Notes under the pieces: generated by a model | What the model saw: only the letters and a program-made list of their open reading frames with translations | Database searches by the model: none | What the model was told of the DNA's origin: nothing | Part shown: positions 1 to 64,000 of the stretch, piece by piece | How positions within the stretch are numbered: the stretch's first letter is position 1 | Layout: each line of letters opens with the position of its first letter | Made by a program: the position numbers and the translations under genes | Virus record (IMG/VR): IMGVR_UViG_3300042507_004023 | Direction: 5' to 3' (one strand) | Source: a virus | Length of the DNA stretch: 64,000 bases

Positions 1-1422
1 AGTTTTACCAGGCACATAAATGCTCTTCGTGTCGGCAAACACGCTTGTTCCACTCATTGAAACATCAAACAAGTCTACACGCCAACGCTGACCTGTTGGG
101 CCTCCCTTGAATTCAATACCTCTAACCTTCGCTGTTCCGATAGGAGCATATGCTCCTGTTGGTGATTTATTTGAACCGAGAATAACGGTTGGGATTCTGT
201 TTAAGTTAAATCCTGTTAAGCCAAGGCTTGGGAAAGATGCGTTCGGATTTAGTTCTGCTAGAACATAAGGGCCAACAACGGAAGAGATGCGAGCATCTTC
301 AAATTCTCGTGTGGCTCTAGCCTTAGGTAGATCAATTTTAGTTACGCCTTGTGTTTCAAATTCATAACCAAAAATATACGCTTTGCCTGCACCGATTTCG
401 GCAACTAAGGTTGCTCCTGTTGCTCCATAAACTCCTTCGCTTATAGAGATTGAAAACGGATCAACAATATAGTTTCCAGATTCATCATAAGTTCTTCTCG
501 CTAGTGTGTCTCCCAACACAGCATATGATGGATATTTTTCTTTCTTGATTGTTGTCCCATCAACAATTCTTATAAATTCAACGAAATCTCGTCTTGAAAA
601 ATTATCTGTTGAAGAGGTGTTGGTTGGACTAAACTGATATTGCGTTATAGCCATTCCAATCTTATAACGATCTGCACCAGGAGCAGAATAGTTATAGAAT
701 CCAAATGATGGATCCTTTAGAGTTTCATCTTCTTCACTAGTAATAAATTCACGACTTACATTAAATCCAACCCGTGATGTTGGATTATCGTAGAGACGAA
801 CTTGAGATCCTGTAGATCCGGTTAGCGAATACGCACCAATTGTTTGCAAATCGTTTGCAACAAAGAATCCGTCAACATAACGAACTCCTGATCCGGCGTT
901 GATAAGAATCGCATTACCTAAAGCGTAACCAGTCACTCCTCCTGAAGTTACTCCAGAGATAACCATAGAAACGCTGCTTCCGTTTGGAGCAGTTCCGCCT
1001 ACCGCTAATCCGTTTGAAAATGCTGTTCCGCCTGAGGTATACTCAAAGAATATGACAGGCATATTGTCTACCGTGCTTGACGACAGACCGCTTTCTGCGT
1101 GAACGATTTTAGCGTTTGCTCTGCCTGATACTGTTAAAACTGATCCGATAGTGTCGGTTATACTCAAAGTTCCCGTTAATCCGGTAACACGAGCATATTT
1201 TACACGGTTTTCAACAACCTCTCCACCTAAAACAATTGATCCTTCTTCAAAAATATTGTCTCCAAATTTCGAGATTTGATTCTGAAGAATGGATTGAAGT
1301 TGTGTGAGTTCACGAGCCTGAATTGCATATCCCGGTCTAAACAACATTCTAAGAAACTTTTTGTTCTGATCGTAATCATCGTAATAAGGATCAACATTAA
1401 AGATGGTTGGATCGTATGTCAT
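1..1422 (-). CDS. DUF4815-type T4-like virion/baseplate structural protein (runs off the window start; partial)
   Basis: Not in the ORF track because no stop lies inside the window. Manual translation from ATG 1422: MTYDPTIFNVDPYYDDYDQNKKFLRMLFRPGYAIQARELTQLQSILQNQISKFG, later AEIGAGKAYIFGYE. AAGGAAA lies upstream; follows gp8. Confidence 0.85.
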   Translation of the reverse strand, partial: MTYDPTIFNVDPYYDDYDQNKKFLRMLFRPGYAIQARELTQLQSILQNQISKFGDNIFEEGSIVLGGEVVENRVKYARVTGLTGTLSITDTIGSVLTVSGRANAKIVHAESGLSSSTVDNMPVIFFEYTSGGTAFSNGLAVGGTAPNGSSVSMVISGVTSGGVTGYALGNAILINAGSGVRYVDGFFVANDLQTIGAYSLTGSTGSQVRLYDNPTSRVGFNVSREFITSEEDETLKDPSFGFYNYSAPGADRYKIGMAITQYQFSPTNTSSTDNFSRRDFVEFIRIVDGTTIKKEKYPSYAVLGDTLARRTYDESGNYIVDPFSISISEGVYGATGATLVAEIGAGKAYIFGYEFETQGVTKIDLPKARATREFEDARISSVVGPYVLAELNPNASFPSLGLTGFNLNRIPTVILGSNKSPTGAYAPIGTAKVRGIEFKGGPTGQRWRVDLFDVSMSGTSVFADTKSIYVPGKT

Positions 1423-1437
1423 ATGGTTTCCTTAGGC

Positions 1438-3912
1438 TCAGAACTGGAAGAGAACCTTGATTTCCTCTCTCTGTTCAATATTTCTCTTGATTGGTTGCGT
1501 ATTCTGTATGTAGATAAGTTCACCGGAGCGATACAGGAGTTCTTCTTCGTGAACCACCGAGTTTACGAGACAATTTGCGGAACTTGACGCAGAATCTTTA
1601 AATTCTATCTGTGTTCCTGTGAATGTTCCTTTGACACCTGAAAGTCTCAAGGTTCCTGTTGTTGCTCCCACAGGGGAGAAAGACCACTCAACAACAAGTC
1701 CAGTTCCTTGGGTGGTTGCTCCTGTTATTCCCCGAACAGCAAAATCACTCGGGAAAGAAATTGTGGAGAATGGTTTAGCCTCAGTTGTAACAACCGTTAA
1801 AGTTGTGGTTTGATCGTATACTGAAACAGATTCTCGTGTAATTTCTCCAATATCCACAACTTTCGCTGTGGCTGAAACTCCTGTCGGGCCACCCAAAGTT
1901 GGGCGCATGTAGTAATCAGATTCCACCAAGTATTCAAACCGAGTTGGATATTTTGTTGGATCTTCAACATATAGAGTTCCCAATGCATTATTGCCTGGAG
2001 CGGTTTCCCACTTATTGATTATTCCCGTGAAACGAGAATTTGAAATATTATTCTGTCTGTTACCGATAGAATTTACCCACAAGCCTGGACGGAAATCTGA
2101 GCCGTCCATTCGGAACTCTGCGCCCGAAGCACCTGAAGCAGGCGAAATCTTTAGACGAAGAATTTCGCGTCCTTCGGTTCCAGCAACTGTTCTGCGATTT
2201 ATATCCAAGATTGTAAAGTTTCCGCTACTTGCCGCTCCTGTTGAAGAAGAAACAATTCCTCCACAAACAAATGCTCCTGATGTTATCGACTCAACAACAA
2301 GTTCGGATGTTCCGTTGTAACCACTAACCCCATCATTCCAAGAAACTATTCTTGCCGTTGCTGCGCTTAACCCTGTAGCACCATCAGCACCAGTTTTACC
2401 TTGTATTAGTGTTGCTCCACCTATAAAAGATCCAGACAAGCCCCATTGCTCTAGTCTAAATCTGGTTTGAGGTTTCTTTAATAGTGGGTTTTTTATAATA
2501 CCAAATTGGCGGTAGTCATTATTAACAGATAGTTTTTTTCGTTCATCTTGACTAAAATCAATCACAACCATTAACGCGGCTGCGCCCAATTCTTTTATGG
2601 CATTACTTCCATGCCCGCCCGGAGGAGACAGAACAATATTTGCAACATCGTTAATGTTTCCTGTTCCTGTGAATCCTGCTGCAAAGGTTAATCCCTTTAC
2701 AGATATAAAATTTGCTCTACTATATCCAGCACCAGTGTCAACCATTTCGAACGAATCAATCAAGGTCTGATTGTAAATGTTCGTTAGATTGCAGTTATCT
2801 CTAGAAGAAGTTACACCAGGCCCAAATTTAACGGTAATATCTGCCTCTTTAAATTTGTTTAGGTATGTTTCTCGTGAATTGCCGTCGCCTTCTATTCTGA
2901 TGTTTGGAACAATCGAAAACTTGCTAGAGTTTGCAGACAAACCAACAGTTAGAGGCTCATCTAAAGTAATTGTTCCGTAGTTACCTATGGCGGTGTAATT
3001 GTAGGTTTTGATTACACGGCGTTGCCCTTCACCAGCACCAGAATCTACCGAGAAAACTAGATCGTTATAAAAGCCATTTAGACCAATCAGATAAGGACTG
3101 TAAATTCTTATTGATCCTGTATAACCATTTGAATAGTTTTGCGAAATTGAGTTAGCATTATTCGGAGTTACACAGTTTACGGCAGTTAGATACGGACGGT
3201 ATTCTGCTCGCAGTTCTGTGAAAGCAATTTCTCCATCAATTGCGCTTTGTTGAACATTCCATTGTAGTGATCGTTCTTCATCAACAAGACGAAGATAATC
3301 CACATATTCAACAGGAATATATCCCTGCACAACAACTCTTTGAAATGCTGCGGTTGAACTTGAAGTTTCATCATATACAGTCTTTGTGATAAACTTTCTT
3401 TTGCTCTCTGGAATCATATACATGAATTTCCAGCGATATCCATCAGAAAGTTTACGAATTTCGGGATCGGTGTGTGTTGGTGCAACCGTGGATACAGAGT
3501 TATAATAGTTGTCTATGCACTTATAGACTCGGGTTTCATCAACAACCACATAAAATCTAACCGGATTTATAGGATCAAATAGATCGGAGTCGTAACGATA
3601 CGGCTCGTAAACAGATCCCAATTTCCAATCAAATCTTGGTATCACTAAAGAGGCGTTATCTTGGGTTAGCCGCTTTACAGCAACAACATTTTCCCAAAAT
3701 TCAGTTTCTGTATCGTCCGTATCGTTTGACACCGGAACGGAACTAGCATATGAGCCTGATATTCCATCTGAAATTTCTTCAGTTTTCCAAGGGTTTACTC
3801 TACCTATACTCAAGAAATAATTGTTTTCCGATGAAATCGAAAGATCTGAAAGCACCTTTTCTGAAAGGTGTCTTCTAAAATTTTGGCGTATTGGGGAGCA
3901 GGATGATGACAT
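1438..3912 (-). CDS. gp8: Baseplate wedge subunit gp8-like (824 aa)
   Basis: Motifs YFLSIGRVNPW, FYVVVDETRVYKCIDN, DGYRWKFMY, PPGGHGSNAIKELGA, NDYRQFGIIKNP, ELIYIQNTQPIKR; follows gp7. Confidence 0.85.
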   Translation of the reverse strand: MSSSCSPIRQNFRRHLSEKVLSDLSISSENNYFLSIGRVNPWKTEEISDGISGSYASSVPVSNDTDDTETEFWENVVAVKRLTQDNASLVIPRFDWKLGSVYEPYRYDSDLFDPINPVRFYVVVDETRVYKCIDNYYNSVSTVAPTHTDPEIRKLSDGYRWKFMYMIPESKRKFITKTVYDETSSSTAAFQRVVVQGYIPVEYVDYLRLVDEERSLQWNVQQSAIDGEIAFTELRAEYRPYLTAVNCVTPNNANSISQNYSNGYTGSIRIYSPYLIGLNGFYNDLVFSVDSGAGEGQRRVIKTYNYTAIGNYGTITLDEPLTVGLSANSSKFSIVPNIRIEGDGNSRETYLNKFKEADITVKFGPGVTSSRDNCNLTNIYNQTLIDSFEMVDTGAGYSRANFISVKGLTFAAGFTGTGNINDVANIVLSPPGGHGSNAIKELGAAALMVVIDFSQDERKKLSVNNDYRQFGIIKNPLLKKPQTRFRLEQWGLSGSFIGGATLIQGKTGADGATGLSAATARIVSWNDGVSGYNGTSELVVESITSGAFVCGGIVSSSTGAASSGNFTILDINRRTVAGTEGREILRLKISPASGASGAEFRMDGSDFRPGLWVNSIGNRQNNISNSRFTGIINKWETAPGNNALGTLYVEDPTKYPTRFEYLVESDYYMRPTLGGPTGVSATAKVVDIGEITRESVSVYDQTTTLTVVTTEAKPFSTISFPSDFAVRGITGATTQGTGLVVEWSFSPVGATTGTLRLSGVKGTFTGTQIEFKDSASSSANCLVNSVVHEEELLYRSGELIYIQNTQPIKRNIEQREEIKVLFQF

Positions 3913-3929
3913 ATTACCTATTATCTATA

Positions 3930-6900
3930 TTAAGTTAATTGATAGTTGAATTCCTTGACAGTTTCGCTGCCTGTAATAATGGCATTTGAAACATTTCGGA
4001 AGTATAGTTTGAGTCGATATACGCAATTTGTATTCGGATACTGATTTCCTCTCCAACTAAATGGACTTCCTACAGTTCCTCTACCCAAAGTTATTGCACC
4101 AGGCTCGCTGTTCGGATTGTCGGGATTTACGAACGGATATAGGATGTTTATGCTGTTGGCAGAGGTTGGGAAAGGCCCCACCGAAGCCATCTGATATTCC
4201 TTGCCTGTTTCATCCACCACAGACAAATCTGCCCAAAGACTTATTGCCGAGTAATACGAGAGGTATAGCAAGGTGGAAAGTCCTGCCAACTCGCCCGAAG
4301 AAATCAGAACCCCATCAAGTTGAATGTTCATGGATCGGCTACCAGGTTCACTATCAACCACATATTGAGTATCTGTGCTCCATTCCGGAATGTCTACCGA
4401 CTTTCCGTTTACAGTAACTACCTTGACTTGCGGGACAGGAGGAGTCAAAACTTCCTGATCTTTACAATTAAATTCGGGACCAACTGGCATTTCTAGGAAT
4501 GAACGAAGCGTTATCTTTCTGAATTCCGAATAGTCCACTCTAGAACCTAAAGTTGTAAGTGCAAGTATTGGGCCGTTATCTCCCGTTTCTCCCGAGGTTG
4601 ATCCGGTTTGACCTAATTCACAATTACAAGTTTCAACACAATATGTGTGATTTACTCGATACTCGGCATAACAATCTATGGGTAGACATTGACCGCAATT
4701 ATCGTATTCTTGTTGTGTTGGGCAATCGGCACACACATCGCACCCCTCAGAAACACATCCATTAGCAACACAATCCGAGCAACTTATAGATGGAGTGCAA
4801 CCGCAATCTCTACAGAAACTGTTGTTTATGCTGTATTGGTTGTCGCAATCTGATGGAGTGCATTGACTACACAGCGTGTAACTCTGTTCACAACCACAAG
4901 ACACACAGAACTCGTAATTAATTGAGGATGGATAATCGCAATCACCTTGCAAGCATTGGTTGCAGTTTGTGTATTTGCCAGGGCCATCGTAAATACACTC
5001 GTCACATTCCGTTCGGCAACGAATGCCATTACAATCATTTTTTACACACTCATCGCATAGAACTGTTGTTGGCACACAGCCACAGGTGTTTCTACAGAAT
5101 TTAGTATTAACTGTTATGCTATCACAGTCCAATTGAGTGCATTCTTCACAACTTGTGTAAATGGTTCCACAACCACAATCAACACAGAAATCATAATTTA
5201 AAGTTCCTACTGTGCAATCTGCTACTGTGCATTGTGAACACTTGGTATACTTTGTCTTGCAGCCCTCGCAGTTATAACAGCCCGAACAACCTGCACAATC
5301 GTAACTTCCTGTGATGCTGAAACAATCAAAAATTGGTGAGCAACAAGAGCAACCTGTGCAACCAGGATCTACTACCACAGCAGAACAACCCGTGCAACTG
5401 TGACAGCCTGAGCAGCCTGCACAATCATACATTCCGCTCACAATGTTGTAGCAGGGCAATCCTTCCCAAGTCGAGCAAGCCGCACATCCTGTTGGACCAG
5501 CAGATGCTCCTGTTATGGCACATCCTGTGCAACCACCAAATCCTGAACAACCCAAGCAGTCGTAAACACCCAAGAAAGTGTTCCAACATGCAAATCCATT
5601 AGCAGTAGTTCCGCAGCATAGAGCACCAGAACAAGTTGGGCCAGTTACAGGACATCCTGTGCATTGCCAGCAGCCAGAACAACCTTCACAATCATATCCT
5701 GTCGGAATATCCATTGTAAAACACGGATTAACTTGAGAACAACGATCACATCCTGTGGCTGGTGCTGTTACACCACAGCCTGTAAAGCCATAGCATCCTG
5801 AGCATCCTTCGCAATCTAGCAAACCTGTGATACGGTTATATCCTCCCGTCAAACAACATTCGCAGCCTGTGCATCCGCCTGTTACAGGACATCCTGTGCA
5901 CGAGAAGCACCCCGAGCATCCTTCGCAGTCATATAGACCTGTTACAATGTTGTAGCAACCGCCCGTCACGCTTGTTGAGCAGCAACCACAACCTGTGCAA
6001 CTAGTTGCTCCTGTGATAGAGCATCCTAGACAGCCCCAACAACCCGAGCAGCCTTGGCAATCGTAGAATCCATCAATTGTGAAGCATGGGTTTTCTTGAC
6101 TGCATAGAGCGCATCCTGTTAGACTTCCTGTTATACCGCAGCCCGTGCAACCGTTGAAGCCCGAGCATCCCACACAATCGTATATGCCTGTTACAATGTT
6201 GTAGCACAGAGTTCCACTGCCTGTGGTTCCGCAGCATGCCGTGCCACCTGAACCCGTGCAACTAGTTGCTCCTGCGGATACACCAGTGATACCACACCCT
6301 GTGCATCCAAAGCAACCCGAGCAGCCTTCACAATCGTAAAGATTTGTAGCCTTATTGAAGCAGCCACCCGTGCAGCACTCACAACCAATACAAGGAGTTG
6401 TTGTTGTGCAGCCCAAGCATCCAAAGCAGCCTGAGCAGCCTTCACAATCGTAAATTCCACTTAGAGTCCAGCAAGGAGCGTCCGAACGGCAAAGATTGCA
6501 TCCTGTTGCTCCTGTTGGGCCTTGAGGACATCCTGTGCATCCGTGGCAACCAGAACATCCTGCACAATCGTAAATACCGTCAACAGTATGGCAAAGGTTT
6601 ACAGAACTGCACAGAGCACATCCTGTTGCAGGAGCAGTTATACCGCATCCTGTGCATCCGAAGCATCCAGAGCATCCTTCGCAATCAAGCAGTCCTGTCA
6701 TTATGTTTAGACACGGGATACCAGGATGGCATGAATCGCAAGGATCTTGTGGAATAGATGGACATCCTGTGCAACCGCCAAGTCCTGAACATCCTTCACA
6801 ATCATAAACTCCCAAGAAAGTATTCCAACATGCGTTTCCGTTTGCTGTCGTTCCGCAACAACTTGGACCCGAGCAAGTTGGGCCTGTTGCAGGACATCCT

Positions 6901-9900
6901 GTGCAGCCTGGACAACCTGAACAGCCCAAACAGTCGTATAGTCCACCTAGTGTGAAGCAACCAAACTGACAACAATCGCATCCAGTGCAAGCCGTTGGGC
7001 CAGGATCTCCACCAAAAATATAAGCCCTGTCGATTTCATCGAATACAACAGGAACATAACCCATGTCTATTAGTTCTTTAATTACTGTTCCGCGAGCAAC
7101 ATCTCTGTCATTTGCTCGTGTTGGATCTCCTCCAAATCCTCGTAGAGCAGGATCGTTTGAGGAATACCAGTTGCAACCAACCCAAGTTTCGTGATCTGGT
7201 GTTAGATAGTTTGCCAAGCCAAATGACTTAGTTACATTTCGATTACCATTTGAGGCGTTAAACAAATCAAGATATGTTGCATCTTTTCTGTGCATGTAAT
7301 CAGAATTTCTACTCTCTGTAACATACTTTATTTGTCCCTCATATAGCGACAAATAAGAATTTCTAATTGACTCTGCACCTATGTAAGAAACCTCATTTGG
7401 GGCATTCGATGGATGCCAAGCATCCAATCCTATCATACCCTTTGAAACGCCTCTAGAATTTATAGTGATATTTGCGACTCTATCTAACTGATCGAGTATT
7501 AGTTGGTCATCGTATCCAGTCGATCCAAACGGATAAAGAGTTCCACCAAATTCGGTTTGATATTTCAATGAATTGCCAAACCAAAACCCGACTTGTTTAT
7601 CATCATCCAACGCATCTATCATAGATTTGAACAAAGAAACTCCATCATCCATATTATTTGTAATGGAGAATGTTGCACCTAATGGAGTAGTCCAAATTCT
7701 ATCAGGTTCGTCCCAATGCGAAACTGCTCTAACTGGATAATTTCCACTTGCTGCTGCTCCACTTGGAGTCCAAATCATAACACGATCCCAACCCTTTTTC
7801 TCTATCTGATCCTTAACATAATTTACAGGGCCAGACATACCAACCACATTTGGGTATCCTCCAGCCTGAGCAGATTTGGTTTGAATTGTATCCCAACCGT
7901 AAGGATTGTAATTAGAAGCGGTGGGACTAGAAAGGTTTACTAGGTGTTCATATCCAAAATGAACTCCTTTAACTGGTCTATAATCTGGAATATACGAATG
8001 CGGATACTTGGAGTCCAAGAAATCTTTATACACCGATAAAGTTTCAAACGCGGCAGCATCTTGTAAATTCACATCTTGTTCTATTAACGATTTTCCGCCA
8101 ATTAGATTCTGAGAAATCGGAATAGTGTTGAATTTAACAACCACTTTATAGGTTCTAGTTTCGCCTGCCGGTATTTTTGCAGAATCATACAATTGAGATT
8201 CGTTTTGTGTTGCAAATTGGAAACTATATCTATCAACATATGCCTTATAATTTTGATTTGCAGCAACACTCATCGCAACAGCCGGATTGTCTTGTGGCGG
8301 GAAAACTACAAGACTTATATCGTGACCGTAAACTTCTGGTTGATATCCAACAACAGACATACTTACAGCAAAATTGTTTTGCTCGCAACAAGCACCTTCA
8401 AACTTAGTTTTTGCGAGATGAATAGGAGAATACAAAATATCAGGATATCTTGCACTTTGAACAGAACCATTTCTGGTTATAGTTCTATAGGTTCCTATTG
8501 GGGATCCTGTTGCTCCATACAGTTTTGTATCGTAATATTCAATAGAATCACCCAAATTCAATGAAGGAGTGTCCAACCAATCTATGATTTTTTCTTCGCT
8601 GCAAGTGTTGGTATATGTGTAATTTACTTCCATTGTTCCGTCATTATCGTTTGTAATAACGGATATGTTTGGTTTGATTACCGAATTTGAACAATTTGAT
8701 GTTCCTGGTTTTGGTGGAGTCCACCCGTTGATAATGATTCTGTCACCAGGCCCATATGCATACCAAGAATCACCTATCACATCGTATTCAAAAGCAAAAT
8801 CTGTAGTTTTAGGATTGTTATACTTTTGATTCCAATAGTTTAGTGCGGCTTCGATTTGTGTATAATTTATTTTATCGGTAAGGGCGAAAACATTATCAAC
8901 TTCTGATTTACTGATTCTTGGGAAATCACCACTAACGCTAACATTACTTACAAGTTCGAATGTTGCACCTATAGCACCAAAACTAATAATATCTCCAGGG
9001 AATCCCAGGTTCACCCATCTTGGTCTTTGATTTGCGTAACTAGGATCTTTTTGTAGATCTAAAGCCTTTAGTTGTGCATCACCTGTAACTGGATTTGATG
9101 CTCCTAGACAGGTCGAATAAGGCGCATTTCCACTAGTAAATCCGTGAGTTGCACCATCAACTCCCCAATATCCCGTATCAGTTCTTGAGCCGAATGGGAC
9201 AGCGGGAGTCCAAAGGGCTACATCGTTACCAGCCTCTTGGGTAAATTGTGGTTGCCCTACAAAGAAGAAAGGCTCAACACCAATTTCAACAGTGTTTGCA
9301 TCAATCGCTTGAACTCGCTTAACATATCCTATACGATCCGCAGTGTTCCAACCTTTGTCTTGATATGATCGACCGTCAGGGTAAGAAAATACGGTGGCGG
9401 ATCCTGTTAACGAATTAAATAACGGATTTGAAATAATGTCTCCGGTTACTCCCACACCGTCACGAGATCTTATTGGAGTAGACGATAACGGATTTACTGT
9501 TCTGTAATTAAACGCAAAAGTTGTGCCTGGAGCCATGCTTAAATTTACAGAGTTTGCTCCGTTAGCAGAGAATTTCTTTATTCTGAATGTGTATTCTTTT
9601 ATACTGCCCCATTCAGGCAAATCTCTAGTTTTCTCAAAGAAAGATGGATATTTGGTTTTTAGATAAGCATACTTTTCTGGTTTGTCAAACACAAATTGAG
9701 CACCAGTTTGTCCTGTCATGCCATCAAGGAAGGCTTCATACGATAGTAAATTCATACGAGCCTGAGTTTTGGGAGTTTTGCCAGTCAATCTTGCAGGAGC
9801 GGATGCTGTTGGCCAAACCGGAGCCAAAGATCCTCCCCACCAAGGATTTCCTCCCTGTTTTCCACTTGTAATCAACCATGATACACGCGGTTTACCATTA

Positions 9901-12900
9901 AGCCCAATAGGAACTCCTGGTCCTGTTGGTGCTCCTGGTCTTAACGCTTCTCCACCAGCAAAATCCCAATATGGCTCAAATCCATAAGAAACGGTTAATG
10001 GATTTAGTTTCCAATCAATAACTGATCCATCGGCTCCAGTAATTTCAATGGTTCTTGGATTTGGAGAACTAATGGCGCATCCCCACTTTTTGGTGTAGGT
10101 ATCGTCTCCAGACCACAGATAGAACCCGTGAACTGAGCCTTTTGGATTACCCGACAAAGAACCTTCAATATACAGATTAACAAATTCTGATGGACTAAAG
10201 AAAGATCCGTCTTGTATTGATGGGGCTACTGCTCCGTATCCGCCACTTCCAGTTCCAACAGTATACGCTTTATTTGAAATGAACGGGATAATTAGCACAT
10301 TATCGTATCCCTTTTCTGCTGCAATTTCTTGCCGCCATTTAACCATTTCGGTTATGGTCAAATTTTGCAGGGCTTTTTCTGCTGCTATATTTTCTGTGGC
10401 AACATAAAAACTAGGCATCCACACATTAACATTTCTTGCATAATTCGTCCATTGTTCTTTCCACAGTTTTAAAGCGTGGTCACGATACTTGGTTCCGAAT
10501 CTAACATCCAAAATACCTAATCCGCTTGCTTTTGATGATTGGGGATCGTTAGTATCCAAAGTATCTCTGCCGTCCCAACGGCAATCGGGGCATGTTGGTG
10601 AAGGCACATAACTCTTATAATCAACGGACTTGCCATCAATTATTCTTGTTAAGGTTTCAAACTTTGAACTTCTAGCGTCTCCACTAAATCCTGGATAATC
10701 GTGATATTTCAAAATGTTTCTTGGAACTGCGTATGGCTGCCCGTAGTTTGCAAACAGGGCGTTTGGAAATTTTTGTTGCAATCCGTCAAAAGTTAGTCCA
10801 TCCGCACCAGTTCCACCAACAAATATCGGAATCATATACTTGTTCATTATAAAATTGCCGACCGAATTTGGATCATCTGGATTTGCTCGTCCTACACTGC
10901 TAGAAAAAATTGGATCCCAGGTTTCATTATTCATTGCGATCAGATTGTCATACTCGAAAGTGTAACGATTATCCCCTAAACGCAAAGTTCCTGCGCCAGA
11001 AATTCCATTCCAGTCTGGCTTAATATCTCCAAGCAAAGACGAGACAAATTTATCCATTGCTGCTTTAGAGGTATTTGTAAGCCCGTGTGTTCCTGCAACT
11101 ATACCTTTAAAAGCACCAACTTTAGGATAATGGCTGCTTGCTTCTGAATCCCAATTTGTGAATCGGTTGTATTGTAGTGTGATGTTATCCGCGTAAGATG
11201 TTTTATCTTCAGAAGTGTCTGAATTATTCAAGTTCTTTGCCAATGGGCTTAAAGAACCAATTGCCTTTACGGTTTGTGTTTCATCAATTCCAATCACTTC
11301 TCCGTTTTCATTTCTCAAGTAATAATCCAAAGTAATATCTGTTCCTGTAGACAGATTTTTTTGAGGGGTTAGATTTGAAACACTCTTGCTATTATCAGTC
11401 TTTAGTTTTTCTAGATCCTTATATCCTTGAAGAGTGAAAACATTATCATAATAAATTTTTGGCAAAAATGCGGATTGTCCTACAAGTTTATTTTGAGGAG
11501 TCAAAAACTCTTGAACAGATTGTGGTTCATAGTAGGTTTGAGTATACGGTTTAACTGGATTGTAATTCAGGGTTACATATCGTTCTCCTGAAGTGAATCC
11601 TGTCGCCCAATCTGTTCGATTTGCGGTGCTACCTTCTGTCCACTCTGCCCAATAGCCAGTATAACCGCTATTATTAGAAGAAATTCCAAAAGGAAACTCT
11701 CTGCCTGCTCCCAAATCATTCAAGAATTCGTTCTTTAGATCGTAAGGAATTCTAGCCGTAACTGAACCACGAATCTTGCGATTCGGGTGCTGATATACGA
11801 TCCAGAAAGGATCTGCGTTTTGAAAGTTTGCTGTTCTCAGAGGAACTAGAGGATTTTGGAATGCTCGGTTAAATGTTACGGGATTTCCTATAGACTTTAA
11901 ATATTCCTTTGAGGAAATTCCATCAAGCCCCGCAAGAGCAACATCACCGAAATCTATTATCCCGTTTTCATCAAGATCATTTCTTATAATCTGATTGTGA
12001 ACTGTTGGATCGTAGCCAGCCAAAAGTCCTGTGTTTGGATCCGTAAACCAGTTTGAAAGATCGTCGTAAGTTTTGAATGTATACGGTGCGTAGTGACCAA
12101 TAATCGGCACTTCGTATTCCACAAGAGATGTGCTGTTCTGCAAATCTGCAACAGCGCAACGCTTAATTTGAACTTTACCAAAGAACGCAAGACCTGCTGG
12201 ATTTAAAAGTCTCTTTAAAACATCACGATAACGATCAACAGTAACTTCACTTAAAATAACATATGAAAAGTTTTGATAGTAATGATTGTCTTGAATAACT
12301 TTATTGGTGCTTAATCTGCCGTCGTTGTTGGCGTAATAACCTTGGTATTCCGCCATTCCATTAACAGTAACAGAACCAACAAATCCGGTTCCTGCTTCAG
12401 ATTCAATTGTTATTGCGGGAGCAACCTTGTAATTAACACCATAATTATCAATCAAAATTTTTCTGATTTTACCCAAAGCGTCAACTTCAGCAACACGAGC
12501 AGAGGCTTTAACACCAGTATCTCCTTCAGCAGAGGCAAAAATAACACGATCTCCTGCTTTATACCCGCTTCCGCCGTTTGTTATTGTGATTTTTCCAATA
12601 ACAGAGAAAACTCGGTTTTCTTTACGCAAAATACCAGTTTTGTCTGTAAATTCTATGCCATCATAGCCTGCCGCAAATTGACCATTTACTCCACCCAAGA
12701 AAAGTTCAGCAATATCATTAGTTCCAACTCGATATGTGCTAACTTCAATGACTCGTCCACTTGCAGCAATATCTCCGTTCGCATCTCGTTGAACTACTGT
12801 TGCGCCAATAGAATCAAAAATAGCATTTCCTATATTGTTACTCGTCTTTATAGAACGACGGACAACCCACTTTCCGTCTGAAAGTTTCATAATATCATTC

Positions 12901-13292
12901 TTGGGATAATAGAATTCTACGGAAGTATCAAACAGAATTCTAAACAAGAAATCGTAGGTTTTTTCGGTTCCTTTTGCTCGGTAAAATCCCTTGATGTTTT
13001 TCATCAATTTTACAGGATCTACAGGCTTTTTGGTTGTCTCGGATACCGCTAGTTTTTCTGGAAACCCAAGAAGATATTCATTCTTAAAATATGAAATGAA
13101 TTCTTCTAGTGTAGAGTCAACATCAATAACGCTAGCAAGTTTCTTTGGAGATCGTAGGAAGGTGTTATCCGAATCTAACCACTCATAGTAAGCCGTAAGA
13201 AAAGCAACCAGAGTTGGATGGTCAACCCTTACAAATTCTGGTAATTGTCCTGCTATGAATGGTGATGTAGGATTAAAGTTTTTGTCTGTCAT
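3930..13292 (-). CDS. gp7: Giant gp7-like baseplate wedge initiator (3120 aa) with large inserted domains and Cys-rich repeats
   Basis: N-terminus QLPEFVRVDHPTLVAFLTAYYEWL...KNIKGFYRAKGTEKTYDFLFRILF and GRLSTNKVIQDNHYYQNFSYVI...LLNPAG match gp7-type proteins; lies between gp6 and gp8; single uninterrupted ORF. Confidence 0.8.
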   Translation of the reverse strand: MTDKNFNPTSPFIAGQLPEFVRVDHPTLVAFLTAYYEWLDSDNTFLRSPKKLASVIDVDSTLEEFISYFKNEYLLGFPEKLAVSETTKKPVDPVKLMKNIKGFYRAKGTEKTYDFLFRILFDTSVEFYYPKNDIMKLSDGKWVVRRSIKTSNNIGNAIFDSIGATVVQRDANGDIAASGRVIEVSTYRVGTNDIAELFLGGVNGQFAAGYDGIEFTDKTGILRKENRVFSVIGKITITNGGSGYKAGDRVIFASAEGDTGVKASARVAEVDALGKIRKILIDNYGVNYKVAPAITIESEAGTGFVGSVTVNGMAEYQGYYANNDGRLSTNKVIQDNHYYQNFSYVILSEVTVDRYRDVLKRLLNPAGLAFFGKVQIKRCAVADLQNSTSLVEYEVPIIGHYAPYTFKTYDDLSNWFTDPNTGLLAGYDPTVHNQIIRNDLDENGIIDFGDVALAGLDGISSKEYLKSIGNPVTFNRAFQNPLVPLRTANFQNADPFWIVYQHPNRKIRGSVTARIPYDLKNEFLNDLGAGREFPFGISSNNSGYTGYWAEWTEGSTANRTDWATGFTSGERYVTLNYNPVKPYTQTYYEPQSVQEFLTPQNKLVGQSAFLPKIYYDNVFTLQGYKDLEKLKTDNSKSVSNLTPQKNLSTGTDITLDYYLRNENGEVIGIDETQTVKAIGSLSPLAKNLNNSDTSEDKTSYADNITLQYNRFTNWDSEASSHYPKVGAFKGIVAGTHGLTNTSKAAMDKFVSSLLGDIKPDWNGISGAGTLRLGDNRYTFEYDNLIAMNNETWDPIFSSSVGRANPDDPNSVGNFIMNKYMIPIFVGGTGADGLTFDGLQQKFPNALFANYGQPYAVPRNILKYHDYPGFSGDARSSKFETLTRIIDGKSVDYKSYVPSPTCPDCRWDGRDTLDTNDPQSSKASGLGILDVRFGTKYRDHALKLWKEQWTNYARNVNVWMPSFYVATENIAAEKALQNLTITEMVKWRQEIAAEKGYDNVLIIPFISNKAYTVGTGSGGYGAVAPSIQDGSFFSPSEFVNLYIEGSLSGNPKGSVHGFYLWSGDDTYTKKWGCAISSPNPRTIEITGADGSVIDWKLNPLTVSYGFEPYWDFAGGEALRPGAPTGPGVPIGLNGKPRVSWLITSGKQGGNPWWGGSLAPVWPTASAPARLTGKTPKTQARMNLLSYEAFLDGMTGQTGAQFVFDKPEKYAYLKTKYPSFFEKTRDLPEWGSIKEYTFRIKKFSANGANSVNLSMAPGTTFAFNYRTVNPLSSTPIRSRDGVGVTGDIISNPLFNSLTGSATVFSYPDGRSYQDKGWNTADRIGYVKRVQAIDANTVEIGVEPFFFVGQPQFTQEAGNDVALWTPAVPFGSRTDTGYWGVDGATHGFTSGNAPYSTCLGASNPVTGDAQLKALDLQKDPSYANQRPRWVNLGFPGDIISFGAIGATFELVSNVSVSGDFPRISKSEVDNVFALTDKINYTQIEAALNYWNQKYNNPKTTDFAFEYDVIGDSWYAYGPGDRIIINGWTPPKPGTSNCSNSVIKPNISVITNDNDGTMEVNYTYTNTCSEEKIIDWLDTPSLNLGDSIEYYDTKLYGATGSPIGTYRTITRNGSVQSARYPDILYSPIHLAKTKFEGACCEQNNFAVSMSVVGYQPEVYGHDISLVVFPPQDNPAVAMSVAANQNYKAYVDRYSFQFATQNESQLYDSAKIPAGETRTYKVVVKFNTIPISQNLIGGKSLIEQDVNLQDAAAFETLSVYKDFLDSKYPHSYIPDYRPVKGVHFGYEHLVNLSSPTASNYNPYGWDTIQTKSAQAGGYPNVVGMSGPVNYVKDQIEKKGWDRVMIWTPSGAAASGNYPVRAVSHWDEPDRIWTTPLGATFSITNNMDDGVSLFKSMIDALDDDKQVGFWFGNSLKYQTEFGGTLYPFGSTGYDDQLILDQLDRVANITINSRGVSKGMIGLDAWHPSNAPNEVSYIGAESIRNSYLSLYEGQIKYVTESRNSDYMHRKDATYLDLFNASNGNRNVTKSFGLANYLTPDHETWVGCNWYSSNDPALRGFGGDPTRANDRDVARGTVIKELIDMGYVPVVFDEIDRAYIFGGDPGPTACTGCDCCQFGCFTLGGLYDCLGCSGCPGCTGCPATGPTCSGPSCCGTTANGNACWNTFLGVYDCEGCSGLGGCTGCPSIPQDPCDSCHPGIPCLNIMTGLLDCEGCSGCFGCTGCGITAPATGCALCSSVNLCHTVDGIYDCAGCSGCHGCTGCPQGPTGATGCNLCRSDAPCWTLSGIYDCEGCSGCFGCLGCTTTTPCIGCECCTGGCFNKATNLYDCEGCSGCFGCTGCGITGVSAGATSCTGSGGTACCGTTGSGTLCYNIVTGIYDCVGCSGFNGCTGCGITGSLTGCALCSQENPCFTIDGFYDCQGCSGCWGCLGCSITGATSCTGCGCCSTSVTGGCYNIVTGLYDCEGCSGCFSCTGCPVTGGCTGCECCLTGGYNRITGLLDCEGCSGCYGFTGCGVTAPATGCDRCSQVNPCFTMDIPTGYDCEGCSGCWQCTGCPVTGPTCSGALCCGTTANGFACWNTFLGVYDCLGCSGFGGCTGCAITGASAGPTGCAACSTWEGLPCYNIVSGMYDCAGCSGCHSCTGCSAVVVDPGCTGCSCCSPIFDCFSITGSYDCAGCSGCYNCEGCKTKYTKCSQCTVADCTVGTLNYDFCVDCGCGTIYTSCEECTQLDCDSITVNTKFCRNTCGCVPTTVLCDECVKNDCNGIRCRTECDECIYDGPGKYTNCNQCLQGDCDYPSSINYEFCVSCGCEQSYTLCSQCTPSDCDNQYSINNSFCRDCGCTPSISCSDCVANGCVSEGCDVCADCPTQQEYDNCGQCLPIDCYAEYRVNHTYCVETCNCELGQTGSTSGETGDNGPILALTTLGSRVDYSEFRKITLRSFLEMPVGPEFNCKDQEVLTPPVPQVKVVTVNGKSVDIPEWSTDTQYVVDSEPGSRSMNIQLDGVLISSGELAGLSTLLYLSYYSAISLWADLSVVDETGKEYQMASVGPFPTSANSINILYPFVNPDNPNSEPGAITLGRGTVGSPFSWRGNQYPNTNCVYRLKLYFRNVSNAIITGSETVKEFNYQLT
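4620..5258 (-). repeat. Coding Cys-rich repeat family II in gp7: 7 modules of 6 Cys
   Basis: Five long modules such as YTKCSQCTVADCTVGTLNYDFCVDCGC and YTNCNQCLQGDCDYPSSINYEFCVSCGC, plus two short ones (LCDECVKNDCNGIRCRTECDEC; SCSDCVANGCVSEGCDVCADC). Confidence 0.9.
5259..6989 (-). repeat. Coding Cys-rich repeat family I in gp7: 14 modules with core [Y/L]DCxGCSGCxxCTGC
   Basis: 14 copies counted in the translation; 120 Cys in 577 aa. Confidence 0.95.
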
Positions 13293-13300
13293 GGCTCATA

Positions 13301-15253
13301 TTAATACGGGAATGGTGCGCCAGTTTGCTGATTGATTGTGGGAACCGAGTCGAGTTCCACATTAAAATTTGATTTACTGTAGTCCAAAACTATGATTTGA
13401 TTACGCAAAGACTGTATATCGGATTTTTGAGGAATAACGGTTATTTTTATTTCAGAATCGGTTCTTGGTTCAATGTATTGTGGGTTGAAGTTATTTAGTG
13501 TGATGATACCAGTATTATAATTTATCTTGCCTATTTTGGTGTTGATATACACCTTAGTGGTTCCTTCAATTTTATAAATTCTGATATTACCGTAACCGTC
13601 GTCGTCAAGATAAGCATCAACGACCGGCTTAACTACCGCTGCGTTTGTTTGATCTTGGTATCCAAAAGCGGACGAGGAAACAATAGAAGTAAATCCGTCT
13701 ATAGGATGAAGTAAAGGATTATTAAATCGAATAGTATATGGAGAAGGTTTACCTAAAAATGGTTCAATTCTCTTTTGCAGACGAATTGAAAGATTAGTTC
13801 CTGTGATGGATTTGTTTGAATTGTCTACCAAAGAAGACAGTTTGGATGCCTTGAAATTTCTACCAAACTTGTCCAAATTTGCGGTTTCAAACGATTCAAC
13901 TGCCAGTTTAATTTGAGCGGCAAGTCCTGCGGGGCTTAAATTTGTTCTAGACGGATCGTAAGCGGAAAGAGAGTCAATTTCCAGATAAATGTAATCAGGA
14001 TCCACAATTTCTGGTTGAATTGTGACTAGATTTCTTTTGCCCAATACACTCTTTTGAATGGCTAGTTTTTCAAGAATTCCTATCTTGCTTCCATTCTTGG
14101 GCTTGATTGATATGAAAACTTTACCGTATTGTGGCGGATCATTTTCTTCCCCACCCCACACAAAGAATGAATCCACGCCTTCGCTGAACTCTTTTACCAA
14201 TATGGTTTTATAATCTTCAACTGTTACTGCTCGTTCTTGAGCCTGATAATTTCTTGGCGCGTAATACTTGATTGATTCAATGCTTTCTGGTAAGGTTCCA
14301 CCATAAGAAACAGTTGGATTCCCGTCCGGATCTGAGATGGTGGATACGCCATACGATGGAGATCCAGTTGAATCCACCTTTTGAACATATGGTGCTAGCA
14401 CTCCAGAAACATAGGAGAAAGTTCTGCAATTATTTGCAAGTTCTCCGTTTGTAAGCAGATACTCCACGCTAATCACATTTCCATTTTCTAGGGCTTTGCC
14501 TACTATCCCGTCTCCGAAGTAAATTTCAAAATTTCCATCCTCGGTTTCTTGCAAGAAATACACTAGCGAATCCGAGTTTAGCCCATTCACATCAGTTGCT
14601 TTGTTCCATATGTTTATCAGTCCTGTTGTATCTGTTACTGACTTTTGGATTCGGACTCTTAGAGTATCCACATCAATATTATTACTTGGAAGAATGAATC
14701 GTTGGGTTGGGTCAAAAGAATTTACAACAAAGGTGTATGTTCTGAGAGTTCCCTCATAAGCCTTAACATTCTTAACTGTAGCAATTCCACCAATCATATC
14801 CACTTTGTAATCATCCAAAACAACAAAGTTAAAGAAACGATTTCCTGGCAGGGTTGCTCGGAAAATATCACCTCGGTTAACAAAGGCATTACCTTTTCTT
14901 ACACGATCCTCGACCGTTTCTCCATTGGTGTTTGTTATAGTTTGTGTTCCAAATTTAACATCCAAAAATATCTTGGAGGCTTTAACCGATCTTGGTGTAT
15001 ACCCTAGTTGCTTGGCAATAGAAACTGTGCTTGAACGAAGAGCGGACGAATCCAAAAAGGCTTCATTCGCAACCATGTTTGCATAAAACGACTGGTAGTG
15101 TGTGTTGTAAGCAAGAAGATCTAGTATGATGTTCATACCCGATCCTTCAAAATCAAAATCTTTAAACTGATCTTGAGAACGAAGATAGGTCTTCAGGTTT
15201 GACTTTATTGCATCAAAGTCTAGGCCGTCAATTCTTAGGTTGGTGTTGCTCAT
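13301..15253 (-). CDS. gp6: Baseplate wedge subunit gp6
   Basis: LDFDAIKSNLKTYL..QDQFKDFDFEGSGMNIILDLLAYNTHY; AQERAVTVEDY; WGGEENDPPQYGKVFISIKP; DDDGYGNIR. Confidence 0.95.
   Translation of the reverse strand: MSNTNLRIDGLDFDAIKSNLKTYLRSQDQFKDFDFEGSGMNIILDLLAYNTHYQSFYANMVANEAFLDSSALRSSTVSIAKQLGYTPRSVKASKIFLDVKFGTQTITNTNGETVEDRVRKGNAFVNRGDIFRATLPGNRFFNFVVLDDYKVDMIGGIATVKNVKAYEGTLRTYTFVVNSFDPTQRFILPSNNIDVDTLRVRIQKSVTDTTGLINIWNKATDVNGLNSDSLVYFLQETEDGNFEIYFGDGIVGKALENGNVISVEYLLTNGELANNCRTFSYVSGVLAPYVQKVDSTGSPSYGVSTISDPDGNPTVSYGGTLPESIESIKYYAPRNYQAQERAVTVEDYKTILVKEFSEGVDSFFVWGGEENDPPQYGKVFISIKPKNGSKIGILEKLAIQKSVLGKRNLVTIQPEIVDPDYIYLEIDSLSAYDPSRTNLSPAGLAAQIKLAVESFETANLDKFGRNFKASKLSSLVDNSNKSITGTNLSIRLQKRIEPFLGKPSPYTIRFNNPLLHPIDGFTSIVSSSAFGYQDQTNAAVVKPVVDAYLDDDGYGNIRIYKIEGTTKVYINTKIGKINYNTGIITLNNFNPQYIEPRTDSEIKITVIPQKSDIQSLRNQIIVLDYSKSNFNVELDSVPTINQQTGAPFPY
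13492..13499 (-). promoter_or_regulatory. Possible internal late promoter ACTAAATA for gp7
   Basis: Matches the window's late motif ~200 nt upstream of the gp7 start, but lies inside gp6 coding sequence and could be chance. Confidence 0.35.
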
Positions 15254-15639
15254 CGTGTCCTCTCTAACAGTATATTGGTTTCCAAAACTTGGGGTCTATT
15301 TGCGATTGTAAACTTGATGTTTAAGGTGACTGAGTTTTTGTCAGGCTCCGCATAAAAACCAACGGCTAGATTATTTACTCGGGGTTCATATTTTCGTATT
15401 AGTTCTTCAATTTGCCCTTGCAATACACTATAAACAACGGGGCTAGGATTTTCAAACAGTAAATCTTGAATGCCTGAAGACACTTCGGGATGAAATGGCT
15501 TTTCAAATCTACGAAGCAAAATCAAATTTCTAAGACTTCTTTTAACAGCATCCTCATTGATTTTGATGGTTACATCTCTATCAATATAATTTGGCTGAAA
15601 GTTCAGGTCTAAATCAATGAAATAGTTTTTACTTGCCAT
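15250..15639 (-). CDS. gp25: Baseplate wedge subunit gp25
   Basis: DLDLNF...NEDAVKRSLRNLIL..RFEKPFHPE..SGIQDLLFE...IRKYEPRV...LERTR. Confidence 0.93.
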   Translation of the reverse strand: MASKNYFIDLDLNFQPNYIDRDVTIKINEDAVKRSLRNLILLRRFEKPFHPEVSSGIQDLLFENPSPVVYSVLQGQIEELIRKYEPRVNNLAVGFYAEPDKNSVTLNIKFTIANRPQVLETNILLERTR

Positions 15640-16270
15640 TGTTTTTCCTTAACATTTCTAGTTCTATAAAAGAACGATATTGTTCCATTAGTCGTTTAGC
15701 ATCATCTGGATCATCAGGCAACATCATTATGTCATTCCATTCTAATCGTATAAATCCAACATACAGTTCACCTTTTCGTATTGGCAGAACAGAGAACGCC
15801 TGAATGTTTTTTGAATCATTATAAGTTTTTAAAGCACTTTCAACAGGCAGAGATCTGGTGAATCTTATCTTTGAATCATTTTGCTTTAGCATTTGGATCA
15901 TATCACTAAACAAGGTGGTTAAAACTGCTTGAAGAAACGGATACTCCATTGATACACCAGGATTGCAAGTTTCGTGGGTGACACTAAACCGCTTCATCGG
16001 AGAACCCTCCAAGAATTTTCCTCCGTTATGAAACTGTGCGATTTGTGCTCGGTCTGCGCTCATTTGAATTCTTAAAGACACCAACATATCGTAAATGTTG
16101 TTGTGTTTAATTTCGCTAGGAGATATCACATCAAGAATTTCTTCTTCTGTTTTCATTTTGGCATACTTATTTTTAATGTAGGTTACACCCATCATTATGC
16201 CACCCATAACGGCAGCAATGCCCACACCCACATTTGTCCAAAATTCTAAATTTACCGCTGAAAGAATCAC
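15629..16270 (-). CDS. Single-pass membrane protein with globular C-terminal domain (possibly T4 holin T-like)
   Basis: Start revised to GTG 16270 (GGAGGAGG just upstream; removes the overlap with PAAR). Hydrophobic VGVGIAAVMGGIMMGVTYI followed by KNK, then ADRAQIAQFHNGG...RFSVTHE. Confidence 0.5.
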   Translation of the reverse strand: MILSAVNLEFWTNVGVGIAAVMGGIMMGVTYIKNKYAKMKTEEEILDVISPSEIKHNNIYDMLVSLRIQMSADRAQIAQFHNGGKFLEGSPMKRFSVTHETCNPGVSMEYPFLQAVLTTLFSDMIQMLKQNDSKIRFTRSLPVESALKTYNDSKNIQAFSVLPIRKGELYVGFIRLEWNDIMMLPDDPDDAKRLMEQYRSFIELEMLRKNNGK

Positions 16271-16274
16271 TACT

Positions 16275-16577
16275 TTACCCTCCTCCACAGTAAACATTAC
16301 TGCTTCCTCTTGCCATTGCGGAACCACAACCCACAGGGTCGCCTATACGCATTCCCTGACGACTATTCACAAAAACTTGAGAAGATCCTTTTACACTGAT
16401 GGAAATATGAATGGGATGATCGTCATCGCATCCGTGGGCATGGGGCCCTAATCCATCGTATTGACGATGCCAACCTTTGCTGTTTACAAATACATTGTTC
16501 GACCAAGCGATAACTTGGCGTGGTGGGTGGCAATCGTGCCCGCTACAAATATCCCCTCGTGTGCTTACTCCAGGCAT
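16275..16577 (-). CDS. gp5.4: PAAR spike-tip protein (gp5.4-like)
   Basis: RGDICSGHDCHPP, VFVN, RIGDPVGCGS...GSSNVY with His/Cys metal ligands; downstream of gp5. Confidence 0.92.
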   Translation of the reverse strand: MPGVSTRGDICSGHDCHPPRQVIAWSNNVFVNSKGWHRQYDGLGPHAHGCDDDHPIHISISVKGSSQVFVNSRQGMRIGDPVGCGSAMARGSSNVYCGGG

Positions 16578-17575
16578 TAGTCGAAATATCCTCTCCTTTT
16601 CATACCCAAAAGGTATTCTCGGTTTGTAACGGGTTTCCCGTCTAAAAAGAATTGATTATCAATATTTAGGATCAAACGATCACGATCCGAAGACCAGTTG
16701 TTTGTTATAGTCATAGTGAATTCTCGGTCATTGAAAACTCTAGGATCACGGGCGTTAAATGCTCTTATTGTGAACCTAACCGTATTAGTTGCAGGTATTC
16801 CGTTTGAAAATGAAGATGAAGATCCAAAGGTTGCGTAGTTTTTTTCTGTAATTCTAAAGTCAGGCGGTAGTCTCCACCTCTCTATAAAGTAGTCTTTACT
16901 GTTTGGATCACCCGGATTATCAGGCAAATCCATCTCAGAAATAAAACCAGAAGCAACGCCAGTTTCCATATCAAGCACTAAATCTGGAGGAAATTCTCCT
17001 CCAACTACCATGTATTTGATGTCACAGCATTCGTTGCAGGTATATCTCATCTCATACCTAGACGCATAAACACCAACTGTGGATGTGGTTGCGGGGCCAG
17101 GTGAAGGATAGGCGTAGAATGCAACTCTTTTACTTTCTTTTGATATGGTCTGCAATTCTCGAAACGAACCAAGATTTGAATTAACATTTGCAAACGGAAA
17201 ACTGCTTACTCCGTTTGCACCACCAAATAAAATCAAACATCCTGCTCCAGAATAAGATTGAGAAGTGCTTGTGACAAGTTCGCCCCCTGCACCACCCGAA
17301 GCCCCGTAGGTGGTAAATCCGGTAACTCCAACAGCACGACATCCCGTGCCCTCTTGTATCTTAACGCCATCTATGGAATATGGGCCATTTGGATAGTAAA
17401 ATTCGGGAGGTCGCATTCCTTTATGGTTGTATTTTCCAAGCCAACCTGTCCATTCCACAGAACCTGTATTACTGTAAGACTCAGAGCCATCACTAATATG
17501 ACATTCCGCAGGAATCGAGTATATTAAATTGTATGGGCTTTGAGTGTAAGCACCAACAGATCTAAATCTTGGCAT
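16577..17575 (-). CDS. Hypothetical baseplate-associated protein, probable Ig-like domain
   Basis: YMVVGGEFPPDLVLDMETGVASG...FTIRA resembles putative-Ig (He_PIG-type) repeats; translationally coupled to gp5 and PAAR. Confidence 0.5.
   Translation of the reverse strand: MPRFRSVGAYTQSPYNLIYSIPAECHISDGSESYSNTGSVEWTGWLGKYNHKGMRPPEFYYPNGPYSIDGVKIQEGTGCRAVGVTGFTTYGASGGAGGELVTSTSQSYSGAGCLILFGGANGVSSFPFANVNSNLGSFRELQTISKESKRVAFYAYPSPGPATTSTVGVYASRYEMRYTCNECCDIKYMVVGGEFPPDLVLDMETGVASGFISEMDLPDNPGDPNSKDYFIERWRLPPDFRITEKNYATFGSSSSFSNGIPATNTVRFTIRAFNARDPRVFNDREFTMTITNNWSSDRDRLILNIDNQFFLDGKPVTNREYLLGMKRRGYFD
16663..16670 (-). promoter_or_regulatory. Possible internal late promoter CCTAAATA for the PAAR-gp25-gp6 block
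   Basis: Late motif 86 nt upstream of the PAAR start, inside coding sequence. Confidence 0.35.
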
Positions 17576-19809
17576 TAGAACTCTCCACCATCAACTTCTG
17601 TTATTGGTGTGGGTTTCATTGATGGGAATTGGGTTTCAAATGTGATTATTGGAATTGCAGGAATTCCTTTTCCTGCGGCACTATTTTCTGCTGCTCTACC
17701 AGGATATCCTGATATTACTGTAGCAGTTCCGCCAGGAACAGCATACAAAGATTCTGTTGGTAAACCAGGAGCCCCTATATCCACAAGATTTGTGTCTGTT
17801 ATTGTTTGTCCCGCAATGCCCGCAGATACAGGTGGAAGCGGGGTTGCACTAAGATTCGTTATACCCTCAGGTGTAACATTAAGATAAGATGCCGGTGATG
17901 GAACCGTAGCCGTCGAGACATTTGCTGCTATATTAACTGCTTGAGATGCCAAAGCCGGATTAACAAACGCCAACGCTCCTGCAAATGCCCCACCAACAAC
18001 AGTTCCTACAGGGCCCAAAGCCCCACCAAGAAGTGCTCCGCTAGCAACTCCTCCGAGTCCACCCAAATCCAATCCTTCTGGAAGAACCGCTTGAACTCCT
18101 TCAATTGCGCCGCCTACTGCCTCGCCAACTCCTCCTAAGAATCCGCCAACTTCATCCTGTAGCAGTGGGAATCCCAATCCTTCGCCTGCACCACCTTGAA
18201 CTGCTCCAGGAGATACACCCAAATCTGTTCCAGAGACCACGGCTTGTGTGGGTTGTGTTTGTGCTACAGTTTGTGATAGTTGTTGGTTTTGTTGTGATAG
18301 ATTTGTTTGTGTTTGTTGAATTTGTGCATCATCAAGTTGAGCAATGTTGTTTTGCCTTACCGCTTCTTGTGCGCTCTCTGACATTAAAGATTTGTTGTTG
18401 TCTGCAATCTCTTGTTCGCTTGGAATCATTTCCTGCGGCATTTTTTCGGTTTTAATAACTGTTCCATCAGGCAGAGTAGACGGTATGGCGGCTTTAGCCT
18501 CACTTGCAGGAACATCTTTCCACCATTGATCTCCTTTAACAGGAACATTTTGTGTTAAAGCCGCTTTGCCTGTTTGATCCCACGGAATCGTGGCAGCGTT
18601 AGGAGATGCACTTTCATAATAAGATTTGAAAGCATCCAATCCAACAGGCATATCTTTAGGTCTAAGGTGAAGTTTCTTGAAATAATCGGTTGACAGGTAT
18701 TTGTCTTTTTGTCCTTGAAGAATTTGATCCAAAGGCAATGCTCTGCCAGGAAATACGGTTGCATCTTGCAATAAGGGTGCAGGATTTTTTCCTGTTGCTA
18801 GTCCTGGAGATGATGCTAGATTTACAGCAACTCCTTCAGGGTTAAAATCAATTCTTGGAGCAACAAAACTCATGTTACCATCGCTGGCAACCGTATAAGT
18901 TCCGTGAACTCTGTGCTCAAAATTCTTACCGGTTTCCATCACAACATTACCACGAGCAAGCATTCTCAAATCGCCATTTATTTCAATGTAAAAATCTTTG
19001 CCTGTTTTTAGTGTTGTTATAGGCCCGTCAATATTCATAAAGCAGTTGCCTTGAACAAGAAGTTTCTTGTCGGACATTGCTACTTCATAATCGTCTCCTC
19101 GGATTCGCTCAACCCTTGATCCATCAGGATGAAGTTCAATCCAAGTTCCGGCTTTATGATAAACGCTTATTCTTTCTTTATCGGGAGTATCGTCAAGTTC
19201 AATAACATGACCAGACTCGGTTTCCATCACATGGTTTTTAGGATATTTGGGATCGTAATCTGTTACTTTTTCATCCCATGTTAACCAAGGGTGCAGAGCG
19301 GTTTGAACTCCAACTTTTGCTTCCTCTCGTTTTTTTTGAACTATTGTTTTTTCAATCTTTTCGTTTCGGGTTAAACGATTTGTATCGGCTTCGCCACCAT
19401 ACTCTTTGCTGGGCCATTTGCCTTCAGGATCATTGAATCCTAAAGAGGGATCTGAGTATTGACCAGTAGTTCCTTCTATAGGATCTGGCTTACCAACAAA
19501 GGATCCCAAAACTACAGGATCTTGGCAGTTAACACCGTCTCGGAAAAACCCAATAACCCACGAGCCTTGTAAAAGTCCTGTTGGAGAAATTCCTTTTCCA
19601 CTTACAGAAGCACTAGTTACGGGAAGCAGGGGAGTTGCCCAAGGCAAATCTTGAGTGGGCAACAATTCTTTGTCCGCATTGTGAAATTCAAAACAACGAA
19701 CACGAACACGACCCATTTTTAATGGATCGTTAATGTCTTCTACAACTCCGTGAAACCACACGAAGCCGTTCTTGCCCATTTGATCGTGAACTGTTATGGT
19801 GTCTAGCAT
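17575..19809 (-). CDS. gp5: Baseplate central spike gp5 (OB-fold plus beta-helix; no recognisable lysozyme domain; long C-terminal extension)
   Basis: FVWFHGVVEDINDPLKMGRVRVRCF, LPWATPLLP, GSWVIGFFRDG, YPKNHVMETESGHVIELDDTPDKERISVYHKAGT. Confidence 0.92.
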   Translation of the reverse strand: MLDTITVHDQMGKNGFVWFHGVVEDINDPLKMGRVRVRCFEFHNADKELLPTQDLPWATPLLPVTSASVSGKGISPTGLLQGSWVIGFFRDGVNCQDPVVLGSFVGKPDPIEGTTGQYSDPSLGFNDPEGKWPSKEYGGEADTNRLTRNEKIEKTIVQKKREEAKVGVQTALHPWLTWDEKVTDYDPKYPKNHVMETESGHVIELDDTPDKERISVYHKAGTWIELHPDGSRVERIRGDDYEVAMSDKKLLVQGNCFMNIDGPITTLKTGKDFYIEINGDLRMLARGNVVMETGKNFEHRVHGTYTVASDGNMSFVAPRIDFNPEGVAVNLASSPGLATGKNPAPLLQDATVFPGRALPLDQILQGQKDKYLSTDYFKKLHLRPKDMPVGLDAFKSYYESASPNAATIPWDQTGKAALTQNVPVKGDQWWKDVPASEAKAAIPSTLPDGTVIKTEKMPQEMIPSEQEIADNNKSLMSESAQEAVRQNNIAQLDDAQIQQTQTNLSQQNQQLSQTVAQTQPTQAVVSGTDLGVSPGAVQGGAGEGLGFPLLQDEVGGFLGGVGEAVGGAIEGVQAVLPEGLDLGGLGGVASGALLGGALGPVGTVVGGAFAGALAFVNPALASQAVNIAANVSTATVPSPASYLNVTPEGITNLSATPLPPVSAGIAGQTITDTNLVDIGAPGLPTESLYAVPGGTATVISGYPGRAAENSAAGKGIPAIPIITFETQFPSMKPTPITEVDGGEF

Positions 19810-19810
19810 A

Positions 19811-21235
19811 TTAAACTCTAGATTCTCTTATGGTTGGATTGTAAATGCCAGTATCAGCAGTATCTTTATAGTCAGGAACTGGAGCACGATAACTGTCTTT
19901 GCTTACTGTCATAACAAGTTCGTAATCTTGATGTCCTATTGAATGATTTATTTTTGTTACAAGGTAGTTGCCTGCAAGATACTTATCGCTACCATCATTG
20001 TTTACTCCTTTTCCTTTTCCATTTAACGATTCGGGAGAAGGAATGTCCAAGTAAATCACATCTCCAACTCGTCTTCTGGAATCTCCTTTAACCTTTATCT
20101 GAAGGGTAATGCAGTTCAATTGGTTCATTTGGCTTTGGCGAAGCAGAGCATATTTTTCATGCTCTTCATTATCTTCAATTCCATCATACTTATAAGAGTT
20201 TTTTGGCAACACTTTAATGTATGACAAAATAGCGTCACTAAACCTATCCAAAGAGTGTGGAACCAAAGGATATTGATCTGTGTGTTGTGTTTCCACAAAC
20301 TTCTCTTTATAACGATAAAAGTCCCCACCTATTTTTTTCTTGTTTATGTCAAAAGTATTCAATACTGAACTATAAACTCCTGTTGAAACATCTTGCAGTT
20401 TATTGTTTAGAGAAACTATAGTAATTTCATTGATATTATCAAATTCTTCTGCATCTCTTTGTTTGTTGGCAAACGCATGTCGGTATCTTGCAACCGGTGC
20501 TTGTGCCTTGAAATACGAAACAGGAGCAAACATATAATTGCCGTTTAATTGTTGAAAAAACAAATAGTCTGCCGTTTTCTTGTCGGTTATTCCACCAAAT
20601 CCTGATCCTGGCGGAGCAATTAAAGTGTGTGATTTATTAGCCAACCAGTTTATCGCATAGAATGGAGACCAGAAAGGAAATACAATCGCTTTATCTGCTC
20701 CCGTTGTGGGAACGACAACAAGACTTCTTCCTTCTGAAGGTGTGGGCTGTCTTGCCGATTGACTTTTTGAAATAACATCTACTATTTGTTCTTGAAATAT
20801 TTTTTGAGCCATTTCCGAATAAGACATATTTTTGTAAGACACCGAAAATCTCACCATGCTGTTTATGAAAAATTCTTCAGAAACAAAATCAATAACAGTA
20901 ACCATCGCTTTATCAGTAACATTTGCCTTGTGTATCTTATACGCCACCATGTTCAATTCAATCTTTTTGTGGGGTTGATCTTTTTGACCAGGCGTATAAA
21001 ACACTATTTTCAATCGTTCGTTGCCTGTGATAGGAAGATGGTTTGAAAGAGCAAGGCTGTCGCTAATAACCAAAGAACCGGAAAGACTGTTTGAATACAT
21101 GTCTTCAAATATTTCGATGGACATCATTAATTCTTTAAGGTTGGCAGCACCACCCGCTGGCGTAGCAATAGTAATTTCTTCTATTACAATGTCGCCTGGT
21201 AAATTAAGTTTGTCTAAAGATTCTACAACTGCCAT
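19811..21235 (-). CDS. Baseplate hub protein (gp27/GpD-like)
   Basis: SIEIFEDMYSNSLSGSLVISD...LPITGNE; YLFFQ; GDSRRRVGDVIYL; LAGNYLVTKINH; lies between gp53 and gp5. Confidence 0.75.
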   Translation of the reverse strand: MAVVESLDKLNLPGDIVIEEITIATPAGGAANLKELMMSIEIFEDMYSNSLSGSLVISDSLALSNHLPITGNERLKIVFYTPGQKDQPHKKIELNMVAYKIHKANVTDKAMVTVIDFVSEEFFINSMVRFSVSYKNMSYSEMAQKIFQEQIVDVISKSQSARQPTPSEGRSLVVVPTTGADKAIVFPFWSPFYAINWLANKSHTLIAPPGSGFGGITDKKTADYLFFQQLNGNYMFAPVSYFKAQAPVARYRHAFANKQRDAEEFDNINEITIVSLNNKLQDVSTGVYSSVLNTFDINKKKIGGDFYRYKEKFVETQHTDQYPLVPHSLDRFSDAILSYIKVLPKNSYKYDGIEDNEEHEKYALLRQSQMNQLNCITLQIKVKGDSRRRVGDVIYLDIPSPESLNGKGKGVNNDGSDKYLAGNYLVTKINHSIGHQDYELVMTVSKDSYRAPVPDYKDTADTGIYNPTIRESRV

Positions 21236-21241
21236 GTTGTG

Positions 21242-22114
21242 TTACCTAACTTTTTTAGGTCTTAAAAGTTCAGAGAATTGTTGTATTGCTTGGGTTACAT
21301 ATTCTGGCTTGAGTAAATTTATTTTTCGTTTTGCTTCATTTTTTACCAATTCGTATTCGCTGTTGGTGACATCACCCATCAAGCCTAAAGTTGGTTTAAT
21401 ATTTGGCGGTTGTGTGTAAATCTTTATTCTCTCGGTAGAACTTGCGCCAGCAGTTTGAGTGCTGATATATCCCCGAGGATCTAACCAATTTCCATATCTG
21501 TCTTGGAAATGGTGTAGTGCGGTTTTGTTTTCTTCAATATATCGTATTCTTCCTTTAATATTCACACCATCACTATTTGTTATGTAAATCGTTCGATTTG
21601 GTTCCGATGGAATTGGTGTTGGTATTGGTTCAGCACCCGTTACCACCAATTTCCCTAATAGGGGATCGTAAGACAAAATTTTAACAGAAGTTACTCCTAT
21701 TGTTCCGTTTACAGGATTAGAACCAACCACGGGTTCTGTGCTTGCAATAGGTGTGTCTATTTTTGACCCTTCGTTATACAGGAATACATCATCCACATAA
21801 ATTGCTCTACCTGGATACTTCTTTTCGATATAGGAATCCAATTCCGATTGGGCAAGAGGCCAACTGTAATATGGATCTATAATTTCGTTAAAAAGCAAAA
21901 TCACCCAATGGTAGTCTGCTCTACCGTATAAACGATAGGCTAAAGTGTCTGGTCGTTCGCCATCTTTTATCAGATATTCATCAAAAAGACTGTCTCTGTT
22001 TTTGATATAATCAGAAAATTTTGCTCTAAGCAAGATGTTTCTTGCTTGAACAACTTTTAGGTTGTCTTTATCTAAAACAACAGAAGTTACGGGAAAGTTT
22101 GAGAAATAACTCAT
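21242..22114 (-). CDS. gp53: Baseplate wedge protein gp53
   Basis: MSYFSNFP; YLIKDGERPDTLAYRLYG..DYHWVILLFNEIIDPYYSWPL; NEAKRKINLLKP. Confidence 0.92.
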   Translation of the reverse strand: MSYFSNFPVTSVVLDKDNLKVVQARNILLRAKFSDYIKNRDSLFDEYLIKDGERPDTLAYRLYGRADYHWVILLFNEIIDPYYSWPLAQSELDSYIEKKYPGRAIYVDDVFLYNEGSKIDTPIASTEPVVGSNPVNGTIGVTSVKILSYDPLLGKLVVTGAEPIPTPIPSEPNRTIYITNSDGVNIKGRIRYIEENKTALHHFQDRYGNWLDPRGYISTQTAGASSTERIKIYTQPPNIKPTLGLMGDVTNSEYELVKNEAKRKINLLKPEYVTQAIQQFSELLRPKKVR

Positions 22115-22117
22115 AGA

Positions 22118-23617
22118 TTAGTATCCTTGATCTACTCTTTCCTGAGTCAGGATTTCTAGTTCTTCAAATGTTAGAGACATATCAATTTTTGTTGGTGCTG
22201 CGCCGAATGATTGACCGTTTTCTCCCATCATTGGAGCAAAGGTTGTAAACGGTTCATCCCCGTAACTAACCGAAACATCTTTTAATGCACAACGAGCAAT
22301 TTTTGGAAGGAATAAATTTTCAACTCCATTGTGAAAAAACTTTATCTTGAATTCTGCGGGATACTCCAAGATTCTTCCACCTTTACCCTCTGCTCGCTTC
22401 GGCAGAGAGTGTTTTTTCAGGGTGGTTATAATGTTATAAACGGCTAAAACTTCTTGTTTGCTTCTTGGCAAAAATCTAAAAGCAAAATCAAACGATCTTC
22501 TTTTTGCATTCTTAAATTGATTGATTATGAACGGATTGATTTGTGTTCTGGTCGTTGCACTGAACGCTTTATCCAAATTCAAATTACCACCACCAGATAT
22601 TGGAGAAGCAATTGAACTAAGTTTATCGTTTGCTTGTGTTAGTGCGTGTCTAGCGGCAACATCACTAACGCCTCTAAGTAAAGAGGCTAAAGATTCGTTT
22701 TGGGGAGCACCTTTAATTAAATTTGATAGTGTTGATGCGGCTACTTTAACTGTTCCGATAGCGGTAACTAGAGGTGTGTAATCTTCTTCCGCGTATTCTG
22801 CACCATACGATGCTTTGAGGCTTGACGGCATGTATAGACAAACTGTTTTATTTACCTTTTTATTTGCGGTGGTAAATCCTGTGGTTTCTTGGCTGAAGCC
22901 AAATTGTTGTGTTCCATATTGAGGTTCGTAACTAAAATTGTTCCAAACGCTCTGACCAAGTTTTGCTGCCATTCCGCTAGTAACAACCTGAGTTGCGGCA
23001 CTTCCTATAGTTAAAGCACCAACAATGTTTGTTGCCGCAATACCAGCGGGAGTGTTTACAGCATTTCTAACTTTTTCTGCTGATGTTCCTAGTTGCTCAG
23101 GAAGAGTCCCGAGATTTATTCCGAACACCTGATTATCGTTAGCATCTCTTTGTTGAGATTCAATACCGTAACCACCGTATTCATACATTTCAATCTGAAC
23201 CCAGTTTAACAATTCGGGATTGGATCCCAAATCTTCTGGATAAACATAAACTTGCTTTGTCAATTCATACAGCAAATCATTAACAAGATTTGTTGCAGAC
23301 GGCTTAGTTTCTTGTAGTCCAGTTTGATTGCCTCCACCAAACCCGTATTTGGATTGTAATCTGTTTAAATAAGGAGCATTATCCGACGACAAAGGATCAA
23401 CAGATGGGGGTTCTCCCGCCTGTAGAGAACCTGGTTGCATGGTGAATATGCCATCTTCCATGTATCCTTGTTGTGCTTGCGATATAGTCTGTTGTGTTGG
23501 TGTAGTAACCGGAACAGTATTTGCTCCAGGTTGTCCCTTATCAAGAGGTAATACAGTTCTATCTGGCCCACTTAACACATCATCGTAGGCAACAGTTTTT
23601 TGGAATCCTCCTGGCAT
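22118..23617 (-). CDS. gp48: Baseplate tail-tube cap gp48
   Basis: VCLYMPSSLKASYGAEY; NPFI..QFK...RRSFDFAFRFLPRS..E; LPKIARCALKDVSVSY; LTFEELEILT. Confidence 0.85.
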   Translation of the reverse strand: MPGGFQKTVAYDDVLSGPDRTVLPLDKGQPGANTVPVTTPTQQTISQAQQGYMEDGIFTMQPGSLQAGEPPSVDPLSSDNAPYLNRLQSKYGFGGGNQTGLQETKPSATNLVNDLLYELTKQVYVYPEDLGSNPELLNWVQIEMYEYGGYGIESQQRDANDNQVFGINLGTLPEQLGTSAEKVRNAVNTPAGIAATNIVGALTIGSAATQVVTSGMAAKLGQSVWNNFSYEPQYGTQQFGFSQETTGFTTANKKVNKTVCLYMPSSLKASYGAEYAEEDYTPLVTAIGTVKVAASTLSNLIKGAPQNESLASLLRGVSDVAARHALTQANDKLSSIASPISGGGNLNLDKAFSATTRTQINPFIINQFKNAKRRSFDFAFRFLPRSKQEVLAVYNIITTLKKHSLPKRAEGKGGRILEYPAEFKIKFFHNGVENLFLPKIARCALKDVSVSYGDEPFTTFAPMMGENGQSFGAAPTKIDMSLTFEELEILTQERVDQGY

Positions 23618-23648
23618 TTATAGACTCTCCTTTTGAATTGCTACCCTG

Positions 23649-23656
23649 TATTTAGA
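23649..23656 (-). promoter_or_regulatory. Late promoter TCTAAATA for the leftward baseplate operon
   Basis: Intergenic, 32 nt upstream of gp48; back-to-back with the gp4 promoter. Confidence 0.7.
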
Positions 23657-23665
23657 TAAATTTTA

Positions 23666-23673
23666 CATAAATA
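23666..23673 (+). promoter_or_regulatory. Late promoter CATAAATA for gp4-gp2
   Basis: Intergenic variant of TATAAATA upstream of gp4. Confidence 0.65.
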
Positions 23674-23694
23674 TAAAAAAGGAAGAGTGTTACC

Positions 23695-24156
23695 ATAGGA
23701 ACCTACAGAACATATAAAGGGTTCTACAAACCCCAAAACCCAAGCAAGTATAAAGGCGATCCCACCAACTGCGTATACCGCTCACTTTGGGAACGCAGAT
23801 TTATGCAATACTGTGATTTAACGGAATCGGTTACGGCTTGGGCTTCTGAGGAGGTTGTAGTTCCTTACATCTCTCCTATAGATGAAAAGGTTCACCGCTA
23901 CTTTGTGGACTTTTGGATTAAAACTGTGAACTTGGACGGCAAGGAAGAGTGCTTTTTGATAGAAATCAAACCAAAAAAGAGAACAGTTAAGCCCGAACTT
24001 CAAGGCAAAAAGATGACTCAAGGCAGACTAAACGAGGTTAGAGAGTGGATGATAAACACTAGTAAGTGGGAAGCCGCTGAACGATTTTGTGAATCTCGTG
24101 GGTGGAAGTTTAAAGTGCTTACAGAAAACGAAATATTTGGGCCCAAAACCGCATGA
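23695..24156 (+). CDS. gp4: Head completion protein gp4 (probable non-canonical ATA start)
   Basis: YKGFYKPQNPSKYKGDP..CVYRSLWERRFMQYCD...WASEEVVVPYISP.D.K.HRYFVDF. The conserved N-terminus lies upstream of the tracked ATG 23803; in-frame TAA at 23674. Confidence 0.85.
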   Translation: MGTYRTYKGFYKPQNPSKYKGDPTNCVYRSLWERRFMQYCDLTESVTAWASEEVVVPYISPIDEKVHRYFVDFWIKTVNLDGKEECFLIEIKPKKRTVKPELQGKKMTQGRLNEVREWMINTSKWEAAERFCESRGWKFKVLTENEIFGPKTA

Positions 24157-24740
24157 GTCAAGAAGAGGTAAGAGCAATACTGCGTAAGTTTCAGTTTGAA
24201 GACATTGATATGGCTTCAAGAGCCGCTACCCATTGGTTGAGCGATCATTTAACTCAAATTGGCCCAATCAACCGACCAAATATACTTTCCGAGGGAGAAT
24301 CCCCATATTCCATACGACCTGGAAACATGTATTTCTTTTCATACAACCCGTTAACCAAATCAAAACTCCCGTTTTATGACATGTTTCCTGTAGCCATAGC
24401 AATGCAAAAAGCACCTGGCGGGTTCATAGGATTAAACCTGCACTATCTAAGATTCTACAATCGAGCAGTATTTTTAAACTTTCTTATAGACTCGGCAGAT
24501 CGTTCCAACTGGTATGAAACGGATATCGCTAGACTGCTACTAGACTATACCAACATGCAAAGAACGGCAAGCATGGCAAAGCATATTAAGGGAGCAATAA
24601 AGCGATACTACTTCCGACAGTTTTTAAGTCAAGCGGTTATGGTTCAGCCTAAGGATTGGAAAGTGGTTCCATTTCTTCCCCTAGATAGATTTGTAAAAGC
24701 CACAAGAGAAGAAGTTTTTAGATGGGCATCTCAATTATAA
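24153..24740 (+). CDS. gp2: DNA end protector gp2
   Basis: GNMYFFSYNP.TKSKLPFYDMFP...GFIGLNLHYL; IKRY. Confidence 0.9.
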   Translation: MSQEEVRAILRKFQFEDIDMASRAATHWLSDHLTQIGPINRPNILSEGESPYSIRPGNMYFFSYNPLTKSKLPFYDMFPVAIAMQKAPGGFIGLNLHYLRFYNRAVFLNFLIDSADRSNWYETDIARLLLDYTNMQRTASMAKHIKGAIKRYYFRQFLSQAVMVQPKDWKVVPFLPLDRFVKATREEVFRWASQL

Positions 24741-24754
24741 AGGAACAAACCTAG

Positions 24755-25762
24755 ATGAGTGCTTTAAACAATTTTAATTTCCCTAGTTTTCAAGACTTGT
24801 TGGCATCCTCTGTTTCCCGAGAGGGGGGAGTAACACCAACAAACAGAGGCCCGTCGTTTGTAGAGCAACTTGTTACATTCGGAAGAACGATGGGTTACAT
24901 GAGAGCCAATCGTTACTGTGTATTGCTTGAGAATCCGCCAGCATCAGCAGGCATGTTTCCGTATGATATGACCTTTGCATCCCGCTTATCTTTAAATTGT
25001 CTTCAAGCACAAATTCCTGATGTTGGATTTGCCTCTACCGAACAGTTCATTGCAGGCCCTAAGAGAGTTATACCTCAAGCATTTTCATATGGTGACAACA
25101 ACGCGCAGTTTCAATTCAATTGCGGTGTAGACCTATACGAATATCTGTTCTTCCGAAATTGGCAGAGATCTATTGTTGATCCAATTTACAATTACGCTTC
25201 GTATTATAATGACTACGCCAAAAACTGCTCGTTGACCGTAATACTCCTGCCCAACAATGTTAGAAATTTTGAAGACATGTTGACTAAACTAAACAACAAT
25301 CAATTATATGGGGTTAGACTTGATGAAGTGTATCCCCGAACTGTTGGGATAAATGCGGTTCAAAACGCATCAACCAACATAGTTCTAGTTTCTAATATTA
25401 CATTCGGTTACAGAAAACTCACTCCATATCGAGATTTTGGAGACGAGTTGAAGTATGCTCTACATGCCGCTTGGGATTCTACCATGAATCTAGCAGACAA
25501 TACTCGACATGTGGACGAAAGTGCTTTGAAGGACGGAATCAAGAAAGAATACACTAAAGCAGAAATTCAAGAACTTAAAGAAAAGTATCTTGCGACAGAT
25601 CCACTACGAGCAAAGAGAAAACCAGGGCCATTCGATTTCCTCAATCCAGAATTACCGTCCAAAGATCCATCAATCACGCCGCCTGAACTCGACGCTAATC
25701 CGTTTATCAATAACATATTGACCTCAGGCATCAATATAGCCGCCCTATTCCAAGGTATATAA
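24755..25762 (+). CDS. Tail-tube-family protein (gp54/gp19-like tube initiator)
   Basis: RANRYCV, LNCLQAQIP, FRNWQ..IVDP, YYNDY, EVYPRTV, ITFGYR: tube-fold pattern; lies between gp2 and gp26. Confidence 0.7.
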   Translation: MSALNNFNFPSFQDLLASSVSREGGVTPTNRGPSFVEQLVTFGRTMGYMRANRYCVLLENPPASAGMFPYDMTFASRLSLNCLQAQIPDVGFASTEQFIAGPKRVIPQAFSYGDNNAQFQFNCGVDLYEYLFFRNWQRSIVDPIYNYASYYNDYAKNCSLTVILLPNNVRNFEDMLTKLNNNQLYGVRLDEVYPRTVGINAVQNASTNIVLVSNITFGYRKLTPYRDFGDELKYALHAAWDSTMNLADNTRHVDESALKDGIKKEYTKAEIQELKEKYLATDPLRAKRKPGPFDFLNPELPSKDPSITPPELDANPFINNILTSGINIAALFQGI

Positions 25763-25765
25763 ATA
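25758..25765 (+). promoter_or_regulatory. Canonical T4 late promoter TATAAATA for gp26
   Basis: Exact consensus, 30 nt before the gp26 ATG, with AAGGAG in between. Confidence 0.8.
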
Positions 25766-25795
25766 AAAAGTAGCGATTGAATCAAGGAGATTATC

Positions 25796-26506
25796 ATGGG
25801 TTTACCCACACTAGCGACACCAAAATATGAATTAACTATTCCATCCACAGGACAAAAAATCGAATATCGTCCATTCTTAGTTAAAGAAGAAAAAATTTTG
25901 CTGCTAGCCAGCGAAACAAAGGATGAGCGAGAGCAAGTTCGAGCAATGAAACAAGTAATTGAAAGTTGCACCTTCGGTAAGGTTGCAATAGATTCTCTCG
26001 CTTCATTTGATATTGAATATTTGTTTCTTAAACTTCGCTCAAAGTCTGTTGGCGAAAGCGTTGAGGTTGGCATCAAGTGTTCGGGCTGTGGTGAAAGTTG
26101 TCCAACCTCAGTAAATCTTAATGATGTCGAGGTTAAGTTTGATCCAAAGTTTACCAATCGAATAAAACTGTCGGAGAGTGTTGGAGTTTTGATGCGATAT
26201 CCAAATTACGAAGACATGATTCGATTGTCTGAAATACAGAAAAGCCAAAACTCAGAAGATGTTATGGGATTTGTGGCTAGTTGCATCGACAAAATTTACG
26301 ACGACAAACAAACATACAACACCTCTGATTTTACCAAAGAAGAGGTTGCGGCATTTATGGATGAACTTTCACAAGTGGGCCTAAAGAAAATTATGGGCTT
26401 CTTTGAGAACATGCCAAGTTTACAAAAAGAACTGAAGACGAAGTGTTCAAAATGCTCGAAAGAAACTGATATAACTCTAAGGGGGGCACAGAGTTTTTTT
26501 CAATAA
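25796..26506 (+). CDS. gp26: Baseplate hub assembly protein gp26
   Basis: LPTLATPKYELTIPSTGQKIEYRPFLVKEEKILL; FDIEYLFLKLRSKSVGE; FFENMP. Confidence 0.93.
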   Translation: MGLPTLATPKYELTIPSTGQKIEYRPFLVKEEKILLLASETKDEREQVRAMKQVIESCTFGKVAIDSLASFDIEYLFLKLRSKSVGESVEVGIKCSGCGESCPTSVNLNDVEVKFDPKFTNRIKLSESVGVLMRYPNYEDMIRLSEIQKSQNSEDVMGFVASCIDKIYDDKQTYNTSDFTKEEVAAFMDELSQVGLKKIMGFFENMPSLQKELKTKCSKCSKETDITLRGAQSFFQ

Positions 26507-26508
26507 GC

Positions 26509-26715
26509 ATGATGCATGATACTCTGGCAAATTGGTATCAGAGCAATTTCGCCATGATGCAGCATCATAAGTATTCGTTGGCTGATCTTGAAAATCTGAT
26601 GCCTTGGGAAAGAAGACTTTACATTGATATGCTTGTTCAACATGTTAAAGAGGAGAATGAGAAACACAAAGAAATGAACGGAAATCAATATGATCCGGCA
26701 CAATTTCAAAGGTAA
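26509..26715 (+). CDS. gp51: Baseplate hub assembly catalyst gp51
   Basis: NFAMMQHHKYSLADLENLMPWERRLYIDML. Confidence 0.9.
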   Translation: MMHDTLANWYQSNFAMMQHHKYSLADLENLMPWERRLYIDMLVQHVKEENEKHKEMNGNQYDPAQFQR

Positions 26716-26725
26716 TAGGGGATAA

Positions 26726-29428
26726 ATGGCAGAACAAGGATTTAATGTAGGGCCTAATGCAACACCAGGGGGAGCACCAGAAGATCCTCGTGTGAATAAT
26801 GCTGCTTTGAATGCTGAACTGAAACAGGCTCAGTTGTTGCAAGCACAAACTATAAAGTCTCTGACAGAAACAATTGAAGAACTGCAAAAACAGTATGCCG
26901 AACTAACTGGCGAAGCCAGAACCTTGTCAAACGACGAAAAACTGGTTACTAACAAACTCCGAGAAAAAATTGAAACTCTCACTCAAATTCTTAAGAGCAT
27001 GCAGGACAGCATGGCTAAAGGAGAGCCTGTTCGCTCGCTTGCAAGTATCGGTCAAAAGGAAAGAATACAAACCTTTGACAAATTAACTGCGGTAATTTCT
27101 CAGTATCAAAAGAGTAACTTGGAGTTTATGAAATCGTCGCAAGGGCAGTCTCTTGATTTTGATAGTTGGTATGAAGGATTCTTAGAACAACAAAAGGTGG
27201 ATTTGGCTAATCTTGAAGCCTCGGAATACAACGGTATTGTATTAGAAGAAATCAAGAAAATACTAAAAGCATCCTCTACAGACCTAGCAAAAGTTTCAGA
27301 TCCTGAACTTGAAGAACTAGCAAAACAGTCGCTTAAACTTTCTGTGGATGAGAAGCGTAGAGATTTAGAATTCTATGAACAAAATAGAGACATCATAAAA
27401 CTAAATCGAGAAGCCAACATTCAAGAGCAAGAGAATGTAAGAAAACTGGTTGCTTCAAATCAGTTTGATCCATCAAAGCCTATTTTGGAACACGGGTTTA
27501 AGAGTGTTTCCAAAGATATGGACAAACTGATTCAAAATACTAAGCATCGTTCTCTAATAAAGATAATATCTGATCTTTTAGGGCCATTTGGCCCAATCAT
27601 TATGGGCTTGGTGAAGTTTGTAGTTCTGCCTCTGATGTTTGCTTTAGGTTTGTTTGGTGGCGTGTTGGTTGCTCAATACCTGAAACTTCGTGCTTTAGGC
27701 AATCTTTTAACTCTAGCCCCAATCAAAAACTTTATTGTGGGTATACAAGATATTGGAATACAACTCAAAGCATTTAAAATTGGAATAGAAAGAACGATAT
27801 TCCACGATTTGCCCGAGGTATACAGATCTATATCTGAATTTGCTAAAAGATTTAAATTTAGACTAAGTAATATTCTTAACATTTTTGCAGACACCGAGTT
27901 TGCAAAACGATTTGAGATGGTTCCCGCATTCATAAAGTATTTGTTTGATACAGGATTGCAGAAAATAACACAGTCTCGAATCGGCACAATATTTTCCGGA
28001 CTGTTTAAATTCATTGGTCAAACAGGTAAAATTCTAGGAAATATAGGCTCAAGAGTTTTGTCGGTAACAAATTCTATAGCCGGTTTTTTCAGTAAAGTAT
28101 TTGAACCCATCACCACATTCTTTAAGTCGGGAACAGGCAGACTTGTCGTTGCGGTTGATGGTGCAACCTTGGGAATATTCCGAATGATTAAGTTTGGATT
28201 TCAGATAGGAAAAACTCTAGCAGGAATTGCTGGCCCTATTGCAACTGTGATGAGTATTTTCGAGGGATTGCCTGCCTTGTGGTCAAAATTAACTTCTGGA
28301 GATTTACGAACAGCGATAAAAGGAGCGTTGGCTCTTATAACACAAATTACCGCACAAGCCCTAGCAACTATTTTTGGTGGGCCAGTTGGTGGTATCGCTG
28401 CGGCTATGACACTAAACTTTGAAAGAATTTACCGATGGTTTGAACCGCTATTTGATTTGATTCTCGATGTTGGTGAAGTCATTTTTGGTGTTATTTCTTC
28501 AGTATACAAAGATTTTGTTGAACCTATAATGGCAACCATAACAAAAGTTCTAGTAACCTTGATGGATAGTGCTTTTAAACTGATAAATCCTGTAATTAAA
28601 TCGTTGAGAATATTGTTTCTTGTATTGAGTTATACAATAATACCTCTAATAAAAGCAGCATTCAAAGTTTTAGGATTTGTTTTGGGCAAACTACTAGAAG
28701 GAGCATTGTGGCTTTACGATCACACTATAGGCCCTGTGATAGACGGCATTTCTGGTATGTTTAACTATCTGTTAGACAATCTTGAAAGTGTTATAAAAGG
28801 TATTGTTGGTTTTGCTATTGATCTATACAACAAAACTGTTGGTAAGGTTTTTGGAAAAATGGAAAATCCGTTTGAGACATCTAAAGCCAAAACCGCTCCA
28901 ACTCCAGCACCAACTGCGGAAAAGCCTCCAACAGAAACACTAATGTCAGATACGGAAAAGAAAGATTGGTTTAATTCGTTAAGCACCTCGGTAACTGAGG
29001 GCGTTTCTGATGCGGTAGGAAAAGGTAAAGAAATGGGAGGAGCCGCTTCAGAATCTATTAAAAGTCTAGTTGATGTGATGAAAGAGCATACCGAAGCGGT
29101 TAAACAGCAAACTGAAGCATTGGCAAACAGTCCGCTTGGTATGAAAATTAGACAGAAGGGATTAGAAGGCCTTGAGTATGCAACCACACCGATAAGTAAT
29201 CAGCAGATGCAGTATGCAGCATCACCACAACTTGCTCAAATGAGTCAGCAAGAAATGATGAATGCGGCTCTTGGCTTTAAAGGAAAAGCCGGAGATACTG
29301 TTGTGAACAATGTAGTCACGAACAATACCTCCGGCTCGGGTGGAGGCGGATTTATTCCAATGGTGTCGTCAGGTCACATGGATCCTACCAAAGTAGCACT
29401 CCAAATTTCCTATCGACCACCAGGGTAA
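26726..29428 (+). CDS. Probable tape measure protein (gp29 position)
   Basis: 900 aa; coiled-coil N-terminus, long amphipathic/hydrophobic helical middle, C-terminal VVNNVVTNN segment; directly after gp26-gp51. Assignment is positional and compositional. Confidence 0.6.
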   Translation: MAEQGFNVGPNATPGGAPEDPRVNNAALNAELKQAQLLQAQTIKSLTETIEELQKQYAELTGEARTLSNDEKLVTNKLREKIETLTQILKSMQDSMAKGEPVRSLASIGQKERIQTFDKLTAVISQYQKSNLEFMKSSQGQSLDFDSWYEGFLEQQKVDLANLEASEYNGIVLEEIKKILKASSTDLAKVSDPELEELAKQSLKLSVDEKRRDLEFYEQNRDIIKLNREANIQEQENVRKLVASNQFDPSKPILEHGFKSVSKDMDKLIQNTKHRSLIKIISDLLGPFGPIIMGLVKFVVLPLMFALGLFGGVLVAQYLKLRALGNLLTLAPIKNFIVGIQDIGIQLKAFKIGIERTIFHDLPEVYRSISEFAKRFKFRLSNILNIFADTEFAKRFEMVPAFIKYLFDTGLQKITQSRIGTIFSGLFKFIGQTGKILGNIGSRVLSVTNSIAGFFSKVFEPITTFFKSGTGRLVVAVDGATLGIFRMIKFGFQIGKTLAGIAGPIATVMSIFEGLPALWSKLTSGDLRTAIKGALALITQITAQALATIFGGPVGGIAAAMTLNFERIYRWFEPLFDLILDVGEVIFGVISSVYKDFVEPIMATITKVLVTLMDSAFKLINPVIKSLRILFLVLSYTIIPLIKAAFKVLGFVLGKLLEGALWLYDHTIGPVIDGISGMFNYLLDNLESVIKGIVGFAIDLYNKTVGKVFGKMENPFETSKAKTAPTPAPTAEKPPTETLMSDTEKKDWFNSLSTSVTEGVSDAVGKGKEMGGAASESIKSLVDVMKEHTEAVKQQTEALANSPLGMKIRQKGLEGLEYATTPISNQQMQYAASPQLAQMSQQEMMNAALGFKGKAGDTVVNNVVTNNTSGSGGGGFIPMVSSGHMDPTKVALQISYRPPG

Positions 29429-30334
29429 TCAATCCTCTTCAGCCAACTTGCGGAAGTAGGAAAGCGTATCCTCTTCGCCGCCATCGTCCTCTTCAACAAC
29501 AGGCTTCTTTGCAGCGGCAGTTTCCTTCTTACGGAACTTCTCGCTCAAACTCTCACGGATGGGTTCTTCATCTTCAGCCTTCTTGGAAGACTTGATTTCA
29601 GTCGTGAGAACAGTCTCAAGACGCTCCTTCAATTCCTCGTAAGACTTGAACTTGTCTGCACCAGTAAACTCGGCAAGAGCATACTGTGACTTCCACACCT
29701 TCTCAAGAAGTTCATCCTTGCCGTCAAGTAGCGGACTCTTGTTATCAAATTCGCTCTTGTCATAGTTAGCAAAGCCACCAACAGTCTGAATCTTCATCTT
29801 GAAGTTTCTGCCGTTCCAAAAATCGAACGGATTGATTGGCTCTTCGCCGGGGAACTTCGGCTGCATGGAGTCGGTGATCTTATCAAAAATCTTCTTGCCG
29901 TAGCGGAACAGGAACACCTTGCCCTCGTTCTCACGGTTCGCAGGATCGCTGACAACCATGATGTTTGAGATGTAAGACAGTTTGCGCTTACGAGCACGAG
30001 CAATTTCCTTGTCGGCTTCAATCCCGCTGTTCCACAACTCGTTGTTGGCTTCGCATACAGGACACTTCTTACCCAAAGTGGTTGGGCAGTTTTCAATATA
30101 CCAACCGCCCTTGCCTTGGAAGCCGTGCGAGAAAACTCGTGCCCACGGAACTTCTTCGCCCTCGCAGGCAGGCAGGAACCGAAGCACGGCATAACCGTTT
30201 CCGTCCTTACCACGCTCTGGGCTCCAGAAGCGGTCATCCTTGTATGATTTGGTTTCTGTCGTCTTTTCCAATTCCTTGGCGAGAGCCGAGACAGAGTTCT
30301 TGCTCATCTTCTTTAAATCTGAAAATCCAGCCAT
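29429..30334 (-). CDS. gp32: Single-stranded DNA-binding protein gp32
   Basis: DDRFW, GNGYAVLRFLP, WYIENCPTTLGKKCPVCEAN, RKRKLSYISNI, FDFWNGRNFKMKI, acidic tail. Confidence 0.97.
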   Translation of the reverse strand: MAGFSDLKKMSKNSVSALAKELEKTTETKSYKDDRFWSPERGKDGNGYAVLRFLPACEGEEVPWARVFSHGFQGKGGWYIENCPTTLGKKCPVCEANNELWNSGIEADKEIARARKRKLSYISNIMVVSDPANRENEGKVFLFRYGKKIFDKITDSMQPKFPGEEPINPFDFWNGRNFKMKIQTVGGFANYDKSEFDNKSPLLDGKDELLEKVWKSQYALAEFTGADKFKSYEELKERLETVLTTEIKSSKKAEDEEPIRESLSEKFRKKETAAAKKPVVEEDDGGEEDTLSYFRKLAEED

Positions 30335-30338
30335 TGTA

Positions 30339-30392
30339 GTATCCTTTCGTATTACGGAGTATTAAAGTGTGTTAGTGAGTATGGTATTGTAT
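30339..30392 (-). repeat. 10-nt phased ATAC repeat in the gp32 leader
   Basis: Plus-strand GTAT at 30339, 30349, 30359, 30379, 30389 and GTGT at 30369; additional GTAT at 30384. Confidence 0.75.
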
Positions 30393-30414
30393 ACTAAGTA
30401 TTCTTTGTATGCAA
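30386..30414 (-). promoter_or_regulatory. Sigma70-type promoter for gp32 (TTGCAT-N17-TACAAT)
   Basis: -35 at 30414-30409, -10 at 30391-30386. Confidence 0.5.
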
Positions 30415-31014
30415 CTTATTTGTGATGATTTCCGATATGATTCTCTTCAAGTCATCACGCCTAGTATCTAGGTGGAGGAATGGAGCATACCGCAAAATTG
30501 GTATACCAACCTCTTCCCATATAGGGTCGCCGTCCATACGCCAGCGTTTTGTAAATCCAAGTATGCTGTCCAAAACTAAAAAAGTTTCAGGAGAAATTCG
30601 CTTCTCCATTACAGCACGAAATATATCAGGATGTGTGCCTTCTTGATGTGTAAACAAACGATTGAAACACTCCGGGTCTTCTTTGCAGCGTTCCCAAAGT
30701 GTATTCATTTCAGTTTTAACCTGATACTGTAAAGCCTGAACCCTGCGTAGTCTAGACAGATGTTCGGCTTCTGCATCTTCTCCAAGCATGTCACCAACCC
30801 AAGTTTTATTGGCTAGAATTTGTGACAAGAAGAACTCCACGATTTCATCTCGGGAGTAACGCTTGGCTAACTTCTCAAAGTAATAGCGATCTTTGCGTCG
30901 TTCAAAAGTTTCAGGGGCAACTTTAACCTTGCCGAACTTATGATAGTCAAACCCGCTGTTTTTAAAGTGTGCTTTGAGAGTTATGAAAGTTTGATAGGCT
31001 TCAAACGGTCGCAT
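30394..31014 (-). CDS. gp59: Helicase loader gp59
   Basis: FEAYQTFITLKAHF..SGFDYHKFG..KV...FERRKDRYYFEKLAKRY; adjacent to gp32 and gp33. Confidence 0.88.
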   Translation of the reverse strand: MRPFEAYQTFITLKAHFKNSGFDYHKFGKVKVAPETFERRKDRYYFEKLAKRYSRDEIVEFFLSQILANKTWVGDMLGEDAEAEHLSRLRRVQALQYQVKTEMNTLWERCKEDPECFNRLFTHQEGTHPDIFRAVMEKRISPETFLVLDSILGFTKRWRMDGDPIWEEVGIPILRYAPFLHLDTRRDDLKRIISEIITNKLHTKNT

Positions 31015-31239
31015 TTAAAATAGTTTAGAACTCTTCTTAAGCATGTTGGCTTTCTGTCCTTCCACACGAAGCCGCTCTTTTATGGGCTTGGTTAGGAGTT
31101 TAGCCACTGCTTCAGGCTCAATCCCATGCTTTTCGCACAAGTCAACAATCACTTCCATGTAGGTAGTATCTTTACGACTTCTATACAATTCTTCTATTTG
31201 ACGACAGAAATCGTTTTGTAGATTGAGTATCGACCCCAT
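31015..31239 (-). CDS. gp33: Late transcription coactivator gp33
   Basis: F...IEEL...YMEVIVDLCEKHGIEPEAVAKLLTKPIKERLRVEG...NML. Confidence 0.88.
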   Translation of the reverse strand: MGSILNLQNDFCRQIEELYRSRKDTTYMEVIVDLCEKHGIEPEAVAKLLTKPIKERLRVEGQKANMLKKSSKLF

Positions 31240-31466
31240 TATTCTTCACCTATCTCTTCTTCGCGTGGAACCACAGTTAATTGTTCGCCACGAATGAGAG
31301 CATTGTTGAACTCTTCTTCTGTAAGGAACAGAGTCAACTCACGATCTTTATACATGATGTGAACAATGTGCTTACCTTCGCCCAACTTTTCCAAGATAGA
31401 CTCTTTGATCTTTGCGATATCTACTGGCTCTTCTTTACGCTTGAATAGTTGTGTTAACCACTTCAT
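31239..31466 (-). CDS. Small hypothetical protein (75 aa)
   Basis: Start revised to ATG 31466 (MKWLTQLFKRK) with AGAGGA upstream; stop overlaps the gp33 start. Confidence 0.6.
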   Translation of the reverse strand: MKWLTQLFKRKEEPVDIAKIKESILEKLGEGKHIVHIMYKDRELTLFLTEEEFNNALIRGEQLTVVPREEEIGEE

Positions 31467-32115
31467 TGATTTTCCTCTGTAATTCTGAGAAATTGTTGTC
31501 TGCCCAATATCCCTTAATGGCTTCACCTAGTTTGGTTTTGTAGTCATCAGGATTCTTTTTGAAAACTTGTGTTACACCGTCTTCCGCCGTAACAAGAATG
31601 ACAACCTGCGGAATTCTTTCACCAAAATTCTCTAGCCACATATACGAGTATGCGGCAGTTTGTTCAAAGTAGTTACCTATCCACTCTTCTTTACGAGCGG
31701 TGCGGGCGGTCTTGAAGTCAATCACAGAAAGCACTCCATCGTAAACACCTATGCAGTCAAATCTGCCTGCCATACGAAGTGTATCTGAACATAACTGCAT
31801 TTCCTGTGCTCGCCAACTGCTGATTTTATTCAAATTTGGAACAAGTTGGTTGAACAACATTTGAGCCGTTGAATCTTCGGTTTTGTATTCAATTCCGTTC
31901 AGGTGTTCTTCCACCATGCGATGAACCGTCGTGCCACGACTAGTAGCCTGTTCAGAAACTTTTTGATTTTCAGGCTTCTGTCTCCACTTTGCCCAAAAGT
32001 CTCGCTTTGCCCAACCTGTAACAGTCGTAACAGATGGATACCAGTTTCCTGTTTTTGCAGACTGATAGAATCTGCCCATTCCTGGAATTTCAATTGATTT
32101 TAGTTTTGCTTCCAT
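31435..32115 (-). CDS. PD-(D/E)XK exonuclease (RecB/Cas4-like; common in T4-like phages)
   Basis: YPSVTTV, RGTTVH..VE, AGRFDCIG...VIDFKTA, YFEQTAAY. Confidence 0.88.
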   Translation of the reverse strand: MEAKLKSIEIPGMGRFYQSAKTGNWYPSVTTVTGWAKRDFWAKWRQKPENQKVSEQATSRGTTVHRMVEEHLNGIEYKTEDSTAQMLFNQLVPNLNKISSWRAQEMQLCSDTLRMAGRFDCIGVYDGVLSVIDFKTARTARKEEWIGNYFEQTAAYSYMWLENFGERIPQVVILVTAEDGVTQVFKKNPDDYKTKLGEAIKGYWADNNFSELQRKINEVVNTTIQA

Positions 32116-32116
32116 T

Positions 32117-32368
32117 TCAATAATCTCTCATGGTGTTTCTAGGATGCGCTTTCTTTATTTTTGAAATAACATCCTTGAAACCACCGTCAGGTCTTGTGAT
32201 ACCTAGACGCACAGGATCAATCACTTGAATCGCTGCATCTAGTTTGATAACTTTCTTCTTTCCGCACTTCGGGCAAGGCTTCTTGGTAGGCTTGTTTCGA
32301 TTTGCAATGGTTTGAAAATCGTCCCACACATGCTCGCATGCGTTGCATTTATAATCGTATAGAGGCAT
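32117..32368 (-). CDS. FmdB-family zinc-ribbon protein
   Basis: MPLYDYKCNACEH...CPKCG; GFKDVISKIKKAHP. Confidence 0.85.
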   Translation of the reverse strand: MPLYDYKCNACEHVWDDFQTIANRNKPTKKPCPKCGKKKVIKLDAAIQVIDPVRLGITRPDGGFKDVISKIKKAHPRNTMRDY

Positions 32369-32377
32369 TCGGTATCC

Positions 32378-32385
32378 TATTTATA
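32378..32385 (-). promoter_or_regulatory. Canonical late promoter TATAAATA upstream of the FmdB-exonuclease-gp33 block
   Basis: Exact consensus 9 nt before ATG 32368. Confidence 0.7.
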
Positions 32386-33304
32386 ACACTTGTCCTATTA
32401 TACTACGATATTCAAACAATGCAAGATCTTTTGCTTTGGCTTCAATCATTACATCATAGGGCGTATTGCCCAAGTCTGGTATGCGTTGTTTAATGTAGTC
32501 GGAGTGTGCTTGAGGTCGCTTGCCTTCCGCAGATTCCGAATAGTGAATCTTTGGAATTTCACAAAACCCACCCCATGTGGAAAACGCCATATCAGCCGCT
32601 TCTTGCAAAGACTCTTTAGCACAAAATCTGTGGTGATGAATATCCAATACTAGTTTCACGGTGCAATACTTTGCAACCTGCTTCAGTAGATCGGTCATAC
32701 TCCACATGGAAGCCTTGTCGTCGTTCTCTAAGGTCAATCGTTTTTTAGTATGATCGGGCAATTTAGAAAAGTTTGCTAGAAACCTTTCTGCGGTTTCATG
32801 CTTGCCTTCATACACACCACCCATATGAATGTTTATAGCAAACTCGTCACCGTATCCCAACAGATCGCCAATCAGAGAGTGCATCTCAAGTGAAACGATA
32901 GACTTCCTGACAATTTCAAGGTTAGGACTAGCCAAACAAGTGTATGGGCCAGGATGACACGATAGACGAATGCCTGCGGCTTTAGCAATTCTGCCTGCTT
33001 CTGTGAAATTTCTTGTGATACTTTCCTGATGATCTTCTCGCAGATGCCGCAAAGCATAGCCAATAGTCATATGATCCATGAACGGAAACATTTCGCTGCT
33101 GACACGAAACATCTTGATATTGTTATCGGCATTCCATTGCATGATCTTGACAAGATCGGCAGCATTCTTTGCTGCCAGATCGCCACAGCGTTCCAAACTA
33201 AAGTTGGACATCCGCAAGGTTCTGCTTGTGGTGATCTGATCTTTCTTTTTCAAGCCTTGATTCATCGTTAGATTTACACAGGCGTATCCGATATTGCGTA
33301 TCAT
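32381..33304 (-). CDS. uvsE: UV-damage endonuclease (UvsE/UVDE)
   Basis: IGYACVN, SRTLR, FRVSSEMFP, RLSCHPGPYTCLASP, INIHMGG, RLTLENDD, LDIHHH, KIHYSE, HSD, DVMIEAKAKD. Start revised to ATG 33304 (GGAG upstream). Confidence 0.93.
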   Translation of the reverse strand: MIRNIGYACVNLTMNQGLKKKDQITTSRTLRMSNFSLERCGDLAAKNAADLVKIMQWNADNNIKMFRVSSEMFPFMDHMTIGYALRHLREDHQESITRNFTEAGRIAKAAGIRLSCHPGPYTCLASPNLEIVRKSIVSLEMHSLIGDLLGYGDEFAINIHMGGVYEGKHETAERFLANFSKLPDHTKKRLTLENDDKASMWSMTDLLKQVAKYCTVKLVLDIHHHRFCAKESLQEAADMAFSTWGGFCEIPKIHYSESAEGKRPQAHSDYIKQRIPDLGNTPYDVMIEAKAKDLALFEYRSIIGQVL

Positions 33305-33320
33305 GCTTTCTCCAATATAA

Positions 33321-33346
33321 CACAAAAGCCTTGCGTGAGCAAGGCT
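33321..33346 (-). terminator. Intrinsic terminator after the small early genes
   Basis: Perfect 8-bp stem AGCCTTGC/GCAAGGCT (33327-33346) followed by TTTGTG on the minus strand. Confidence 0.7.
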
Positions 33347-33375
33347 AATGTGGCAAGAATCACACCCGTAAGTTT

Positions 33376-33618
33376 TTAATCATCGTCCCTGTCGGGAGCG
33401 GAGCCGTCGTCTTCATCATCGAAGTAGAAATTTGGATCTTCTTCTTCAATTTCATCCATCTGTTCTGCGTATTCCTGATCCGGCTCGTCAGGATTGTGCT
33501 CGCTTCCATATTCATCAGAATCCTGATGCTCATCATCATCGTAAGCCCCCTCATCGGGATCCGGCGAACTTGCAAGATAGTAGTTTTCGTAAAAATCGTC
33601 AGGGTTGTAGATCGACAT
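33376..33618 (-). CDS. Very acidic 80-aa protein
   Basis: 34 Asp/Glu, 1 Arg, no Lys; fills the gap between the upstream ORF and the terminator. Confidence 0.75.
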   Translation of the reverse strand: MSIYNPDDFYENYYLASSPDPDEGAYDDDEHQDSDEYGSEHNPDEPDQEYAEQMDEIEEEDPNFYFDDEDDGSAPDRDDD

Positions 33619-33620
33619 GA

Positions 33621-33845
33621 TTACTTGTTCTTTCGATTAGGCTGTGCGGTAACTTCAAGATCACTTGTCTTGACCCAATGTTGAACATACGGATAAGTAT
33701 CTTCAATAGTCTCGGGATCGTGAACAGAAACTAGATACTGCGCTCCATAACGAGGATCGCGCTCAACGCGAACAATCATACCTGCTCGCTCCATACTGTG
33801 AACCCAAACCTTAGTGCCGGGAGTGTAAACTTCTTCAGTTGTCAT
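33621..33845 (-). CDS. Small hypothetical protein, SH3-like beta pattern (74 aa)
   Basis: Start revised to ATG 33845: MTTEEVYTPGTKVWVHSMERAGMIVRVE...QYLVSVHD...WVKTSDL. Confidence 0.6.
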   Translation of the reverse strand: MTTEEVYTPGTKVWVHSMERAGMIVRVERDPRYGAQYLVSVHDPETIEDTYPYVQHWVKTSDLEVTAQPNRKNK

Positions 33846-33905
33846 TGTGTTTATTAATAAAAATGGTAGGCGACCACAAGCCGCCAAGTAACGCTTGATG
33901 CCAAC

Positions 33906-33933
33906 AATATACTACACCAAAAAGTTTTGTCAA
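33906..33933 (-). promoter_or_regulatory. Sigma70-type early promoter TTGACA-N16-TATATT (leftward)
   Basis: -35 at 33933-33928, -10 at 33911-33906. Confidence 0.65.
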
Positions 33934-33936
33934 GGG

Positions 33937-33964
33937 TTGACACAGAAAAAATCCATGTTACTAT
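33937..33964 (+). promoter_or_regulatory. Sigma70-type early promoter TTGACA-N16-TACTAT with extended -10 TG (rightward)
   Basis: -35 at 33937-33942, -10 at 33959-33964, ATG 9 nt later. Confidence 0.7.
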
Positions 33965-33973
33965 CGTATCGCC

Positions 33974-35104
33974 ATGAGCAAAAAAATTGAACAACAGTAT
34001 TGGGGCGAAGAGCCCCCTTGGGACGATCTTCCTAAAAATCCTGAAGATGTGCGTGTAGCCACTCGTTATTGCAGGGCTATTCAGTGGTATCACAATATGG
34101 CTGATGAAGCCGATTATAAAAAGTGGGTCATGGAGTGGATGACTAAAAATAAATATTCCGCCGCAAACATCAGTTTTGTAAAAAGACTTTCTGATGTGAG
34201 CATCTACCCCGACGATGTGGAGGGTCTTCGTTTGGGTATGACAGTTGGCCCCATTGCTCGTATGCTTACGCTTGGGGCTCCACTATATCCACAACAGATT
34301 GCGGATTTGAAAAAGTGCGTGGCTCACCTTATCTCTAAAGGCAAGCAGGTGCGCGAAGAACTCGCTTCTTCAGGCAGACCTAGTGTTCGTGACCATGTGC
34401 GTGAACAAGTGCGTGACATGATAGAAGAGATGGAACTAGTGGTAGACAAGATTCTCGCAGGAGAAAAGGTGATTTGGAAGCCCGAAGAGTTTATTAAAGA
34501 TCATAACATCAAGCCGATGCAGTCTACCATGATTGCCGAATGGTTTGGTAAGCAGACTAGCGATATTGATTCGATTCTTGAGGGGACTGCTGATGAGCAG
34601 TTAAAAGAAGGATATTCTTTGTTCAAGAAGCCCGTGCTTAGACGGTATCAGGAATGGCTTAAGAGCGTTCTGGATGCGTTCCGTCAGGTAAAGCGGGCTG
34701 CACCACCTATTCGCCGTGTAAAGCGTCGTAAGCCGCCCCTAGAGCGTGTAAAGCGAATGCGTTGGAAGAAGGAAGACCCTGATTTGGGTATCACTTCTAT
34801 TCATCCTTCACGCATAATTGGTGCTTCCAAGGTGGTGCTGTTCAATATCAAAGCACGAGTTGTCACCCTTTTGGAGGCGGAAACGGTAGACGGATTAGAT
34901 GTAGACGGCACTTCTGTTCGTGGATTTGATCCTAAAAGCAGTAAGAGCAAGAAGGTTCGTAAGCCAAAAGAGTTCTTGAAGGACACTAAAGGCGATATCG
35001 GTATTCGTGCGTTCAAAAACGCCTTTGATGCGTTAAAAACTGAAGAACACGAGGCTAGTGGAAGAACCAACGAAGAAACTATAATTTTAATTGTCTACAA
35101 GTAA
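33974..35104 (+). CDS. Hypothetical protein of a type recalled from T4-like phages (376 aa)
   Basis: Long ORF with YWGEEP, AIQWYHNM, WMTKNKY and C-terminal IIGASKVVLFNIKAR...VDGTSVRGFD; function unknown. Confidence 0.75.
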   Translation: MSKKIEQQYWGEEPPWDDLPKNPEDVRVATRYCRAIQWYHNMADEADYKKWVMEWMTKNKYSAANISFVKRLSDVSIYPDDVEGLRLGMTVGPIARMLTLGAPLYPQQIADLKKCVAHLISKGKQVREELASSGRPSVRDHVREQVRDMIEEMELVVDKILAGEKVIWKPEEFIKDHNIKPMQSTMIAEWFGKQTSDIDSILEGTADEQLKEGYSLFKKPVLRRYQEWLKSVLDAFRQVKRAAPPIRRVKRRKPPLERVKRMRWKKEDPDLGITSIHPSRIIGASKVVLFNIKARVVTLLEAETVDGLDVDGTSVRGFDPKSSKSKKVRKPKEFLKDTKGDIGIRAFKNAFDALKTEEHEASGRTNEETIILIVYK

Positions 35105-35111
35105 TTAGCAT

Positions 35112-35119
35112 GCTAAATA
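35112..35119 (+). promoter_or_regulatory. Late promoter GCTAAATA
   Basis: Intergenic, 30 nt before ATG 35150, AGGAG in between. Confidence 0.65.
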
Positions 35120-35149
35120 TTAGAGTCCTATGAATAGGAGTAAAACACA

Positions 35150-35581
35150 ATGCGATCTTTGATTAGTGAGGTTCTAGAAGAAGTCTCACAGGCTAATACT
35201 GAAGAACAAAAAATCAGTATTCTTAGAAAAAATTATTCTCCCGCTTTGGAAGATGTTTTCCAATGGGCGTATAATCCAAACATACAACTGTTTACAAACA
35301 AAATTCCTCCGTATACACCAGATCAATCCCCTGATGGGTTGTCTTTAACCACTCTCTACTCCGAACATAAAAGATTTTATATGTTCCTGAAAGAGTCGCG
35401 TATAACAGAAGAACGAAAGACTATTCTTTTAATTCAAATGCTTGAGGCTTTGGGTGTAAACGAAGCCAAAGTTCTTGAGTATATCGTAACAAAAAATATT
35501 CCTAGTGTTAGTAAAGAACTTGTAGAAAAGGCTTATCCAAATCTTTTCACAAGACCCGTTAAAATTCCTATGGAGGCATAA
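35150..35581 (+). CDS. Hypothetical protein of a type recalled from T4-like phages (143 aa)
   Basis: LISEVLEEVS...KISILRKN..PAL...WAYNPNI...PPYTP; strong AGGAG SD. Confidence 0.8.
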   Translation: MRSLISEVLEEVSQANTEEQKISILRKNYSPALEDVFQWAYNPNIQLFTNKIPPYTPDQSPDGLSLTTLYSEHKRFYMFLKESRITEERKTILLIQMLEALGVNEAKVLEYIVTKNIPSVSKELVEKAYPNLFTRPVKIPMEA

Positions 35582-35586
35582 TAACA

Positions 35587-35763
35587 ATGGGACGATCTCA
35601 AGATTATAATGAGTGGGAAGACCGTATTTCCCGAAAGAATCGCAAAGCAGAAACTAGAAAAAATCGTAAGCGTGTCAATTCAAATGAACTGATGGAGCGT
35701 TACGGTCGCAACAATGATGACGATGATTTGTATAACGAAGGCGAAAAGTTCCACCATCGTTAA
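35587..35763 (+). CDS. 58-aa basic/acidic small protein (below the ORF-track cutoff)
   Basis: MGRSQDYNEWEDRISRKNRKAETRKNRKRVNSNELMERYGRNNDDDDLYNEGEKFHHR; GGAGG upstream; fills the gap. Confidence 0.65.
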   Translation: MGRSQDYNEWEDRISRKNRKAETRKNRKRVNSNELMERYGRNNDDDDLYNEGEKFHHR

Positions 35764-35770
35764 CTAAATA
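35763..35770 (+). promoter_or_regulatory. Late promoter ACTAAATA for the glycosyltransferase
   Basis: Late motif 35 nt before ATG 35806. Confidence 0.65.
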
Positions 35771-35805
35771 AACGGCTAACGCCACTTACATAAATGGAGA
35801 ATAAA

Positions 35806-36966
35806 ATGGCTGATAATGCTACTGCTAAGAAAAAGGTTTCGTTATGCATGATTGTAAAGAACGAATCCCGAGTTATCGAAAGATGTTTGGCTTCGGTTCT
35901 TCCGGTGATTGATTATTGGGTTATTGTTGATACTGGCTCAACCGATGGAACTCAAGAGAAGATCAAGAAGTTTTTTGATAATGTGGGAATTCCTGGAGAA
36001 CTCCATGAGCGTCCGTGGAAGAACTTTGGACACAATCGTTCCGAGGCTCTTGAACTTGCTCACAAGAACAATGATATTGATTACTGCTTGATGATCGACT
36101 CGGATGAAGTTCTTCAATTTGATCCAGGCTTTGATCCAGATAAGTTCAAGGAAGGGTTGACCGCAGATCTTTATAATGTGTTTGCTTTCTACGGCAATAC
36201 TCGTTACCATCGTCCACAATTGACCAGCAATAAGTTGCGGTATTATTACCGTGGTGTTCTTCACGAGTATGTGGATTGCCATGATGAAGTAAAGACTCGT
36301 GATTTTGCCAAGGGATTCACAAACACTCCTATTCAAGACGGTGCTCGTTCTCAGAATCCAACCAAGTATGCGGACGATGCCAAGATGTTTGAAGAAGCCT
36401 TGAAGGGCGAGGTTGATCCTAAGGATTTCAATCGTTACCACTTCTACCTAGCACAGTCATACCGTGACTCGCAGCAATGGGAAAAGTCTCTTGAAGCATA
36501 CCTCAAGAGAGCAAATCTTGGCGGATGGAACGAGGAAGTGTTTTATAGCCTGTTCCAAGTTGGCAGAATTCGTGAAATTCTAAAGCACTCAATTGATGAT
36601 ATTGTGGCTTCATACTGGCAAGCCTATCAGATTGCTCCGTGGAGAGCGGAAAGTCTTTGGGCTGCTGCACGAGTTTGTCGTATCGCAGGCAGATTCGATC
36701 AGGCTTACCGCTTCTCCAAGCAGGCGGTAAAGATCAAATATCCTGAAGGTGCTCTGTTTGTGGCACAGCCTGTATACGATTGGATGATTCTAGACGAATA
36801 CGCTATTGCCGCTTATTGGACAGAAAACTATCGTGAGGCACGAAATGCTTCCATGAAACTCCTTCAGGAGGGTAAGTTCCCGCCAGATCAGAAGGAAAGA
36901 CTAGAAGCAAATCTTAAATTTTCTACCGAGGCTATCGTCAATCAAAGCGAAACCGTCACGGCTTGA
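35806..36966 (+). CDS. Family-2 glycosyltransferase with C-terminal TPR repeats
   Basis: VSLCMIVKNESRVIERCLASV...IVDTGSTDGT, DxD motif IDSDE, YRGVLHEY, TPR-like helices (FYLAQSYRD, YSLFQVGRIRE, RAESLWAAARVCR). Start set at the second ATG (GGAG 6 nt upstream). Confidence 0.92.
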   Translation: MADNATAKKKVSLCMIVKNESRVIERCLASVLPVIDYWVIVDTGSTDGTQEKIKKFFDNVGIPGELHERPWKNFGHNRSEALELAHKNNDIDYCLMIDSDEVLQFDPGFDPDKFKEGLTADLYNVFAFYGNTRYHRPQLTSNKLRYYYRGVLHEYVDCHDEVKTRDFAKGFTNTPIQDGARSQNPTKYADDAKMFEEALKGEVDPKDFNRYHFYLAQSYRDSQQWEKSLEAYLKRANLGGWNEEVFYSLFQVGRIREILKHSIDDIVASYWQAYQIAPWRAESLWAAARVCRIAGRFDQAYRFSKQAVKIKYPEGALFVAQPVYDWMILDEYAIAAYWTENYREARNASMKLLQEGKFPPDQKERLEANLKFSTEAIVNQSETVTA

Positions 36967-36988
36967 TTTAAATCTAAAATCAGTAAAG

Positions 36989-37018
36989 AAGCGACTCTTC
37001 CGGGTCGCTTTTTTATTT
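36989..37018 (+). terminator. Intrinsic terminator after the glycosyltransferase
   Basis: Stem AAGCGACTC/GGGTCGCTT (one G-U), loop TTCC, then TTTTATTT. Confidence 0.85.
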
Positions 37019-37035
37019 TGCCACTTATGAATCGT

Positions 37036-37043
37036 GCTAAATA
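37036..37043 (+). promoter_or_regulatory. Late promoter GCTAAATA for fibre-neck-terminase genes
   Basis: Directly after the terminator, 32 nt before ATG 37076. Confidence 0.7.
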
Positions 37044-37075
37044 GCATGTAGCAAGCAGAAGAGGATGCCTCAAAT

Positions 37076-40000
37076 ATGCCAAATTTTAGATCAAATCGTT
37101 ATTACAACACGATCTATATTCAGCCCACTCCCAACGAAGTCGGCTTAAGTGATATCTACACCCAACCTGGTCACGGGCTAGAGCCTGGAACCGCTGTATA
37201 TCTTGACTCTGCTAGCGGCAATCTGTTGCCCGCTATCGCATCCTCTTTGACAAGATCCACAGTTTTAGGCATTGTTCAATCTGTTAACGGCAATGATGTA
37301 ACAGTCGTTTACCAAGGGGAAGTTACATTTCCGGCAGGAGCAACCTCTAATGTAACCAGTTTCCCTCTGTTAACAGGCAACACCTACTATCTGTCTGCCT
37401 CTGTAACAGGCGGTATTACTGCGGGATACAACACCACAGTTTCAAGCATTATTAAACCGTTACTGATTCCTGTTTCAGGATATCAGGGTGTAATTGTAAA
37501 TTCACTACCTCTGTCATCAGCACCATTGGTTTCTCTGTTTACCCCAGTTGGTAGCATTGTTCCCTACACAGGTGGTGGTTCAAATCTGCCAGAAGGTTGG
37601 TTGTTGTGTGCAGGTGATGCATTATCTAAAGCGTCACAAGATCCACCGTATTCCACACTTTACGATATTATCGGTGAGAAGTATGGAGTTCTAGGCGTTT
37701 CTGTATCTTCAACCACAGGAAATACTGCCTACATTCGATTTGATGGCTCGGTTGATGATCCGCCAGCATCAGGCCCCGGATCTACAAAAAATCACAGCAT
37801 TGAAAACAACGATGTTTTCAAGATGATTTGGGGTTCCAATGAAACTGTTGTTCAGGCTTATTCTGCAACAGGCACAACTCATAATGTAACCTTTAAATAC
37901 CTTGCAGCGGTTACTGGTAGCACATCATTCAATTCGCTAGGTGACGGCACAGAGATTACCCTAAAGGCATTGGTGAATGGAGAAGCCGCAGGATACACAT
38001 CCGATAAATTCTTCATCCCCGATTTGAGAGGTCGTGTTGCTATAGGAGCAGGCAAGGGTCGTGGATTGTCGAGCCGTAATGTGGGCGTGTTTGGTGGTGA
38101 AGAAACTCACACATTGACCAATGCGGAACTTCCTTCCCACTCTCACAACATACAACTTTTGAATTCAGAAGGAATTTCTGGAACGGCTTCATACCTGTTA
38201 AGCATAACGGGTGGTGTTGGAACAGTGCAAGCCACTCTATCTTCTTTCCCGCAAGGTCAGCCTGTGGTCAGCAGTGCTACAGGTGGAGCAGAAGATCACG
38301 AGAACATGTCTCCATTCTTGACCACGAATTGGATTATTCGGTATCGCTCTAGCGCAGGTCAAGCAGGTATTGAAGTTGGGCCTCAAGGCAAAGCAGGTGT
38401 AACTGGTGCTCAAGGCATTCAAGGTGTAACTGGCTCTAGGGGTGCTACCGGTGGAACTGGCTACGCTTTAGGTGCAATGCACTACACTTACACAACTGTT
38501 ACTAATGTGCCACCAGGATATTTTAACCCGTTTGTAACCACGGGTGTTGTGGACACTTCATCTGGAACTCCCGTAGTCACTTTTACTCCAAACATTGTGA
38601 TTAGTGCAAACGAATACTACGGAGCGGAAGTTGGCAACTATATTGTAGCCTCGATGAGTAACAACAATTCGCAACGACAAGCACTTGCAATTGTTCGTTC
38701 CATGAGAGATCCAAGCGGCTTCTTTGGTGTTTACGCTCTCAAGAATCCGTATACAGTTGTAAGTCTTACAGGGCCCGATGCTGTTCCCGCCCCGTCAACA
38801 GATACTCCTCCTCCAGCGGCACAATACGATCCTGCCGCAGGAATCAGTTACTATCGTTTACCAATCAAGGCAACTCTTGCGGCAAGTGGAAATTATGTGG
38901 CAGGAGAAATGTATTCCATAATTCTTGTTCCTAGTGCAAGTGATGGCTCGCCAGGAGCAAAAGGTGCAACTGGAGCCAGAGGCGCAACAGGCGAAAGTGT
39001 TAATGCCGGACTTTTAACTTATTATTATGCTGGAGACCAACTTTTAGACTTGGGCGCAAGTGGACAACCTGGAGATAAAGGCATTCTTTCATATTATACT
39101 AATGGATCTTGGTTCTTTACTAATAAAGACTACTTTGGAAATGATGCTTCTTCATTGTTTGAAACAATTGGTCAAGCAAATCTTTATCAAACTTCTTCGG
39201 GTATAACTGGAACAAGGCAGAGAAACGGTGTTCAGATGACTATTCGCTCATTGAGCGAAACTGGATCTCGATATCTACAAACTTTCTACCTTAGTGGAAA
39301 TTATGTTAAAAACACCACTAGTCCTGGAGGAACTGCTTACTACATGTTGGAAGGAAATCCAGGCTCAACCGCTTCAGGTAGTGCTGGTGGATTGCTTCCA
39401 GGAACTTTGTATGGTATTTCTCTTAATCCAATGGCGATTAAAGATGGAACAGGATACAAACAAGACGGAAGTGAAACTACGATTGTAATTACAGACGATA
39501 CTGGAGTTGATGTGGATTCTGCTGTGGCAGATGATGATAGCACTGTTATATCTGAACTCGCAGCATCTGATCCGCTAACATATCAGTATCCGTATGGAGC
39601 ATCTAAAGATATTGCAGAACCTACAAGTGGCCCAAGTCTGTTTAACGCGATGGAAGGATCATATTCTTCTCGCAGATTTAACAGTTTAAGCACATCTCCA
39701 GTTTGGGCTCAGTTGTCTGTTAAAAATTCATTCAACTATAATCTATCCTTGACTTCTCAGCCGTGTGGTGGCAATTGCCAAGGTGGAAGTGGTTACATTG
39801 CTCTTTGTGATATTGTTCGTGATCCTGATGTGGGAAATTACTACACTGCACCCCGAGCAACAAACATTCTTTTGGCTAAAACTTCAGCAAACACGGTTAT
39901 AGATTCAAATGTAACTCAAGTTGTTGACGGTTGCTCGGTAAACATCTACGGAGGAACTGGCGCGTATTTCTCCAAAGTTCCTGTCGGAATTTCTGCAAAT

Positions 40001-41182
40001 TATATGAATACAGGCGGAGAAACTGGCAGAAACACCTTGGTGGTTGATGTTTACATGAACACCAACAATGTTGTGGCTGGAAACTACATTGGTATTCGTC
40101 CAGAATACTTTAATCTTGCTCTAACAGCAGATGCAACCGGACATCAATCTCTTGCTGGAATTTACAAAGTAGACTCTGTTTCTACCGATAAAGTTCGTGT
40201 CCACACTAGTGTTCCGTTTGGAGCAAGTGGTTCGTCTGTTTTCACAGGATACATTACTGGTGGAATTAGTGGCGATTTTAATCGAGTAGATGTGTATACC
40301 GTATCAGTAAATTTCAAAGACTGTTCGGGATACATTGTAAATTCTGGTGAACTTACACTAGGATTATCTTCTTACGGATTGCCTTTCGTAGTCTCGTTCG
40401 AGGGAACCACTTCTGATTCTCAAACAGCAAAGGCAATAAGTGTTATTAACTCTGGATTTGTAGAAGTTGGAGAAAATGTGGCATTCTACGGATGGCCCGC
40501 ATATGGAGCCGCACTCTATGCGGCATCATCAGGAAATTTAAAGGCAGATAATCCAATCGTATCAAAATGCGGGCATGCCGTTGTTGCGAAAGATGGTGGA
40601 GTTATTGATATTGCCAACCCAATATTAACAGCAAACACATACGGAATGTATTCAAGAAGTGGTGGGTCAATACATGTTATGAATTTTGGTAACAGTCCAT
40701 CTTTTACAACAGTAGTAAACAATGCTGTTATGGGAGTTCTTGATAGTGGTATAATTGAAATCGAAGACAGTAGAGCAAATCTAATGTCCAACAGATTCCA
40801 ATCTGGATTCTACTTCGGAGGAAACTCTAGTTTCTTTGCAGGCGCAGGCCCAGAGTCAGCGGGATTGACTGGAGCAACTGGATTGAGTTCAATCTTTACT
40901 AGTTCTACAGGTGGAGCAACAGGCACAAGTGGAAACACTGGTGGATCTAGTTTCTTTATACCATCTCCTGATTCCGCTGGAGAAGCAGAACTAACTTATG
41001 GATTTGGTGTTGTTGGAGTTAGTCAAACAGGCAACTCTTCACTTCGTGCTTCCACAAAAAACACAACTTCAGGAGTGAATCGTCAAATATACACAAGTCC
41101 AATAGTTGCTGGCGCTAAAGCCCCAAATTTTGGATTCCCAAGAATAGGTGTAGTAAATCCACCAATAGAAGGCAATTATTGA
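37076..41182 (+). CDS. Tail fibre / collar-domain fibre protein (1368 aa) with collagen-like segments
   Basis: Tail-collar motifs PVGSIVPY..LPEGWLLCAG, FFIPDLRGRVAIGAG, GGEETHTLT.AELPSHSH, HENMSPF; G-x-y triplets at 38378-38458 and 38945-38998; beta-helix-like C-terminal part. Confidence 0.82.
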   Translation: MPNFRSNRYYNTIYIQPTPNEVGLSDIYTQPGHGLEPGTAVYLDSASGNLLPAIASSLTRSTVLGIVQSVNGNDVTVVYQGEVTFPAGATSNVTSFPLLTGNTYYLSASVTGGITAGYNTTVSSIIKPLLIPVSGYQGVIVNSLPLSSAPLVSLFTPVGSIVPYTGGGSNLPEGWLLCAGDALSKASQDPPYSTLYDIIGEKYGVLGVSVSSTTGNTAYIRFDGSVDDPPASGPGSTKNHSIENNDVFKMIWGSNETVVQAYSATGTTHNVTFKYLAAVTGSTSFNSLGDGTEITLKALVNGEAAGYTSDKFFIPDLRGRVAIGAGKGRGLSSRNVGVFGGEETHTLTNAELPSHSHNIQLLNSEGISGTASYLLSITGGVGTVQATLSSFPQGQPVVSSATGGAEDHENMSPFLTTNWIIRYRSSAGQAGIEVGPQGKAGVTGAQGIQGVTGSRGATGGTGYALGAMHYTYTTVTNVPPGYFNPFVTTGVVDTSSGTPVVTFTPNIVISANEYYGAEVGNYIVASMSNNNSQRQALAIVRSMRDPSGFFGVYALKNPYTVVSLTGPDAVPAPSTDTPPPAAQYDPAAGISYYRLPIKATLAASGNYVAGEMYSIILVPSASDGSPGAKGATGARGATGESVNAGLLTYYYAGDQLLDLGASGQPGDKGILSYYTNGSWFFTNKDYFGNDASSLFETIGQANLYQTSSGITGTRQRNGVQMTIRSLSETGSRYLQTFYLSGNYVKNTTSPGGTAYYMLEGNPGSTASGSAGGLLPGTLYGISLNPMAIKDGTGYKQDGSETTIVITDDTGVDVDSAVADDDSTVISELAASDPLTYQYPYGASKDIAEPTSGPSLFNAMEGSYSSRRFNSLSTSPVWAQLSVKNSFNYNLSLTSQPCGGNCQGGSGYIALCDIVRDPDVGNYYTAPRATNILLAKTSANTVIDSNVTQVVDGCSVNIYGGTGAYFSKVPVGISANYMNTGGETGRNTLVVDVYMNTNNVVAGNYIGIRPEYFNLALTADATGHQSLAGIYKVDSVSTDKVRVHTSVPFGASGSSVFTGYITGGISGDFNRVDVYTVSVNFKDCSGYIVNSGELTLGLSSYGLPFVVSFEGTTSDSQTAKAISVINSGFVEVGENVAFYGWPAYGAALYAASSGNLKADNPIVSKCGHAVVAKDGGVIDIANPILTANTYGMYSRSGGSIHVMNFGNSPSFTTVVNNAVMGVLDSGIIEIEDSRANLMSNRFQSGFYFGGNSSFFAGAGPESAGLTGATGLSSIFTSSTGGATGTSGNTGGSSFFIPSPDSAGEAELTYGFGVVGVSQTGNSSLRASTKNTTSGVNRQIYTSPIVAGAKAPNFGFPRIGVVNPPIEGNY

Positions 41183-41185
41183 TCC

Positions 41186-41692
41186 ATGAAATTTGAACGA
41201 TTAGAATCGGGCGACTTTATGATTGATGGAGTTCTTGTTAGACGACAAGTATTTTTTATGCTTGAACCGCACTATTCTGAACCCATGAATACGATACACA
41301 TGAAATATGAACAAGGTGTTGGTAGAATTATAACCACCACAGAAAAACAGTATCGTATTGATGGAGTATGGGAAGAAGGAGATCGTTATTTCCGTCGCCT
41401 ATACGATTTCAAGAAGGCTAGCGGAATTGTGGAAACACAAATAAATCAAGAACTAGCAGAAACTAACGCTTTAATGAAGTCGGTTGAAGAAAAATCGTAT
41501 AGAGATTCCCGTCGAGACGAATACCCACCCCTAACAGACTTGGTTGTTGCTTTATGGGAAAATTTAGTGGAAAAGAAGTCTAAAAAAGACTCAGGTGTTG
41601 AAGCAATTCAAAAACTGAGGAAAGCCATAAAGTCTAAATATCCTACGGAGAATGCCGATGCCCTCAGTGAGGACGAGACAGAAACTGATTGA
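41186..41692 (+). CDS. Hypothetical protein, possible fibre assembly chaperone
   Basis: Follows the fibre gene; C-terminal YRDSRRDEYPPLTDLVVALW resembles fibre-associated small proteins. Confidence 0.5.
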   Translation: MKFERLESGDFMIDGVLVRRQVFFMLEPHYSEPMNTIHMKYEQGVGRIITTTEKQYRIDGVWEEGDRYFRRLYDFKKASGIVETQINQELAETNALMKSVEEKSYRDSRRDEYPPLTDLVVALWENLVEKKSKKDSGVEAIQKLRKAIKSKYPTENADALSEDETETD

Positions 41693-42473
41693 TTACGCTC
41701 TACGGGCTTTAGGTTCGCCTGTAGTGGAAATAAATGTTGATGACGATCAGGTTCAAGATCGCGTCGATGATGCTATTCGTTTTTTCTCGGAATACCACTT
41801 TGACGGTGTTGAGCAGGTATATTTAAAATATCAGATTCAACCCCAAGACATTGCAAACAAATACATCACAATTAAAGCGGACAATCCAGGATTTCAATCC
41901 TCGGATACAACCTTTAATAACGAGGAAGATCCAACAGCAGCAGACATTCTGCTTGAAGACTTGATGACCAGCGTAACTAAAATATTTCACATCACAGCAC
42001 AGTCTGTAGGAATGTTTGATGTTCGTTACCAATACGCACTAAACGATCTTTACACCTTTGGAACCATTGATCTAGTGCAATATGATCTCACCCAACAGTA
42101 TTTGTCTCTTTTGCGCCAATACCTATCACCAGAAAAAATGGTGAACTTTAGCAGAGTCACAAATAAACTATACATCAATATGGATTGGAAGTTTGTTCAG
42201 CCTGGACAATACTTTATCATTGATGCATATCGAATTCTTGATCCTAGAATTTATACCGAAGTATACGAGGATCGTATGTTGAAAAAATATGTTACCGCTC
42301 TAATCAAAAAGCAGTGGGGCATAAATTTAAGCAAATACAGTGGCATCAAGTTACCAGGTGACATTACTTTTAATGGCGATAAAATTTTATCTGAAGCAAA
42401 AACAGAAGTGGATGAGATAGAAAAAGAAATCATTGCCAAGTATGAGTTGCCAACCGATTTTATGATGGGATAA
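41658..42473 (+). CDS. gp13: Neck protein gp13
   Basis: RQKLIDYALRALGSPVVEINVDDDQVQDRVDDA...YHFDG; ALIKKQWGINLSKY.GIKLPG. Second ATG chosen (GGAG 7 nt upstream). Confidence 0.95.
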   Translation: MPSVRTRQKLIDYALRALGSPVVEINVDDDQVQDRVDDAIRFFSEYHFDGVEQVYLKYQIQPQDIANKYITIKADNPGFQSSDTTFNNEEDPTAADILLEDLMTSVTKIFHITAQSVGMFDVRYQYALNDLYTFGTIDLVQYDLTQQYLSLLRQYLSPEKMVNFSRVTNKLYINMDWKFVQPGQYFIIDAYRILDPRIYTEVYEDRMLKKYVTALIKKQWGINLSKYSGIKLPGDITFNGDKILSEAKTEVDEIEKEIIAKYELPTDFMMG

Positions 42474-42476
42474 CCC

Positions 42477-43358
42477 GTGGCACTCAATCCGTATTTCAAT
42501 AAGTTTAAGAATCAGCCTGAACAGAATTTAATTGAAGCCTTAACTATCGAGGCAATTAAAATTCACGGAATGGAGATGTATTATCTTCCCCGTTCTATGG
42601 TGCATCGTGATGACTTTTTTGGTGAAGCACCGTATTCACGATTTTCTACTTTTAAGATGATTGAAATGTATATGGATACAACCACCGCATTTGAAGGTGG
42701 TGACACTTTCACTAAGTTTGGCTTCGAAATTAGGGACAATGTGAAATTTACAGTTTCAAGAAAACGATTCAAGCGAGAAACTGGAATGGATAGACCAATG
42801 GAAGGAGATTTACTGTTTCTTCCATTAAACAACGGCTTGTTTGAAATTAAGTTTGTGGAGCACGAAAATCCTTTCTACAGTTTAGGCAAATTACTTTCTT
42901 TCCAACTAACATGTGAACTGTTCCAATACAGCGAGGAAAAGATGGAAACCGGAGTCCCAGAAATAGATGTTGTGGAGGACATAAACGGTTACAGTATTAC
43001 CCTCTCTCTAGGAGCAACCAGTGGAACAGGAACTTTTGGAAAAGGCGATCTCGTATACCAGTATTCGAGTGGATCAATCACGGGAGGCGTTTCGGGCGCA
43101 GATGCTAAAGCGACCGTTCTTTCCTATGACCCGAGCAGTCCAAACACTATTATTCTCACTGATGTATATGGTAAGTGGCTCGCGTCCTCGGGCGGAACGA
43201 CTCGATATGTAACTACGAGTAGCAACTCTCTTTATCGAACTGTATCTGGCATCAACGATTCGTTTGGGGAATTTGTTGATGATACAAACACCAAGATACA
43301 AGAAGAAGCAAATCAGTATTTAAACTTTACTGAAAAACATCCGTTTGGAGATCCGTGA
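42477..43358 (+). CDS. gp14: Neck protein gp14
   Basis: NPYF...EQNLIEAL..EAIKIHG..MYYLPR; RPMEGDLLFLP...LFEIKFVEHENPFY.LGK; LTCELFQYS; GTG start. Confidence 0.95.
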   Translation: MALNPYFNKFKNQPEQNLIEALTIEAIKIHGMEMYYLPRSMVHRDDFFGEAPYSRFSTFKMIEMYMDTTTAFEGGDTFTKFGFEIRDNVKFTVSRKRFKRETGMDRPMEGDLLFLPLNNGLFEIKFVEHENPFYSLGKLLSFQLTCELFQYSEEKMETGVPEIDVVEDINGYSITLSLGATSGTGTFGKGDLVYQYSSGSITGGVSGADAKATVLSYDPSSPNTIILTDVYGKWLASSGGTTRYVTTSSNSLYRTVSGINDSFGEFVDDTNTKIQEEANQYLNFTEKHPFGDP

Positions 43359-43361
43359 TAA

Positions 43362-44195
43362 ATGCTAGAACACTTTTACCATCAAACGATTCGTAAAGTT
43401 GTAGTAGCATTCGGTGCGTTATTTAACGATATCTACATCTCTAGACTTGACGATAATAACGCTGAAGTGGAACGAATTAAAGTTCCTATTGGTTACGGCC
43501 CACAGCAAAAGTTTATTCGTCGTCTTGCTAGAATTGGGACAGATTTTGATGCAAATAAGGTTCGCATTGAAAACTATTTGCCTCGTTTATCCTTTGAAAT
43601 TGCAAACATCTCTTACGATCCTAATCGTAAATTAAATCCATTAAATCGAACTGTTTTGTATAAAAATGCTTCAACTGTAAAAAGCAGATACGAAAAGGTT
43701 CCGTATAACATGGATATAAATCTTGGAATTATGACCAAGAATACTGAAGATGCTCTACAGATCATGGAACAGATTCTGCCGTATTTCCAACCAGAATACA
43801 CGGTTTCTATTCGCATGAATGATATAGATCAAAATGTAAACATTCCAATTGTGTTTAAGAGTTGCAACATAGGCGAAGGCGATGATGGTTCTTATGGTGG
43901 ATACGATCTTCGTAAACTGACTTACGCATCCATGATCTTTACGGCTAAACTATACTTGTATGGCCCAATCAGCGATGTGGGAGTCATCACAGATACCGGT
44001 GGCGTAAGTCTTGGTGCAGGGCCATCATCAGTTTCAGGATCTTTGAGTGGAATAAACATTATGATTGGCATACCAAATGGCCCAACTGCTGCAAACATTC
44101 GAGTGTATCCAAACACAGGAGTTACTGCGGGTTCGTATGTTCCTGAAGGCCCAACAGCACAACACCAAATTACAGAATTCCCCGGCAACGGGTGA
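43362..44195 (+). CDS. gp15: Tail sheath stabiliser / terminator gp15
   Basis: FYHQTIRKVVVAFGALFNDI; KVPIGYGP.QKF; LPRLSFE; QIMEQILPYFQP; KLYLYGP. Confidence 0.95.
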   Translation: MLEHFYHQTIRKVVVAFGALFNDIYISRLDDNNAEVERIKVPIGYGPQQKFIRRLARIGTDFDANKVRIENYLPRLSFEIANISYDPNRKLNPLNRTVLYKNASTVKSRYEKVPYNMDINLGIMTKNTEDALQIMEQILPYFQPEYTVSIRMNDIDQNVNIPIVFKSCNIGEGDDGSYGGYDLRKLTYASMIFTAKLYLYGPISDVGVITDTGGVSLGAGPSSVSGSLSGINIMIGIPNGPTAANIRVYPNTGVTAGSYVPEGPTAQHQITEFPGNG

Positions 44196-44210
44196 TTGAT
44201 AGGAGTTTAT

Positions 44211-44708
44211 ATGAATGGTGAATCTAAAGTTGATATGAATTTGGATAATGCAATTTTTGGGCAACCTTTGCCTGAACATCAAATAACAAAGACTACCTCT
44301 TCTCTTCCTGTCAAAATAGACTCTTCCGTAACAGGAAATACTGACACAGATCGAGACTACCGAGAAGTCCGAGATAATCTTAAGCGTGTTATTGTTCAGT
44401 CTGAAGATGCAATTCAAGGTGTTCTTCAGGTGGCTCAGGAAACTCAAAGTGCCAGAGCCTATGAAGTTGCTGCACAATTAATACAAGCCACACTAGAGGC
44501 TAATAATAAACTAATGCACCTTCATAAGCAGTTAAAGGATATCAAACGCGAAGATCCATTGAAAGCAGGTGGTAATGTAACCACCACAAATAACAATATT
44601 TTTGTGGGTAATACCTCTGAACTTTCTAAGTTCTTGCGGGCTCGTAAAGATTTAGAAACCGCAACCAAAGAACTTCCGTCTGGTGGAGATATCATAGATG
44701 CCCGCTAA
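44211..44708 (+). CDS. gp16: Terminase small subunit gp16
   Basis: DYREVRDNL...ARAYEVAAQLI...KLMHLHKQLK...NNNIFVGNTSEL; start revised to ATG 44211 (AGGAG). Confidence 0.88.
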   Translation: MNGESKVDMNLDNAIFGQPLPEHQITKTTSSLPVKIDSSVTGNTDTDRDYREVRDNLKRVIVQSEDAIQGVLQVAQETQSARAYEVAAQLIQATLEANNKLMHLHKQLKDIKREDPLKAGGNVTTTNNNIFVGNTSELSKFLRARKDLETATKELPSGGDIIDAR

Positions 44709-46374
44709 ACAAGGAATTGCTTATCTTGGCAACGCTCTGCTCAAAGGGCCTGGAGTCAAGATTGAATACTCCAAAGAACAAATGGAGGAGTATGTAAAAT
44801 GCTCGGAAGATTTACAATACTTTCTAACCAACTATTTCTACATTCGTTCTCTTGATAAAGGCCCAATTCTTTTTGATCTTTACGACTATCAAAAAAGGTT
44901 TCTAAAAGAAGTTAGAAACAATCGTTTTACAATCTGCAAGTTTCCTCGTCAGACAGGCAAAACCTCATGCGTCACTGGCGATATTCTACACATGACGCAA
45001 TTTACTCCCGACTACAAAGTAGCCGTTCTAGCCAACAAGCAGAAGACCGCAACAGAAATTCTTGATCGTATCAAATTGGCGTATGAACGACTTCCTATGT
45101 GGCTGAAGCAGGGTGTGGTGGAATGGAACAAAACCTCGATTAAATTTGAAAACGGCTCCAAAATTATTGCTTCGTCAACATCTGCAACAGCCGTTCGTGG
45201 TGACTCTTTTAACTACATCATGTTGGACGAGTTCGCATTCGTTCCCAACAATATTGCCGACGAGTTCTTTGCCTCCGTATATCCAACAATTTCATCAGGT
45301 AAAACTTCTAAAGTTGTAATCGTGTCAACCCCAAAGGGCATGAACATGTATTACAAAATTTGGAAAGATGCTTTAGCCGGAAGGAATCCATACAAAGCGA
45401 TTGAGGTTAAATGGTGGGAAGTGCCTGGTCGTGATGAAGCATGGAAAGAAACCACAAAGAAGGCGTTAGGTTCAGATCGTTTATGGCTAGCAGAGTATGA
45501 GTGTGAATTCTTGGGTTCAGAAGATACTCTGATACGACCAACCAAACTTTCAACTCTAGTTTATGATGATGTTAAACTAGCAACTAGTGATGGACTTAAC
45601 ATCTACAAAGAACCAGAAAAAGATCACATATACGCCATGACAGTAGACACCTCTAGGGCTCTAGGACTAGACTATCATGCGTTCGTGGTTATAGATGTAA
45701 CCAAAATGCCGTATCAAATTGTGGCAAGATTCAGAAACAACATCATGCCCGTAATGCTTGTTCCAAACATGGTTGCTTCTGTGGGGGCTAGGTATAACGA
45801 TGCCTACATTTTGGTGGAAATGAATGACACAGGACAGCAGGTGTCCGACATTTTGCACGAAGAGATGGAATATGAGAATTTAGTTACCACCACGATTAAA
45901 GGTAAAAAGGGTCAGCGAGCAACAGGGTTCGGAGTTGGGCGAGTTCAATATGGTGTAAAGATGTCGAATCAAATTAAAAAAACCGGCTGTCTTGTTCTGA
46001 AAGAACTAGTGGAAAACGATAAGATAATTTTAACCGATTTTGATGTGATATCCGAGTTGTCCACCTTTGTGAGCGAGAAAGCCTCCTACGCGGCTTCTGA
46101 GGGCTATAACGACGATCTGGTGTCCTGCTTGGTGATGTTTGGTTGGCTAACCACCCAATCATATTTCCGAGACTTGGTTAATACGAACATCCGAAGAAAA
46201 CTCATGGAAGAAAAAATTAAGAAAATGGAAGAAGATCTGCTTCCGTTTGGTTTTTTAAGTTCTGAAATGGACAACTCCGATCAGGACGCAATAGATTTGG
46301 GCAGAGAGTCTAAACCTAAAAATACTCCACAATATGGCGATTTTAATGATAGTGGCACATACGGGGGTTGGTAA
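44698..46374 (+). CDS. gp17: Terminase large subunit gp17
   Basis: YLGNALLK, PRQTGKT (Walker A), IMLDEFAF (Walker B), YPTISSGKTSKVVIVSTP.G, DDLVSCLVMF. Confidence 0.98.
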   Translation: MPAKQGIAYLGNALLKGPGVKIEYSKEQMEEYVKCSEDLQYFLTNYFYIRSLDKGPILFDLYDYQKRFLKEVRNNRFTICKFPRQTGKTSCVTGDILHMTQFTPDYKVAVLANKQKTATEILDRIKLAYERLPMWLKQGVVEWNKTSIKFENGSKIIASSTSATAVRGDSFNYIMLDEFAFVPNNIADEFFASVYPTISSGKTSKVVIVSTPKGMNMYYKIWKDALAGRNPYKAIEVKWWEVPGRDEAWKETTKKALGSDRLWLAEYECEFLGSEDTLIRPTKLSTLVYDDVKLATSDGLNIYKEPEKDHIYAMTVDTSRALGLDYHAFVVIDVTKMPYQIVARFRNNIMPVMLVPNMVASVGARYNDAYILVEMNDTGQQVSDILHEEMEYENLVTTTIKGKKGQRATGFGVGRVQYGVKMSNQIKKTGCLVLKELVENDKIILTDFDVISELSTFVSEKASYAASEGYNDDLVSCLVMFGWLTTQSYFRDLVNTNIRRKLMEEKIKKMEEDLLPFGFLSSEMDNSDQDAIDLGRESKPKNTPQYGDFNDSGTYGGW

Positions 46375-46403
46375 TTTACAGATTATCCCTAAGTAACCGA
46401 TTT

Positions 46404-46411
46404 GCTAAATA
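46404..46411 (+). promoter_or_regulatory. Late promoter GCTAAATA for gp18
   Basis: Intergenic, upstream of AAGGAG and ATG 46459. Confidence 0.72.
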
Positions 46412-46458
46412 CACATCGAAACCCAAAAGTTCTTCATCCTTAACAAGGAGACCGATAG

Positions 46459-48201
46459 ATGGCATTCCAATTAAGTCCTGGCGTAAATGTAACTGAAAAA
46501 GATCTAACCACAATCGTTCCTGCTGTAGCAACAACCTCGGCAGGTATGGCTGGCTTGTTTGAGTGGGGCCCTGTAGGGCTTCCCGTTCTTGTCAGCACCG
46601 TTCAAGAACTAGGTGCTCTTTACGGCTTACCTAGAGAATCAAACTATGAGTGGTGGTTTACTGCTTATAACTATCTCGGATACGGTAATAATCTTAAAGT
46701 TGTTCGCTGTGTTGACGAAGGCGCAACAGGTGCTAAGAACGCAACCCCAAGTGGTCTAACCGCAGCACTAGTAAAAGTTCCTTCAGATGCAGAAAGCATT
46801 GTTCCAGGCACAAACGGTTCATTCATGGCTCGTTATGCTGGTGAACTAGGAAACTCGCTATGGGTTGATCTTTGCGGTGGAGCAACCAGTGGTGGCGCAG
46901 GTGCAACATTCGGTTCTTGGACATTCAAGAGCCTGTTCGGTGTTACGCCAACCCAAACCTCTTACGCAGATCGTCTAGGTCTAAGCGGATCAAACGATGC
47001 ATTCCACCTTGTTGTGGTGGATAAAGACGGTAAGTTTAGCGGAGCCCCTGGAACTGTTCTAGAGCGTTACGAAAATGTTTCAATCATTCCTGGTGCAGTA
47101 AACTCGGATGGAACTTCTTTGTTCTACAAGAGCAAGATTAATGCCGAATCGCGTTACATTGTAACCACAGGTAGTTTGGCTGCATTTGACGGAACCACAT
47201 TTGCCACAGGATTCACCGCAGGTGGAACAAGCGTAGTTGCCTTCACCAAGTCTGGTGATAACTACACCTCGGGCGGTGCATATTACGCCAAGATGAACGG
47301 CGGAACCGGTCAATTCTCGGGCGCAAGTGATATTGTAGGAAAGATTGACAACGGATTCGAGGCTTTCTCTGATCCTGACAAGGTTGATGTTGCTCTGCTT
47401 CTTGGTGGCCCACTAAGCGGCAATCAAGCACAGCAATTGTGCGATATCGCCAAGGCTCGTAAGGATTGCGTAGCCTTTGTTTCTACTCCAAATAAGAATT
47501 CCGCAGACAGTTCTTCAACCAAGTTGGCAAACTGCTCAACTCTAAGAACTGCTGTTGGTAACAACAACTACGCATTCATCGACAGCGGTTACAAATACAT
47601 GTATGATCCGTTCAACGATGTGTATCGCTATGTTCCGCTGAACGGTGATACCGCAGGGTTGTGCGTCAGAACCGACATCACAAACGATCCTTGGTGGTCG
47701 CCAGCAGGCTTCAACCGTGGTCAAGTTCGTAATGTTGTAAAGTTGGCATTCAATCCAAGCAAGGCTGAACGCGACACAATTTATTCAAACGGAGTTAACC
47801 CTGTTGTTACCTTCTCGGGCGAAGGAACTGTGTTGTTCGGTGACAAGACTGCACAAACAAGACCATCGGCTTTCGACCGTATCAATGTTCGTCGTCTGTT
47901 CATCGTGCTTGAGAAGGCGATTGCAACCGCTGCCAAGTATAGCCTGTTCGAATTCAATGATGCATTCACCCGAGCCCAATTCAAGTCGCTAGTAGAACCA
48001 TTCCTACGCGATGTTCAGGCTCGTCGTGGCATCACCGATTTCAAGGTTGTATGCGATGAGAAGAATAACACACCACAAGTTATCGACAGCAACAACTTTG
48101 TTGCCGACATCTATGTGAAGCCAAATCGTAGCATCAACTTCATTCAGTTGAACTTTGTTGCTACCAAGACAGGCGTTTCGTTCGAAGAAGTAGGAGCCTA
48201 A
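46459..48201 (+). CDS. gp18: Tail sheath protein gp18
   Basis: MAFQLSPGVNVTEKDLT; WWSPAGFNRG; FDRINVRRLF; KPNRSINFIQLNFVA. Confidence 0.98.
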   Translation: MAFQLSPGVNVTEKDLTTIVPAVATTSAGMAGLFEWGPVGLPVLVSTVQELGALYGLPRESNYEWWFTAYNYLGYGNNLKVVRCVDEGATGAKNATPSGLTAALVKVPSDAESIVPGTNGSFMARYAGELGNSLWVDLCGGATSGGAGATFGSWTFKSLFGVTPTQTSYADRLGLSGSNDAFHLVVVDKDGKFSGAPGTVLERYENVSIIPGAVNSDGTSLFYKSKINAESRYIVTTGSLAAFDGTTFATGFTAGGTSVVAFTKSGDNYTSGGAYYAKMNGGTGQFSGASDIVGKIDNGFEAFSDPDKVDVALLLGGPLSGNQAQQLCDIAKARKDCVAFVSTPNKNSADSSSTKLANCSTLRTAVGNNNYAFIDSGYKYMYDPFNDVYRYVPLNGDTAGLCVRTDITNDPWWSPAGFNRGQVRNVVKLAFNPSKAERDTIYSNGVNPVVTFSGEGTVLFGDKTAQTRPSAFDRINVRRLFIVLEKAIATAAKYSLFEFNDAFTRAQFKSLVEPFLRDVQARRGITDFKVVCDEKNNTPQVIDSNNFVADIYVKPNRSINFIQLNFVATKTGVSFEEVGA

Positions 48202-48204
48202 ATA
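48197..48204 (+). promoter_or_regulatory. Late promoter CCTAAATA for gp19
   Basis: Overlaps the gp18 stop; lies within a 7-bp inverted repeat (48195-48213). Confidence 0.7.
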
Positions 48205-48238
48205 AATTAGGCTAACCGTAAAGATACAGGAGATCTAA

Positions 48239-48871
48239 ATGGCATACAGTCAGTTTAGCATAGATGCGTTCAGAGCAAATCTGATAAATGGTGGTGCAAG
48301 AGACAACCTCTACCTAGTCTCAGGTGTATTTCCCGGAAATGCCACAGGCGTTATTAACGCTGCTGCTGGCGTAGCCGGTGCTCTCTTTGGTGGAGCCGTG
48401 GCAGGAGCAATCACAAATGTGGCTGCTGCTGTAGGACTAAGCAATCCTGGTGCTCAAGTTTCCTTCCTTTGCCGTTCAGCAGGCATTCCTGCTGCAACCT
48501 TGGGTCAAGTGGAAGTAAACTACATGGGAAGAAAATTAAAGTATGGCGGCGACCGCGAATTTGCCGACTGGTCAATCAAGTGCTACAACGATGGTAACTA
48601 TACTCTTCGTAAGGCGTTTGAATCGTGGTCGAACCTTATTAACTCGTATCAAGGTAATGTTGGCCCAAATAACATGGCTTCATACCTTTGCGACTGGTAT
48701 ATTCAGCCTCTCACTCGTGAAGGCAATCCTATCTGCACATACAAGATGGTGGGTGTATGGCCGAAGGATATTCAAGGCTACGAAATGAACTTCGATTCCA
48801 AGACCAACATCTCGGAATTCGGCGTAGTCATGTCATACCAGTATCACGAGTTGCAAGGCGTAACTACCTGA
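48239..48871 (+). CDS. gp19: Tail tube protein gp19 with a Gly/Ala-rich insertion
   Basis: SFLCRSAGIPAATLGQVEVNYMGRKLKYGGDREFADW; FESW; VWP; EFGVVMSYQY. Confidence 0.93.
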   Translation: MAYSQFSIDAFRANLINGGARDNLYLVSGVFPGNATGVINAAAGVAGALFGGAVAGAITNVAAAVGLSNPGAQVSFLCRSAGIPAATLGQVEVNYMGRKLKYGGDREFADWSIKCYNDGNYTLRKAFESWSNLINSYQGNVGPNNMASYLCDWYIQPLTREGNPICTYKMVGVWPKDIQGYEMNFDSKTNISEFGVVMSYQYHELQGVTT

Positions 48872-48896
48872 TACAATTTAAAGGAGTATTTACATA

Positions 48897-50402
48897 ATGG
48901 AACTCTTCGGCTTAAAAATTGAGCGGTCGAAGAAGCAGCAAAGCGACTTCAAGGCACTAAAGTCTTTCGTAGTTCCAACTACGGACGACGGTGCTATTCC
49001 AGTCGAAGCAGGCGGCTTCTACGGTCAATACATTGATCTTGACGGATCGGTTCGTAACGATTACGAACTGGTTGCGAAGTATCGTGAAATGTCAATGGAT
49101 CCGATCTGCGAAACCGCAGTAGATGATGTGGTCAACGAATCTATTGTTTGTGAAGGAAAGCGATCTCCTGTTAAAATCTTTTTTACAAGTGATCTAAAAC
49201 TTGGCGAACCAATCAAAGACAAGATTCAAGAGGAGTTTAAAAACATCCTCAGAATCATGCAGTTTGAAACCAAGGGTTATGAAATATTTCGTCGTTGGTA
49301 TGTGGACGGTAAAATCTACTTTCATATCATCAATGATGAGAAGAAGCCAGAAAAGGGCATTCTCGAACTTCGGTTTGTTGATCCACTAAACATTCAAAAG
49401 ATCAGAGAGTTTGAAAAAGAAACTCGCAAAGACGGCACGAAAATTATCACGGGTTATCGTGACTTTTACATCTACAACAAGGACAACCCTCGTGCTGGCG
49501 GCAACGCTTCTGGCATCAAGATTAACGATGATGCCATTGCATTCTGTTCTTCGGGTCTATTCGACAGCCGATACCGCAGAACTGTTGGTTTCATGCACAA
49601 GGCTATCAAGCCGCTAAACCAACTCAGAATGATGGAAGATGCTGTAGTCATCTATCGTATTTCTCGTGCTCCTGAACGCCGCATCTTTTACATAGATGTT
49701 GGTTCGCTGCCCAAGACCAAGGCAGAGCAGTATGTGAAAGACATCATGGGTAAGTATCGTAACAAACTAGTTTACGATGCCAATACTGGCGAAATTCGTG
49801 ATGATCGTAAGTTTATGAGCATGTTGGAAGACTACTGGCTACCTCGTCGTGAAGGCAGCAAGGGAACTGAAATCAGCACTCTGAGTGGTGCTCAGAACCT
49901 TGGAGAACTGACCGATGTGGTGTATTTCCAAAAGAAACTGTATAAGGCTCTAAATGTTCCTGTGTCTCGTTTGGAGCAGGACAAGGGATTCCAACTAGGC
50001 AGAGCCGCAGAAATTAGTCGAGATGAACTGAAATTTAATAAATTTGTGATTCGTCTACGCAACAAGTTCAGCGAAATATTCTATGATCTGCTACGCAAGC
50101 AACTCTTGATGAAAGGTATCATCAAGCAGGACGATTGGGCAGGATTGAAAGAATGCGTATTCTTTGACTTCCTGAAGGATAGTCACTTTGTAGAACTTAA
50201 AAATCAAGAACTTCGTAAGGGAATGTATGAGGAACTGAGTCAAGTTGAAAAATACATAGGTAAGTATTATTCACACTATTGGATTAGAACTCAGGTGCTT
50301 GGTATGAGTGAAGCACAAATTAAAGAAATGGACAAACAAATCTCGACGGAACGCAACGCAGGTTTGTATGCTCCCGACAATTCAGTGTTCGGTTTACAGT
50401 AA
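48897..50402 (+). CDS. gp20: Portal protein gp20
   Basis: FRRWYVDG; KPLNQLRMMEDAVVIYRISRAPERRIFYIDVG; EDYWLPRREG.KGTEISTL. Confidence 0.98.
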   Translation: MELFGLKIERSKKQQSDFKALKSFVVPTTDDGAIPVEAGGFYGQYIDLDGSVRNDYELVAKYREMSMDPICETAVDDVVNESIVCEGKRSPVKIFFTSDLKLGEPIKDKIQEEFKNILRIMQFETKGYEIFRRWYVDGKIYFHIINDEKKPEKGILELRFVDPLNIQKIREFEKETRKDGTKIITGYRDFYIYNKDNPRAGGNASGIKINDDAIAFCSSGLFDSRYRRTVGFMHKAIKPLNQLRMMEDAVVIYRISRAPERRIFYIDVGSLPKTKAEQYVKDIMGKYRNKLVYDANTGEIRDDRKFMSMLEDYWLPRREGSKGTEISTLSGAQNLGELTDVVYFQKKLYKALNVPVSRLEQDKGFQLGRAAEISRDELKFNKFVIRLRNKFSEIFYDLLRKQLLMKGIIKQDDWAGLKECVFFDFLKDSHFVELKNQELRKGMYEELSQVEKYIGKYYSHYWIRTQVLGMSEAQIKEMDKQISTERNAGLYAPDNSVFGLQ

Positions 50403-50414
50403 CGGAGAAATTAA

Positions 50415-51341
50415 ATGGAAAATTTGCAAAAAGCAATCGAGGCTACACGAGAAAAAGACGCAATTGGTTTCAAGGATGCTATTGCCACAGAGTTGGCTAG
50501 TCGTTTATACGCATCAATCAACACCAAGAAGGAATCAATTTCAAAGAGTGTAACTGATTCAAACGATTCCGCAGAAGTTGCCGAAGAGCAACCAGAAGAA
50601 ACTGCTGTGACTGAAGCCAATGTTATTGCTCCTTCTGCTCCTGCAACAGGAGCCAAAGCGGGTATTCCAGGATCCGAGCGAGGTAATGCCGGAGTTGGAG
50701 AGGTGCAAGACCCTTTAGCCGACGAACTGAAGGCAGAAGTAGAAACCGCCTTCGGTCTAAAAGGAGAAACTGATAAGTTGACGGCTAAGGATGATGATAT
50801 CTCACTAGATCCCAACTTTGAAAAAGAATTCTACATCAAAGAAATGGATTACAACGGACACAAAATCACATTGAAGCAAATCGGGTTGGGTTTGTCTAAG
50901 CCTGTTCGTGTTTATGTTGACGACAAGCGTTGGGAATTCTTTCCAGGCCCCGAAGCCGCAATGAAGGCTTCAAAGTCTTATATTGATGGCATGAGCCAAA
51001 AAGAAGAATTTATTCCTGTAAATGAGCGAGTAGAAATTGATGCAAGAACACGCTTGTTCAAAGATACCATGACTCGCATAGAAAACGCCAGAAGAATTCG
51101 TGAAACAAAAATTGTTAGAGCCGAATCTGACATGTTGACAAATCAACAAATAATGGATGCTGTTAACATGAAAAACGGCAAGTATGTAATGGATGAAAGT
51201 GAATTAAACGAAAAGCAAAATGAATATCGTAAATTCTTTGCTGGTGCTTTAAAGAAGCACGGCATTTCTTCTCCAAGCGAATTGACTGGCGAGAAGAAAA
51301 AGCAATTCTTTAACTATATCAAGAAAAATTGGAAGGGATAA
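50415..51341 (+). CDS. Putative prohead core protein (gp67-like N-terminus)
   Basis: Between portal and protease; N-terminal helix like gp67; C-terminal YRKFFAGALKKHGISSP..L....KKQFFNYI.KNWKG. Confidence 0.55.
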   Translation: MENLQKAIEATREKDAIGFKDAIATELASRLYASINTKKESISKSVTDSNDSAEVAEEQPEETAVTEANVIAPSAPATGAKAGIPGSERGNAGVGEVQDPLADELKAEVETAFGLKGETDKLTAKDDDISLDPNFEKEFYIKEMDYNGHKITLKQIGLGLSKPVRVYVDDKRWEFFPGPEAAMKASKSYIDGMSQKEEFIPVNERVEIDARTRLFKDTMTRIENARRIRETKIVRAESDMLTNQQIMDAVNMKNGKYVMDESELNEKQNEYRKFFAGALKKHGISSPSELTGEKKKQFFNYIKKNWKG

Positions 51342-51604
51342 TGACTGATAGATCAACACATCTGAATGAATTGGTTTCACGCAGAATAATTCAATGCGTG
51401 ACAGAATGTGTTTCCACAGGAAAAGGAAAAACCCTTGAACTGATGGATGGTTCTATTGTTCGTTTAACTCCAATGCAAGCAAAAAAGTTTATTGAAATAC
51501 ACGATAAACTTAGCGAGTCTAGTCAGGCTTCTTTTAGATTGATGCTTGTAGAAACAAAAAAAACATTTGATGGCGTTAACGCCTTCTGTAAGGAGAAGAA
51601 CTAA
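51341..51604 (+). CDS. Putative prohead core-associated small protein
   Basis: Start revised to ATG 51341 (TAATG coupling); LELMDGSIVRL...LSESSQASF..ML. Confidence 0.55.
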   Translation: MTDRSTHLNELVSRRIIQCVTECVSTGKGKTLELMDGSIVRLTPMQAKKFIEIHDKLSESSQASFRLMLVETKKTFDGVNAFCKEKN

Positions 51605-52020
51605 TGGCTGCTAGATTAGACTATCTTGTAAAGAGCAAAAACCGTTGTGTGGTGGCGTATTCCTCGGATGGAGGAGGCGGAAATGTCAATTTTGATATTG
51701 GGCCTTCAGCCTTTTGTTCGAACATTACGGAATTTACCGGAGAATTTGCCACCAAAGGATTGACCTTTACTTCTGCTTGCTTGTCTAGAGTTATAGGTTC
51801 TGCTGGTGGTAATGCAGGAACTATTGAAATTGCGTTTGCTGGATCCGCTCCATATCAAGCATTTCAAGTTCCTTTTGCTAGTGTTGTTGATGCCAACTTC
51901 GAAAGATTCACTATACAAAATTTATCAACAGGATCAACAGGAATGGCAACCATCACAAATCGTTTAGGTAGCGGTGCTACCGCTTCAATTATCATGGAAT
52001 TTGTGACTCGTCATGTCTAA
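51604..52020 (+). CDS. Hypothetical virion protein (138 aa)
   Basis: Coupled ORF in the head cluster; beta-rich, Gly/Thr-rich. Confidence 0.65.
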   Translation: MAARLDYLVKSKNRCVVAYSSDGGGGNVNFDIGPSAFCSNITEFTGEFATKGLTFTSACLSRVIGSAGGNAGTIEIAFAGSAPYQAFQVPFASVVDANFERFTIQNLSTGSTGMATITNRLGSGATASIIMEFVTRHV

Positions 52021-52045
52021 TCAAATTTAAAGGGAGAAACCATAA

Positions 52046-52693
52046 ATGAAACTATTCTGCGACATTAACGAGGAAATTCAAGTTCTAACTGAAGAGAACG
52101 AGCCAGGTAAGAAAAACTACTTTATTGAAGGCATCTTCCTGATGTGCGATCAAAAGAATCGCAACGGTCGTGTCTATACCTTTGAAATGATGAACAAGAA
52201 GGTTAACGAGTATAACAACAGTTTTGTAAAGCAAAAGAGAGCGTTCGGTGAATTGGGACACCCCGAGGGCCCAACCATTAACCTAGAGCGTGTCTCACAT
52301 ATGATTACTGACCTTTACTCCGATAAGAAGAACTTCATAGGTAGAGCCAAAATTATGGACACCCCATACGGTAAAATTGTTAAAAATTTGATTGATGAGG
52401 GTGCAAAACTAGGCGTTTCAAGCCGTGGTATTGGTTCTTTGGAAGAAAAGAACGGCGTAAACTATGTGAAAGACGATTATCAGTTAGCCACGGCTGCGGA
52501 TATTGTAGCCGATCCATCGGCTCCAGAAGCCTTTGTAAGAGGTATTATGGAAGGAAAAGAATGGATTTGGGAAAGTGGCAGATTGGTAGAAAGAGATCTA
52601 GAAGAAATTAAAAAGAGCATTCAAAAAGCCTCTTCCCGAAAACTAGAAGAAACAAAAATTCAAGCATTTGAAAGGTTCTTACGGAATCTTTAA
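52046..52693 (+). CDS. gp21: Prohead protease gp21
   Basis: FIEGIF...KNRNGRVY; AFGELGHP.GPTINLERVSH; LGVSSRG.GS; DIVADPSAP.AFV. Confidence 0.97.
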   Translation: MKLFCDINEEIQVLTEENEPGKKNYFIEGIFLMCDQKNRNGRVYTFEMMNKKVNEYNNSFVKQKRAFGELGHPEGPTINLERVSHMITDLYSDKKNFIGRAKIMDTPYGKIVKNLIDEGAKLGVSSRGIGSLEEKNGVNYVKDDYQLATAADIVADPSAPEAFVRGIMEGKEWIWESGRLVERDLEEIKKSIQKASSRKLEETKIQAFERFLRNL

Positions 52694-52697
52694 GAAC

Positions 52698-52705
52698 ACT
52701 AAATA
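52698..52705 (+). promoter_or_regulatory. Late promoter ACTAAATA for gp22
   Basis: Intergenic, upstream of AAGGAG. Confidence 0.72.
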
Positions 52706-52743
52706 CAGTTTGACACCTTCATAAATTCACAAGGAGCGAGTTC

Positions 52744-53850
52744 ATGGACTCATTTAAGAACGAAGAAGTAGAAGAAATCCTCGAAGAAGAGGAAACCACA
52801 ACCGAAGCAGCACAAACTGATTCGGAAGAAGTAGTCGTAACAGACGAAGAAACCATCGAAGAGGATTCGGCTGCTACTTTGAAGGCTAATGTTGCCGCAA
52901 AGCAAGCCAAGGGAGATAAGACTAATCTTAAGTCTGCTCCTGCCGCTGCTGGATCATCAAAGTATGCGGGTCTTTACAAGGATGGAACAGGTAAGGGAGT
53001 TGTAATTCCTGAACCAGTTGCCACCGATGGATCTGCTTCTGCCGACAAGCAAATGAAGTTGGTGGACGCAAAGCGTTCTGGTAAGACTGAAGGAGTTCAA
53101 GTTCATATGGACGCTATGTTCAATGGAGAAGAACTAAGTGAAGACTTCAAGAACAAGGCTTCTACCATTTTTGAAACCGCTCTCAACGAGCGTGTTCAAG
53201 TTATTGAAGCCGAAATTAAGGCTGAATACGAGAATCGTCTCATCGAACAAACTGAAACGATGAAGACTGAACTCACTCAGCAACTTGATTCATACCTCTC
53301 ATATGTTGTAGAGGAATGGATGGAAGAAAATAAACTTGCTGTAGAGAAGGGTCTACGCACTGAAATCGCTGAAGAATTTATTGAAGGTCTTCGCGGTCTC
53401 TTCTTGCAGCATAACATTGAAGTCCCACAAGGCAAGACTGATCTGCTAGATCAAATGGCAGAGAAGGTTGAAACTTTGACCGCTTCCTTGAATGAAGAAA
53501 TTAATAAGACTCTCGACATGAAGAACAAAATTGCTGAACTTGAAAGACAACAACTAGTTGCTTCAATGAGTGAAGGTCTTGTTGATACCGACAAGGAGCG
53601 TTTCTTAAAGTTGGCGGAAGGCGTTGGGTTTGAAACCAATAACGAGTTCCGTTCCAAGTTGGAAACAATCCGCGAATCATACTTCGGAGACTCAGGCAAG
53701 ACCGTATTGAATGAGAATGTCGAAGATGATATGACGGTTGCAGAAAATGCCCCCGCGAACGAACAAGAAACCTTGTCCGAATCAATGGAAGCATACTCAC
53801 AGATGTTGTCTCGCTTGAGCCGCACAAAGGCTCCAAGCAAGAAGAACTAA
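52744..53850 (+). CDS. gp22: Prohead scaffold gp22
   Basis: LSEDFKNKASTIFE; LDSYLSYVVEEWMEENKLAVE.GLRTEIAE.F; KLETIRESYF. Confidence 0.95.
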   Translation: MDSFKNEEVEEILEEEETTTEAAQTDSEEVVVTDEETIEEDSAATLKANVAAKQAKGDKTNLKSAPAAAGSSKYAGLYKDGTGKGVVIPEPVATDGSASADKQMKLVDAKRSGKTEGVQVHMDAMFNGEELSEDFKNKASTIFETALNERVQVIEAEIKAEYENRLIEQTETMKTELTQQLDSYLSYVVEEWMEENKLAVEKGLRTEIAEEFIEGLRGLFLQHNIEVPQGKTDLLDQMAEKVETLTASLNEEINKTLDMKNKIAELERQQLVASMSEGLVDTDKERFLKLAEGVGFETNNEFRSKLETIRESYFGDSGKTVLNENVEDDMTVAENAPANEQETLSESMEAYSQMLSRLSRTKAPSKKN

Positions 53851-53852
53851 TT

Positions 53853-53860
53853 TATAAATA
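53853..53860 (+). promoter_or_regulatory. Canonical late promoter TATAAATA for gp23
   Basis: Exact consensus upstream of AGGAG and ATG 53898. Confidence 0.82.
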
Positions 53861-53897
53861 ACTTTAACCTTTAAACTACCACAGGAGTATAAAACCA

Positions 53898-55310
53898 ATG
53901 GAACTCACTATCTCAGAAGCCCTACAGAGCAAGTGGAAGCCAGTGCTTGAGCACCCAGAACTTCCCGACATCTCTGATCCATACCGCAAGGCGGTAACAA
54001 CGATTCTCTTGGAGAATCAGCAGCAATATCTACGCGAAGATGGCCCATCAAACATCGGCTCGAACCTTGACGGTGGCGTAGCCGGTGGCAACTCAAATGT
54101 TGCTCGTTGGGATCCAATCCTCATTTCGCTCGTTCGTCGTGCAATGCCAAATCTCATTGCTTACGATGTATGCGGCGTTCAACCAATGAGTGGCCCAACC
54201 GGTCTTATCTTTGCTCTACGCAGCCGTTACAACAACCAGTTCGGTGACGAAGCCCTATTCCAAGAAGCCAACAGCCGCTTCTCAGGTAAGGCTGCTACCG
54301 GTCTAACTGGCGCAGGTCTCGGTCAAACCGCAAACTTCGGTGGCGTAACCGCAACTGATACTGATCCGTTCTATAACGGTGTCAACGCTGGTTTCACCGC
54401 AGGTAACTTCGGTCTAGATCCAAACGGCGACCCATTCTTGGGCACAGCAATGTCAACCAACACAGGCGAAGCCCTTGGTTATCCAAACGGTTCACAAGCC
54501 TCAGGCTCACAGTTTGCACAAATGGCATTCTCAATCGAGAAGACCACTGTGACTGCTCAGACCCGTGCGTTGAAGGCAGAATACACAATGGAATTGGCAC
54601 AAGATCTTAAGGCTATCCACGGTCTTGACGCTGAAACCGAACTCGCCAACATCTTGTCGAGTGAAATTCTTGCCGAAATCAACCGCGAAGTCGTTCGTCG
54701 CATCTATGTGTCAGCCAAGTTGGGTGCTCGCTCAGGTCTAACTCAGACCACAGGCGTGTTCGACTTGAATGTTGACTCGAACGGTCGTTGGTCAGTCGAG
54801 AAGTTCAAGGGTCTGCTCTTCCAAATGGAGCGCGAGTGCAATCAAATTGCCAAGGAAACCCGTCGTGGTAAGGGTAACTTCGTCCTCTGCTCGGCAGATG
54901 TGGCAAGTGCTCTAAGCATGGCAGGCGTTCTTGACTACGCTCCAGCCCTCTCAACCAACCTCAATGTTGACGATACAGGCAACACCTTCGCTGGTGTTCT
55001 CAACGGTCGTCTCCGCGTCTACATCGACCCATACGCTTCACAGACAGCAACTCACGAGTTCTTCTGCGTTGGCTATAAGGGTTCGAGTCCATACGATGCT
55101 GGTCTCTTCTACTGCCCATATGTTCCTCTACAAATGGTTCGTGCAGTTGGCGAGAACTCGTTCCAGCCAAAGATCGGATTCAAGACTCGTTACGGTCTAA
55201 TCCACAATCCATTCGTATTGAACTCAAGCGGTCAGGTAACAAGCGATCTCGATGCTACAGTTCGTCGCAACATGTATTATCGTATCGTCAAGGTCACAAA
55301 CCTCTTCTGA
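53898..55310 (+). CDS. gp23: Major capsid protein gp23
   Basis: DPILISLVRRAMPNLIAYDVCGVQPMSGPTGLIFALR; ALKAEYTMELAQDLKAIHGLDAETELANILS.EI.AEINRE; GRWSVEKFKG; FQPKIGFKTRYG. Confidence 0.99.
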   Translation: MELTISEALQSKWKPVLEHPELPDISDPYRKAVTTILLENQQQYLREDGPSNIGSNLDGGVAGGNSNVARWDPILISLVRRAMPNLIAYDVCGVQPMSGPTGLIFALRSRYNNQFGDEALFQEANSRFSGKAATGLTGAGLGQTANFGGVTATDTDPFYNGVNAGFTAGNFGLDPNGDPFLGTAMSTNTGEALGYPNGSQASGSQFAQMAFSIEKTTVTAQTRALKAEYTMELAQDLKAIHGLDAETELANILSSEILAEINREVVRRIYVSAKLGARSGLTQTTGVFDLNVDSNGRWSVEKFKGLLFQMERECNQIAKETRRGKGNFVLCSADVASALSMAGVLDYAPALSTNLNVDDTGNTFAGVLNGRLRVYIDPYASQTATHEFFCVGYKGSSPYDAGLFYCPYVPLQMVRAVGENSFQPKIGFKTRYGLIHNPFVLNSSGQVTSDLDATVRRNMYYRIVKVTNLF

Positions 55311-55334
55311 TCTTTCAGAAGTCTCTCTACTCGG

Positions 55335-55367
55335 ACAGCCCCCTCGAAAGAGGGGGTTGTTCTTTTT
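55335..55367 (+). terminator. Intrinsic terminator after gp23
   Basis: 11-bp stem ACAGCCCCCTC/GAGGGGGTTGT with GAAA loop, then TCTTTTT. Confidence 0.9.
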
Positions 55368-55403
55368 ATACCGTGCGAACTACTTTGCACAATTTTGCGT
55401 ATA

Positions 55404-55411
55404 CCTAAATA
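55404..55411 (+). promoter_or_regulatory. Late promoter CCTAAATA for orphan cassette 1
   Basis: Intergenic, after the gp23 terminator. Confidence 0.7.
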
Positions 55412-55465
55412 GGGGTAACAGAAATTTAAAATATACACGCAAGCCATAACCAAAAGGGGAAATAC

Positions 55466-57094
55466 ATGGCAGTCTATTATTGGAAGGGATCAACAGGCGG
55501 AACTGCAAGCAATTATGCTTGGAATGTTCCTCAAAACTGGGTTAAAGTCGTAAAACCAAATCCATATTCATCGTTTTCTTACTTTGTTGGAGCAACCAAT
55601 TCTGTTCCATCAGGTGGCGATGATGTGTATATTGGTGGATTTATTACGGGCCCAACCTGTGTGTCGCCGCTAGTTTACGGTGGATACTCAGGTTCTGGTA
55701 ACACGGGTTCTTGGATTTCAAATATCGGAGGAACCGGCGCAACAACTGCACAAGGTCAACTCAATTCGCTTGTTGTTGGTTGGCAAACTGGTGCTACAGG
55801 CAAATATCCATTTACAACTATTGGTGGTGGTAAGACCATAGTTTGGGATATGACTGGCTCAAATTTCAGCATAGGTGTGGTTGGCACAATGACTCCTGGA
55901 CTAACACCAGACAGTCTTGTGGGAACTTACTATGATACCTTGACTGTTTTGGCTAAAAACACTTACGAAACTTCTTCAAGTGTTGGTGATACCATTAACA
56001 GTGTGGACGCAAACCCATACACAATCAAATTAAATTACGCTCTAGGTTCTACTGCATTTTCATCAAATTTGTTTACAAACACAGTAATCAAAGGAGCAAG
56101 ATCTTTAATTGGTCTTCCAATTCAGGCTTGTGGTTGGGAAGACGGAGGATCATCTAGCAAATCCAAGATGATTCTTTCTGGTTATTTGAATAAAGTTCAA
56201 GACTTGTCTGCTCCATGCCAAACCTATTGGATGTCTGGACAAACTAATTTTGGTTCTCCAATGGTTTACTTCCAAGGTTGCACATTCGCAGAGTATCAAG
56301 GCAATAATCATTGCACTCTAGTGCTTGATGAAAATTCAACTGCGGCACTGATTTCAATTAATTCTTGGTTTAATTATCCAAGTAATGTTTTGGGTAAGTA
56401 TCCATATCACTACATTAAAGGAGAAATTAACGCATCTAAAGCGTTAGCAGTATTTGGTTTAACTGGTGGTGTAACTGGCGCAGGAAAAGGAACTTTGTCC
56501 GTTAATGCAGATTGGTATTCAAATATTGGATGGCAATATGAAGGTGTGTGGGAAAACAGTCCTTTAAATAACAGCACTAGACAAGAGTGCGGGTTTATTA
56601 TCCTTAGTGGTGACGATTGGAGTGGTGTTACAGGCAACACTCGTATAGGTGAAATATTAGTTAGAGGTGGCAATCCAGTTGATGGTGACGGCGGAACTCC
56701 TTGGAATTTTGCATCACAATCAAACAAGCCTATCTTGATGGTTAAGCGAGGAACTGTTATAGGTTCTGCAAATATGGAATATGGCGAAATGTTTGGGCAT
56801 GATGCTCCAAATTCTCCAGCGTCTGTTGGTCAGTTGGTTATGTCTAGAGACTCTACACTTTGGACAAATTCAATGGCTTGGCAGTTTGGCGTTACCGCAG
56901 GAGCAACAGGAGCCACCGCAATCGTTGGTGGTATATTCGGTGATACCACTACTTGGATTCGTATGAGTGACGGCGTTCAATTGTTCAACAAGAATCTTGC
57001 TAGAACATTCAAGAACACTACTTATAGTGCAGTCAACTTTAGCATCAACGATGTCACTCTTGAACCTGATACCATGAGAAAAGAAGCACTATAA
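55466..57094 (+). CDS. Orphan Gly/Thr-rich beta-structured probable virion protein (paralog A)
   Basis: N-terminal YYWKGSTGG...YAWNVPQNW; own late promoter and terminator; directly after gp23. Confidence 0.75.
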   Translation: MAVYYWKGSTGGTASNYAWNVPQNWVKVVKPNPYSSFSYFVGATNSVPSGGDDVYIGGFITGPTCVSPLVYGGYSGSGNTGSWISNIGGTGATTAQGQLNSLVVGWQTGATGKYPFTTIGGGKTIVWDMTGSNFSIGVVGTMTPGLTPDSLVGTYYDTLTVLAKNTYETSSSVGDTINSVDANPYTIKLNYALGSTAFSSNLFTNTVIKGARSLIGLPIQACGWEDGGSSSKSKMILSGYLNKVQDLSAPCQTYWMSGQTNFGSPMVYFQGCTFAEYQGNNHCTLVLDENSTAALISINSWFNYPSNVLGKYPYHYIKGEINASKALAVFGLTGGVTGAGKGTLSVNADWYSNIGWQYEGVWENSPLNNSTRQECGFIILSGDDWSGVTGNTRIGEILVRGGNPVDGDGGTPWNFASQSNKPILMVKRGTVIGSANMEYGEMFGHDAPNSPASVGQLVMSRDSTLWTNSMAWQFGVTAGATGATAIVGGIFGDTTTWIRMSDGVQLFNKNLARTFKNTTYSAVNFSINDVTLEPDTMRKEAL

Positions 57095-57122
57095 TATAAT
57101 TTTACTATCTTATTCACGAAAG

Positions 57123-57149
57123 GACGACTCCGAAAGGGGTCGTCTTTTT
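57123..57149 (+). terminator. Intrinsic terminator of cassette 1
   Basis: GACGACTCC-GAAA-GGGGTCGTC followed by TTTTT. Confidence 0.88.
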
Positions 57150-57152
57150 ATT

Positions 57153-57160
57153 TCTAAATA
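57153..57160 (+). promoter_or_regulatory. Late promoter TCTAAATA, 5 nt before the ATG
   Basis: No SD between the motif and ATG 57166. Confidence 0.65.
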
Positions 57161-57165
57161 CTCTT

Positions 57166-57711
57166 ATGGAAAAAGATTACGGAATACCAAAGTATCTTGA
57201 AGGAGGAAGGCTGTCTATACAGCCTGAAAATACTAATCCAGCATTAACCACAAACTTTGTGTTCCTGCTTCCTAAAATACCGAATGTGGTATTCTTTTGC
57301 ACTAGCGTTTCTTTGCCTGGCATGACCTGTAACGAACTTGCTTACAAAACAGGCAGAGGAATATCGTATAAAGTTCCTGGCTCAGAAATATCTCACGGCG
57401 AACTAACCTTCACCTATCTTGTAGACGAAAAAATGAACAACTTTAAAGAACTGCAACAATGGTTTAGAACTATGACAGCCTTCCGAGATTTTTCTAATGT
57501 TTCAGAAATGCGTAATTGGTTGAGCGAAGAAGGACAACTAATAGTTTTGTCTGCTAGAAAAACAGCAAAGTATAGAATAGTTTTCCGAGGATTGTTTCCT
57601 TCAAAAATGTCAGGCGTTACTTTCAATAGTGCGGATACTGAAGCAAACAATTTAGCAGCAACCTGCAACATGAATTTCACCTATTATAATTGGGAGCCAA
57701 TGAATGGCTAA
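57166..57711 (+). CDS. gp3: Tail completion / tube terminator gp3-like (copy 1)
   Basis: NPALTTNFVFLLPKIPNVVFFCTSVSLPG...FTYLVDE.MNNFKELQQW...FRGLFP. Confidence 0.8.
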   Translation: MEKDYGIPKYLEGGRLSIQPENTNPALTTNFVFLLPKIPNVVFFCTSVSLPGMTCNELAYKTGRGISYKVPGSEISHGELTFTYLVDEKMNNFKELQQWFRTMTAFRDFSNVSEMRNWLSEEGQLIVLSARKTAKYRIVFRGLFPSKMSGVTFNSADTEANNLAATCNMNFTYYNWEPMNG

Positions 57712-58225
57712 AGAATACGATCTTCCTGATCGTCCTAGACGAGCAGAACAAAGTGTAAATCTTTCAATACCTCAAAACTTTCAGTTGGGTGTAAAGAAAA
57801 TGCCTGCGTTCACCTATTCGGTTCAAACTGTAGCATTGAACGAAATGGGTGGAGATCCGATGGATGTCTCGTTTGCTTTAGGCCCAAATCTTAAACTACC
57901 GGCTGCTGCACCAAGAATTTCCGCCTTTACTGTAACATTCGTGGTTAACGAAGACCTTTCAAATTACTACGAGATTTTACGGTGGATGCGTGAGGCTACA
58001 CCATACAAAGATTTTGATGAAATACAACCTCTGAAAGAAGTTTGGCAAGAAGCGTTTCTGTTGTATCTAACCAATAAAAAGAATCCGTATCGCAAAATTA
58101 CTTTCCGAGGAATATTTCCCACAGAATTATCAGGCTTGGAATTCAATTACGCAGACACGGAAGCAAAGCCGCTAATCGCCACAGTTAAATTTACAATTAA
58201 CGACTATATTATTGAAGATTTATAA
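57704..58225 (+). CDS. gp3-like protein (copy 2)
   Basis: NLSIPQNFQL.VKKMP..TYSVQTV.L...FVVNEDLSNYYEILRWMR...FRGIFPTELSGLEF. Confidence 0.78.
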   Translation: MAKEYDLPDRPRRAEQSVNLSIPQNFQLGVKKMPAFTYSVQTVALNEMGGDPMDVSFALGPNLKLPAAAPRISAFTVTFVVNEDLSNYYEILRWMREATPYKDFDEIQPLKEVWQEAFLLYLTNKKNPYRKITFRGIFPTELSGLEFNYADTEAKPLIATVKFTINDYIIEDL

Positions 58226-58226
58226 T

Positions 58227-58254
58227 TTGACTTCCTTGAAATTTCTGCTAAACT
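58227..58254 (+). promoter_or_regulatory. Sigma70-type promoter TTGACT-N16-TAAACT with extended -10 TG, for uvsY
   Basis: ATG 6 nt after the -10 box; no SD. Confidence 0.6.
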
Positions 58255-58260
58255 TACCGT

Positions 58261-58698
58261 ATGCGTCTAGAACAAATTCGTGAAATGGTGGAACGAGATA
58301 TTCCTATCGACAAGACGGAACTTGGTGACGAGTCGGCTAGAATCCCGCAGTTGCACAACAAGTATCTGAACCTGTTTCACGACGAGCGGTTGGTCTTAAG
58401 CAAGATGAACGCGGATTTCAATGTGTTGCGTAAAAACAAATGGGAGTGGATGACCGGTAAACTTAGTCAAGAGCAGTTGGCTGCTTTGGGTTGGGAGCCG
58501 TTTCAAATTCGCATCATGCGTCAAGACCTTGAACTGTATATGGATGCGGATGCTGATCTCAACGAAGCACAGGCTAAGATTGCTTTGCAAAAGGAAAAGA
58601 CCGAGTATCTTGAGTCCCTGCTAAAGGCTATCAATCAGCGTCATTGGGTTATACGCAACGCAATTGAATGGCGAAAGTTCACCCAAGGCGTTGTATAA
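58261..58698 (+). CDS. uvsY: Recombination mediator UvsY
   Basis: D..IDKTEL..ES.RIPQLHNKYL; KWEWMTGK; IRNAIEWRKFTQG. Confidence 0.92.
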   Translation: MRLEQIREMVERDIPIDKTELGDESARIPQLHNKYLNLFHDERLVLSKMNADFNVLRKNKWEWMTGKLSQEQLAALGWEPFQIRIMRQDLELYMDADADLNEAQAKIALQKEKTEYLESLLKAINQRHWVIRNAIEWRKFTQGVV

Positions 58699-58714
58699 CG
58701 CTTCCGCAGACACC

Positions 58715-58722
58715 CCTAAATA
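58715..58722 (+). promoter_or_regulatory. Late promoter CCTAAATA for uvsW, inside a 6-bp hairpin
   Basis: CCCCTA-AATA-TAGGGG at 58713-58728. Confidence 0.6.
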
Positions 58723-58730
58723 TAGGGGAT

Positions 58731-60245
58731 ATGTCTGTGATTTCTGCAACATGCTTTAATACGGTTCATGCTCGCATTTACGCCGAGCCTGGTGTTGCTC
58801 GTGAGATACAAGAGTATTTCACTTTCGATGTGCCTAACGCAAAATTTACACCTGCTTACAAAAATCGTTATTGGGACGGTAAGATTCGGTTGTTCTCTCC
58901 GTTCAACGGATTACTGTATATCGGCTTGTTGGACTATCTGGCTGCGTTTGCAAAAGAACGCGGCTACACTCTAGAACTTGATAAAGGCTTTACACAAAAG
59001 CCGCCACAAGTCACTCCTGAACAAATAGTCGAATTTCTAGACACCTTAAAACTTGCTGCAAACGGCAAACCTATCAAGCCGCATCCTCATCAGTTAGATG
59101 CTATCGGTGCTGCGGTAAACCGTGAGCGGGCTTTGCTGTTGTCTCCCACCGCAAGCGGCAAATCGCTTATCATTTACTCGCTGCTTAGATGGTATCAAAA
59201 TATTATACCACCTGACCGAAAAATCTTGATTGTGGTTCCCACCATATCACTGGTGTCTCAAATGAAATCCGATTTTGCAGACTATTCCAAGACTACAGAT
59301 TGGGATGCGGAAGAAAATTGTCACACCATCTTTGGTGGGCAGCAGAAAATGGACTCACGACAAATAGTAATCTCCACATGGCAATCTATTTACGAACTGC
59401 CTAAGGCTTATTTCGATCAGTTTGAAGTTGTAATTGGTGATGAGGCTCACCTGTTTAAAGCGCAATCTTTAACTTCCATAATGACAAAACTCACCAAGTG
59501 TCCGTATCGTATTGCACTAACAGGAACCTTGGATGGAACTAAAACCAATAAACTGGCTATTGAAGGCTTGTTTGGGCCAACCTTGCAAGTAACAACAACA
59601 CGAGATCTGATTGACAGCAATCTGTTGTCCACTATCAGCATTGACTGCATTGTATTGAACTATCCTGCTGAAGTTTGTCAAACCATGCGAGAAGCATCGT
59701 ATCAAGACGAACTTGAATTTTTAGTTACAAACACGCTTCGTAACAAGTTTATAACTAATCTTGCTTTAAGCACCAAAGGCAATACCCTAGTTTTATTTCA
59801 ATTCGTAGAAAAGCACGGCAAGCCGTTACACGAATTAATTCGTAAAAAAGCGAAAGGCAGACCTGTCTTCTTTGTTCACGGTGAAACTGAAGCCGACTAT
59901 CGTGAGTCTGTTCGTCACATCACTGAAAGTGAAGACAACGCGATTATTGTAGCCTCGTATGGAACCTTTTCTACAGGCATTAACATTAGAAGTTTAAAAA
60001 ATATCATCTTTGCCTCGCCGTCCAAGAGCAGAATTCGAGTTTTACAGTCTATAGGCAGACAACTACGAAAAAGCGAGAAGAAGGATAAGGCTCATCTTTA
60101 CGATATTTCTGATGATCTGCGATGGAAAGCCCGCAAAAATCATACCTTAAAGCATTTCGTGGAGCGTGTAAAGATATATTCAGAAGAAGGTTTCCCGTAT
60201 AAACTTATAAAATTGCCGGTGGTCTCAAAAAATACTTCAACCTAA
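58731..60245 (+). CDS. uvsW: SF2 DNA helicase UvsW
   Basis: WDGKIRLFS, SPTASGKS, GDEAHLFKA, LTGT, SYGTFSTGINI, QSIGRQLR. Start revised to ATG 58731. Confidence 0.96.
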   Translation: MSVISATCFNTVHARIYAEPGVAREIQEYFTFDVPNAKFTPAYKNRYWDGKIRLFSPFNGLLYIGLLDYLAAFAKERGYTLELDKGFTQKPPQVTPEQIVEFLDTLKLAANGKPIKPHPHQLDAIGAAVNRERALLLSPTASGKSLIIYSLLRWYQNIIPPDRKILIVVPTISLVSQMKSDFADYSKTTDWDAEENCHTIFGGQQKMDSRQIVISTWQSIYELPKAYFDQFEVVIGDEAHLFKAQSLTSIMTKLTKCPYRIALTGTLDGTKTNKLAIEGLFGPTLQVTTTRDLIDSNLLSTISIDCIVLNYPAEVCQTMREASYQDELEFLVTNTLRNKFITNLALSTKGNTLVLFQFVEKHGKPLHELIRKKAKGRPVFFVHGETEADYRESVRHITESEDNAIIVASYGTFSTGINIRSLKNIIFASPSKSRIRVLQSIGRQLRKSEKKDKAHLYDISDDLRWKARKNHTLKHFVERVKIYSEEGFPYKLIKLPVVSKNTST

Positions 60246-60248
60246 ATA
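60241..60248 (+). promoter_or_regulatory. Late promoter CCTAAATA for orphan cassette 2
   Basis: Overlaps the uvsW stop; 46 nt before ATG 60295. Confidence 0.65.
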
Positions 60249-60294
60249 GAGGTAGTTTTAAAACCACTCATTCTCTTTAAAGGGGTAATAACAC

Positions 60295-62037
60295 ATGTCA
60301 TTAGAATACCACTGGATTGGTGCTACCGGCAATTCAATCAACAAATACGACTGGAACAGTTTAAACAACTGGCTCGTATACGATTCCACAAAAGTAAACA
60401 CAATCGTTGGGCCTTGGAGCCGTGCAACTCGCGTTCCTGAGGCTCTTGATACGGTTAAGATTGGTGAAAAATTCCACTGCTTTAGCCCGCTTCTGTTCGG
60501 TGGTTACACCGGTGGTTTAACCCACAGCAGCGGTTCTTGGGGTGTTGCAGGTGGCGTAACAAGCGCAACCGCAGGTGTTACTGACGGTGGTGTAATGTTT
60601 GTGTATGTTACCGACAAACCGGCTTCAGATTACGGCCCATCAGTTTCTGGTGCTCTCATCTACGGTGTTGCAGGTCTTAACTCAAGATCTCCTTCGGGAA
60701 TTTGGGCATCTTTCGACGGCGGTGCTCAAGATCTTGTTGAAGCATTAGAGTTGATTAACCCACACATTTCTGATCTGTCGGCAACTGGATCAGCATCTTA
60801 CGATTATAACGATTCGTTGTATCCGTTCCCATACCTTGGCGGTGGGTTGACTGGTGAAATCTTGGATTGGGTTTACACTCAACACAAGACCTCTTACGAG
60901 GCTCACGCTGCTGTAGGAAATTCCGCCTATGCCGCAGCAAACGCATGGGTTGGTGGCGGTGCAACCGGCGCACTTGAACCAAGAACACAGGAACTAAGAA
61001 TTCGTGCAAAGCGAGTTGATATGAATCCTGGTGTAGGCAACACATCTCTACAGAACACAAGAATTGTTAACATTAAAGTCAATCCAGACCGTGAAAAGAA
61101 TGGTGGAACAATTCAAACTGTGGTAAATGTGAACCAATACGAAAACCCATTCCACTACTACACCATCAAGAATGTGGTGGCAAGAACTGTTAATGTTATG
61201 GGTGATGCTAGCGTTGAACTGCTTGGTGTAACCGCAGCACAAGTCAACTCTGATATGCACAGCACACTAAAGACGGATCGTAATTGCAGTCTAGGTGGTC
61301 TTCGTGTTCAAAGTGGACAAAACACGGCTCGCTACAATGTGTGGCCTCTATACTTTGCAGGTCAAATCACTGCTGGTGCTGTTAGCGCAGTATGGGGTAA
61401 CGCAGCACAAACCATTCCTGTAGGCACTTACGCAAACGCAATCGTAGTTGACCCTGCACCAGCAAATTTCGCCGGAACTGGTTTAACTTCAGTAGTTCAA
61501 ACCAGCAATCTAAGCCCATACATCGGTATTGGAGAGTATCAAGGCGGAACATCACACTTCGCCACAATTCCATCACTAATCTTGAACTCAGCAAGCGAAG
61601 GTGGAGGCCCCAAGCACAGCCTACAGTTTATAGGTTCCGCAAAGATTGCTGAAGTTGAACTAAACGGTGGCGAGTTTGTTCCTTCACTGTTGTTGACTAA
61701 TGGCGATCCTTGCGAAGTTTATGTTGGTAGTCTAAACATCTCCAACAATGCAATCGTAAGAATGAATGTCAATCCGGCGTTCGATTCGCTGTTCATGGGT
61801 GGTATCACAGGAACCAATCCAAGCAACTTCCGTTTAATCGGCGGAATCAATGCGTTGGATGACACTTGTGTGATTTATCCAGACACAGGAATTCGTCTAG
61901 TAAACACCAAGATTCTAGAAGGTGGTCAGGACGCTTCGGGCAAGAAGAACAATACATTCTTCACCGTAAGCAGAAACGATATCACAGCCCTACAAGGCTC
62001 GTTGGGTATCGAACAACCGAAGATTGCTCTCGACTGA
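60295..62037 (+). CDS. Orphan Gly/Thr-rich probable virion protein (paralog B of 55466-57094)
   Basis: YHWIGATGNS..KYDWNSLNNW...VP..LDTVKIG..CFSPLLFGGYTG aligns by eye with paralog A. Confidence 0.75.
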   Translation: MSLEYHWIGATGNSINKYDWNSLNNWLVYDSTKVNTIVGPWSRATRVPEALDTVKIGEKFHCFSPLLFGGYTGGLTHSSGSWGVAGGVTSATAGVTDGGVMFVYVTDKPASDYGPSVSGALIYGVAGLNSRSPSGIWASFDGGAQDLVEALELINPHISDLSATGSASYDYNDSLYPFPYLGGGLTGEILDWVYTQHKTSYEAHAAVGNSAYAAANAWVGGGATGALEPRTQELRIRAKRVDMNPGVGNTSLQNTRIVNIKVNPDREKNGGTIQTVVNVNQYENPFHYYTIKNVVARTVNVMGDASVELLGVTAAQVNSDMHSTLKTDRNCSLGGLRVQSGQNTARYNVWPLYFAGQITAGAVSAVWGNAAQTIPVGTYANAIVVDPAPANFAGTGLTSVVQTSNLSPYIGIGEYQGGTSHFATIPSLILNSASEGGGPKHSLQFIGSAKIAEVELNGGEFVPSLLLTNGDPCEVYVGSLNISNNAIVRMNVNPAFDSLFMGGITGTNPSNFRLIGGINALDDTCVIYPDTGIRLVNTKILEGGQDASGKKNNTFFTVSRNDITALQGSLGIEQPKIALD

Positions 62038-62061
62038 TCCGCAGTATAAATCCTTACAAAG

Positions 62062-62087
62062 AACGACTCCGAAAGGGGTCGTTTTTT
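62062..62087 (+). terminator. Intrinsic terminator of cassette 2
   Basis: AACGACTCC-GAAA-GGGGTCGTT followed by TTTT; 20 nt identical to the cassette 1 terminator. Confidence 0.88.
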
Positions 62088-62126
62088 GTTTTTCGTCGAA
62101 ATGCTATAAGTTGTGGTGTTTAGTCA

Positions 62127-62134
62127 CCTAAATA
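62127..62134 (+). promoter_or_regulatory. Late promoter CCTAAATA
   Basis: 11 nt before ATG 62146. Confidence 0.6.
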
Positions 62135-62145
62135 CTATTAGTCTT

Positions 62146-62607
62146 ATGCTTAGAAGTTCAGTTAAAATTCTTCGCTTCAAGATCGGTGACACGATAATCT
62201 GTGGGCTAACTCATAATTCAGATACCAACGAGTATCTTATTGAAAAGCCTATGCAAATTTCCATGCTTCCCATTGTAGGCAAAAAAGGTGTTCAATCCAT
62301 GAGCATCTACATGCAAGAATGGCTTGAATACGCAAAAGAAACCGTATTCAAAATTCCTGCTGATGTGGTAATGCTGATTGCCACACCTGAAGATGAAATG
62401 GCGGAAGAGTATATGGATGCTTTAGAAAAGAATGAATTACACCGCATTCAAAGAGATTTCGAAAAAATATCGAAAAATTACGGCGAAGAAGACTCGGAAA
62501 TAGATGACAACCCTTCAAATATGGGTTATAATAACGAGCAGTATGATACTGAGTATGAAGAAGAGGACTACGACGAAGACGACTTCGAAGAAGAGAAACC
62601 CGACTAA
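62146..62607 (+). CDS. Hypothetical protein (Sm-like fold suspected) with acidic tail
   Basis: VKILRFKIGDTIIC...LIEKPMQI...EWLEYA; typical position between uvsW and gp55. Start revised to ATG 62146. Confidence 0.7.
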   Translation: MLRSSVKILRFKIGDTIICGLTHNSDTNEYLIEKPMQISMLPIVGKKGVQSMSIYMQEWLEYAKETVFKIPADVVMLIATPEDEMAEEYMDALEKNELHRIQRDFEKISKNYGEEDSEIDDNPSNMGYNNEQYDTEYEEEDYDEDDFEEEKPD

Positions 62608-62722
62608 CGGGTATCTGGTCCTTACCTATAGATTATTTCATTCAAACCGGACACTGATATTTAGTGGGTGTGTTTGAGTGCCCCCGAAAAATTCTAGAAG
62701 ATTTACACAGAAAGTTTACACC

Positions 62723-63304
62723 ATGTCAAAAAACTCTCACTACATTGATAATCAAAAATTCTTGAAAGAAATTCTTCAATACAAAAAGTCGGTTAGACTT
62801 GCTGAAAAAGAAGGATCTCCAAAACCAGGAGTTAGCAACTATATCGGACAATGCTTTATAGACATTGCTGAAAATCTAGCCAAAAAGCCAAACTTTGCAA
62901 ACTATCATTTCAAGGATGAGATGATTAGCGATGCGGTGGAAAACTGCATCATGTATACCAATAATTTTAATCCAAAGAAGTCCAAGAACCCATTCGCGTT
63001 TTTCACACAGATAATCTTCTATGCTTTTCTTCGTCGCATACAGAAAGAGAAAAAGCAGTTGTATATCAAGATGAAGCAATTCGAAGAGTTCGATCCATCA
63101 GGCAAATTTAGGAATTGGCTGAAGGATAAGTTTGAGCCAGATCAAAACCCATTCTCGGATATTTTAGAAATAACTCCCGAAGACATGCAAGTTTTTGAAA
63201 CTAAAATGAAGGGTAAAAAGAAGGTTGTAGTCAAGAAGAAGAAGAAAGTTAAAAAAACTTCTGTGAAAACTACATCATCTCGCCTTGACAATTTTATCAA
63301 GTAA
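62723..63304 (+). CDS. gp55: Late sigma factor gp55
   Basis: HYIDNQKFL; NYIGQCFIDIAENLAKKPNFANY.FKDEMISDAVENC; NPFAFFTQIIFYAFLRRIQKEKKQ. Start revised to ATG 62723. Confidence 0.97.
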   Translation: MSKNSHYIDNQKFLKEILQYKKSVRLAEKEGSPKPGVSNYIGQCFIDIAENLAKKPNFANYHFKDEMISDAVENCIMYTNNFNPKKSKNPFAFFTQIIFYAFLRRIQKEKKQLYIKMKQFEEFDPSGKFRNWLKDKFEPDQNPFSDILEITPEDMQVFETKMKGKKKVVVKKKKKVKKTSVKTTSSRLDNFIK

Positions 63305-63312
63305 GGTATACT
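63285..63312 (+). promoter_or_regulatory. Sigma70-type promoter TTGACA-N16-TATACT for gp47
   Basis: Near-consensus boxes; ATG 7 nt after the -10 box. Confidence 0.72.
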
Positions 63313-63319
63313 TGAGCGT

Positions 63320-64000
63320 ATGAAGATTGCTGTGCTGTGTGATACCCATTTTGGGGCGCGAAACGATTCTCCAATCTTTCTGCACTACTTCTTTCGTTTT
63401 TTGGATGAGGTTTTCTTTCCTCATCTAGAACGAGAAGGTATTACAGAGGTGCTGCATCTTGGCGACCTGATGGATAGGCGTAAGTTTGTCAACTTTGCCA
63501 CGCTTCACGAAACACGAGAGCGTTTTATTCAACGCTTGATTCAAAAGGGTATTCGTGCAAACATTCTTTTGGGTAATCACGACACTTACTTTCGCAACAC
63601 TAGCAGCATCAATTCTATTGAAGAATTGTTTGGTGGTATGGAAAAGCAAGGTATCACAGTTCACAAAGATCCAACTGAACTGACACTTGGTGGAACCAAG
63701 TTTTTGTTGCTACCGTGGATTAATCGCAGCAACGAAGAAGTAAGCCGAGATTTAATTGCCAAAACAAATGCACCAATTGTTGTGGGACATCTTGAACTAA
63801 CAGGTTTTGAGGTTCTTCGTGGAACCAAGTTTGAAAACGGCATGGATCCTGCTCCTCTGAAGAGATTTCAAGCAGTGTATAGTGGTCACTTTCACTGCAA
63901 ACACTCCAAGGATAATGTTCACTACTTGGGAACTCCGTATCAGATTACCTTTGGCGATCTGAATGAACCAAAAGGATTTCATGTGTTTGATACGGATGAT
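63320..64000 (+). CDS. gp47: Recombination endonuclease subunit gp47 (Mre11/SbcD-like), runs off the window end
   Basis: Not in the ORF track (no stop). MKIAVLCDTHFGARNDS...LHLGDLMDRRK...LGNHD...LLPWI...GHLEL.GF...SGHFH. Confidence 0.96.
   Translation, partial: MKIAVLCDTHFGARNDSPIFLHYFFRFLDEVFFPHLEREGITEVLHLGDLMDRRKFVNFATLHETRERFIQRLIQKGIRANILLGNHDTYFRNTSSINSIEELFGGMEKQGITVHKDPTELTLGGTKFLLLPWINRSNEEVSRDLIAKTNAPIVVGHLELTGFEVLRGTKFENGMDPAPLKRFQAVYSGHFHCKHSKDNVHYLGTPYQITFGDLNEPKGFHVFDTDD

Follow-up and report, generated by a model that had tools for sequence, protein, structure and literature searches.

A recurrent G-x-T-[G/A] motif on the outer proteins of a T4-like phage is a candidate acceptor site for the phage's own glycosyltransferase

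Virion proteins of unrelated folds in an uncultured T4-like phage share the tetrapeptide G-x-T-[G/A], raising the question of whether the motif is a signal for modification of the particle or a consequence of the composition and structure of the proteins that bear it. The window, meaning the whole stretch of DNA analyzed here, comprises 64,000 nt of IMG/VR virus record IMGVR_UViG_3300042507_004023 and contains 55 ORFs, the gene names of which were confirmed via PHROGs and Pfam. A first-pass annotation had listed the motif in a DUF4815 protein, gp8, gp7, the fibre, gp15, gp18, gp23, and two orphan proteins, had seen none in several other proteins, and had read it as a candidate glycosylation sequon. 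The counts bear out this distribution. Across the 55 ORFs, 102 copies are observed compared with 21.3 expected from whole-protein shuffles, an excess of ∼5×. Ten bearing proteins hold 97 copies, for which whole-protein, 20-aa local, and 10-aa local shuffles predict 14.7, 19.8, and 22.4, respectively (z ∼17). By location, the outer proteins contain 97 copies against 14.6 expected, the inner virion proteins 4 against 4.95, and the non-virion proteins 1 against 1.84; UvsW, gp32, the terminase (TerS/TerL), portal, protease, and scaffold contain 0 copies each.

The DUF4815 baseplate or fibre protein (1–1422, minus strand; PF16075, phrog_358), the gene of which runs off the window and is represented by its N-terminal 474 aa, has eight copies in this fragment compared with 0.86 expected, including GLTG, GVTG, GSTG, and GATG. 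The gp8-like baseplate wedge protein (824 aa; 1438–3912, minus strand; PF09215, phrog_438) has six compared with 0.83, including GKTGADGATG, GPTG, and GITG. A giant gp7-like baseplate wedge protein (3120 aa; 3930–13292, minus strand; PF23786, phrog_17744) has 33, of which 22 fall in a Cys-rich repeat array with the unit ...DCxGCSGCxGCTGC... (aa 2085–2665; 5298–7040, minus strand) and 11 outside it. The fibre protein (1368 aa; 37076–41182, plus strand; Collar domain and tail-fibre PHROGs) has 17 copies against 3.5 expected, including GVTG, GATG, and GLTGATG. It contains two collagen-like runs of at least four G-X-Y triplets, one at aa 435–464 with many G-x-T triplets (38378–38467, plus strand) and one at aa 624–641 (38945–38998, plus strand), and further G-X-Y runs at aa 660–671 and aa 1280–1291. 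All three gp15 copies (GPTA twice and GVTA) lie in a variable C-terminal tail (aa 212–277; 43995–44192, plus strand) beyond the conserved domain, the Pfam T4-gp15_tss match stopping at aa 211; in the alignment this tail is absent or different in phages lacking the glycosyltransferase (GT) described below. The gp18 tail sheath (46459–48201, plus strand; phrog_23) has five copies, four of them in the variable outer-domain region that the alignment maps to T4 residues ∼87–344. A 138-aa protein of the head module (51604–52020, plus strand), which has no family match, has two copies, and its homologue in genome G002 has four. Four of the five gp23 copies occupy a hypervariable Gly-rich loop (aa 135–168; 54300–54401, plus strand) that, in an alignment of eight gp23 sequences, corresponds to T4 gp23 ∼173–214; the fifth, GPTG at aa 99, belongs to the conserved block CGVQPM-GPTG-LIFA, occurs throughout the T4-like phages, and is structural. 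The densest carrier, orphan A (542 aa; 55466–57094, plus strand), has 12 copies compared with 1.4 expected and no match in Pfam, PHROG, or NCBIfam, and its family of 21 representatives has a pooled count of 120 compared with 23.5 expected. Orphan B (580 aa; 60295–62037, plus strand; six copies against 1.07 expected) is a paralogue of orphan A with 24% identity and an N-terminal W-x-G...N-x-x-x-N-W signature common to both. From T4 anatomy, every bearing protein is expected to be exposed on the particle.

The bearing proteins are rich in Gly (9–13%) and Thr (6–10%), and 32 copies are repeat- or collagen-borne, 22 in the gp7 array and 10 in G-X-Y runs (eight in the fibre and two in gp8), features in keeping with a spurious signal that arises from a composition rich in Gly, Thr, and Ala, from internal repeats, or from choosing the motif post hoc. 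That explanation is already refuted and we assign it a negligible probability. The counts lie far above both composition-matched and locally matched shuffles, with z values of ∼14–18 that include a stringent test in which the gp7 array and collagen-like runs (at least four G-X-Y triplets) are masked; 65 copies then remain compared with 11–14 expected, still ∼5×. The permuted motifs [GA]T.G, GT.[GA], T.G[GA], and G.[GA]T, which have the same composition, reach at most 1.2×, indicating that the motif is order-specific, and G.T[^GA] and [^G].T[GA] are at 1.0×. An unbiased scan of 6,824 gapped tripeptide patterns places G.TG and G.TA at ranks 1 and 2. Codon use at the motif positions equals background, and the enrichment therefore works at the protein level. 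The motif is Thr-specific, with Thr at the centre enriched 4.2× and Ser barely, at 1.2×, in the window, and 3.8× and 1.5×, respectively, in relatives. Comparably Gly/Thr-rich orthologues elsewhere lack the enrichment. The alternative named in the first-pass annotation, the Gly/Thr-rich composition of β-structured virion proteins, is thus rejected because the shuffles are exceeded and GT2-negative relatives have no comparable enrichment.

A candidate modifying enzyme is encoded in the same window, at 35794–36966 on the plus strand, with the fibre gene starting directly downstream at 37076. Its 390-aa product exceeds the cut-offs of two Pfam families, PF00535 (37.8 bits, cut-off 23.3) and PF13704 (30.5 bits, cut-off 27.5), and its best solved relative by sequence is GmaR (GT domain, 1.1e-8), followed by SunS. 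The D-S-D at aa 102–104 aligns with the D-A-D of GmaR, and D102, D104, and the D46-T-G-S-T-D51 block are invariant across 17 homologues. By sequence the TPR region is sub-threshold (TPR_12 at 17 bits, cut-off 30.1; designed CTPR proteins at 0.016–0.3). The AF2 model has an α/β domain at residues 15–178 and a helical domain at 191–389 composed of ten paired helices with pLDDT of 80–95. Foldseek matches this model to CTPR, OGT-TPR, and GmaR at 1e-6 to 1e-5, to ThuS (7msk) at 1e-9, and over its full length to SunS (7msn) with an E-value of 1e-11 and TM of 0.51–0.54 over 400 columns. The product thus joins GT-A (GT2) and TPR domains and is protein-glycosyltransferase-like. The gene is found in every one of the 22 clade loci whose upstream DNA is long enough to test, no natural loss was found among clade loci, and in all 34 clade loci where it was detected it lies 1.7–5.4 kb upstream of gp14; IMG/VR holds 108 relatives. 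A CTAAATA heptamer (35764–35770, plus strand) stands 24 nt before its start and also precedes the genes for the fibre, gp13, gp18, gp19, gp22, and both orphans. It occurs 16 times compared with 9.4 expected, mostly 10–60 nt upstream of late genes and on the coding strand, and looks like a late promoter because it is common to the GT and these virion genes. Late expression of the enzyme would follow from this reading.

The motif and the enzyme occur together among T4-like phages. Ten GT2-negative genomes show 0–2.0× enrichment in outer orthologues compared with 6.6× in the window phage, and 1.05–1.54× genome-wide; two near-complete GT-bearing relatives show 3.9–4.3× in outer orthologues, and genome-wide values in GT-bearing relatives are 2.3–2.9×. 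The equal enrichment in relatives lacking the enzyme that would have spoken against a modification signal is thus not seen. The separation is perfect (three GT-bearing genomes at 3.9–6.6×, ten GT2-negative genomes at 0–2.0×), with the GT-bearing genomes representing effectively one clade. The virion-wide pattern is known from this one clade, and the enzyme and the motif could be two independent clade traits. Positions are shared between orthologues at 30 of 244 sites (12%), compared with an overall identity of 52%; as judged from the alignments, the sites occupy loops and tails that vary, and their turnover is fast.

These results also bear on the possibility that nothing is modified. The motif would then be structural and peculiar to the lineage, for example a turn or a strand cap in β-solenoid and fibre proteins, or would arise by slippage of 9-nt G-x-T units in variable loops, and the GT would act on another target such as a host envelope component or DNA. 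In the AF2 model of orphan A, which is mostly β, all 12 copies are in coil between strands, as a structural element might be. Coil state together with low pLDDT in this one moderate-quality model suggests that the sites are accessible. The gp23 GPTG copy is clearly structural, the GT-negative phages have a mild baseline of 1.0–2.0×, and the phage carries other glycan genes as well. However, an element that determines the fold should keep its position, and only 12% of sites do so; the same folds are found in ten other T4-like phages without the enrichment, and codon use carries no sign of DNA repeat expansion. Moreover, the GT gene lies within the structural module behind a late-type upstream element, and for all of the nearest characterized relatives of its product the target is a protein or peptide rather than a lipid or DNA. 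We consider this alternative unlikely.

The explanation that we prefer, with about even confidence, is that the phage itself encodes a soluble GT-A + TPR O-glycosyltransferase, expressed late, for which G-[A/L/V/P..]-T-[G/A] serves as acceptor. By analogy with SgtA, which acts on the GPT repeats of BclA3, the enzyme would transfer sugar from a nucleotide sugar to Thr of G-x-T-[G/A] in the infected cell. It would act first on the neighbouring fibre, at the collagen-like G-x-T runs, and likewise on the isolated or paired copies that the clade has accumulated in flexible loops and tails of outward-facing virion proteins, namely those in the capsid loop of gp23, the outer domains of the sheath, the tail of gp15, gp7, gp8, the DUF4815 protein, and the two β-rich orphans. 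We infer that the dispersed copies are used alongside the collagen-like ones. As a cytoplasmic enzyme it must gain access to the sites before or after folding. The outcome would be a sugar-coated particle, which is probable because the motif is enriched ∼5× on the outer proteins and an enzyme of the sugar-adding type is encoded beside the fibre; the coat might serve shielding, stability, or adhesion. The first-pass proposal of a modification signal therefore stands in part: the enrichment and the association with GT2 hold, glycosylation itself is a prediction, and the link between enzyme and dispersed sites comes from one clade. Support is partial because some copies are collagen-like or repeat-borne, one is universal and structural, Ser is barely enriched although SgtA takes it in vitro, and some distant GT homologues have no G-x-T-rich neighbour.

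Homologues in other lineages bear both on this explanation and on a narrower one, in which the enzyme modifies nothing but the G-x-T runs, collagen-like in kind, of the fibre encoded next to it, as in the SgtA–BclA3 pair, and the dispersed copies are a separate, clade-specific loop or mini-collagen block. In three other lineages a GT homologue lies within 5 kb of extremely G-x-T-rich proteins: Tunturiibacter phage Tunturi_5 (a tail fibre with 66 copies), Actinomycetia phage DSL-LC01 (five proteins with 14–125 copies), and a Saccharimonadales MAG (19 copies in 260 aa). Such proximity, which counts for the preferred explanation, is thus found in three of eight other lineages with GT homologues, or four of nine including this clade. 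Counting against it, no G-x-T-rich neighbour accompanies the homologues from Streptomyces, Methylocystis, a Parachlamydiaceae MAG, or huge phage LR745206, and in LR756501 a (GPT)n protein is 220 kb away. Collagen-like G-x-T proteins also occur in phages without such an enzyme. Restriction of the motif to collagen-like proteins in the other homologue-bearing lineages, with all 66 tail-fibre copies in Tunturi_5 and more than 90% of copies in DSL-LC01 inside G-X-Y runs, favors the fibre as sole target. So does the window itself, where Gly is enriched at −6 and −3 around the motif and TG.T is the top 'ab.c' pattern, indicating that many copies are short triplet tandems. The longest G-X-Y run is 30 residues, and the Pfam Collagen model has no match at E ≤ 0.001 in the fibre or any other bearing protein. 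Against the fibre as sole target, 65 of the 97 copies are outside runs of at least four triplets and retain the ∼5× excess given above. Furthermore, the copies outside G-X-Y runs share residue preferences with the collagen-like ones, dispersed copies are confined to the outer proteins of the clade that has the enzyme, and the same tetrapeptide occurs in non-homologous loops of unrelated folds without a known structural reason. We regard restriction to the fibre as rather doubtful, yet it is the strongest of the competing explanations.

The motif might instead signal to something else, such as another transferase of the glycan cluster, a host enzyme, phosphorylation, or the binding of a decoration protein. 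Several more glycosyltransferases and sugar-nucleotide enzymes are encoded in the clade, one GT-bearing relative having a cluster of both that also counts for the preferred explanation, and the dispersed sites are not tied to one particular enzyme. Only the GT-A + TPR enzyme, however, has a documented relative by architecture that uses this acceptor, and only it co-localizes with G-x-T-rich proteins in four independent lineages, making such a signal very unlikely.

If the preferred explanation, an acceptor for the phage's own enzyme, is extended to its full scope, the clade would carry a coat of phage-made glycans on capsid, sheath, neck, baseplate periphery, fibres, and orphan decoration proteins, specified by the minimal sequon G-x-T-[G/A] and an SgtA-like enzyme, possibly extended by a phage nucleotide-sugar pathway, with sites quickly gained and lost in surface loops. 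We put this forward tentatively, as a possibility less likely than not. With sites gained and lost so rapidly, the coat would be to phages what shifting glycan shields are to eukaryotic viruses, and it could be read directly off the sequence. To our knowledge, glycosylation of particle proteins has been demonstrated in few tailed phages, mainly mycobacteriophages, and we know of no acceptor motif for predicting phage virion glycosylation from sequence. The candidate acceptor is short, statistically unambiguous, and tied to a specific conserved enzyme with biochemical precedent, and the hypothesis is therefore directly testable. If it is true, many uncultured aquatic T4-like phages could be recognized as glycosylated, more than 100 IMG/VR contigs carrying the enzyme, with consequences for particle stability, adsorption, grazing or immune recognition, and for the reading of metagenomic structural proteins. 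SgtA-type chemistry would then reach beyond collagen arrays, to sites scattered over unrelated folds.

The nearest solved relatives of the window GT are GmaR, the Listeria flagellin O-GlcNAc transferase with GT2 and TPR domains, and the glycocin S-glycosyltransferases SunS and ThuS, with 13–16% identity in structural alignments. All are cytoplasmic enzymes joining GT-A to a helical repeat and acting in protein or peptide glycosylation, as predicted for the window GT; the acceptors are Ser/Thr of flagellin for GmaR and Cys of the glycocin peptide for SunS and ThuS, and we know of none that uses a G-x-T-G site. Tunturi_5 and DSL-LC01 resemble the window in having a GT homologue (26–37% identity to the window GT by tblastn, 28–40% by whole-record search) 3–4 kb from fibre proteins packed with G-x-T-G. 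Unlike in the window, their motif is confined to long collagen-like arrays, and Tunturi_5 without that one fibre has 75 copies compared with 85.6 expected, with no virion-wide spread.

In mycobacteriophages, phage glycosyltransferases decorate virion subunits, and glycans are reported at the C-termini of subunits of the capsid and tail tube (Freeman et al., 2023, Cell Host Microbe, as summarized in PMC12619734). As far as that summary describes them, these glycans are on terminal extensions of structural proteins, a placement comparable to the gp15 C-terminal tail. These phages are siphoviruses of Actinobacteria, whereas the window phage is T4-like, its tail tube carries no motif, and its candidate sites fall in loops within the capsid, sheath, baseplate, and fibre proteins.

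The biochemical precedent is SgtA of Clostridioides difficile, a 358-aa protein with GT-A at residues 1–260 and four TPRs, the gene of which is directly upstream of bclA3, encoding the collagen-like exosporium glycoprotein BclA3; in vitro SgtA transfers β-O-GlcNAc onto Thr of the BclA3 GPT repeats, equivalent to G-x-T-G, and takes Ser as well (PMC7157674). The likeness to the window GT is one of architecture, both being soluble, ∼360–390 aa, and composed of N-terminal GT-A/GT2 and C-terminal TPRs, and one of gene order, both genes being immediately 5′ of a gene for a surface fibre with G-x-T triplets. The acceptor Thr in G-P-T-G has the same context as in the window motif. Unlike SgtA, the window GT is phage-encoded within a T4-like structural module, its motif allows Ala at +1, and, in place of the long GPT arrays of BclA3, its putative acceptors are mostly single or paired tetrapeptides on many unrelated virion proteins.

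The tetrapeptide G-x-T-[G/A], which a first-pass annotation had proposed as a glycosylation sequon on exposed virion proteins, is found 102 times in the 55 ORFs of the window compared to 21.3 copies expected from composition-preserving shuffles, and a recount reproduced all of the motif counts in that annotation. Ten proteins, among them DUF4815, gp8, gp7, the fibre, gp15, gp18, gp23, and two orphans, carry 97 copies where whole-protein shuffling predicts 14.7, shuffling in 20-aa blocks 19.8, and shuffling in 10-aa blocks 22.4 (z ∼17); global or local composition is thus rejected as the cause, all three expectations being exceeded. Order and context of the residues are specific. The permuted orders [GA]T.G, GT.[GA], T.G[GA], and G.[GA]T reach only 0.8–1.2x expectation, and the flanks are needed jointly, since G.T followed by another residue occurs at 0.99x and.T[GA] preceded by another residue at 1.0x. 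With the gp7 repeat left out, the central position is enriched for Thr (4.2x) and only slightly for Ser (1.2x), position −2 for Gly (4.3x), and position +1 for Gly (3.7x) and Ala (2.2x), while at the x position Ala, Val, Leu, and Pro are preferred and charged residues disfavoured; these preferences are repeated in G001 and G002, two near-complete relatives of the window phage. Cherry-picking of the motif is rejected because G.TG comes out on top when every a.bc, abc, and ab.c pattern is scanned: it ranks first among all 6,824 a.bc patterns (56 vs 11.0 expected, z 13.6) with G.TA second, and the highest-ranked contiguous tripeptides are GAT, TGA, ATG, and GVT. A cause at the DNA level is likewise rejected, as the codons used for the G, T, and G/A residues match the background of the same genes, indicating that the signal acts on protein with no nucleotide word underneath.

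By its PHROGs and Pfam matches, the window spans structural and late genes of a T4-like myovirus that branches deeply. Its minus strand encodes DUF4815, gp8, gp7 (3120 aa), gp6, gp25, PAAR, gp5, gp53, and gp48; hub, tape-measure, and gp32 follow this block, and a plus-strand block comprises a GT2 glycosyltransferase gene (35794–36966), the fibre (1368 aa), gp13, gp14, gp15, terminase, gp18, gp19, gp20, gp21, gp22, and gp23, orphans A (542 aa, 55466–57094) and B (580 aa, 60295–62037), UvsY, and UvsW. The PAAR-domain protein (phrog_281; 16275–16577, minus strand) lies beside the gp5-like hub/lysozyme gene and fits a spike tip. The tail-tube family phrog_45 is matched by four genes (24755–25762, 48239–48871, 57166–57711, and 57704–58225), gp19 and three paralogues, two of the latter in tandem downstream of orphan A, and the motif is present in none of them. 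The only DNA match to a cultured phage is ∼230 nt of gp23 (73–78% to Prochlorococcus phages), and the closest cultured sheath proteins, 42–50% identical, are those of the phages Stenotrophomonas DLP_6, Ochrobactrum OC, and Pelagibacter HTVC008M and of the Sinorhizobium phiM7 group.

Outer proteins hold 97 copies vs 14.6 expected, inner or other virion proteins (tube, portal, hub, tape-measure, gp5, gp6, gp25, gp53, gp48, neck) 4 vs 4.95, and non-virion proteins 1 vs 1.84, the outer class being anatomically coherent and having been drawn up after the counts were seen. Every copy in gp15 lies in the variable C-terminal tail past the Pfam domain, and the four non-universal copies of gp23 occupy a Gly-rich, hypervariable loop whose counterpart in the alignment is residues ∼173–214 of T4 gp23. 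In gp18 of the window and the two relatives, 15 of 16 sites align to T4 residues ∼86–345, reportedly the protruding domains I and II (Aksyuk et al. 2009). An AF2 model of orphan A (pLDDT 62, pTM 0.73) is mostly beta and places 12 of 12 copies in coil between strands, eight of them touching segments of pLDDT < 50; the fold has no significant match in the PDB, beta-helix matches being weak only. Orphans A and B are paralogous (24% identity), occupy the gp24/hoc position of T4, and are members of a small family, with 21 representatives in a set of 1.8 billion proteins, that has an N-terminal signature, roughly Y-Y-W-x-G-x-T-G...Y-x-W-N-x-x-x-N-W, that recalls autotransporter-associated beta-strand repeats.

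Part of the count is borne by repeats. In gp7, 22 of 33 copies fall inside a Cys-rich array (aa 2085–2665; window 5298–7040, minus strand), in which ∼14 units of the form ...DCxGCSGCxGCTGC... within this giant gp7-like baseplate protein have a G-C-x register yielding many G.TG and G.SG matches; the array may bind metal or form a disulfide-knotted fibre. Collagen-like G-X-Y runs hold ten more copies, eight in the fibre and two in gp8, and a universally conserved gp23 block, CGVQPM-GPTG-LIFA, also found in GT-negative phages (T4 has SPTG at this place), accounts for one copy. After masking of the gp7 array and of every run of at least four G-X-Y triplets, 65 copies are left where whole shuffling predicts 11.0 (sd 3.3) and local shuffling 14.0 (sd 3.7), so that the dispersed copies sustain the signal alone and repeat inflation is rejected as its sole source. 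The enrichment of the dispersed copies also argues against the first of two main alternatives, in which the glycosyltransferase acts on the collagen-like runs alone and which we consider doubtful.

Ten complete T4-like genomes served as controls (T4, DLP_6, HTVC008M, P-HM1, phiM7, RHph_I1_18, BUDD, ACP17, BUCT-ZZ01, and OspM_OC). No GT2 match in any of them passes the Pfam threshold, and no homologue of the window enzyme was found in any cultured T4-like phage. Genome-wide, the observed/expected ratio is 1.05–1.54 in the controls, 4.76 in the window, 2.3 in G001 (177 kb), and 2.9 in G002 (168 kb), the last three bearing the glycosyltransferase. Equal enrichment in relatives lacking the glycosyltransferase, which the first-pass annotation had named as evidence against a sequon, was not seen: outer orthologues reach 0–2.0x in the ten GT2-negative genomes (pooled 91/61.6) vs 3.9–6.6x in the GT-bearing ones, namely 6.6 in the window and, summed per protein, ∼4.3 in G001 (40/9.3) and ∼3.9 in G002 (47/12.0). 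No protein anywhere in the controls is enriched to a similar degree (p < 1e-10). A general trait of T4-like virion proteins is rejected by these ten genomes, and Gly/Thr-rich composition by the shuffles and the genomes together. The motif is genuine and specific, and its range is limited to this clade and to outer proteins.

The gp18 proteins of G001 and G002 are 52–57% identical to that of the window, and the orphans of these relatives have 29 copies (511 aa) and 36 copies (950 aa). In the neighbourhood of the enzyme gene at 80 IMG/VR loci, the motif is enriched in the fibre (3.7x), DUF4815 (5.6x), gp8 (6.6x), gp7 (7.3x), gp15 (9.6x), gp14 (4.8x), and gp18 (4.0x), with values of 0.84x for the enzyme itself and 1.2x for TerL. 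TerS of most relatives (sequences L003–L081, e.g., L003:10896–11402) has one conserved G-x-T-[GA] near aa 122–137 that the window TerS lacks; its apparent 24x enrichment is rejected, as a single inherited site is counted across ∼26 orthologues. In seven orthologue trios from the window, G001, and G002, 30 of 244 ordered site comparisons (12%) meet the motif in the partner and 39% lie opposite gaps, at an overall aligned identity of 52%. Motif density is kept while positions shift, as a modification-site or surface-density constraint would predict and a fold-determining element would not. The second main alternative, an unmodified clade-specific structural element, is accordingly improbable, given how few positions are shared at that level of identity.

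The enzyme has 390 aa, with a GT2 domain above threshold and invariant DTGSTD and D-x-D blocks. Its best solved relative by sequence is GmaR, the Listeria flagellin O-GlcNAc transferase (1.1e-8), followed by the glycocin S-glycosyltransferase SunS. An AF2 model built with 17 homologues has an alpha/beta domain (15–178) and ten paired helices (191–389); Foldseek matches it to SunS/ThuS across both domains (1e-11 to 1e-9) and to TPR proteins including OGT-TPR and GmaR (∼1e-6). IMG/VR holds 108 relatives at 67–91% identity. The gene is present in 22 of 22 gp14-anchored loci having at least 7 kb upstream, so that no natural loss is found among them, and lies 1.7–5.4 kb upstream of gp14 in the 34 loci where it is detected; it behaves as a core gene of the clade's structural module. 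A CTAAATA heptamer stands 24 nt upstream of its start and also precedes the fibre, gp13, gp18, gp19, gp22, and both orphan genes. The heptamer occurs 16 times in the window vs 9.4 expected (e.g., at 35113, 35764, 37037, 41634, 46405, 48198, 52699, 55405, 57154, and 60242), and most late genes have a copy on their coding strand 10–60 nt upstream; the T4 late promoter TATAAATA is not enriched in the window (3 vs 2.65 expected). CTAAATA is probably the late-promoter core of the clade and, because it is common to their upstream regions, the enzyme would be co-expressed late with the virion genes. In G002, the RecA-like (UvsX) gene is adjoined by a cluster of sugar-nucleotide and glycosyltransferase genes (two of the GDP-mannose-dehydratase/epimerase family, one for a DegT-type aminotransferase, one GT47-like, and one GT2; sequences L147:15668–19624 and L148:493–3698), whose target may be virion glycans, DNA, or the host envelope.

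Some homologues of the enzyme in other lineages have G-x-T-rich neighbours. In the jumbo phage Tunturi_5 an annotated tail fibre whose 66 copies all fall within G-X-Y runs is encoded 4 kb from the homologue. The Actinomycetia phage DSL-LC01 has five collagen-like proteins with 14–125 copies, the first of them 3 kb from its homologue. There (sequence L154, 98280–105236) the gene is bordered by methyltransferases and a tryptophan-halogenase-like gene, adjoining the collagen-like fibre genes, so that the fibres may undergo additional chemical tailoring. Within 40 kb of the homologue, a motif-rich ORF is found in neither of two huge phages, LR756501 and LR745206, and both are therefore rejected as independent replicates; a (GPT)n gene is absent from LR745206 and lies 220 kb from the homologue in LR756501. 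In the latter (LR756501.1, 735 kb; 168620–169780) the homologue contains one in-frame TAA and regional ORFs are short, pointing to either a broken gene or stop-codon recoding. Of six bacterial loci (32–43% identity), one has a motif-rich neighbour, a 260-aa ORF with 19 copies 4.4 kb downstream in a Saccharimonadales MAG; none is present at the Streptomyces, Methylocystis, and Parachlamydiaceae loci. In Methylocystaceae (Methylocystis L190 7995–11579 and L191 505–4230) the GT-A and TPR unit forms the N-terminal part of a ∼1200-aa multidomain protein. With such neighbours in three other lineages and no protein of similar enrichment in the controls, the association appears strong and is not obligatory.

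The best explanation, which we hold at about even odds, is that the motif would serve, virion-wide, as the acceptor of this SgtA-like enzyme. The narrower proposal that the enzyme glycosylates the G-x-T runs of the fibre appears more likely than this virion-wide version. SgtA (CD3350) of C. difficile has 358 aa, with GT-A at 1–260 and four TPRs, and its gene lies immediately upstream of bclA3 (PMC7157674). In vitro it transfers beta-O-GlcNAc onto Thr within the GPT collagen repeats that BclA3 carries, Ser being accepted too (PMC7157674). Each acceptor Thr of BclA3 stands within G-P-T-G, to be compared with G-x-T-[G/A] in the window.

Follow-up and report, generated by a model that had tools for sequence, protein, structure and literature searches.

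Giant proteins carrying a gp7 homology region have been known from cyanophages since 2005. The Prochlorococcus myophages P-SSM2 (orf113) and P-SSM4 (orf080) each possess a very large ORF of this kind, whose product was read at the time as an appendage that its gp7 region attaches to the baseplate, and such fusions have been interpreted as baseplate-anchored fibres (PMC1079782). In pelagimyophages, cyanomyophages, rhizophages and the Listeria phage A511, T4 gp7 is replaced by VrlC-type proteins (PMC7029224, PMC4621102). A further comparison, drawn by the concept of the baseplate wedge, is offered by Alg12, Afp12 and Pvc12, the fused gp6-gp7 proteins of bacterial extracellular contractile injection systems. 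The peripheral gp7-like parts are described as lying on the lateral baseplate surface and as being evolutionary hotspots (PMC8894135).

The gene analysed here belongs to the viral record IMGVR_UViG_3300042507_004023, of which a stretch of 64,000 nucleotides (hereafter the window) was examined. It occupies positions 3930-13292 on the minus strand, as does every feature within it, and consists of a single ORF of 3120 aa plus stop codon with an ATG start in the ORF listing. The locus reads gp25 (15250-15639), gp6 (13301-15253), the 3120-aa gp7 gene and gp8 (1438-3912). The gp6-type wedge gene directly upstream and the gp8-type wedge gene directly downstream, both on the minus strand, were recognized by phrog_219 (9.5e-173) and phrog_438 (1.7e-58), respectively. 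The same gene order was found in L001, L009 and G003, while L002, which is broken into many short ORFs, was left out of the locus comparison. The source phage is an uncultured freshwater T4-like myovirus; judged by the capsid protein, the isolates nearest to it are the myophages of Pelagibacter and Methylophilales (about 60% identity), and megablast against phage isolates returned no match.

The window gp7 shares its gp6 and gp8 neighbours with T4-type gp7, and both its locus and its conserved core with the VrlC-type proteins, the cyanophage matches being annotated as VrlC or as structural protein. In comparison with VrlC-type members (mostly 560-850 aa), it is longer by about 2300 residues, which make up unannotated domains. 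In comparison with the P-SSM2 and P-SSM4 genes, its extra mass forms an internal insertion followed by a conserved tail, and both short and split alleles are documented. PHROG families of 3000-6000 positions match the same core, and in tblastn searches against 50,697 phage records the matches were confined to aa ~120-470; the cassette modules and Cys repeats described below were found in no isolate among these records.

The sequence comes from a metagenome, the protein has internal repeats, and some relatives carry split versions of the gene, all of which would suit an ORF that is an assembly chimera or that conceals a frameshift or stop codon. Such an artefact is nevertheless highly improbable. 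The translation contains zero internal stops, and near-identical copies of the stretch occur in 20 runs, which come from 17 studies of lakes and fresh waters. A 7504-nt contig from a different study spans window positions 3500-10736, and a 2823-nt contig spans 10738-13560; both differ from the window by substitutions only, with 0 indels. Contigs from other studies cross both insertion junctions, the entire repeat region and the fusion point near position 8190, again without indels. The strain sampled by the two contigs shows 28 substitutions, 22 of them synonymous, and retains the open frame. The repeats have diverged in their DNA, and no long DNA tandem repeats able to collapse during assembly were detected by TRF. 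Furthermore, a relative of 3166 aa (P0003) is colinear with the query from end to end at 58% identity. The misassembly or hidden stop that the original prediction had named as a possible objection was looked for and not found; the 3120-aa gene is intact and real.

The gp7 identity of the gene is established by synteny, by PF23786 and by three matches, colinear with one another, to T4-type gp7 of solved structure. The conserved core (aa 1-578, positions 11559-13292) begins at residue 1 of the query and is 74-94% identical among the giant relatives. PF23786 matches the 3120-aa protein at aa 82-138 with 44.3 bits (cut-off 27), as well as 7 of 7 full-length giant relatives, and phrog_17744 matches the core at 9.4e-58. 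When compared with T4-type gp7 (5iv5; 9f4a chain AY, 1032 aa), query aa ~102-378 are colinear with residues 734-899. A profile built from the short relatives matched residues 734-759 and 863-899 of 9f4a_AY (whole-sequence E 3.6e-6), the AF2 model of aa 140-318 matched residues 763-847 (VIA Z 9.4, rmsd 2.5 Å), and the best Foldseek match of the core model was T4 gp7 itself (5iv5, E 9e-4). The modelled beta domain (aa 140-318, positions 12339-12875) comprises the only stretch of the model, about 180 residues, that was predicted confidently, the AF2 run over aa 1-1200 with the family alignment having a mean pLDDT of 46. This domain also resembles domain I of the sheath protein gp18 (VIA Z 9.0-9.1) and gave a weak match to PF22639, and a PDB profile search with the whole family alignment returned the gp18-like piece only. 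No sequence or structure match was obtained to T4 gp7 residues 1-730, all matches falling within 734-899. The proposal of a gp7-type N-terminus is thereby upheld in its gp7-likeness, through PF23786 and phrog_17744, but not in its correspondence to the N-terminus of T4 gp7, since the equivalent part is the C-terminal conserved core at residues ~734-899. In T4 gp7 about 730 peripheral residues precede this core, whereas the window gp7 opens with the core, and its variable mass comes afterwards.

An insertion into one loop had been predicted between TSGERYVTLNYNP (aa 567-579, window ~11556-11594) and EFRKITLRSFLEMP (aa 2922-2935, window ~4488-4529), and these boundaries turned out to be almost exact. 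In about 100 shorter relatives, which jump from query residue 578 to 2922, the gap between residue 578 (…LNY) and the 2922 motif (EFRKIT…) is 2-25 residues, commonly 2-3. The flanks are contiguous, for example, in the 800-aa P0012, whose residues 6-584 align with query 7-587 at 73% identity and whose residues 585-799 align with query 2897-3119 at 57%. Most family members have 560-850 aa, and a short form of 804 aa occupies the same gp25-gp6-[gp7]-gp8 locus. These alignments thus place an insertion of ~2300 aa where it had been predicted, within an otherwise ~800-residue protein. Homologs in which the parts are separate genes, gp7N (2359 aa) and gp7C (1606 aa), do exist, as the original prediction had considered, yet the insertion is not refuted by them because the flanks align contiguously; covalent continuity is therefore not essential. 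The family has three insertion sites, near query residues 206/318, 436/493 and 578/2922, and the gp7-like part of Alg12, Afp12 and Pvc12 shows similar hotspot behaviour (PMC8894135).

The inserted stretch opens with linker 1 (aa 579-720, positions 11133-11558), which is 29-41% identical among relatives with 74-94% identical cores. Two globular domains had been expected to follow; the block structure of the homologues indicates three modules instead (aa ~720-2095). Module A (aa 721-1185, positions 9738-11132) is of mixed alpha/beta type and is 48-62% identical among relatives. Module B (aa 1186-1678, positions 8259-9737) is beta-rich, its block boundaries being taken from P0004 and P0002. Junction motif J (aa 1679-1705, positions 8178-8258; NYKAYVDRYSFQFAT...ESQL), marked out by the insertions and splits of relatives, separates it from module C (aa 1706-2095, positions 7008-8177), with alternating beta and alpha elements; in some relatives a module X is inserted just upstream of J. 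A small contig in run X6 shares with the window only the stretch 8207-8240. Among relatives whose cores share 74-94% identity, modules A, B and C share 48-71%. It is in these modules, not in the C-terminal domain, that the protein varies most.

Searches with the modules led back to the same proteins. Modules A, B and C gave no significant match in Pfam, NCBIfam or the PDB at E up to 5, and hhalign detected no relationship among A, B, C and X. With aa 700-1899, phmmer against 1.84 billion representative proteins returned 7 matches, of which 5 were the same giant family or its fragments and 2 were weak (E ~1e-4), without a Pfam match and of unclear kinship; with module A it found the giant family itself and nothing else. 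A word-based search of shorter proteins with aa 600-2100 gave 3 matches, all of them members of the same family in fragmentary or split form. Together with X in relatives, these modules represent ~1900 residues of globular domains with no relatives outside a small phage group.

Structural comparison of the modules gave tentative pointers. For module A, the ESM Atlas returned only viral clusters without names and one GH56 row, whose score of 0.85 lies below the reliable range (from 0.9). Module A was considered as a GH56 hyaluronidase and rejected, since PF01630 matched neither the 3120-aa protein (E up to 5) nor the records of three relatives (E up to 10). Module B gave weak beta-sandwich fold matches, and module C gave no usable match in the ESM Atlas. 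The AF2 run over aa 1186-2385 with the family alignment had a mean pLDDT of 37, with values of 50-79 over aa ~1815-1995 in module C. Over ~190-200 aligned residues this model resembled GH20 and GH29 barrels with VIA Z of 6.0-7.5, values below 8 lying within the range of chance arrangements by the tool's own rating, and the best Foldseek match was a weak one, 9awt_A (E 6e-4). No glycosidase sequence family was recognized in module C, the sole Pfam row being PF21200 at 16.4 bits (cut-off 27), and no catalytic acid residues could be placed. Module C possibly has a TIM-barrel, glycosidase-like fold.

The ~790 aa of Cys-rich repeats seen in the original prediction are confirmed at aa 2096-2893. Repeat type 1 (aa 2096-2679, positions 5256-7007) comprises 14 units of 38-52 aa, each ending in DCxGCSGCxGCxGC and, in the 3120-aa protein, containing 8 or 10 Cys. 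Repeat type 2 (aa 2680-2893, positions 4614-5255) comprises about 7 units of the form CxxCxxxDC...[FY]CxxCGC. Across 6 proteins, 82 of 82 units have an even number of Cys (6, 8 or 10 each). In P0003 and P0004, the Cys that precedes the aromatic residue was lost from units 4 and 6 along with the fourth core Cys; unit 10 lacks both in all five proteins, and two additional Cys have been lost together there. These even counts and pairwise losses favour disulfides, which would have to form outside the reducing host cytoplasm. This protein is synthesised in a reducing cytoplasm, which allows zinc sites to fold easily but is unfavourable to disulfides; together with the overlapping CxxC and CxGC motifs of the units, this would suit a metal-binding role, whether as Zn(Cys)4 knuckles of the DnaJ CxxCxG kind, Fe-S sites or metallothionein-like clusters. 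We regard metal binding as unlikely, as some units carry 6 or 10 Cys, numbers not divisible by four, Cys disappear in twos from units that are otherwise retained, and zinc-finger and metallothionein models in Pfam and NCBIfam had no match to the units at E up to 5. A phmmer search of the PDB with the Cys regions also gave nothing significant, and no literature report of Cys-rich repeats in phage baseplates was found. Eukaryotic extracellular EGF-like arrays are likewise built of short tandem units of ~40 aa with conserved, even Cys numbers and pairwise Cys losses and form long stalks, but this is a likeness of kind only: they share no sequence or family match with the phage units, whose GC-x-GC-x-GC core is unlike EGF.

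The insertion closes with a Gly/Ser/Thr linker 2 (aa 2894-2914, positions 4551-4613), after which come the tail motif (aa 2915-2965, positions 4398-4550; SEFRKITLRSF...) and the predicted short C-terminal domain, now placed at aa 2966-3120 (positions 3933-4397). The tail motif stands directly after the core in the ~100 shorter relatives; the C-terminal domain is common to 796-809-aa and ~1350-aa forms and to the split gp7C. These two elements could be arranged in another way, with the N-terminal core as the sole anchor and the cassette as a long stalk, at whose distal end the tail motif would form a tip together with the C-terminal domain, for example a receptor-binding end, which in short forms would sit straight on the baseplate. 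A repeat stalk followed by a tip is the usual fibre layout, many relatives carry other, variable domains downstream of the tail motif, and in split forms the tail motif and C-terminal domain lie on a separate polypeptide, gp7C. However, the tail motif is nearly invariant in the ~100 relatives and is kept by minimal forms of ~575 aa, which end 12-20 residues beyond it without a tip domain, which is easier to reconcile with a structural part in the baseplate than with a linker to a tip; the greatest variability, moreover, resides in A, B and C and not in the C-terminal domain. A distal tip is thus rather unlikely, if still a serious contender. A complex prediction for the P0012 core against its tail and C-terminal domain scored 0.00 and is uninformative either way.

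The turnover of the inserted stretch can be followed among close relatives. The G003 contig encodes flanking proteins 97.6-100% identical to those of the window, and its gp7 is split into genes of 2359, 884 and 1606 aa, the one between the halves being heparinase II/III-like (PF07940 at 1.6e-9). The position of the split stop, just after junction motif J, is conserved in P0005, P0006 and P0007. At the DNA level G003 is a mosaic with respect to the window, with 63-77% identity upstream and 91.6% from window position 6200 downstream. The 800-aa P0012 and P0013 nest within the giant clade (support 99/97), and in slightly more distant relatives the cassette is absent. Since a sister phage with near-identical flanks has a split gene, the gp7 locus is a hypervariable cassette, whose turnover is attributed to exchange by recombination. 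The occurrence of a very different cassette in near-identical sister phages suggests a swappable host-contact appendage. It could be supposed instead that the cassette has no role in host recognition and provides structural bulk, such as a larger or second baseplate layer, or serves the sticking of virions to particles or to each other; a connection with large double-ringed baseplates has been drawn for the VrlC-type proteins that stand in for gp7 (PMC4621102, PMC7029224), and no binding or catalytic site was identified in the cassette. Nevertheless, close relatives would hardly be expected to differ in whether a purely structural layer is missing, fused or split, nor would such a layer be expected to show the highest divergence between 98%-identical phages, and this alternative is considered quite improbable.

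Taken as a whole, the best explanation, to which we assign a probability of roughly 60%, is an anchored gp7 with a swappable, projecting host-recognition cassette. The core (aa 1-578) and the tail motif (aa 2915-2965) would build the protein into the baseplate, by analogy with T4 in a wedge heterotrimer with two gp6, with one copy per wedge and an assumed six copies per baseplate. Between them, the ~2300-aa cassette, bounded by poorly conserved or Gly/Ser/Thr-rich linkers, carries modules A, B and C followed by a stalk of ~21 Cys units, and would project outward from the baseplate periphery. Disulfides within the units may stiffen the repeats once the virion reaches oxic water, and the globular modules may bind or cut glycans of the host surface, so that the appendage would act in accessory host recognition. 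The barrel-like folds of module C and the heparinase II/III-like neighbour in the split allele hint weakly at this glycan theme. A fuller version can be offered speculatively, and is doubtful in its entirety: each wedge would carry a ~2300-residue loop with both of its ends anchored, and the tail motif, as the strand that closes this loop, could also be supplied in trans by a second gene; absent, fused and split alleles would coexist in one phage population; the stalk would be a disulfide-knotted repeat family not described before from a bacterial virus; and new families of carbohydrate-active domains would be represented by A, B, C and X.

The hosts and the receptor-binding machinery of the abundant uncultured T4-like phages of freshwater and marine habitats are largely unknown. 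In this context, the analysis provides a precisely mapped site in a wedge protein that tolerates 0, ~500 or 2300-3400 extra residues, and a repeat family whose covarying Cys predict disulfide pairs for a virion protein of cytoplasmic origin. It also provides some ~1900 residues of globular domains confined to this small phage group. The fused, split and empty alleles, found in almost identical genomes, constitute ready material for host-range tests.

The gp7-type gene (3930..13292, minus strand) is a single ORF of 3120 aa with an ATG start, and its translation is free of internal stops. It belongs to a module of T4-like tail and baseplate genes, where it adjoins gp6 (13301-15253) and has gp8 (1438-3912) as its other neighbour, with gp25 (15250-15639) and a gp5-like hub (17575-19809, minus, 744 aa) nearby. 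The hub/lysozyme PHROG match of the latter is confined to the first ~316 residues. The gene after gp8 (1-1422, minus) encodes the first 474 aa of a DUF4815 (PF16075) protein, 98% identical to that of a sister phage, in which the protein has 1695 aa (L007:15081-20168). Farther along the window are genes for a tube cap, tape measure, fibre, terminase, sheath, portal and major capsid protein. At ~60% identity, the capsid protein resembles its counterparts in Pelagibacter phage HTVC008M and the Methylophilales Melnitz phages. The structural and replication region also has a pair of plus-strand ORFs, 55466-57094 (542 aa) and 60295-62037 (580 aa), for which no PHROG match was obtained at 1e-5. No DNA-level match of the gp7-type gene was found among phage isolates.

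Near-identical copies of this stretch occur in 20 runs from 17 lake or freshwater studies. When window 3500-13700 was compared with contigs from other studies, a 7504-nt contig spanned 3500-10736 and a 2823-nt contig 10738-13560, separated by a small strain bubble and differing from the window by substitutions only, with no indels and no joints. The strain of these contigs carries 28 differences, resulting in six amino-acid changes and an open frame, and the DNA that encodes the protein repeats is diverged. Neither misassembly nor a hidden stop was seen; the ORF is not an assembly artefact.

The sole Pfam match above the cut-off is PF23786 (baseplate wedge subunit), accompanied by a weak match to gp18 domain I, and the PHROG matches are families of baseplate-wedge proteins, the profiles of several of which span 3000-6000 positions. 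A profile built from 43 short relatives and run against solved structures matched T4-type gp7 (9f4a chain AY, 1032 aa) at 734-759 and 863-899, corresponding to query aa 102-127 and 342-378. In the AF2 model, the only confident part (aa 140-318) superposes on gp7 763-847 with Z 9.4 and rmsd 2.5 A, well above unrelated rows, and also on sheath domain I; the top Foldseek match was T4 gp7 (5iv5). The three gp7 matches are colinear, which makes the protein a gp7 homologue, and its N-terminus corresponds to the conserved C-terminal third of T4 gp7. The gp7-type N-terminus of the original prediction stands as to homology, with the match falling in the C-terminal third (734-899). Published work names this protein type VrlC and describes it as taking the place of gp7 in pelagimyophages and cyanomyophages (PMC7029224, PMC4621102). 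The sheath gp18 domain I-like domain lies at 12339-12875 (minus) in the core, and T4-type gp7 has the same at 763-847. The window's own sheath protein (46459-48201, plus) has only 580 aa.

The edges of the insertion were mapped by BLAST alignment of relatives to the query. The giant relatives retrieved range from 2320 to 4235 aa, and 257 shorter ones were found, the best 120 being examined. Forms of 796-809 aa align with query 1-587 at 62-73% identity and then directly with 2897/2913-3119 at 48-57%, and in ~100 more distant relatives among the best 120 of 257 the q578 to q2922 gap shrinks to 2-3 residues. Minimal forms of ~575 aa end 12-20 residues past the q2922 motif, relatives of ~1350 aa carry a ~540-aa insert at the same site, and an 804-aa form lies between gp6 and gp8, in the gene order of the window. 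Since the flanks are contiguous in shorter relatives, the two motifs (~11560 and ~4520) between which an insertion had been proposed are, on these alignments, its true edges, and the site of the ~2300-aa insertion is mapped. Two other core sites are used in relatives, for RCC1 repeats near q436/493 and for ~1480 aa near q206/318. Proteins with inserts there include P0009-P0011 (3507-4003 aa) and P0024-P0029, and the ~1480-aa insert occurs in proteins with a YHYH (PF14240) domain. Another relative, P0076, has EF-hand domains after the tail motif.

Dividing the insert by homologue block structure gave a variable linker (aa 579-720), module A (aa 721-1185), module B (aa 1186-1678), a junction motif J (aa 1679-1705), module C (aa 1706-2095), the Cys repeats (aa 2096-2893) and a Gly/Ser/Thr linker (aa 2894-2914). 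The insert is thus modular; the globular region and Cys-rich repeats expected earlier are present, with three modules in place of two globular domains. In some relatives there is also an RCC1 propeller following A, and a module X (~500 aa) in front of J. Profile comparison among A, B, C and X revealed no relationship, and for none of them did sequence searches of Pfam, NCBIfam or PDB give a significant match. An exhaustive HMMER search with aa 700-1899 against 1.84 billion representatives returned seven proteins, five from the same giant family or its fragments and two weak (E ~1e-4) and without a Pfam match. AF2 models of the insert modules were poor; module C aa ~1815-1995 was moderately confident, with alternating strands and helices. 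This part matched TIM-barrel glycosidases with Z up to 7.5, rated within the range of common arrangements, and its top Foldseek match was a GH36-type enzyme (E 6e-4). A TIM-barrel glycosidase-like fold for module C may be taken as a lead only. An assignment of module A to GH56 found no support, with no PF01630 match in the query or in the records of three relatives.

The first type of Cys repeat comprises 14 units of 38-52 aa terminating in DCxGCSGCxGCxGC, after which comes a second unit type, poor in Gly; in one relative the count of units is 18 instead of 14. The cysteines are paired: their number per unit is even (6, 8 or 10) in all 82 units of six proteins. In units 4 and 6 of the 3166-aa giant P0003 and of P0004, two Cys are lost jointly: the one preceding the conserved aromatic residue and the fourth of the core. 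Both are missing from unit 10 in all five proteins. Unit 10 also shows the joint loss of two other Cys. Because cysteines are lost pairwise and the counts are not multiples of four, the repeat sequences make intra-unit disulfides more likely than Zn(Cys)4 sites.

A related contig, G003, has seven flanking proteins 97.6-100% identical to those of the window, and its gp7 locus consists of three genes. The first half, gp7N (2359 aa), contains the core, A, B, X, J and a 28-aa tail, and the second, gp7C (1606 aa, starting MGSTAKLAPGETR), contains C, 18 Cys units, the tail motif and the C-terminal domain. Between the split halves lies an 884-aa heparinase II/III-like protein (PF07940, 1.6e-9; L007:5087-7741, contig IMGVR_UViG_3300013372_003487), of which tblastn found no counterpart in the window. 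The position of the split stop recurs in P0005, P0006 and P0007, and P0133 is another gp7C. A single junction following J is common to the fused forms, which makes the split appear derived. A 151-nt contig in metagenome run X6 matches only window 8207-8240 (34 bases, within J), with unrelated sequence on both sides, which would be consistent with J serving as a join common to divergent alleles. At the DNA level, G003 and the window share 63-77% identity over the alignable parts of A, B, C and the first Cys units, and 91.6% from window position 6200 downstream. In the core tree, the 800-aa forms P0012 and P0013 fall inside the giant clade, sister to P0003 and P0004 (support 99/97), and among the folded parts conservation is lowest in A, B and C. 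In contig L002 (IMGVR_UViG_3300045125_000034), the gp7 region is split up into numerous short ORFs, which may reflect a low-quality assembly or a decayed copy. The alleles of the locus turn over; the split alleles, the DNA mosaic, the nested short forms and the divergence of A, B and C together mark it, by sequence comparison, as a recombining, hypervariable cassette. The split alleles also show that the tail motif can apparently work from a separate chain.

Giant gp7 fusions were reported in 2005 (PMC1079782), so this kind of protein was already known; new here are the mapped internal insertion site, the allele series of empty, fused and split forms, the orphan modules and the paired-Cys repeat stalk. 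Each wedge would hold one gp7-type copy, with the cassette projecting at the baseplate periphery; other contractile systems have lateral hotspots in their gp7-like parts (PMC8894135). The Cys repeats would form a disulfide-stiffened stalk, and the insert may bind or cleave glycans. A hypervariable cassette of this type is the pattern expected of host-contact parts.

Follow-up and report, generated by a model that had tools for sequence, protein, structure and literature searches.

Cysteine modules in a giant baseplate wedge protein of an uncultured T4-like phage show a loss pattern that favours disulfides over four-cysteine metal sites

Results

Genomic context of the wedge protein

We analysed a 64-kb stretch of DNA from an uncultured T4-like phage (the window), in which a single open frame encodes a protein of 3120 aa, P0001 (Table 1). 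The gene is real and conserved, and P0003-P0005 are full-length homologues of its product. The Pfam family PF23786 (Baseplate_wedge) matched residues 82-138 with 44.3 bits against a curated cutoff of 27, phrog_17744 matched residues 6-270 in PHROG (E=9.4e-58), and by BLASTP the N-terminus was 30% identical (E=1e-54) to the 607-aa protein that follows gp6 in Synechococcus phage BUCT-ZZ01. The gene order gp25, gp6, P0001, gp8 is that of the T4-like baseplate cluster and puts P0001 in the gp7 position. By domain and gene order, P0001 is a baseplate wedge protein; the original prediction had placed it on the baseplate, and the Baseplate_wedge match and the gp6/P0001/gp8 order bear this out.

Homology was confined to residues 7-411 and none was found for the C-terminus; the long part of the protein was therefore treated as a C-terminal extension, and an insertion inside gp7 was rejected on the same ground. 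For the C-terminal domain we found no match in Pfam, in PHROG or, by tblastn with a low-complexity filter that may hide weak matches, in 50,697 phage records. Its AF2 model was unusable (pLDDT 40), and the ESM Atlas returned only weak Ig-like look-alikes (TM < 0.5).

Table 1. Features of the P0001 locus, in window coordinates. Module classes are defined in the text.
Feature	Coordinates	Strand	Description or evidence
gp8-like baseplate wedge gene, downstream of P0001	1438..3912	-	phrog_438; faint match to PF09215
P0001, whole 3120-aa ORF	3930..13292	-	Giant baseplate wedge protein, gp7 position
C-terminal domain, about 229 aa, mostly beta	3933..4619	-	Fold without clear match; AF2 pLDDT 40
Type-B array, residues 2685-2891	4620..5240	-	7 units of ~30 aa, 6 Cys each (42 Cys); Cys conserved in homologues
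Type-A array, residues 2102-2678	5259..6989	-	14 Cys modules, 120 Cys; translation, core-motif count
Module 14	5259..5384	-	Class A; module alignment
Module 13	5385..5519	-	Class B; module alignment
Module 12	5520..5651	-	Class C; 86% identical to module 2 (pairwise identity)
Module 11	5652..5774	-	Class B; module alignment
Module 10	5775..5888	-	Class D; 6-Cys form in P0004/P0005; module alignment
Module 9	5889..6020	-	Class A; structure-prediction target; module alignment
Module 8	6021..6137	-	Class B; module alignment
Module 7	6138..6293	-	Class C, longer Gly-rich insert; module alignment
Module 6	6294..6407	-	Class A; class D in P0004/P0005; module alignment
Module 5	6408..6527	-	Class B; module alignment
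Module 4	6528..6644	-	Class B; P0004/P0005 orthologue also without U5, K4 (6 Cys); module alignment
Module 3	6645..6761	-	Class B; module alignment
Module 2	6762..6893	-	Class C; module alignment
Module 1	6894..6989	-	Class A; module alignment
N-terminal baseplate-wedge domain, residues 7-411	12060..13274	-	BLASTP, Pfam and PHROG matches
gp6-like baseplate wedge gene, upstream of P0001	13301..15253	-	phrog_219 (E=9.5e-173); PF21379
gp25-like gene	15250-15639		T4-like baseplate cluster

Cysteine arrays

Translation of the type-A region gave 577 aa with 120 Cys, 117 Gly and 66 Thr. The core D-C-x-G-C-S-G-x5-G-C was present in exactly 14 copies and delimits 14 modules of 32-52 aa (typically about 40 residues), each with 8 or 10 Cys (14/14). 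These counts agree with those first reported for the region, and so do its finer details: modules 2, 7 and 12 have no third core Cys and four upstream Cys, both core Cys 4 and the Cys that precedes YN are missing from module 10, modules 2 and 12 are near duplicates, and G-x-T is abundant in the linkers. This Cys enrichment far exceeds chance expectation and is local: P0001 has 12 Cys in its ~2330 aa outside both arrays, and each of the other likely genes of the window has 0-7. The array also contained 64 CxxC motifs and 42 aromatic residues, some of them conserved, and Ser/Thr were conserved beside the core Cys.

We named the ten Cys positions of a module U1-U5 and K1-K5. Class A modules have all 10 Cys, class B modules are without U1 and U3, class C modules without U2 and K3, and class D modules without U5 and K4.

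The type-B array directly follows the type-A array, outside the region covered by the original prediction, and has a different Cys pattern; its Cys were invariant (42/42) across 8 homologues. Finally, the 10-Cys module was also found in the collagen-like tail fibre of related contigs, as one copy that closes an insert of 26 or 28 Cys, so that Cys parity is kept there too.

Cysteine covariation across homologues

The covariation set comprised 120 modules from 10 homologues, that is, all those found in the databases searched; the module number varied between homologues (14 or 18). Six of the ten Cys positions varied, and they did so as three fixed pairs: U1/U3 (both present in 64 modules, both absent in 56, no mixed case), U2/K3 (94, 26 and 0 modules, respectively) and U5/K4 (107, 12 and a single mixed module, with U5 but no K4). 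The strict pairwise gain and loss expected from the one sequence thus held in this larger set. An even number of Cys at the ten positions (6, 8 or 10) was found in 119 of the 120 modules; the single exception is a TGC-to-AGC change, on a contig where this gene is also interrupted by an in-frame stop. The other four positions (U4, K1, K2 and K5), which include a CxxC motif, were invariant in all 120 modules and gave no covariation signal.

On a module tree computed after masking the six variable Cys columns (a weak tree, from ~34 columns), U1 and U3 changed five times each and every time together on one branch. U5 and K4 had 3 of their 3-4 changes in common, and the co-change of U2 and K3 was a single event. 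Non-partner positions never had a common change. The homologues are close (59-94% identity in the C-terminal domain) and for this reason independent events are few. In P0004/P0005, U5 and K4 were lost from module 4 and U1 and U3 from module 10, which resulted in 6-Cys modules.

The replacing residues were also coupled: U5 to Gly was accompanied by K4 to Phe in 12/12 cases, and U2 to Ala, Thr, Gly or Pro by K3 to Phe, Tyr or Leu in 25/26 cases, lost pairs giving way to one small and one aromatic residue. His, Asp and Glu were found in none of the 189 replaced cells of the 120 modules. In addition, the pairs that are lost together break up CxxC motifs: U1 was lost without U2 and vice versa, though the two form a CxxC, and K3 and K4 were each lost without their CxxC neighbours.

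Database searches

As far as the databases searched can tell, the module appears only in this phage lineage. Searched with E values up to 10, Pfam had no family that matched the 577-aa type-A array, nor was there a meaningful match among PDB sequences, and the PHROG search returned just two weak, probably compositional matches (phrog_36982, 24 bits, and phrog_28263, 15 bits). The same Pfam search recognised at once a zinc ribbon elsewhere in the window (32117-32368) and was thus capable of finding one. Against the 50,697 phage records, megablast with the P0001 gene gave no match, and neither did tblastn with the two arrays, where the low-complexity filter may hide weak matches. A module profile retrieved only 2 proteins from 1.84 billion representatives, both from this lineage, and a search of 5.8 billion proteins recovered 4 near-length homologues and a shorter one. 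AF2 modelling of module 9 with a 72-module alignment reached a pLDDT of 66 (~50 in the other four models); with this low-confidence model as query, no fold match was obtained by Foldseek against the PDB or by VIA-align wide.

No thiol oxidase or thioredoxin-fold gene was detected by motif scan and Pfam in the 10 Cys-containing ORFs of the window. Profiles of Erv/ALR and thioredoxin had no match in four related viral fragments (7-34% complete), and the Erv profile missed every control genome too, so that its negative result carries no weight. In the literature on Cys-rich phage fibres, only the paper on cyanophage Pam3 was relevant (PMC9942802).

Discussion

The Cys pattern of the modules favours disulfides over Cys4 metal sites. 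Pairwise co-loss had been put forward as the reason for this preference, and with counts of 6, 8 or 10 Cys, split CxxC motifs and no substitution by ligand residues the argument stands. Fixed Cys pairs and even counts are what defines a generic disulfide-rich mini-domain, and both were found in the type-A modules.

We consider it probable that the two arrays are cystine-stabilised and act as a baseplate spacer. The type-A array would comprise 14 small, independently folding mini-domains with 3-5 disulfides each, in which U1/U3, U2/K3 and U5/K4 would be partners and the invariant U4, K1, K2 and K5 would pair into two more disulfides or perhaps make up a single zinc site. Both arrays together are predicted to form, most likely, a long, stiff and protease-resistant spacer of roughly 800 aa, joining the N-terminal wedge domain and ~1700 aa of middle domains to the distal C-terminal domain, to which it may give reach and mechanical or chemical robustness. 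The Cys would be reduced during synthesis in the cytoplasm and oxidised after lysis in oxic water, or by an oxidase yet to be found. In the T4 structures, one copy of gp7 is present per wedge and forms the trifurcation core with gp6; if the analogy extends to stalk geometry and chain stoichiometry, there would be six stalks per baseplate, one chain per wedge.

Rather unlikely, in our judgement, is a mixed module in which U4, K1, K2 and K5 bind one structural zinc that nucleates cytoplasmic folding, the three dispensable pairs being later, accessory disulfides. Exactly four positions are invariant, a CxxC among them, a zinc core would explain folding in a reducing cell, and the 6-Cys modules would then equal one zinc site plus one pair; however, no Pfam zinc-finger model matched the type-A array, even at E up to 10, His never occurs at or in place of a Cys position, and the invariance is uninformative either way.

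It is improbable that all the Cys are metal ligands, in a zinc-knuckle, Fe-S or metallothionein-like metal-thiolate fibre that stores or uses metal on the virion. Such a fibre would account for the very high Cys density and for the many CxxC motifs, but the Cys counts 6 and 10 cannot be divided by four, no Cys was replaced by His or Asp, and the losses came by twos that split the CxxC knuckles, not by whole knuckles or fours as for the ligands of a Cys4 zinc ribbon or DnaJ-type site. The 4Fe-4S ferredoxin motif CxxCxxCxxxCP had 0 matches in the type-A array. Metallothioneins, in which aromatic residues are scarce or absent and the Cys number is under no parity constraint, are unlike this array with its conserved aromatics and strict parity. 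Metal sites between neighbouring modules were also rejected: pairs are lost in one module without a matching change in its neighbour.

We give very little credence to other cross-links, either lanthionine-type thioethers with the Ser and Thr conserved beside the core Cys or inter-chain disulfides between neighbouring stalks, akin to the inter-subunit ones used by Pam3, since thioethers would force neither Cys parity nor Cys-Cys co-loss, we saw neither a dehydratase nor a cyclase in the window, and the co-lost partners lie in one module with no correlated change in neighbouring modules.

Should the pairs prove to be cystines, P0001 would have the highest disulfide density yet proposed for any protein of a tailed phage and would be a bacterial-virus counterpart, independently arrived at, of animal EGF- or TNFR-type rods. 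This would raise the question of how a protein of the reducing cytoplasm gains ~80 correct disulfides, and it would predict a redox-sensitive infectivity in natural waters. We tentatively suggest, as a possible broader scenario, that an orphan module places ~80 disulfides in one baseplate protein and more in the collagen-like fibre with no secretory or periplasmic folding pathway; that the virion matures oxidatively after lysis or via a phage oxidase not yet recognised, the thiols perhaps being held by zinc until release; and that the redox state of the water determines how stiff the stalk and how infective the virion is. The 40-residue module, in which natural variation has already mapped three putative optional disulfides, could serve structural and protein-engineering studies as a new, compact scaffold. 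Were the module to bind zinc instead, a virion surface would carry a new metal-binding repeat.

Comparison with known systems

The closest known relatives of P0001 are the T4 gp7-type wedge proteins (PF23786), among them large wedge or structural proteins of T4-like cyanophages, pelagiphages and rhizobiophages, which are homologous to its N-terminal ~400 aa and are likewise encoded between gp6-like and gp8-like genes. C-terminal additions, long and variable, are often seen in the PHROG families that P0001 matches; however, neither Cys array is present in the gp7-type relatives from cultured phages (tblastn, 50,697 phage records), and the counterpart in BUCT-ZZ01 reaches only 607 aa, compared to 3120 aa in P0001.

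Cys4 zinc modules (zinc ribbons, DnaJ CxxCxGxG) resemble the P0001 modules in their many CxxC motifs, Gly after Cys and small size, and they fit cytoplasmic folding, but they gave no Pfam match, and the co-variation units of P0001 cut CxxC and leave 6, 8 or 10 Cys.

Laminin-type EGF, integrin I-EGF and TNF-receptor Cys-rich domains and the CxxC repeats of Giardia VSPs are ~40-aa modules with 6-10 paired Cys, arranged head-to-tail in stiff stalks, and in such eukaryotic rods individual disulfides are optional between module subtypes. The likeness of the P0001 array to these rods is a functional analogy only. No EGF, laminin-EGF or TNFR match was found in Pfam, PDB sequences, Foldseek or VIA-align wide (the fold searches with a low-confidence model), the core has a Cys at every third residue with Gly before each, which is not the EGF or TNFR pattern, and P0001 is made without the secretory pathway, unlike eukaryotic extracellular rods. 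The proposed resemblance to mucin, vWF or protozoan coat proteins should likewise be read as analogy, with no sequence or fold match found.

In the freshwater cyanophage Pam3, a myovirus whose virion is assembled in the bacterial cytoplasm, baseplate disulfides are functional: baseplate integrity depends on them and DTT frees the fibres (PMC9942802). With this precedent, disulfides in a protein from the reducing cytoplasm are less unexpected than originally claimed; the ~81 disulfides that one chain would need are a real mechanistic difficulty for the disulfide reading. The two systems have no sequence relation, and their architectures would differ: in Pam3 subunits are bridged by a few single Cys, whereas P0001 would have ~81 intrachain cystines in repeated mini-domains.

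A baseplate protein with two cysteine arrays

The 3120-aa protein is encoded by a single open frame. Its N-terminus matched Pfam Baseplate_wedge (PF23786; 44.3 bits, cutoff 27) as well as phrog_17744, and residues 7-411 were 30% identical (E=1e-54) to the protein encoded after gp6 in Synechococcus phage BUCT-ZZ01 (607 aa). The upstream genes were gp6-like, gp25-like, PAAR and gp5-like and the downstream gene was gp8-like; within a T4-like baseplate cluster, the ORF therefore sits where gp7 is expected. The PF23786 match and this gene order bear out the original assignment to a phage baseplate. No DNA-level match of the gene was found among phage records. The source is an uncultured T4-like myovirus, and its major capsid protein shares only ~60% identity with its counterparts in pelagimyophage HTVC008M, the Melnitz phages and cyanomyoviruses. 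We also noted a PAAR-motif protein (100 aa, 5 Cys) with the gp5-like spike gene region on one side of it and the gp25-like gene on the other, and genes for a UvdE UV-damage endonuclease, a TnsA-like endonuclease N-terminal domain and a small zinc-ribbon protein.

Homology was looked for in the C-terminal 229 aa of the protein and none was found, so everything past residue ~411 was read as a C-terminal extension, consisting in order of ~1700 aa of domains, the 14-module array (type A), a seven-unit 6-Cys array (type B) and a terminal domain. The C-terminal domain of the homologue on two related contigs (L001 and L008) runs past 308 aa, up to the locus end, versus 221 aa; thus the distal end of the protein is variable. 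The AF2 model of the C-terminal domain had a pLDDT of 40.

Positions of the features discussed
Feature	Sequence	Position	Strand	Description
Whole open frame	window	3930-13292	-	3120 aa, 9363 nt
Type-A array	window	5259-6989	-	residues 2102-2678
Type-B array	window	4620-5240	-	units of ~30 aa, Gly-poor
PAAR-motif protein	window	16275-16577	-	
UvdE gene	window	32381-33304	-	
TnsA-like N-terminal domain gene	window	23803-24156	+	
Small zinc-ribbon protein	window	32117-32368		
C-terminal domain, homologue	L001	12422-13345		
C-terminal domain, homologue	L008	12371-13294		
Close relative	L002	8747-13567	+	18 modules
Gene copy with in-frame stop	L009	1-4599		stop inside module 13
Collagen-like giant fibre	L022	669-5975	-	1730-1770 aa (both fibres)
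Collagen-like giant fibre	L023	1322-6505	-	

Of the 577 aa of the translated type-A array, 120 are Cys, 117 Gly and 66 Thr, and the core D-C-x-G-C-S-G-x5-G-C occurs exactly 14 times, giving 14 modules of 32-52 aa. The ~2330 aa of the protein that lie outside both arrays contain 12 Cys, and the other genes of the window have 0-7 each. The original observation on this array is confirmed and extended: a recount gave 8 or 10 Cys in each module, four upstream Cys in modules 2, 7 and 12, which lack core Cys 3, joint loss in module 10 of core Cys 4 and of the Cys that precedes YN, and 86% identity between the near duplicates 2 and 12. The type-B unit follows the pattern CxxC-x4-C ... C-x2-C-x-C, two of the seven units being a shorter variant, and 42/42 of its Cys were invariant among 8 homologues.

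Distribution of the module

The module profile matched two proteins among 1.84 billion representative proteins, a search of 5.8 billion proteins returned four near-length homologues and one shorter, and scans of IMG/VR and metagenomes added a few further contigs. Judged by these searches the module family is almost an orphan; the module is new and limited to one phage lineage. Most sequences carried 14 modules. The additional modules of the close relative L002 were mostly of the class without the first and third upstream Cys (U1 and U3), and the length of the putative stalk therefore varies through module duplication.

The module is also mobile. In each of two related viral records, the profile search found one further copy that is not in the gp7-like gene. 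In related phages a collagen-like giant fibre has 8 Cys within its N-terminal ~32-40 aa, followed by collagen-like (Gly-Ala-Thr)n runs and then short Cys pairs; an insert in its tail-collar region has 28 or 26 Cys and ends in a full 10-Cys module copy. The two fibre homologues thus differ by two Cys, parity again being kept.

Cysteines vary in pairs

The covariation analysis that the original prediction had called for was run on 120 modules taken from ten sequences, with upstream Cys columns U1-U5 and core columns K1-K5. Modules had 6, 8 or 10 Cys, losses coming by twos.

Cysteine classes among the 120 modules
Class	Cys	Modules
All ten kept	10	30
Minus U1 + U3	8	51
Minus U2 + K3	8	26
Minus U5 + K4	8	8
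Minus U1, U3, U5, K4	6	4
Minus U1, U3, K4 (odd)	7	1

Co-occurrence in these modules (both present/first only/second only/both absent) was 64/0/0/56 for U1/U3, 94/0/0/26 for U2/K3 and 107/1/0/12 for U5/K4, and U4, K1, K2 and K5 were invariant throughout. The odd module, on metagenome contig L009, results from a single TGC-to-AGC change, and the contig carries an in-frame stop in the same gene as well; this copy is either an assembly error or decaying. The full-length homologues P0004 and P0005 have one additional Cys immediately before module 1, which leaves an unpaired count unless it is bonded elsewhere.

Since the modules are paralogous and the homologues close, raw counts overstate the evidence. 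Masking the six variable Cys columns left ~34 columns, and the module tree built from them is weak. On it, U1 and U3 had five changes each, every time on a common branch; U5 and K4 had three of their three or four changes in common; U2 and K3 had one joint change; and non-partner positions shared none. Orthologous comparison alone makes two events clear: in P0004/P0005, module 4 has lost U5 and K4 and otherwise resembles module 4 of the window, and U1 and U3 are gone from module 10. Their module 6 seems to be partly converted from module 10 and was therefore left out of the independent events. In these alignments the U1/U3 and U5/K4 pairs are well supported; the proposed U2/K3 pair rests on one event and the replacement pattern.

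Disulfides or metal sites

Disulfide bonding is the best supported reading, and we hold it to be moderately probable. The main rival is a mixed module with zinc and disulfides, as the invariant U4, K1, K2 and K5 may form two further disulfides or one zinc site. The original preference for disulfides over 4-Cys metal sites stands for the six variable positions, on pairwise loss and split CxxC motifs; no such signal comes from the four invariant Cys. At the variable positions, Cys4 metal sites are argued against by the Cys counts, by the splitting of CxxC motifs (U1 and U2 are lost separately, and K3 and K4 without their CxxC neighbours), by the absence of His, Asp or Glu from all 189 replaced cells of the 120-module set, and by contact-type replacements, namely Gly + Phe for U5/K4 (12/12) and a small residue + Phe, Tyr or Leu for U2/K3 (25/26). 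The type-A array contains no ferredoxin motif, is unlike metallothioneins in its frequent and conserved aromatic residues, and had no Pfam match, whereas Pfam had no difficulty in recognising the true zinc ribbon that another part of the window encodes.

For module 9, modelled by AF2 on an alignment of 72 modules, only short strands resulted (pLDDT 66), and Foldseek and VIA-align found no match for the model.

Proposed role

Under disulfide bonding, with all Cys paired, the two arrays would hold 60 + 21 = 81 cystines and would form a chain of cystine-stabilised beads, a stiff, protease-resistant spacer that would set the distal domain at some distance from the baseplate. Oxidation would occur after release from the cell or via an oxidase yet to be found; no thiol oxidase was seen in the window or related viral fragments. 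The module lends itself well to simple biochemical tests. T4 has one gp7 per wedge, and the same arrangement here would give six spacers per virion, each perhaps tens of nm long by analogy with EGF-type arrays. In phage Pam3, baseplate disulfides are able to form and to matter (PMC9942802).
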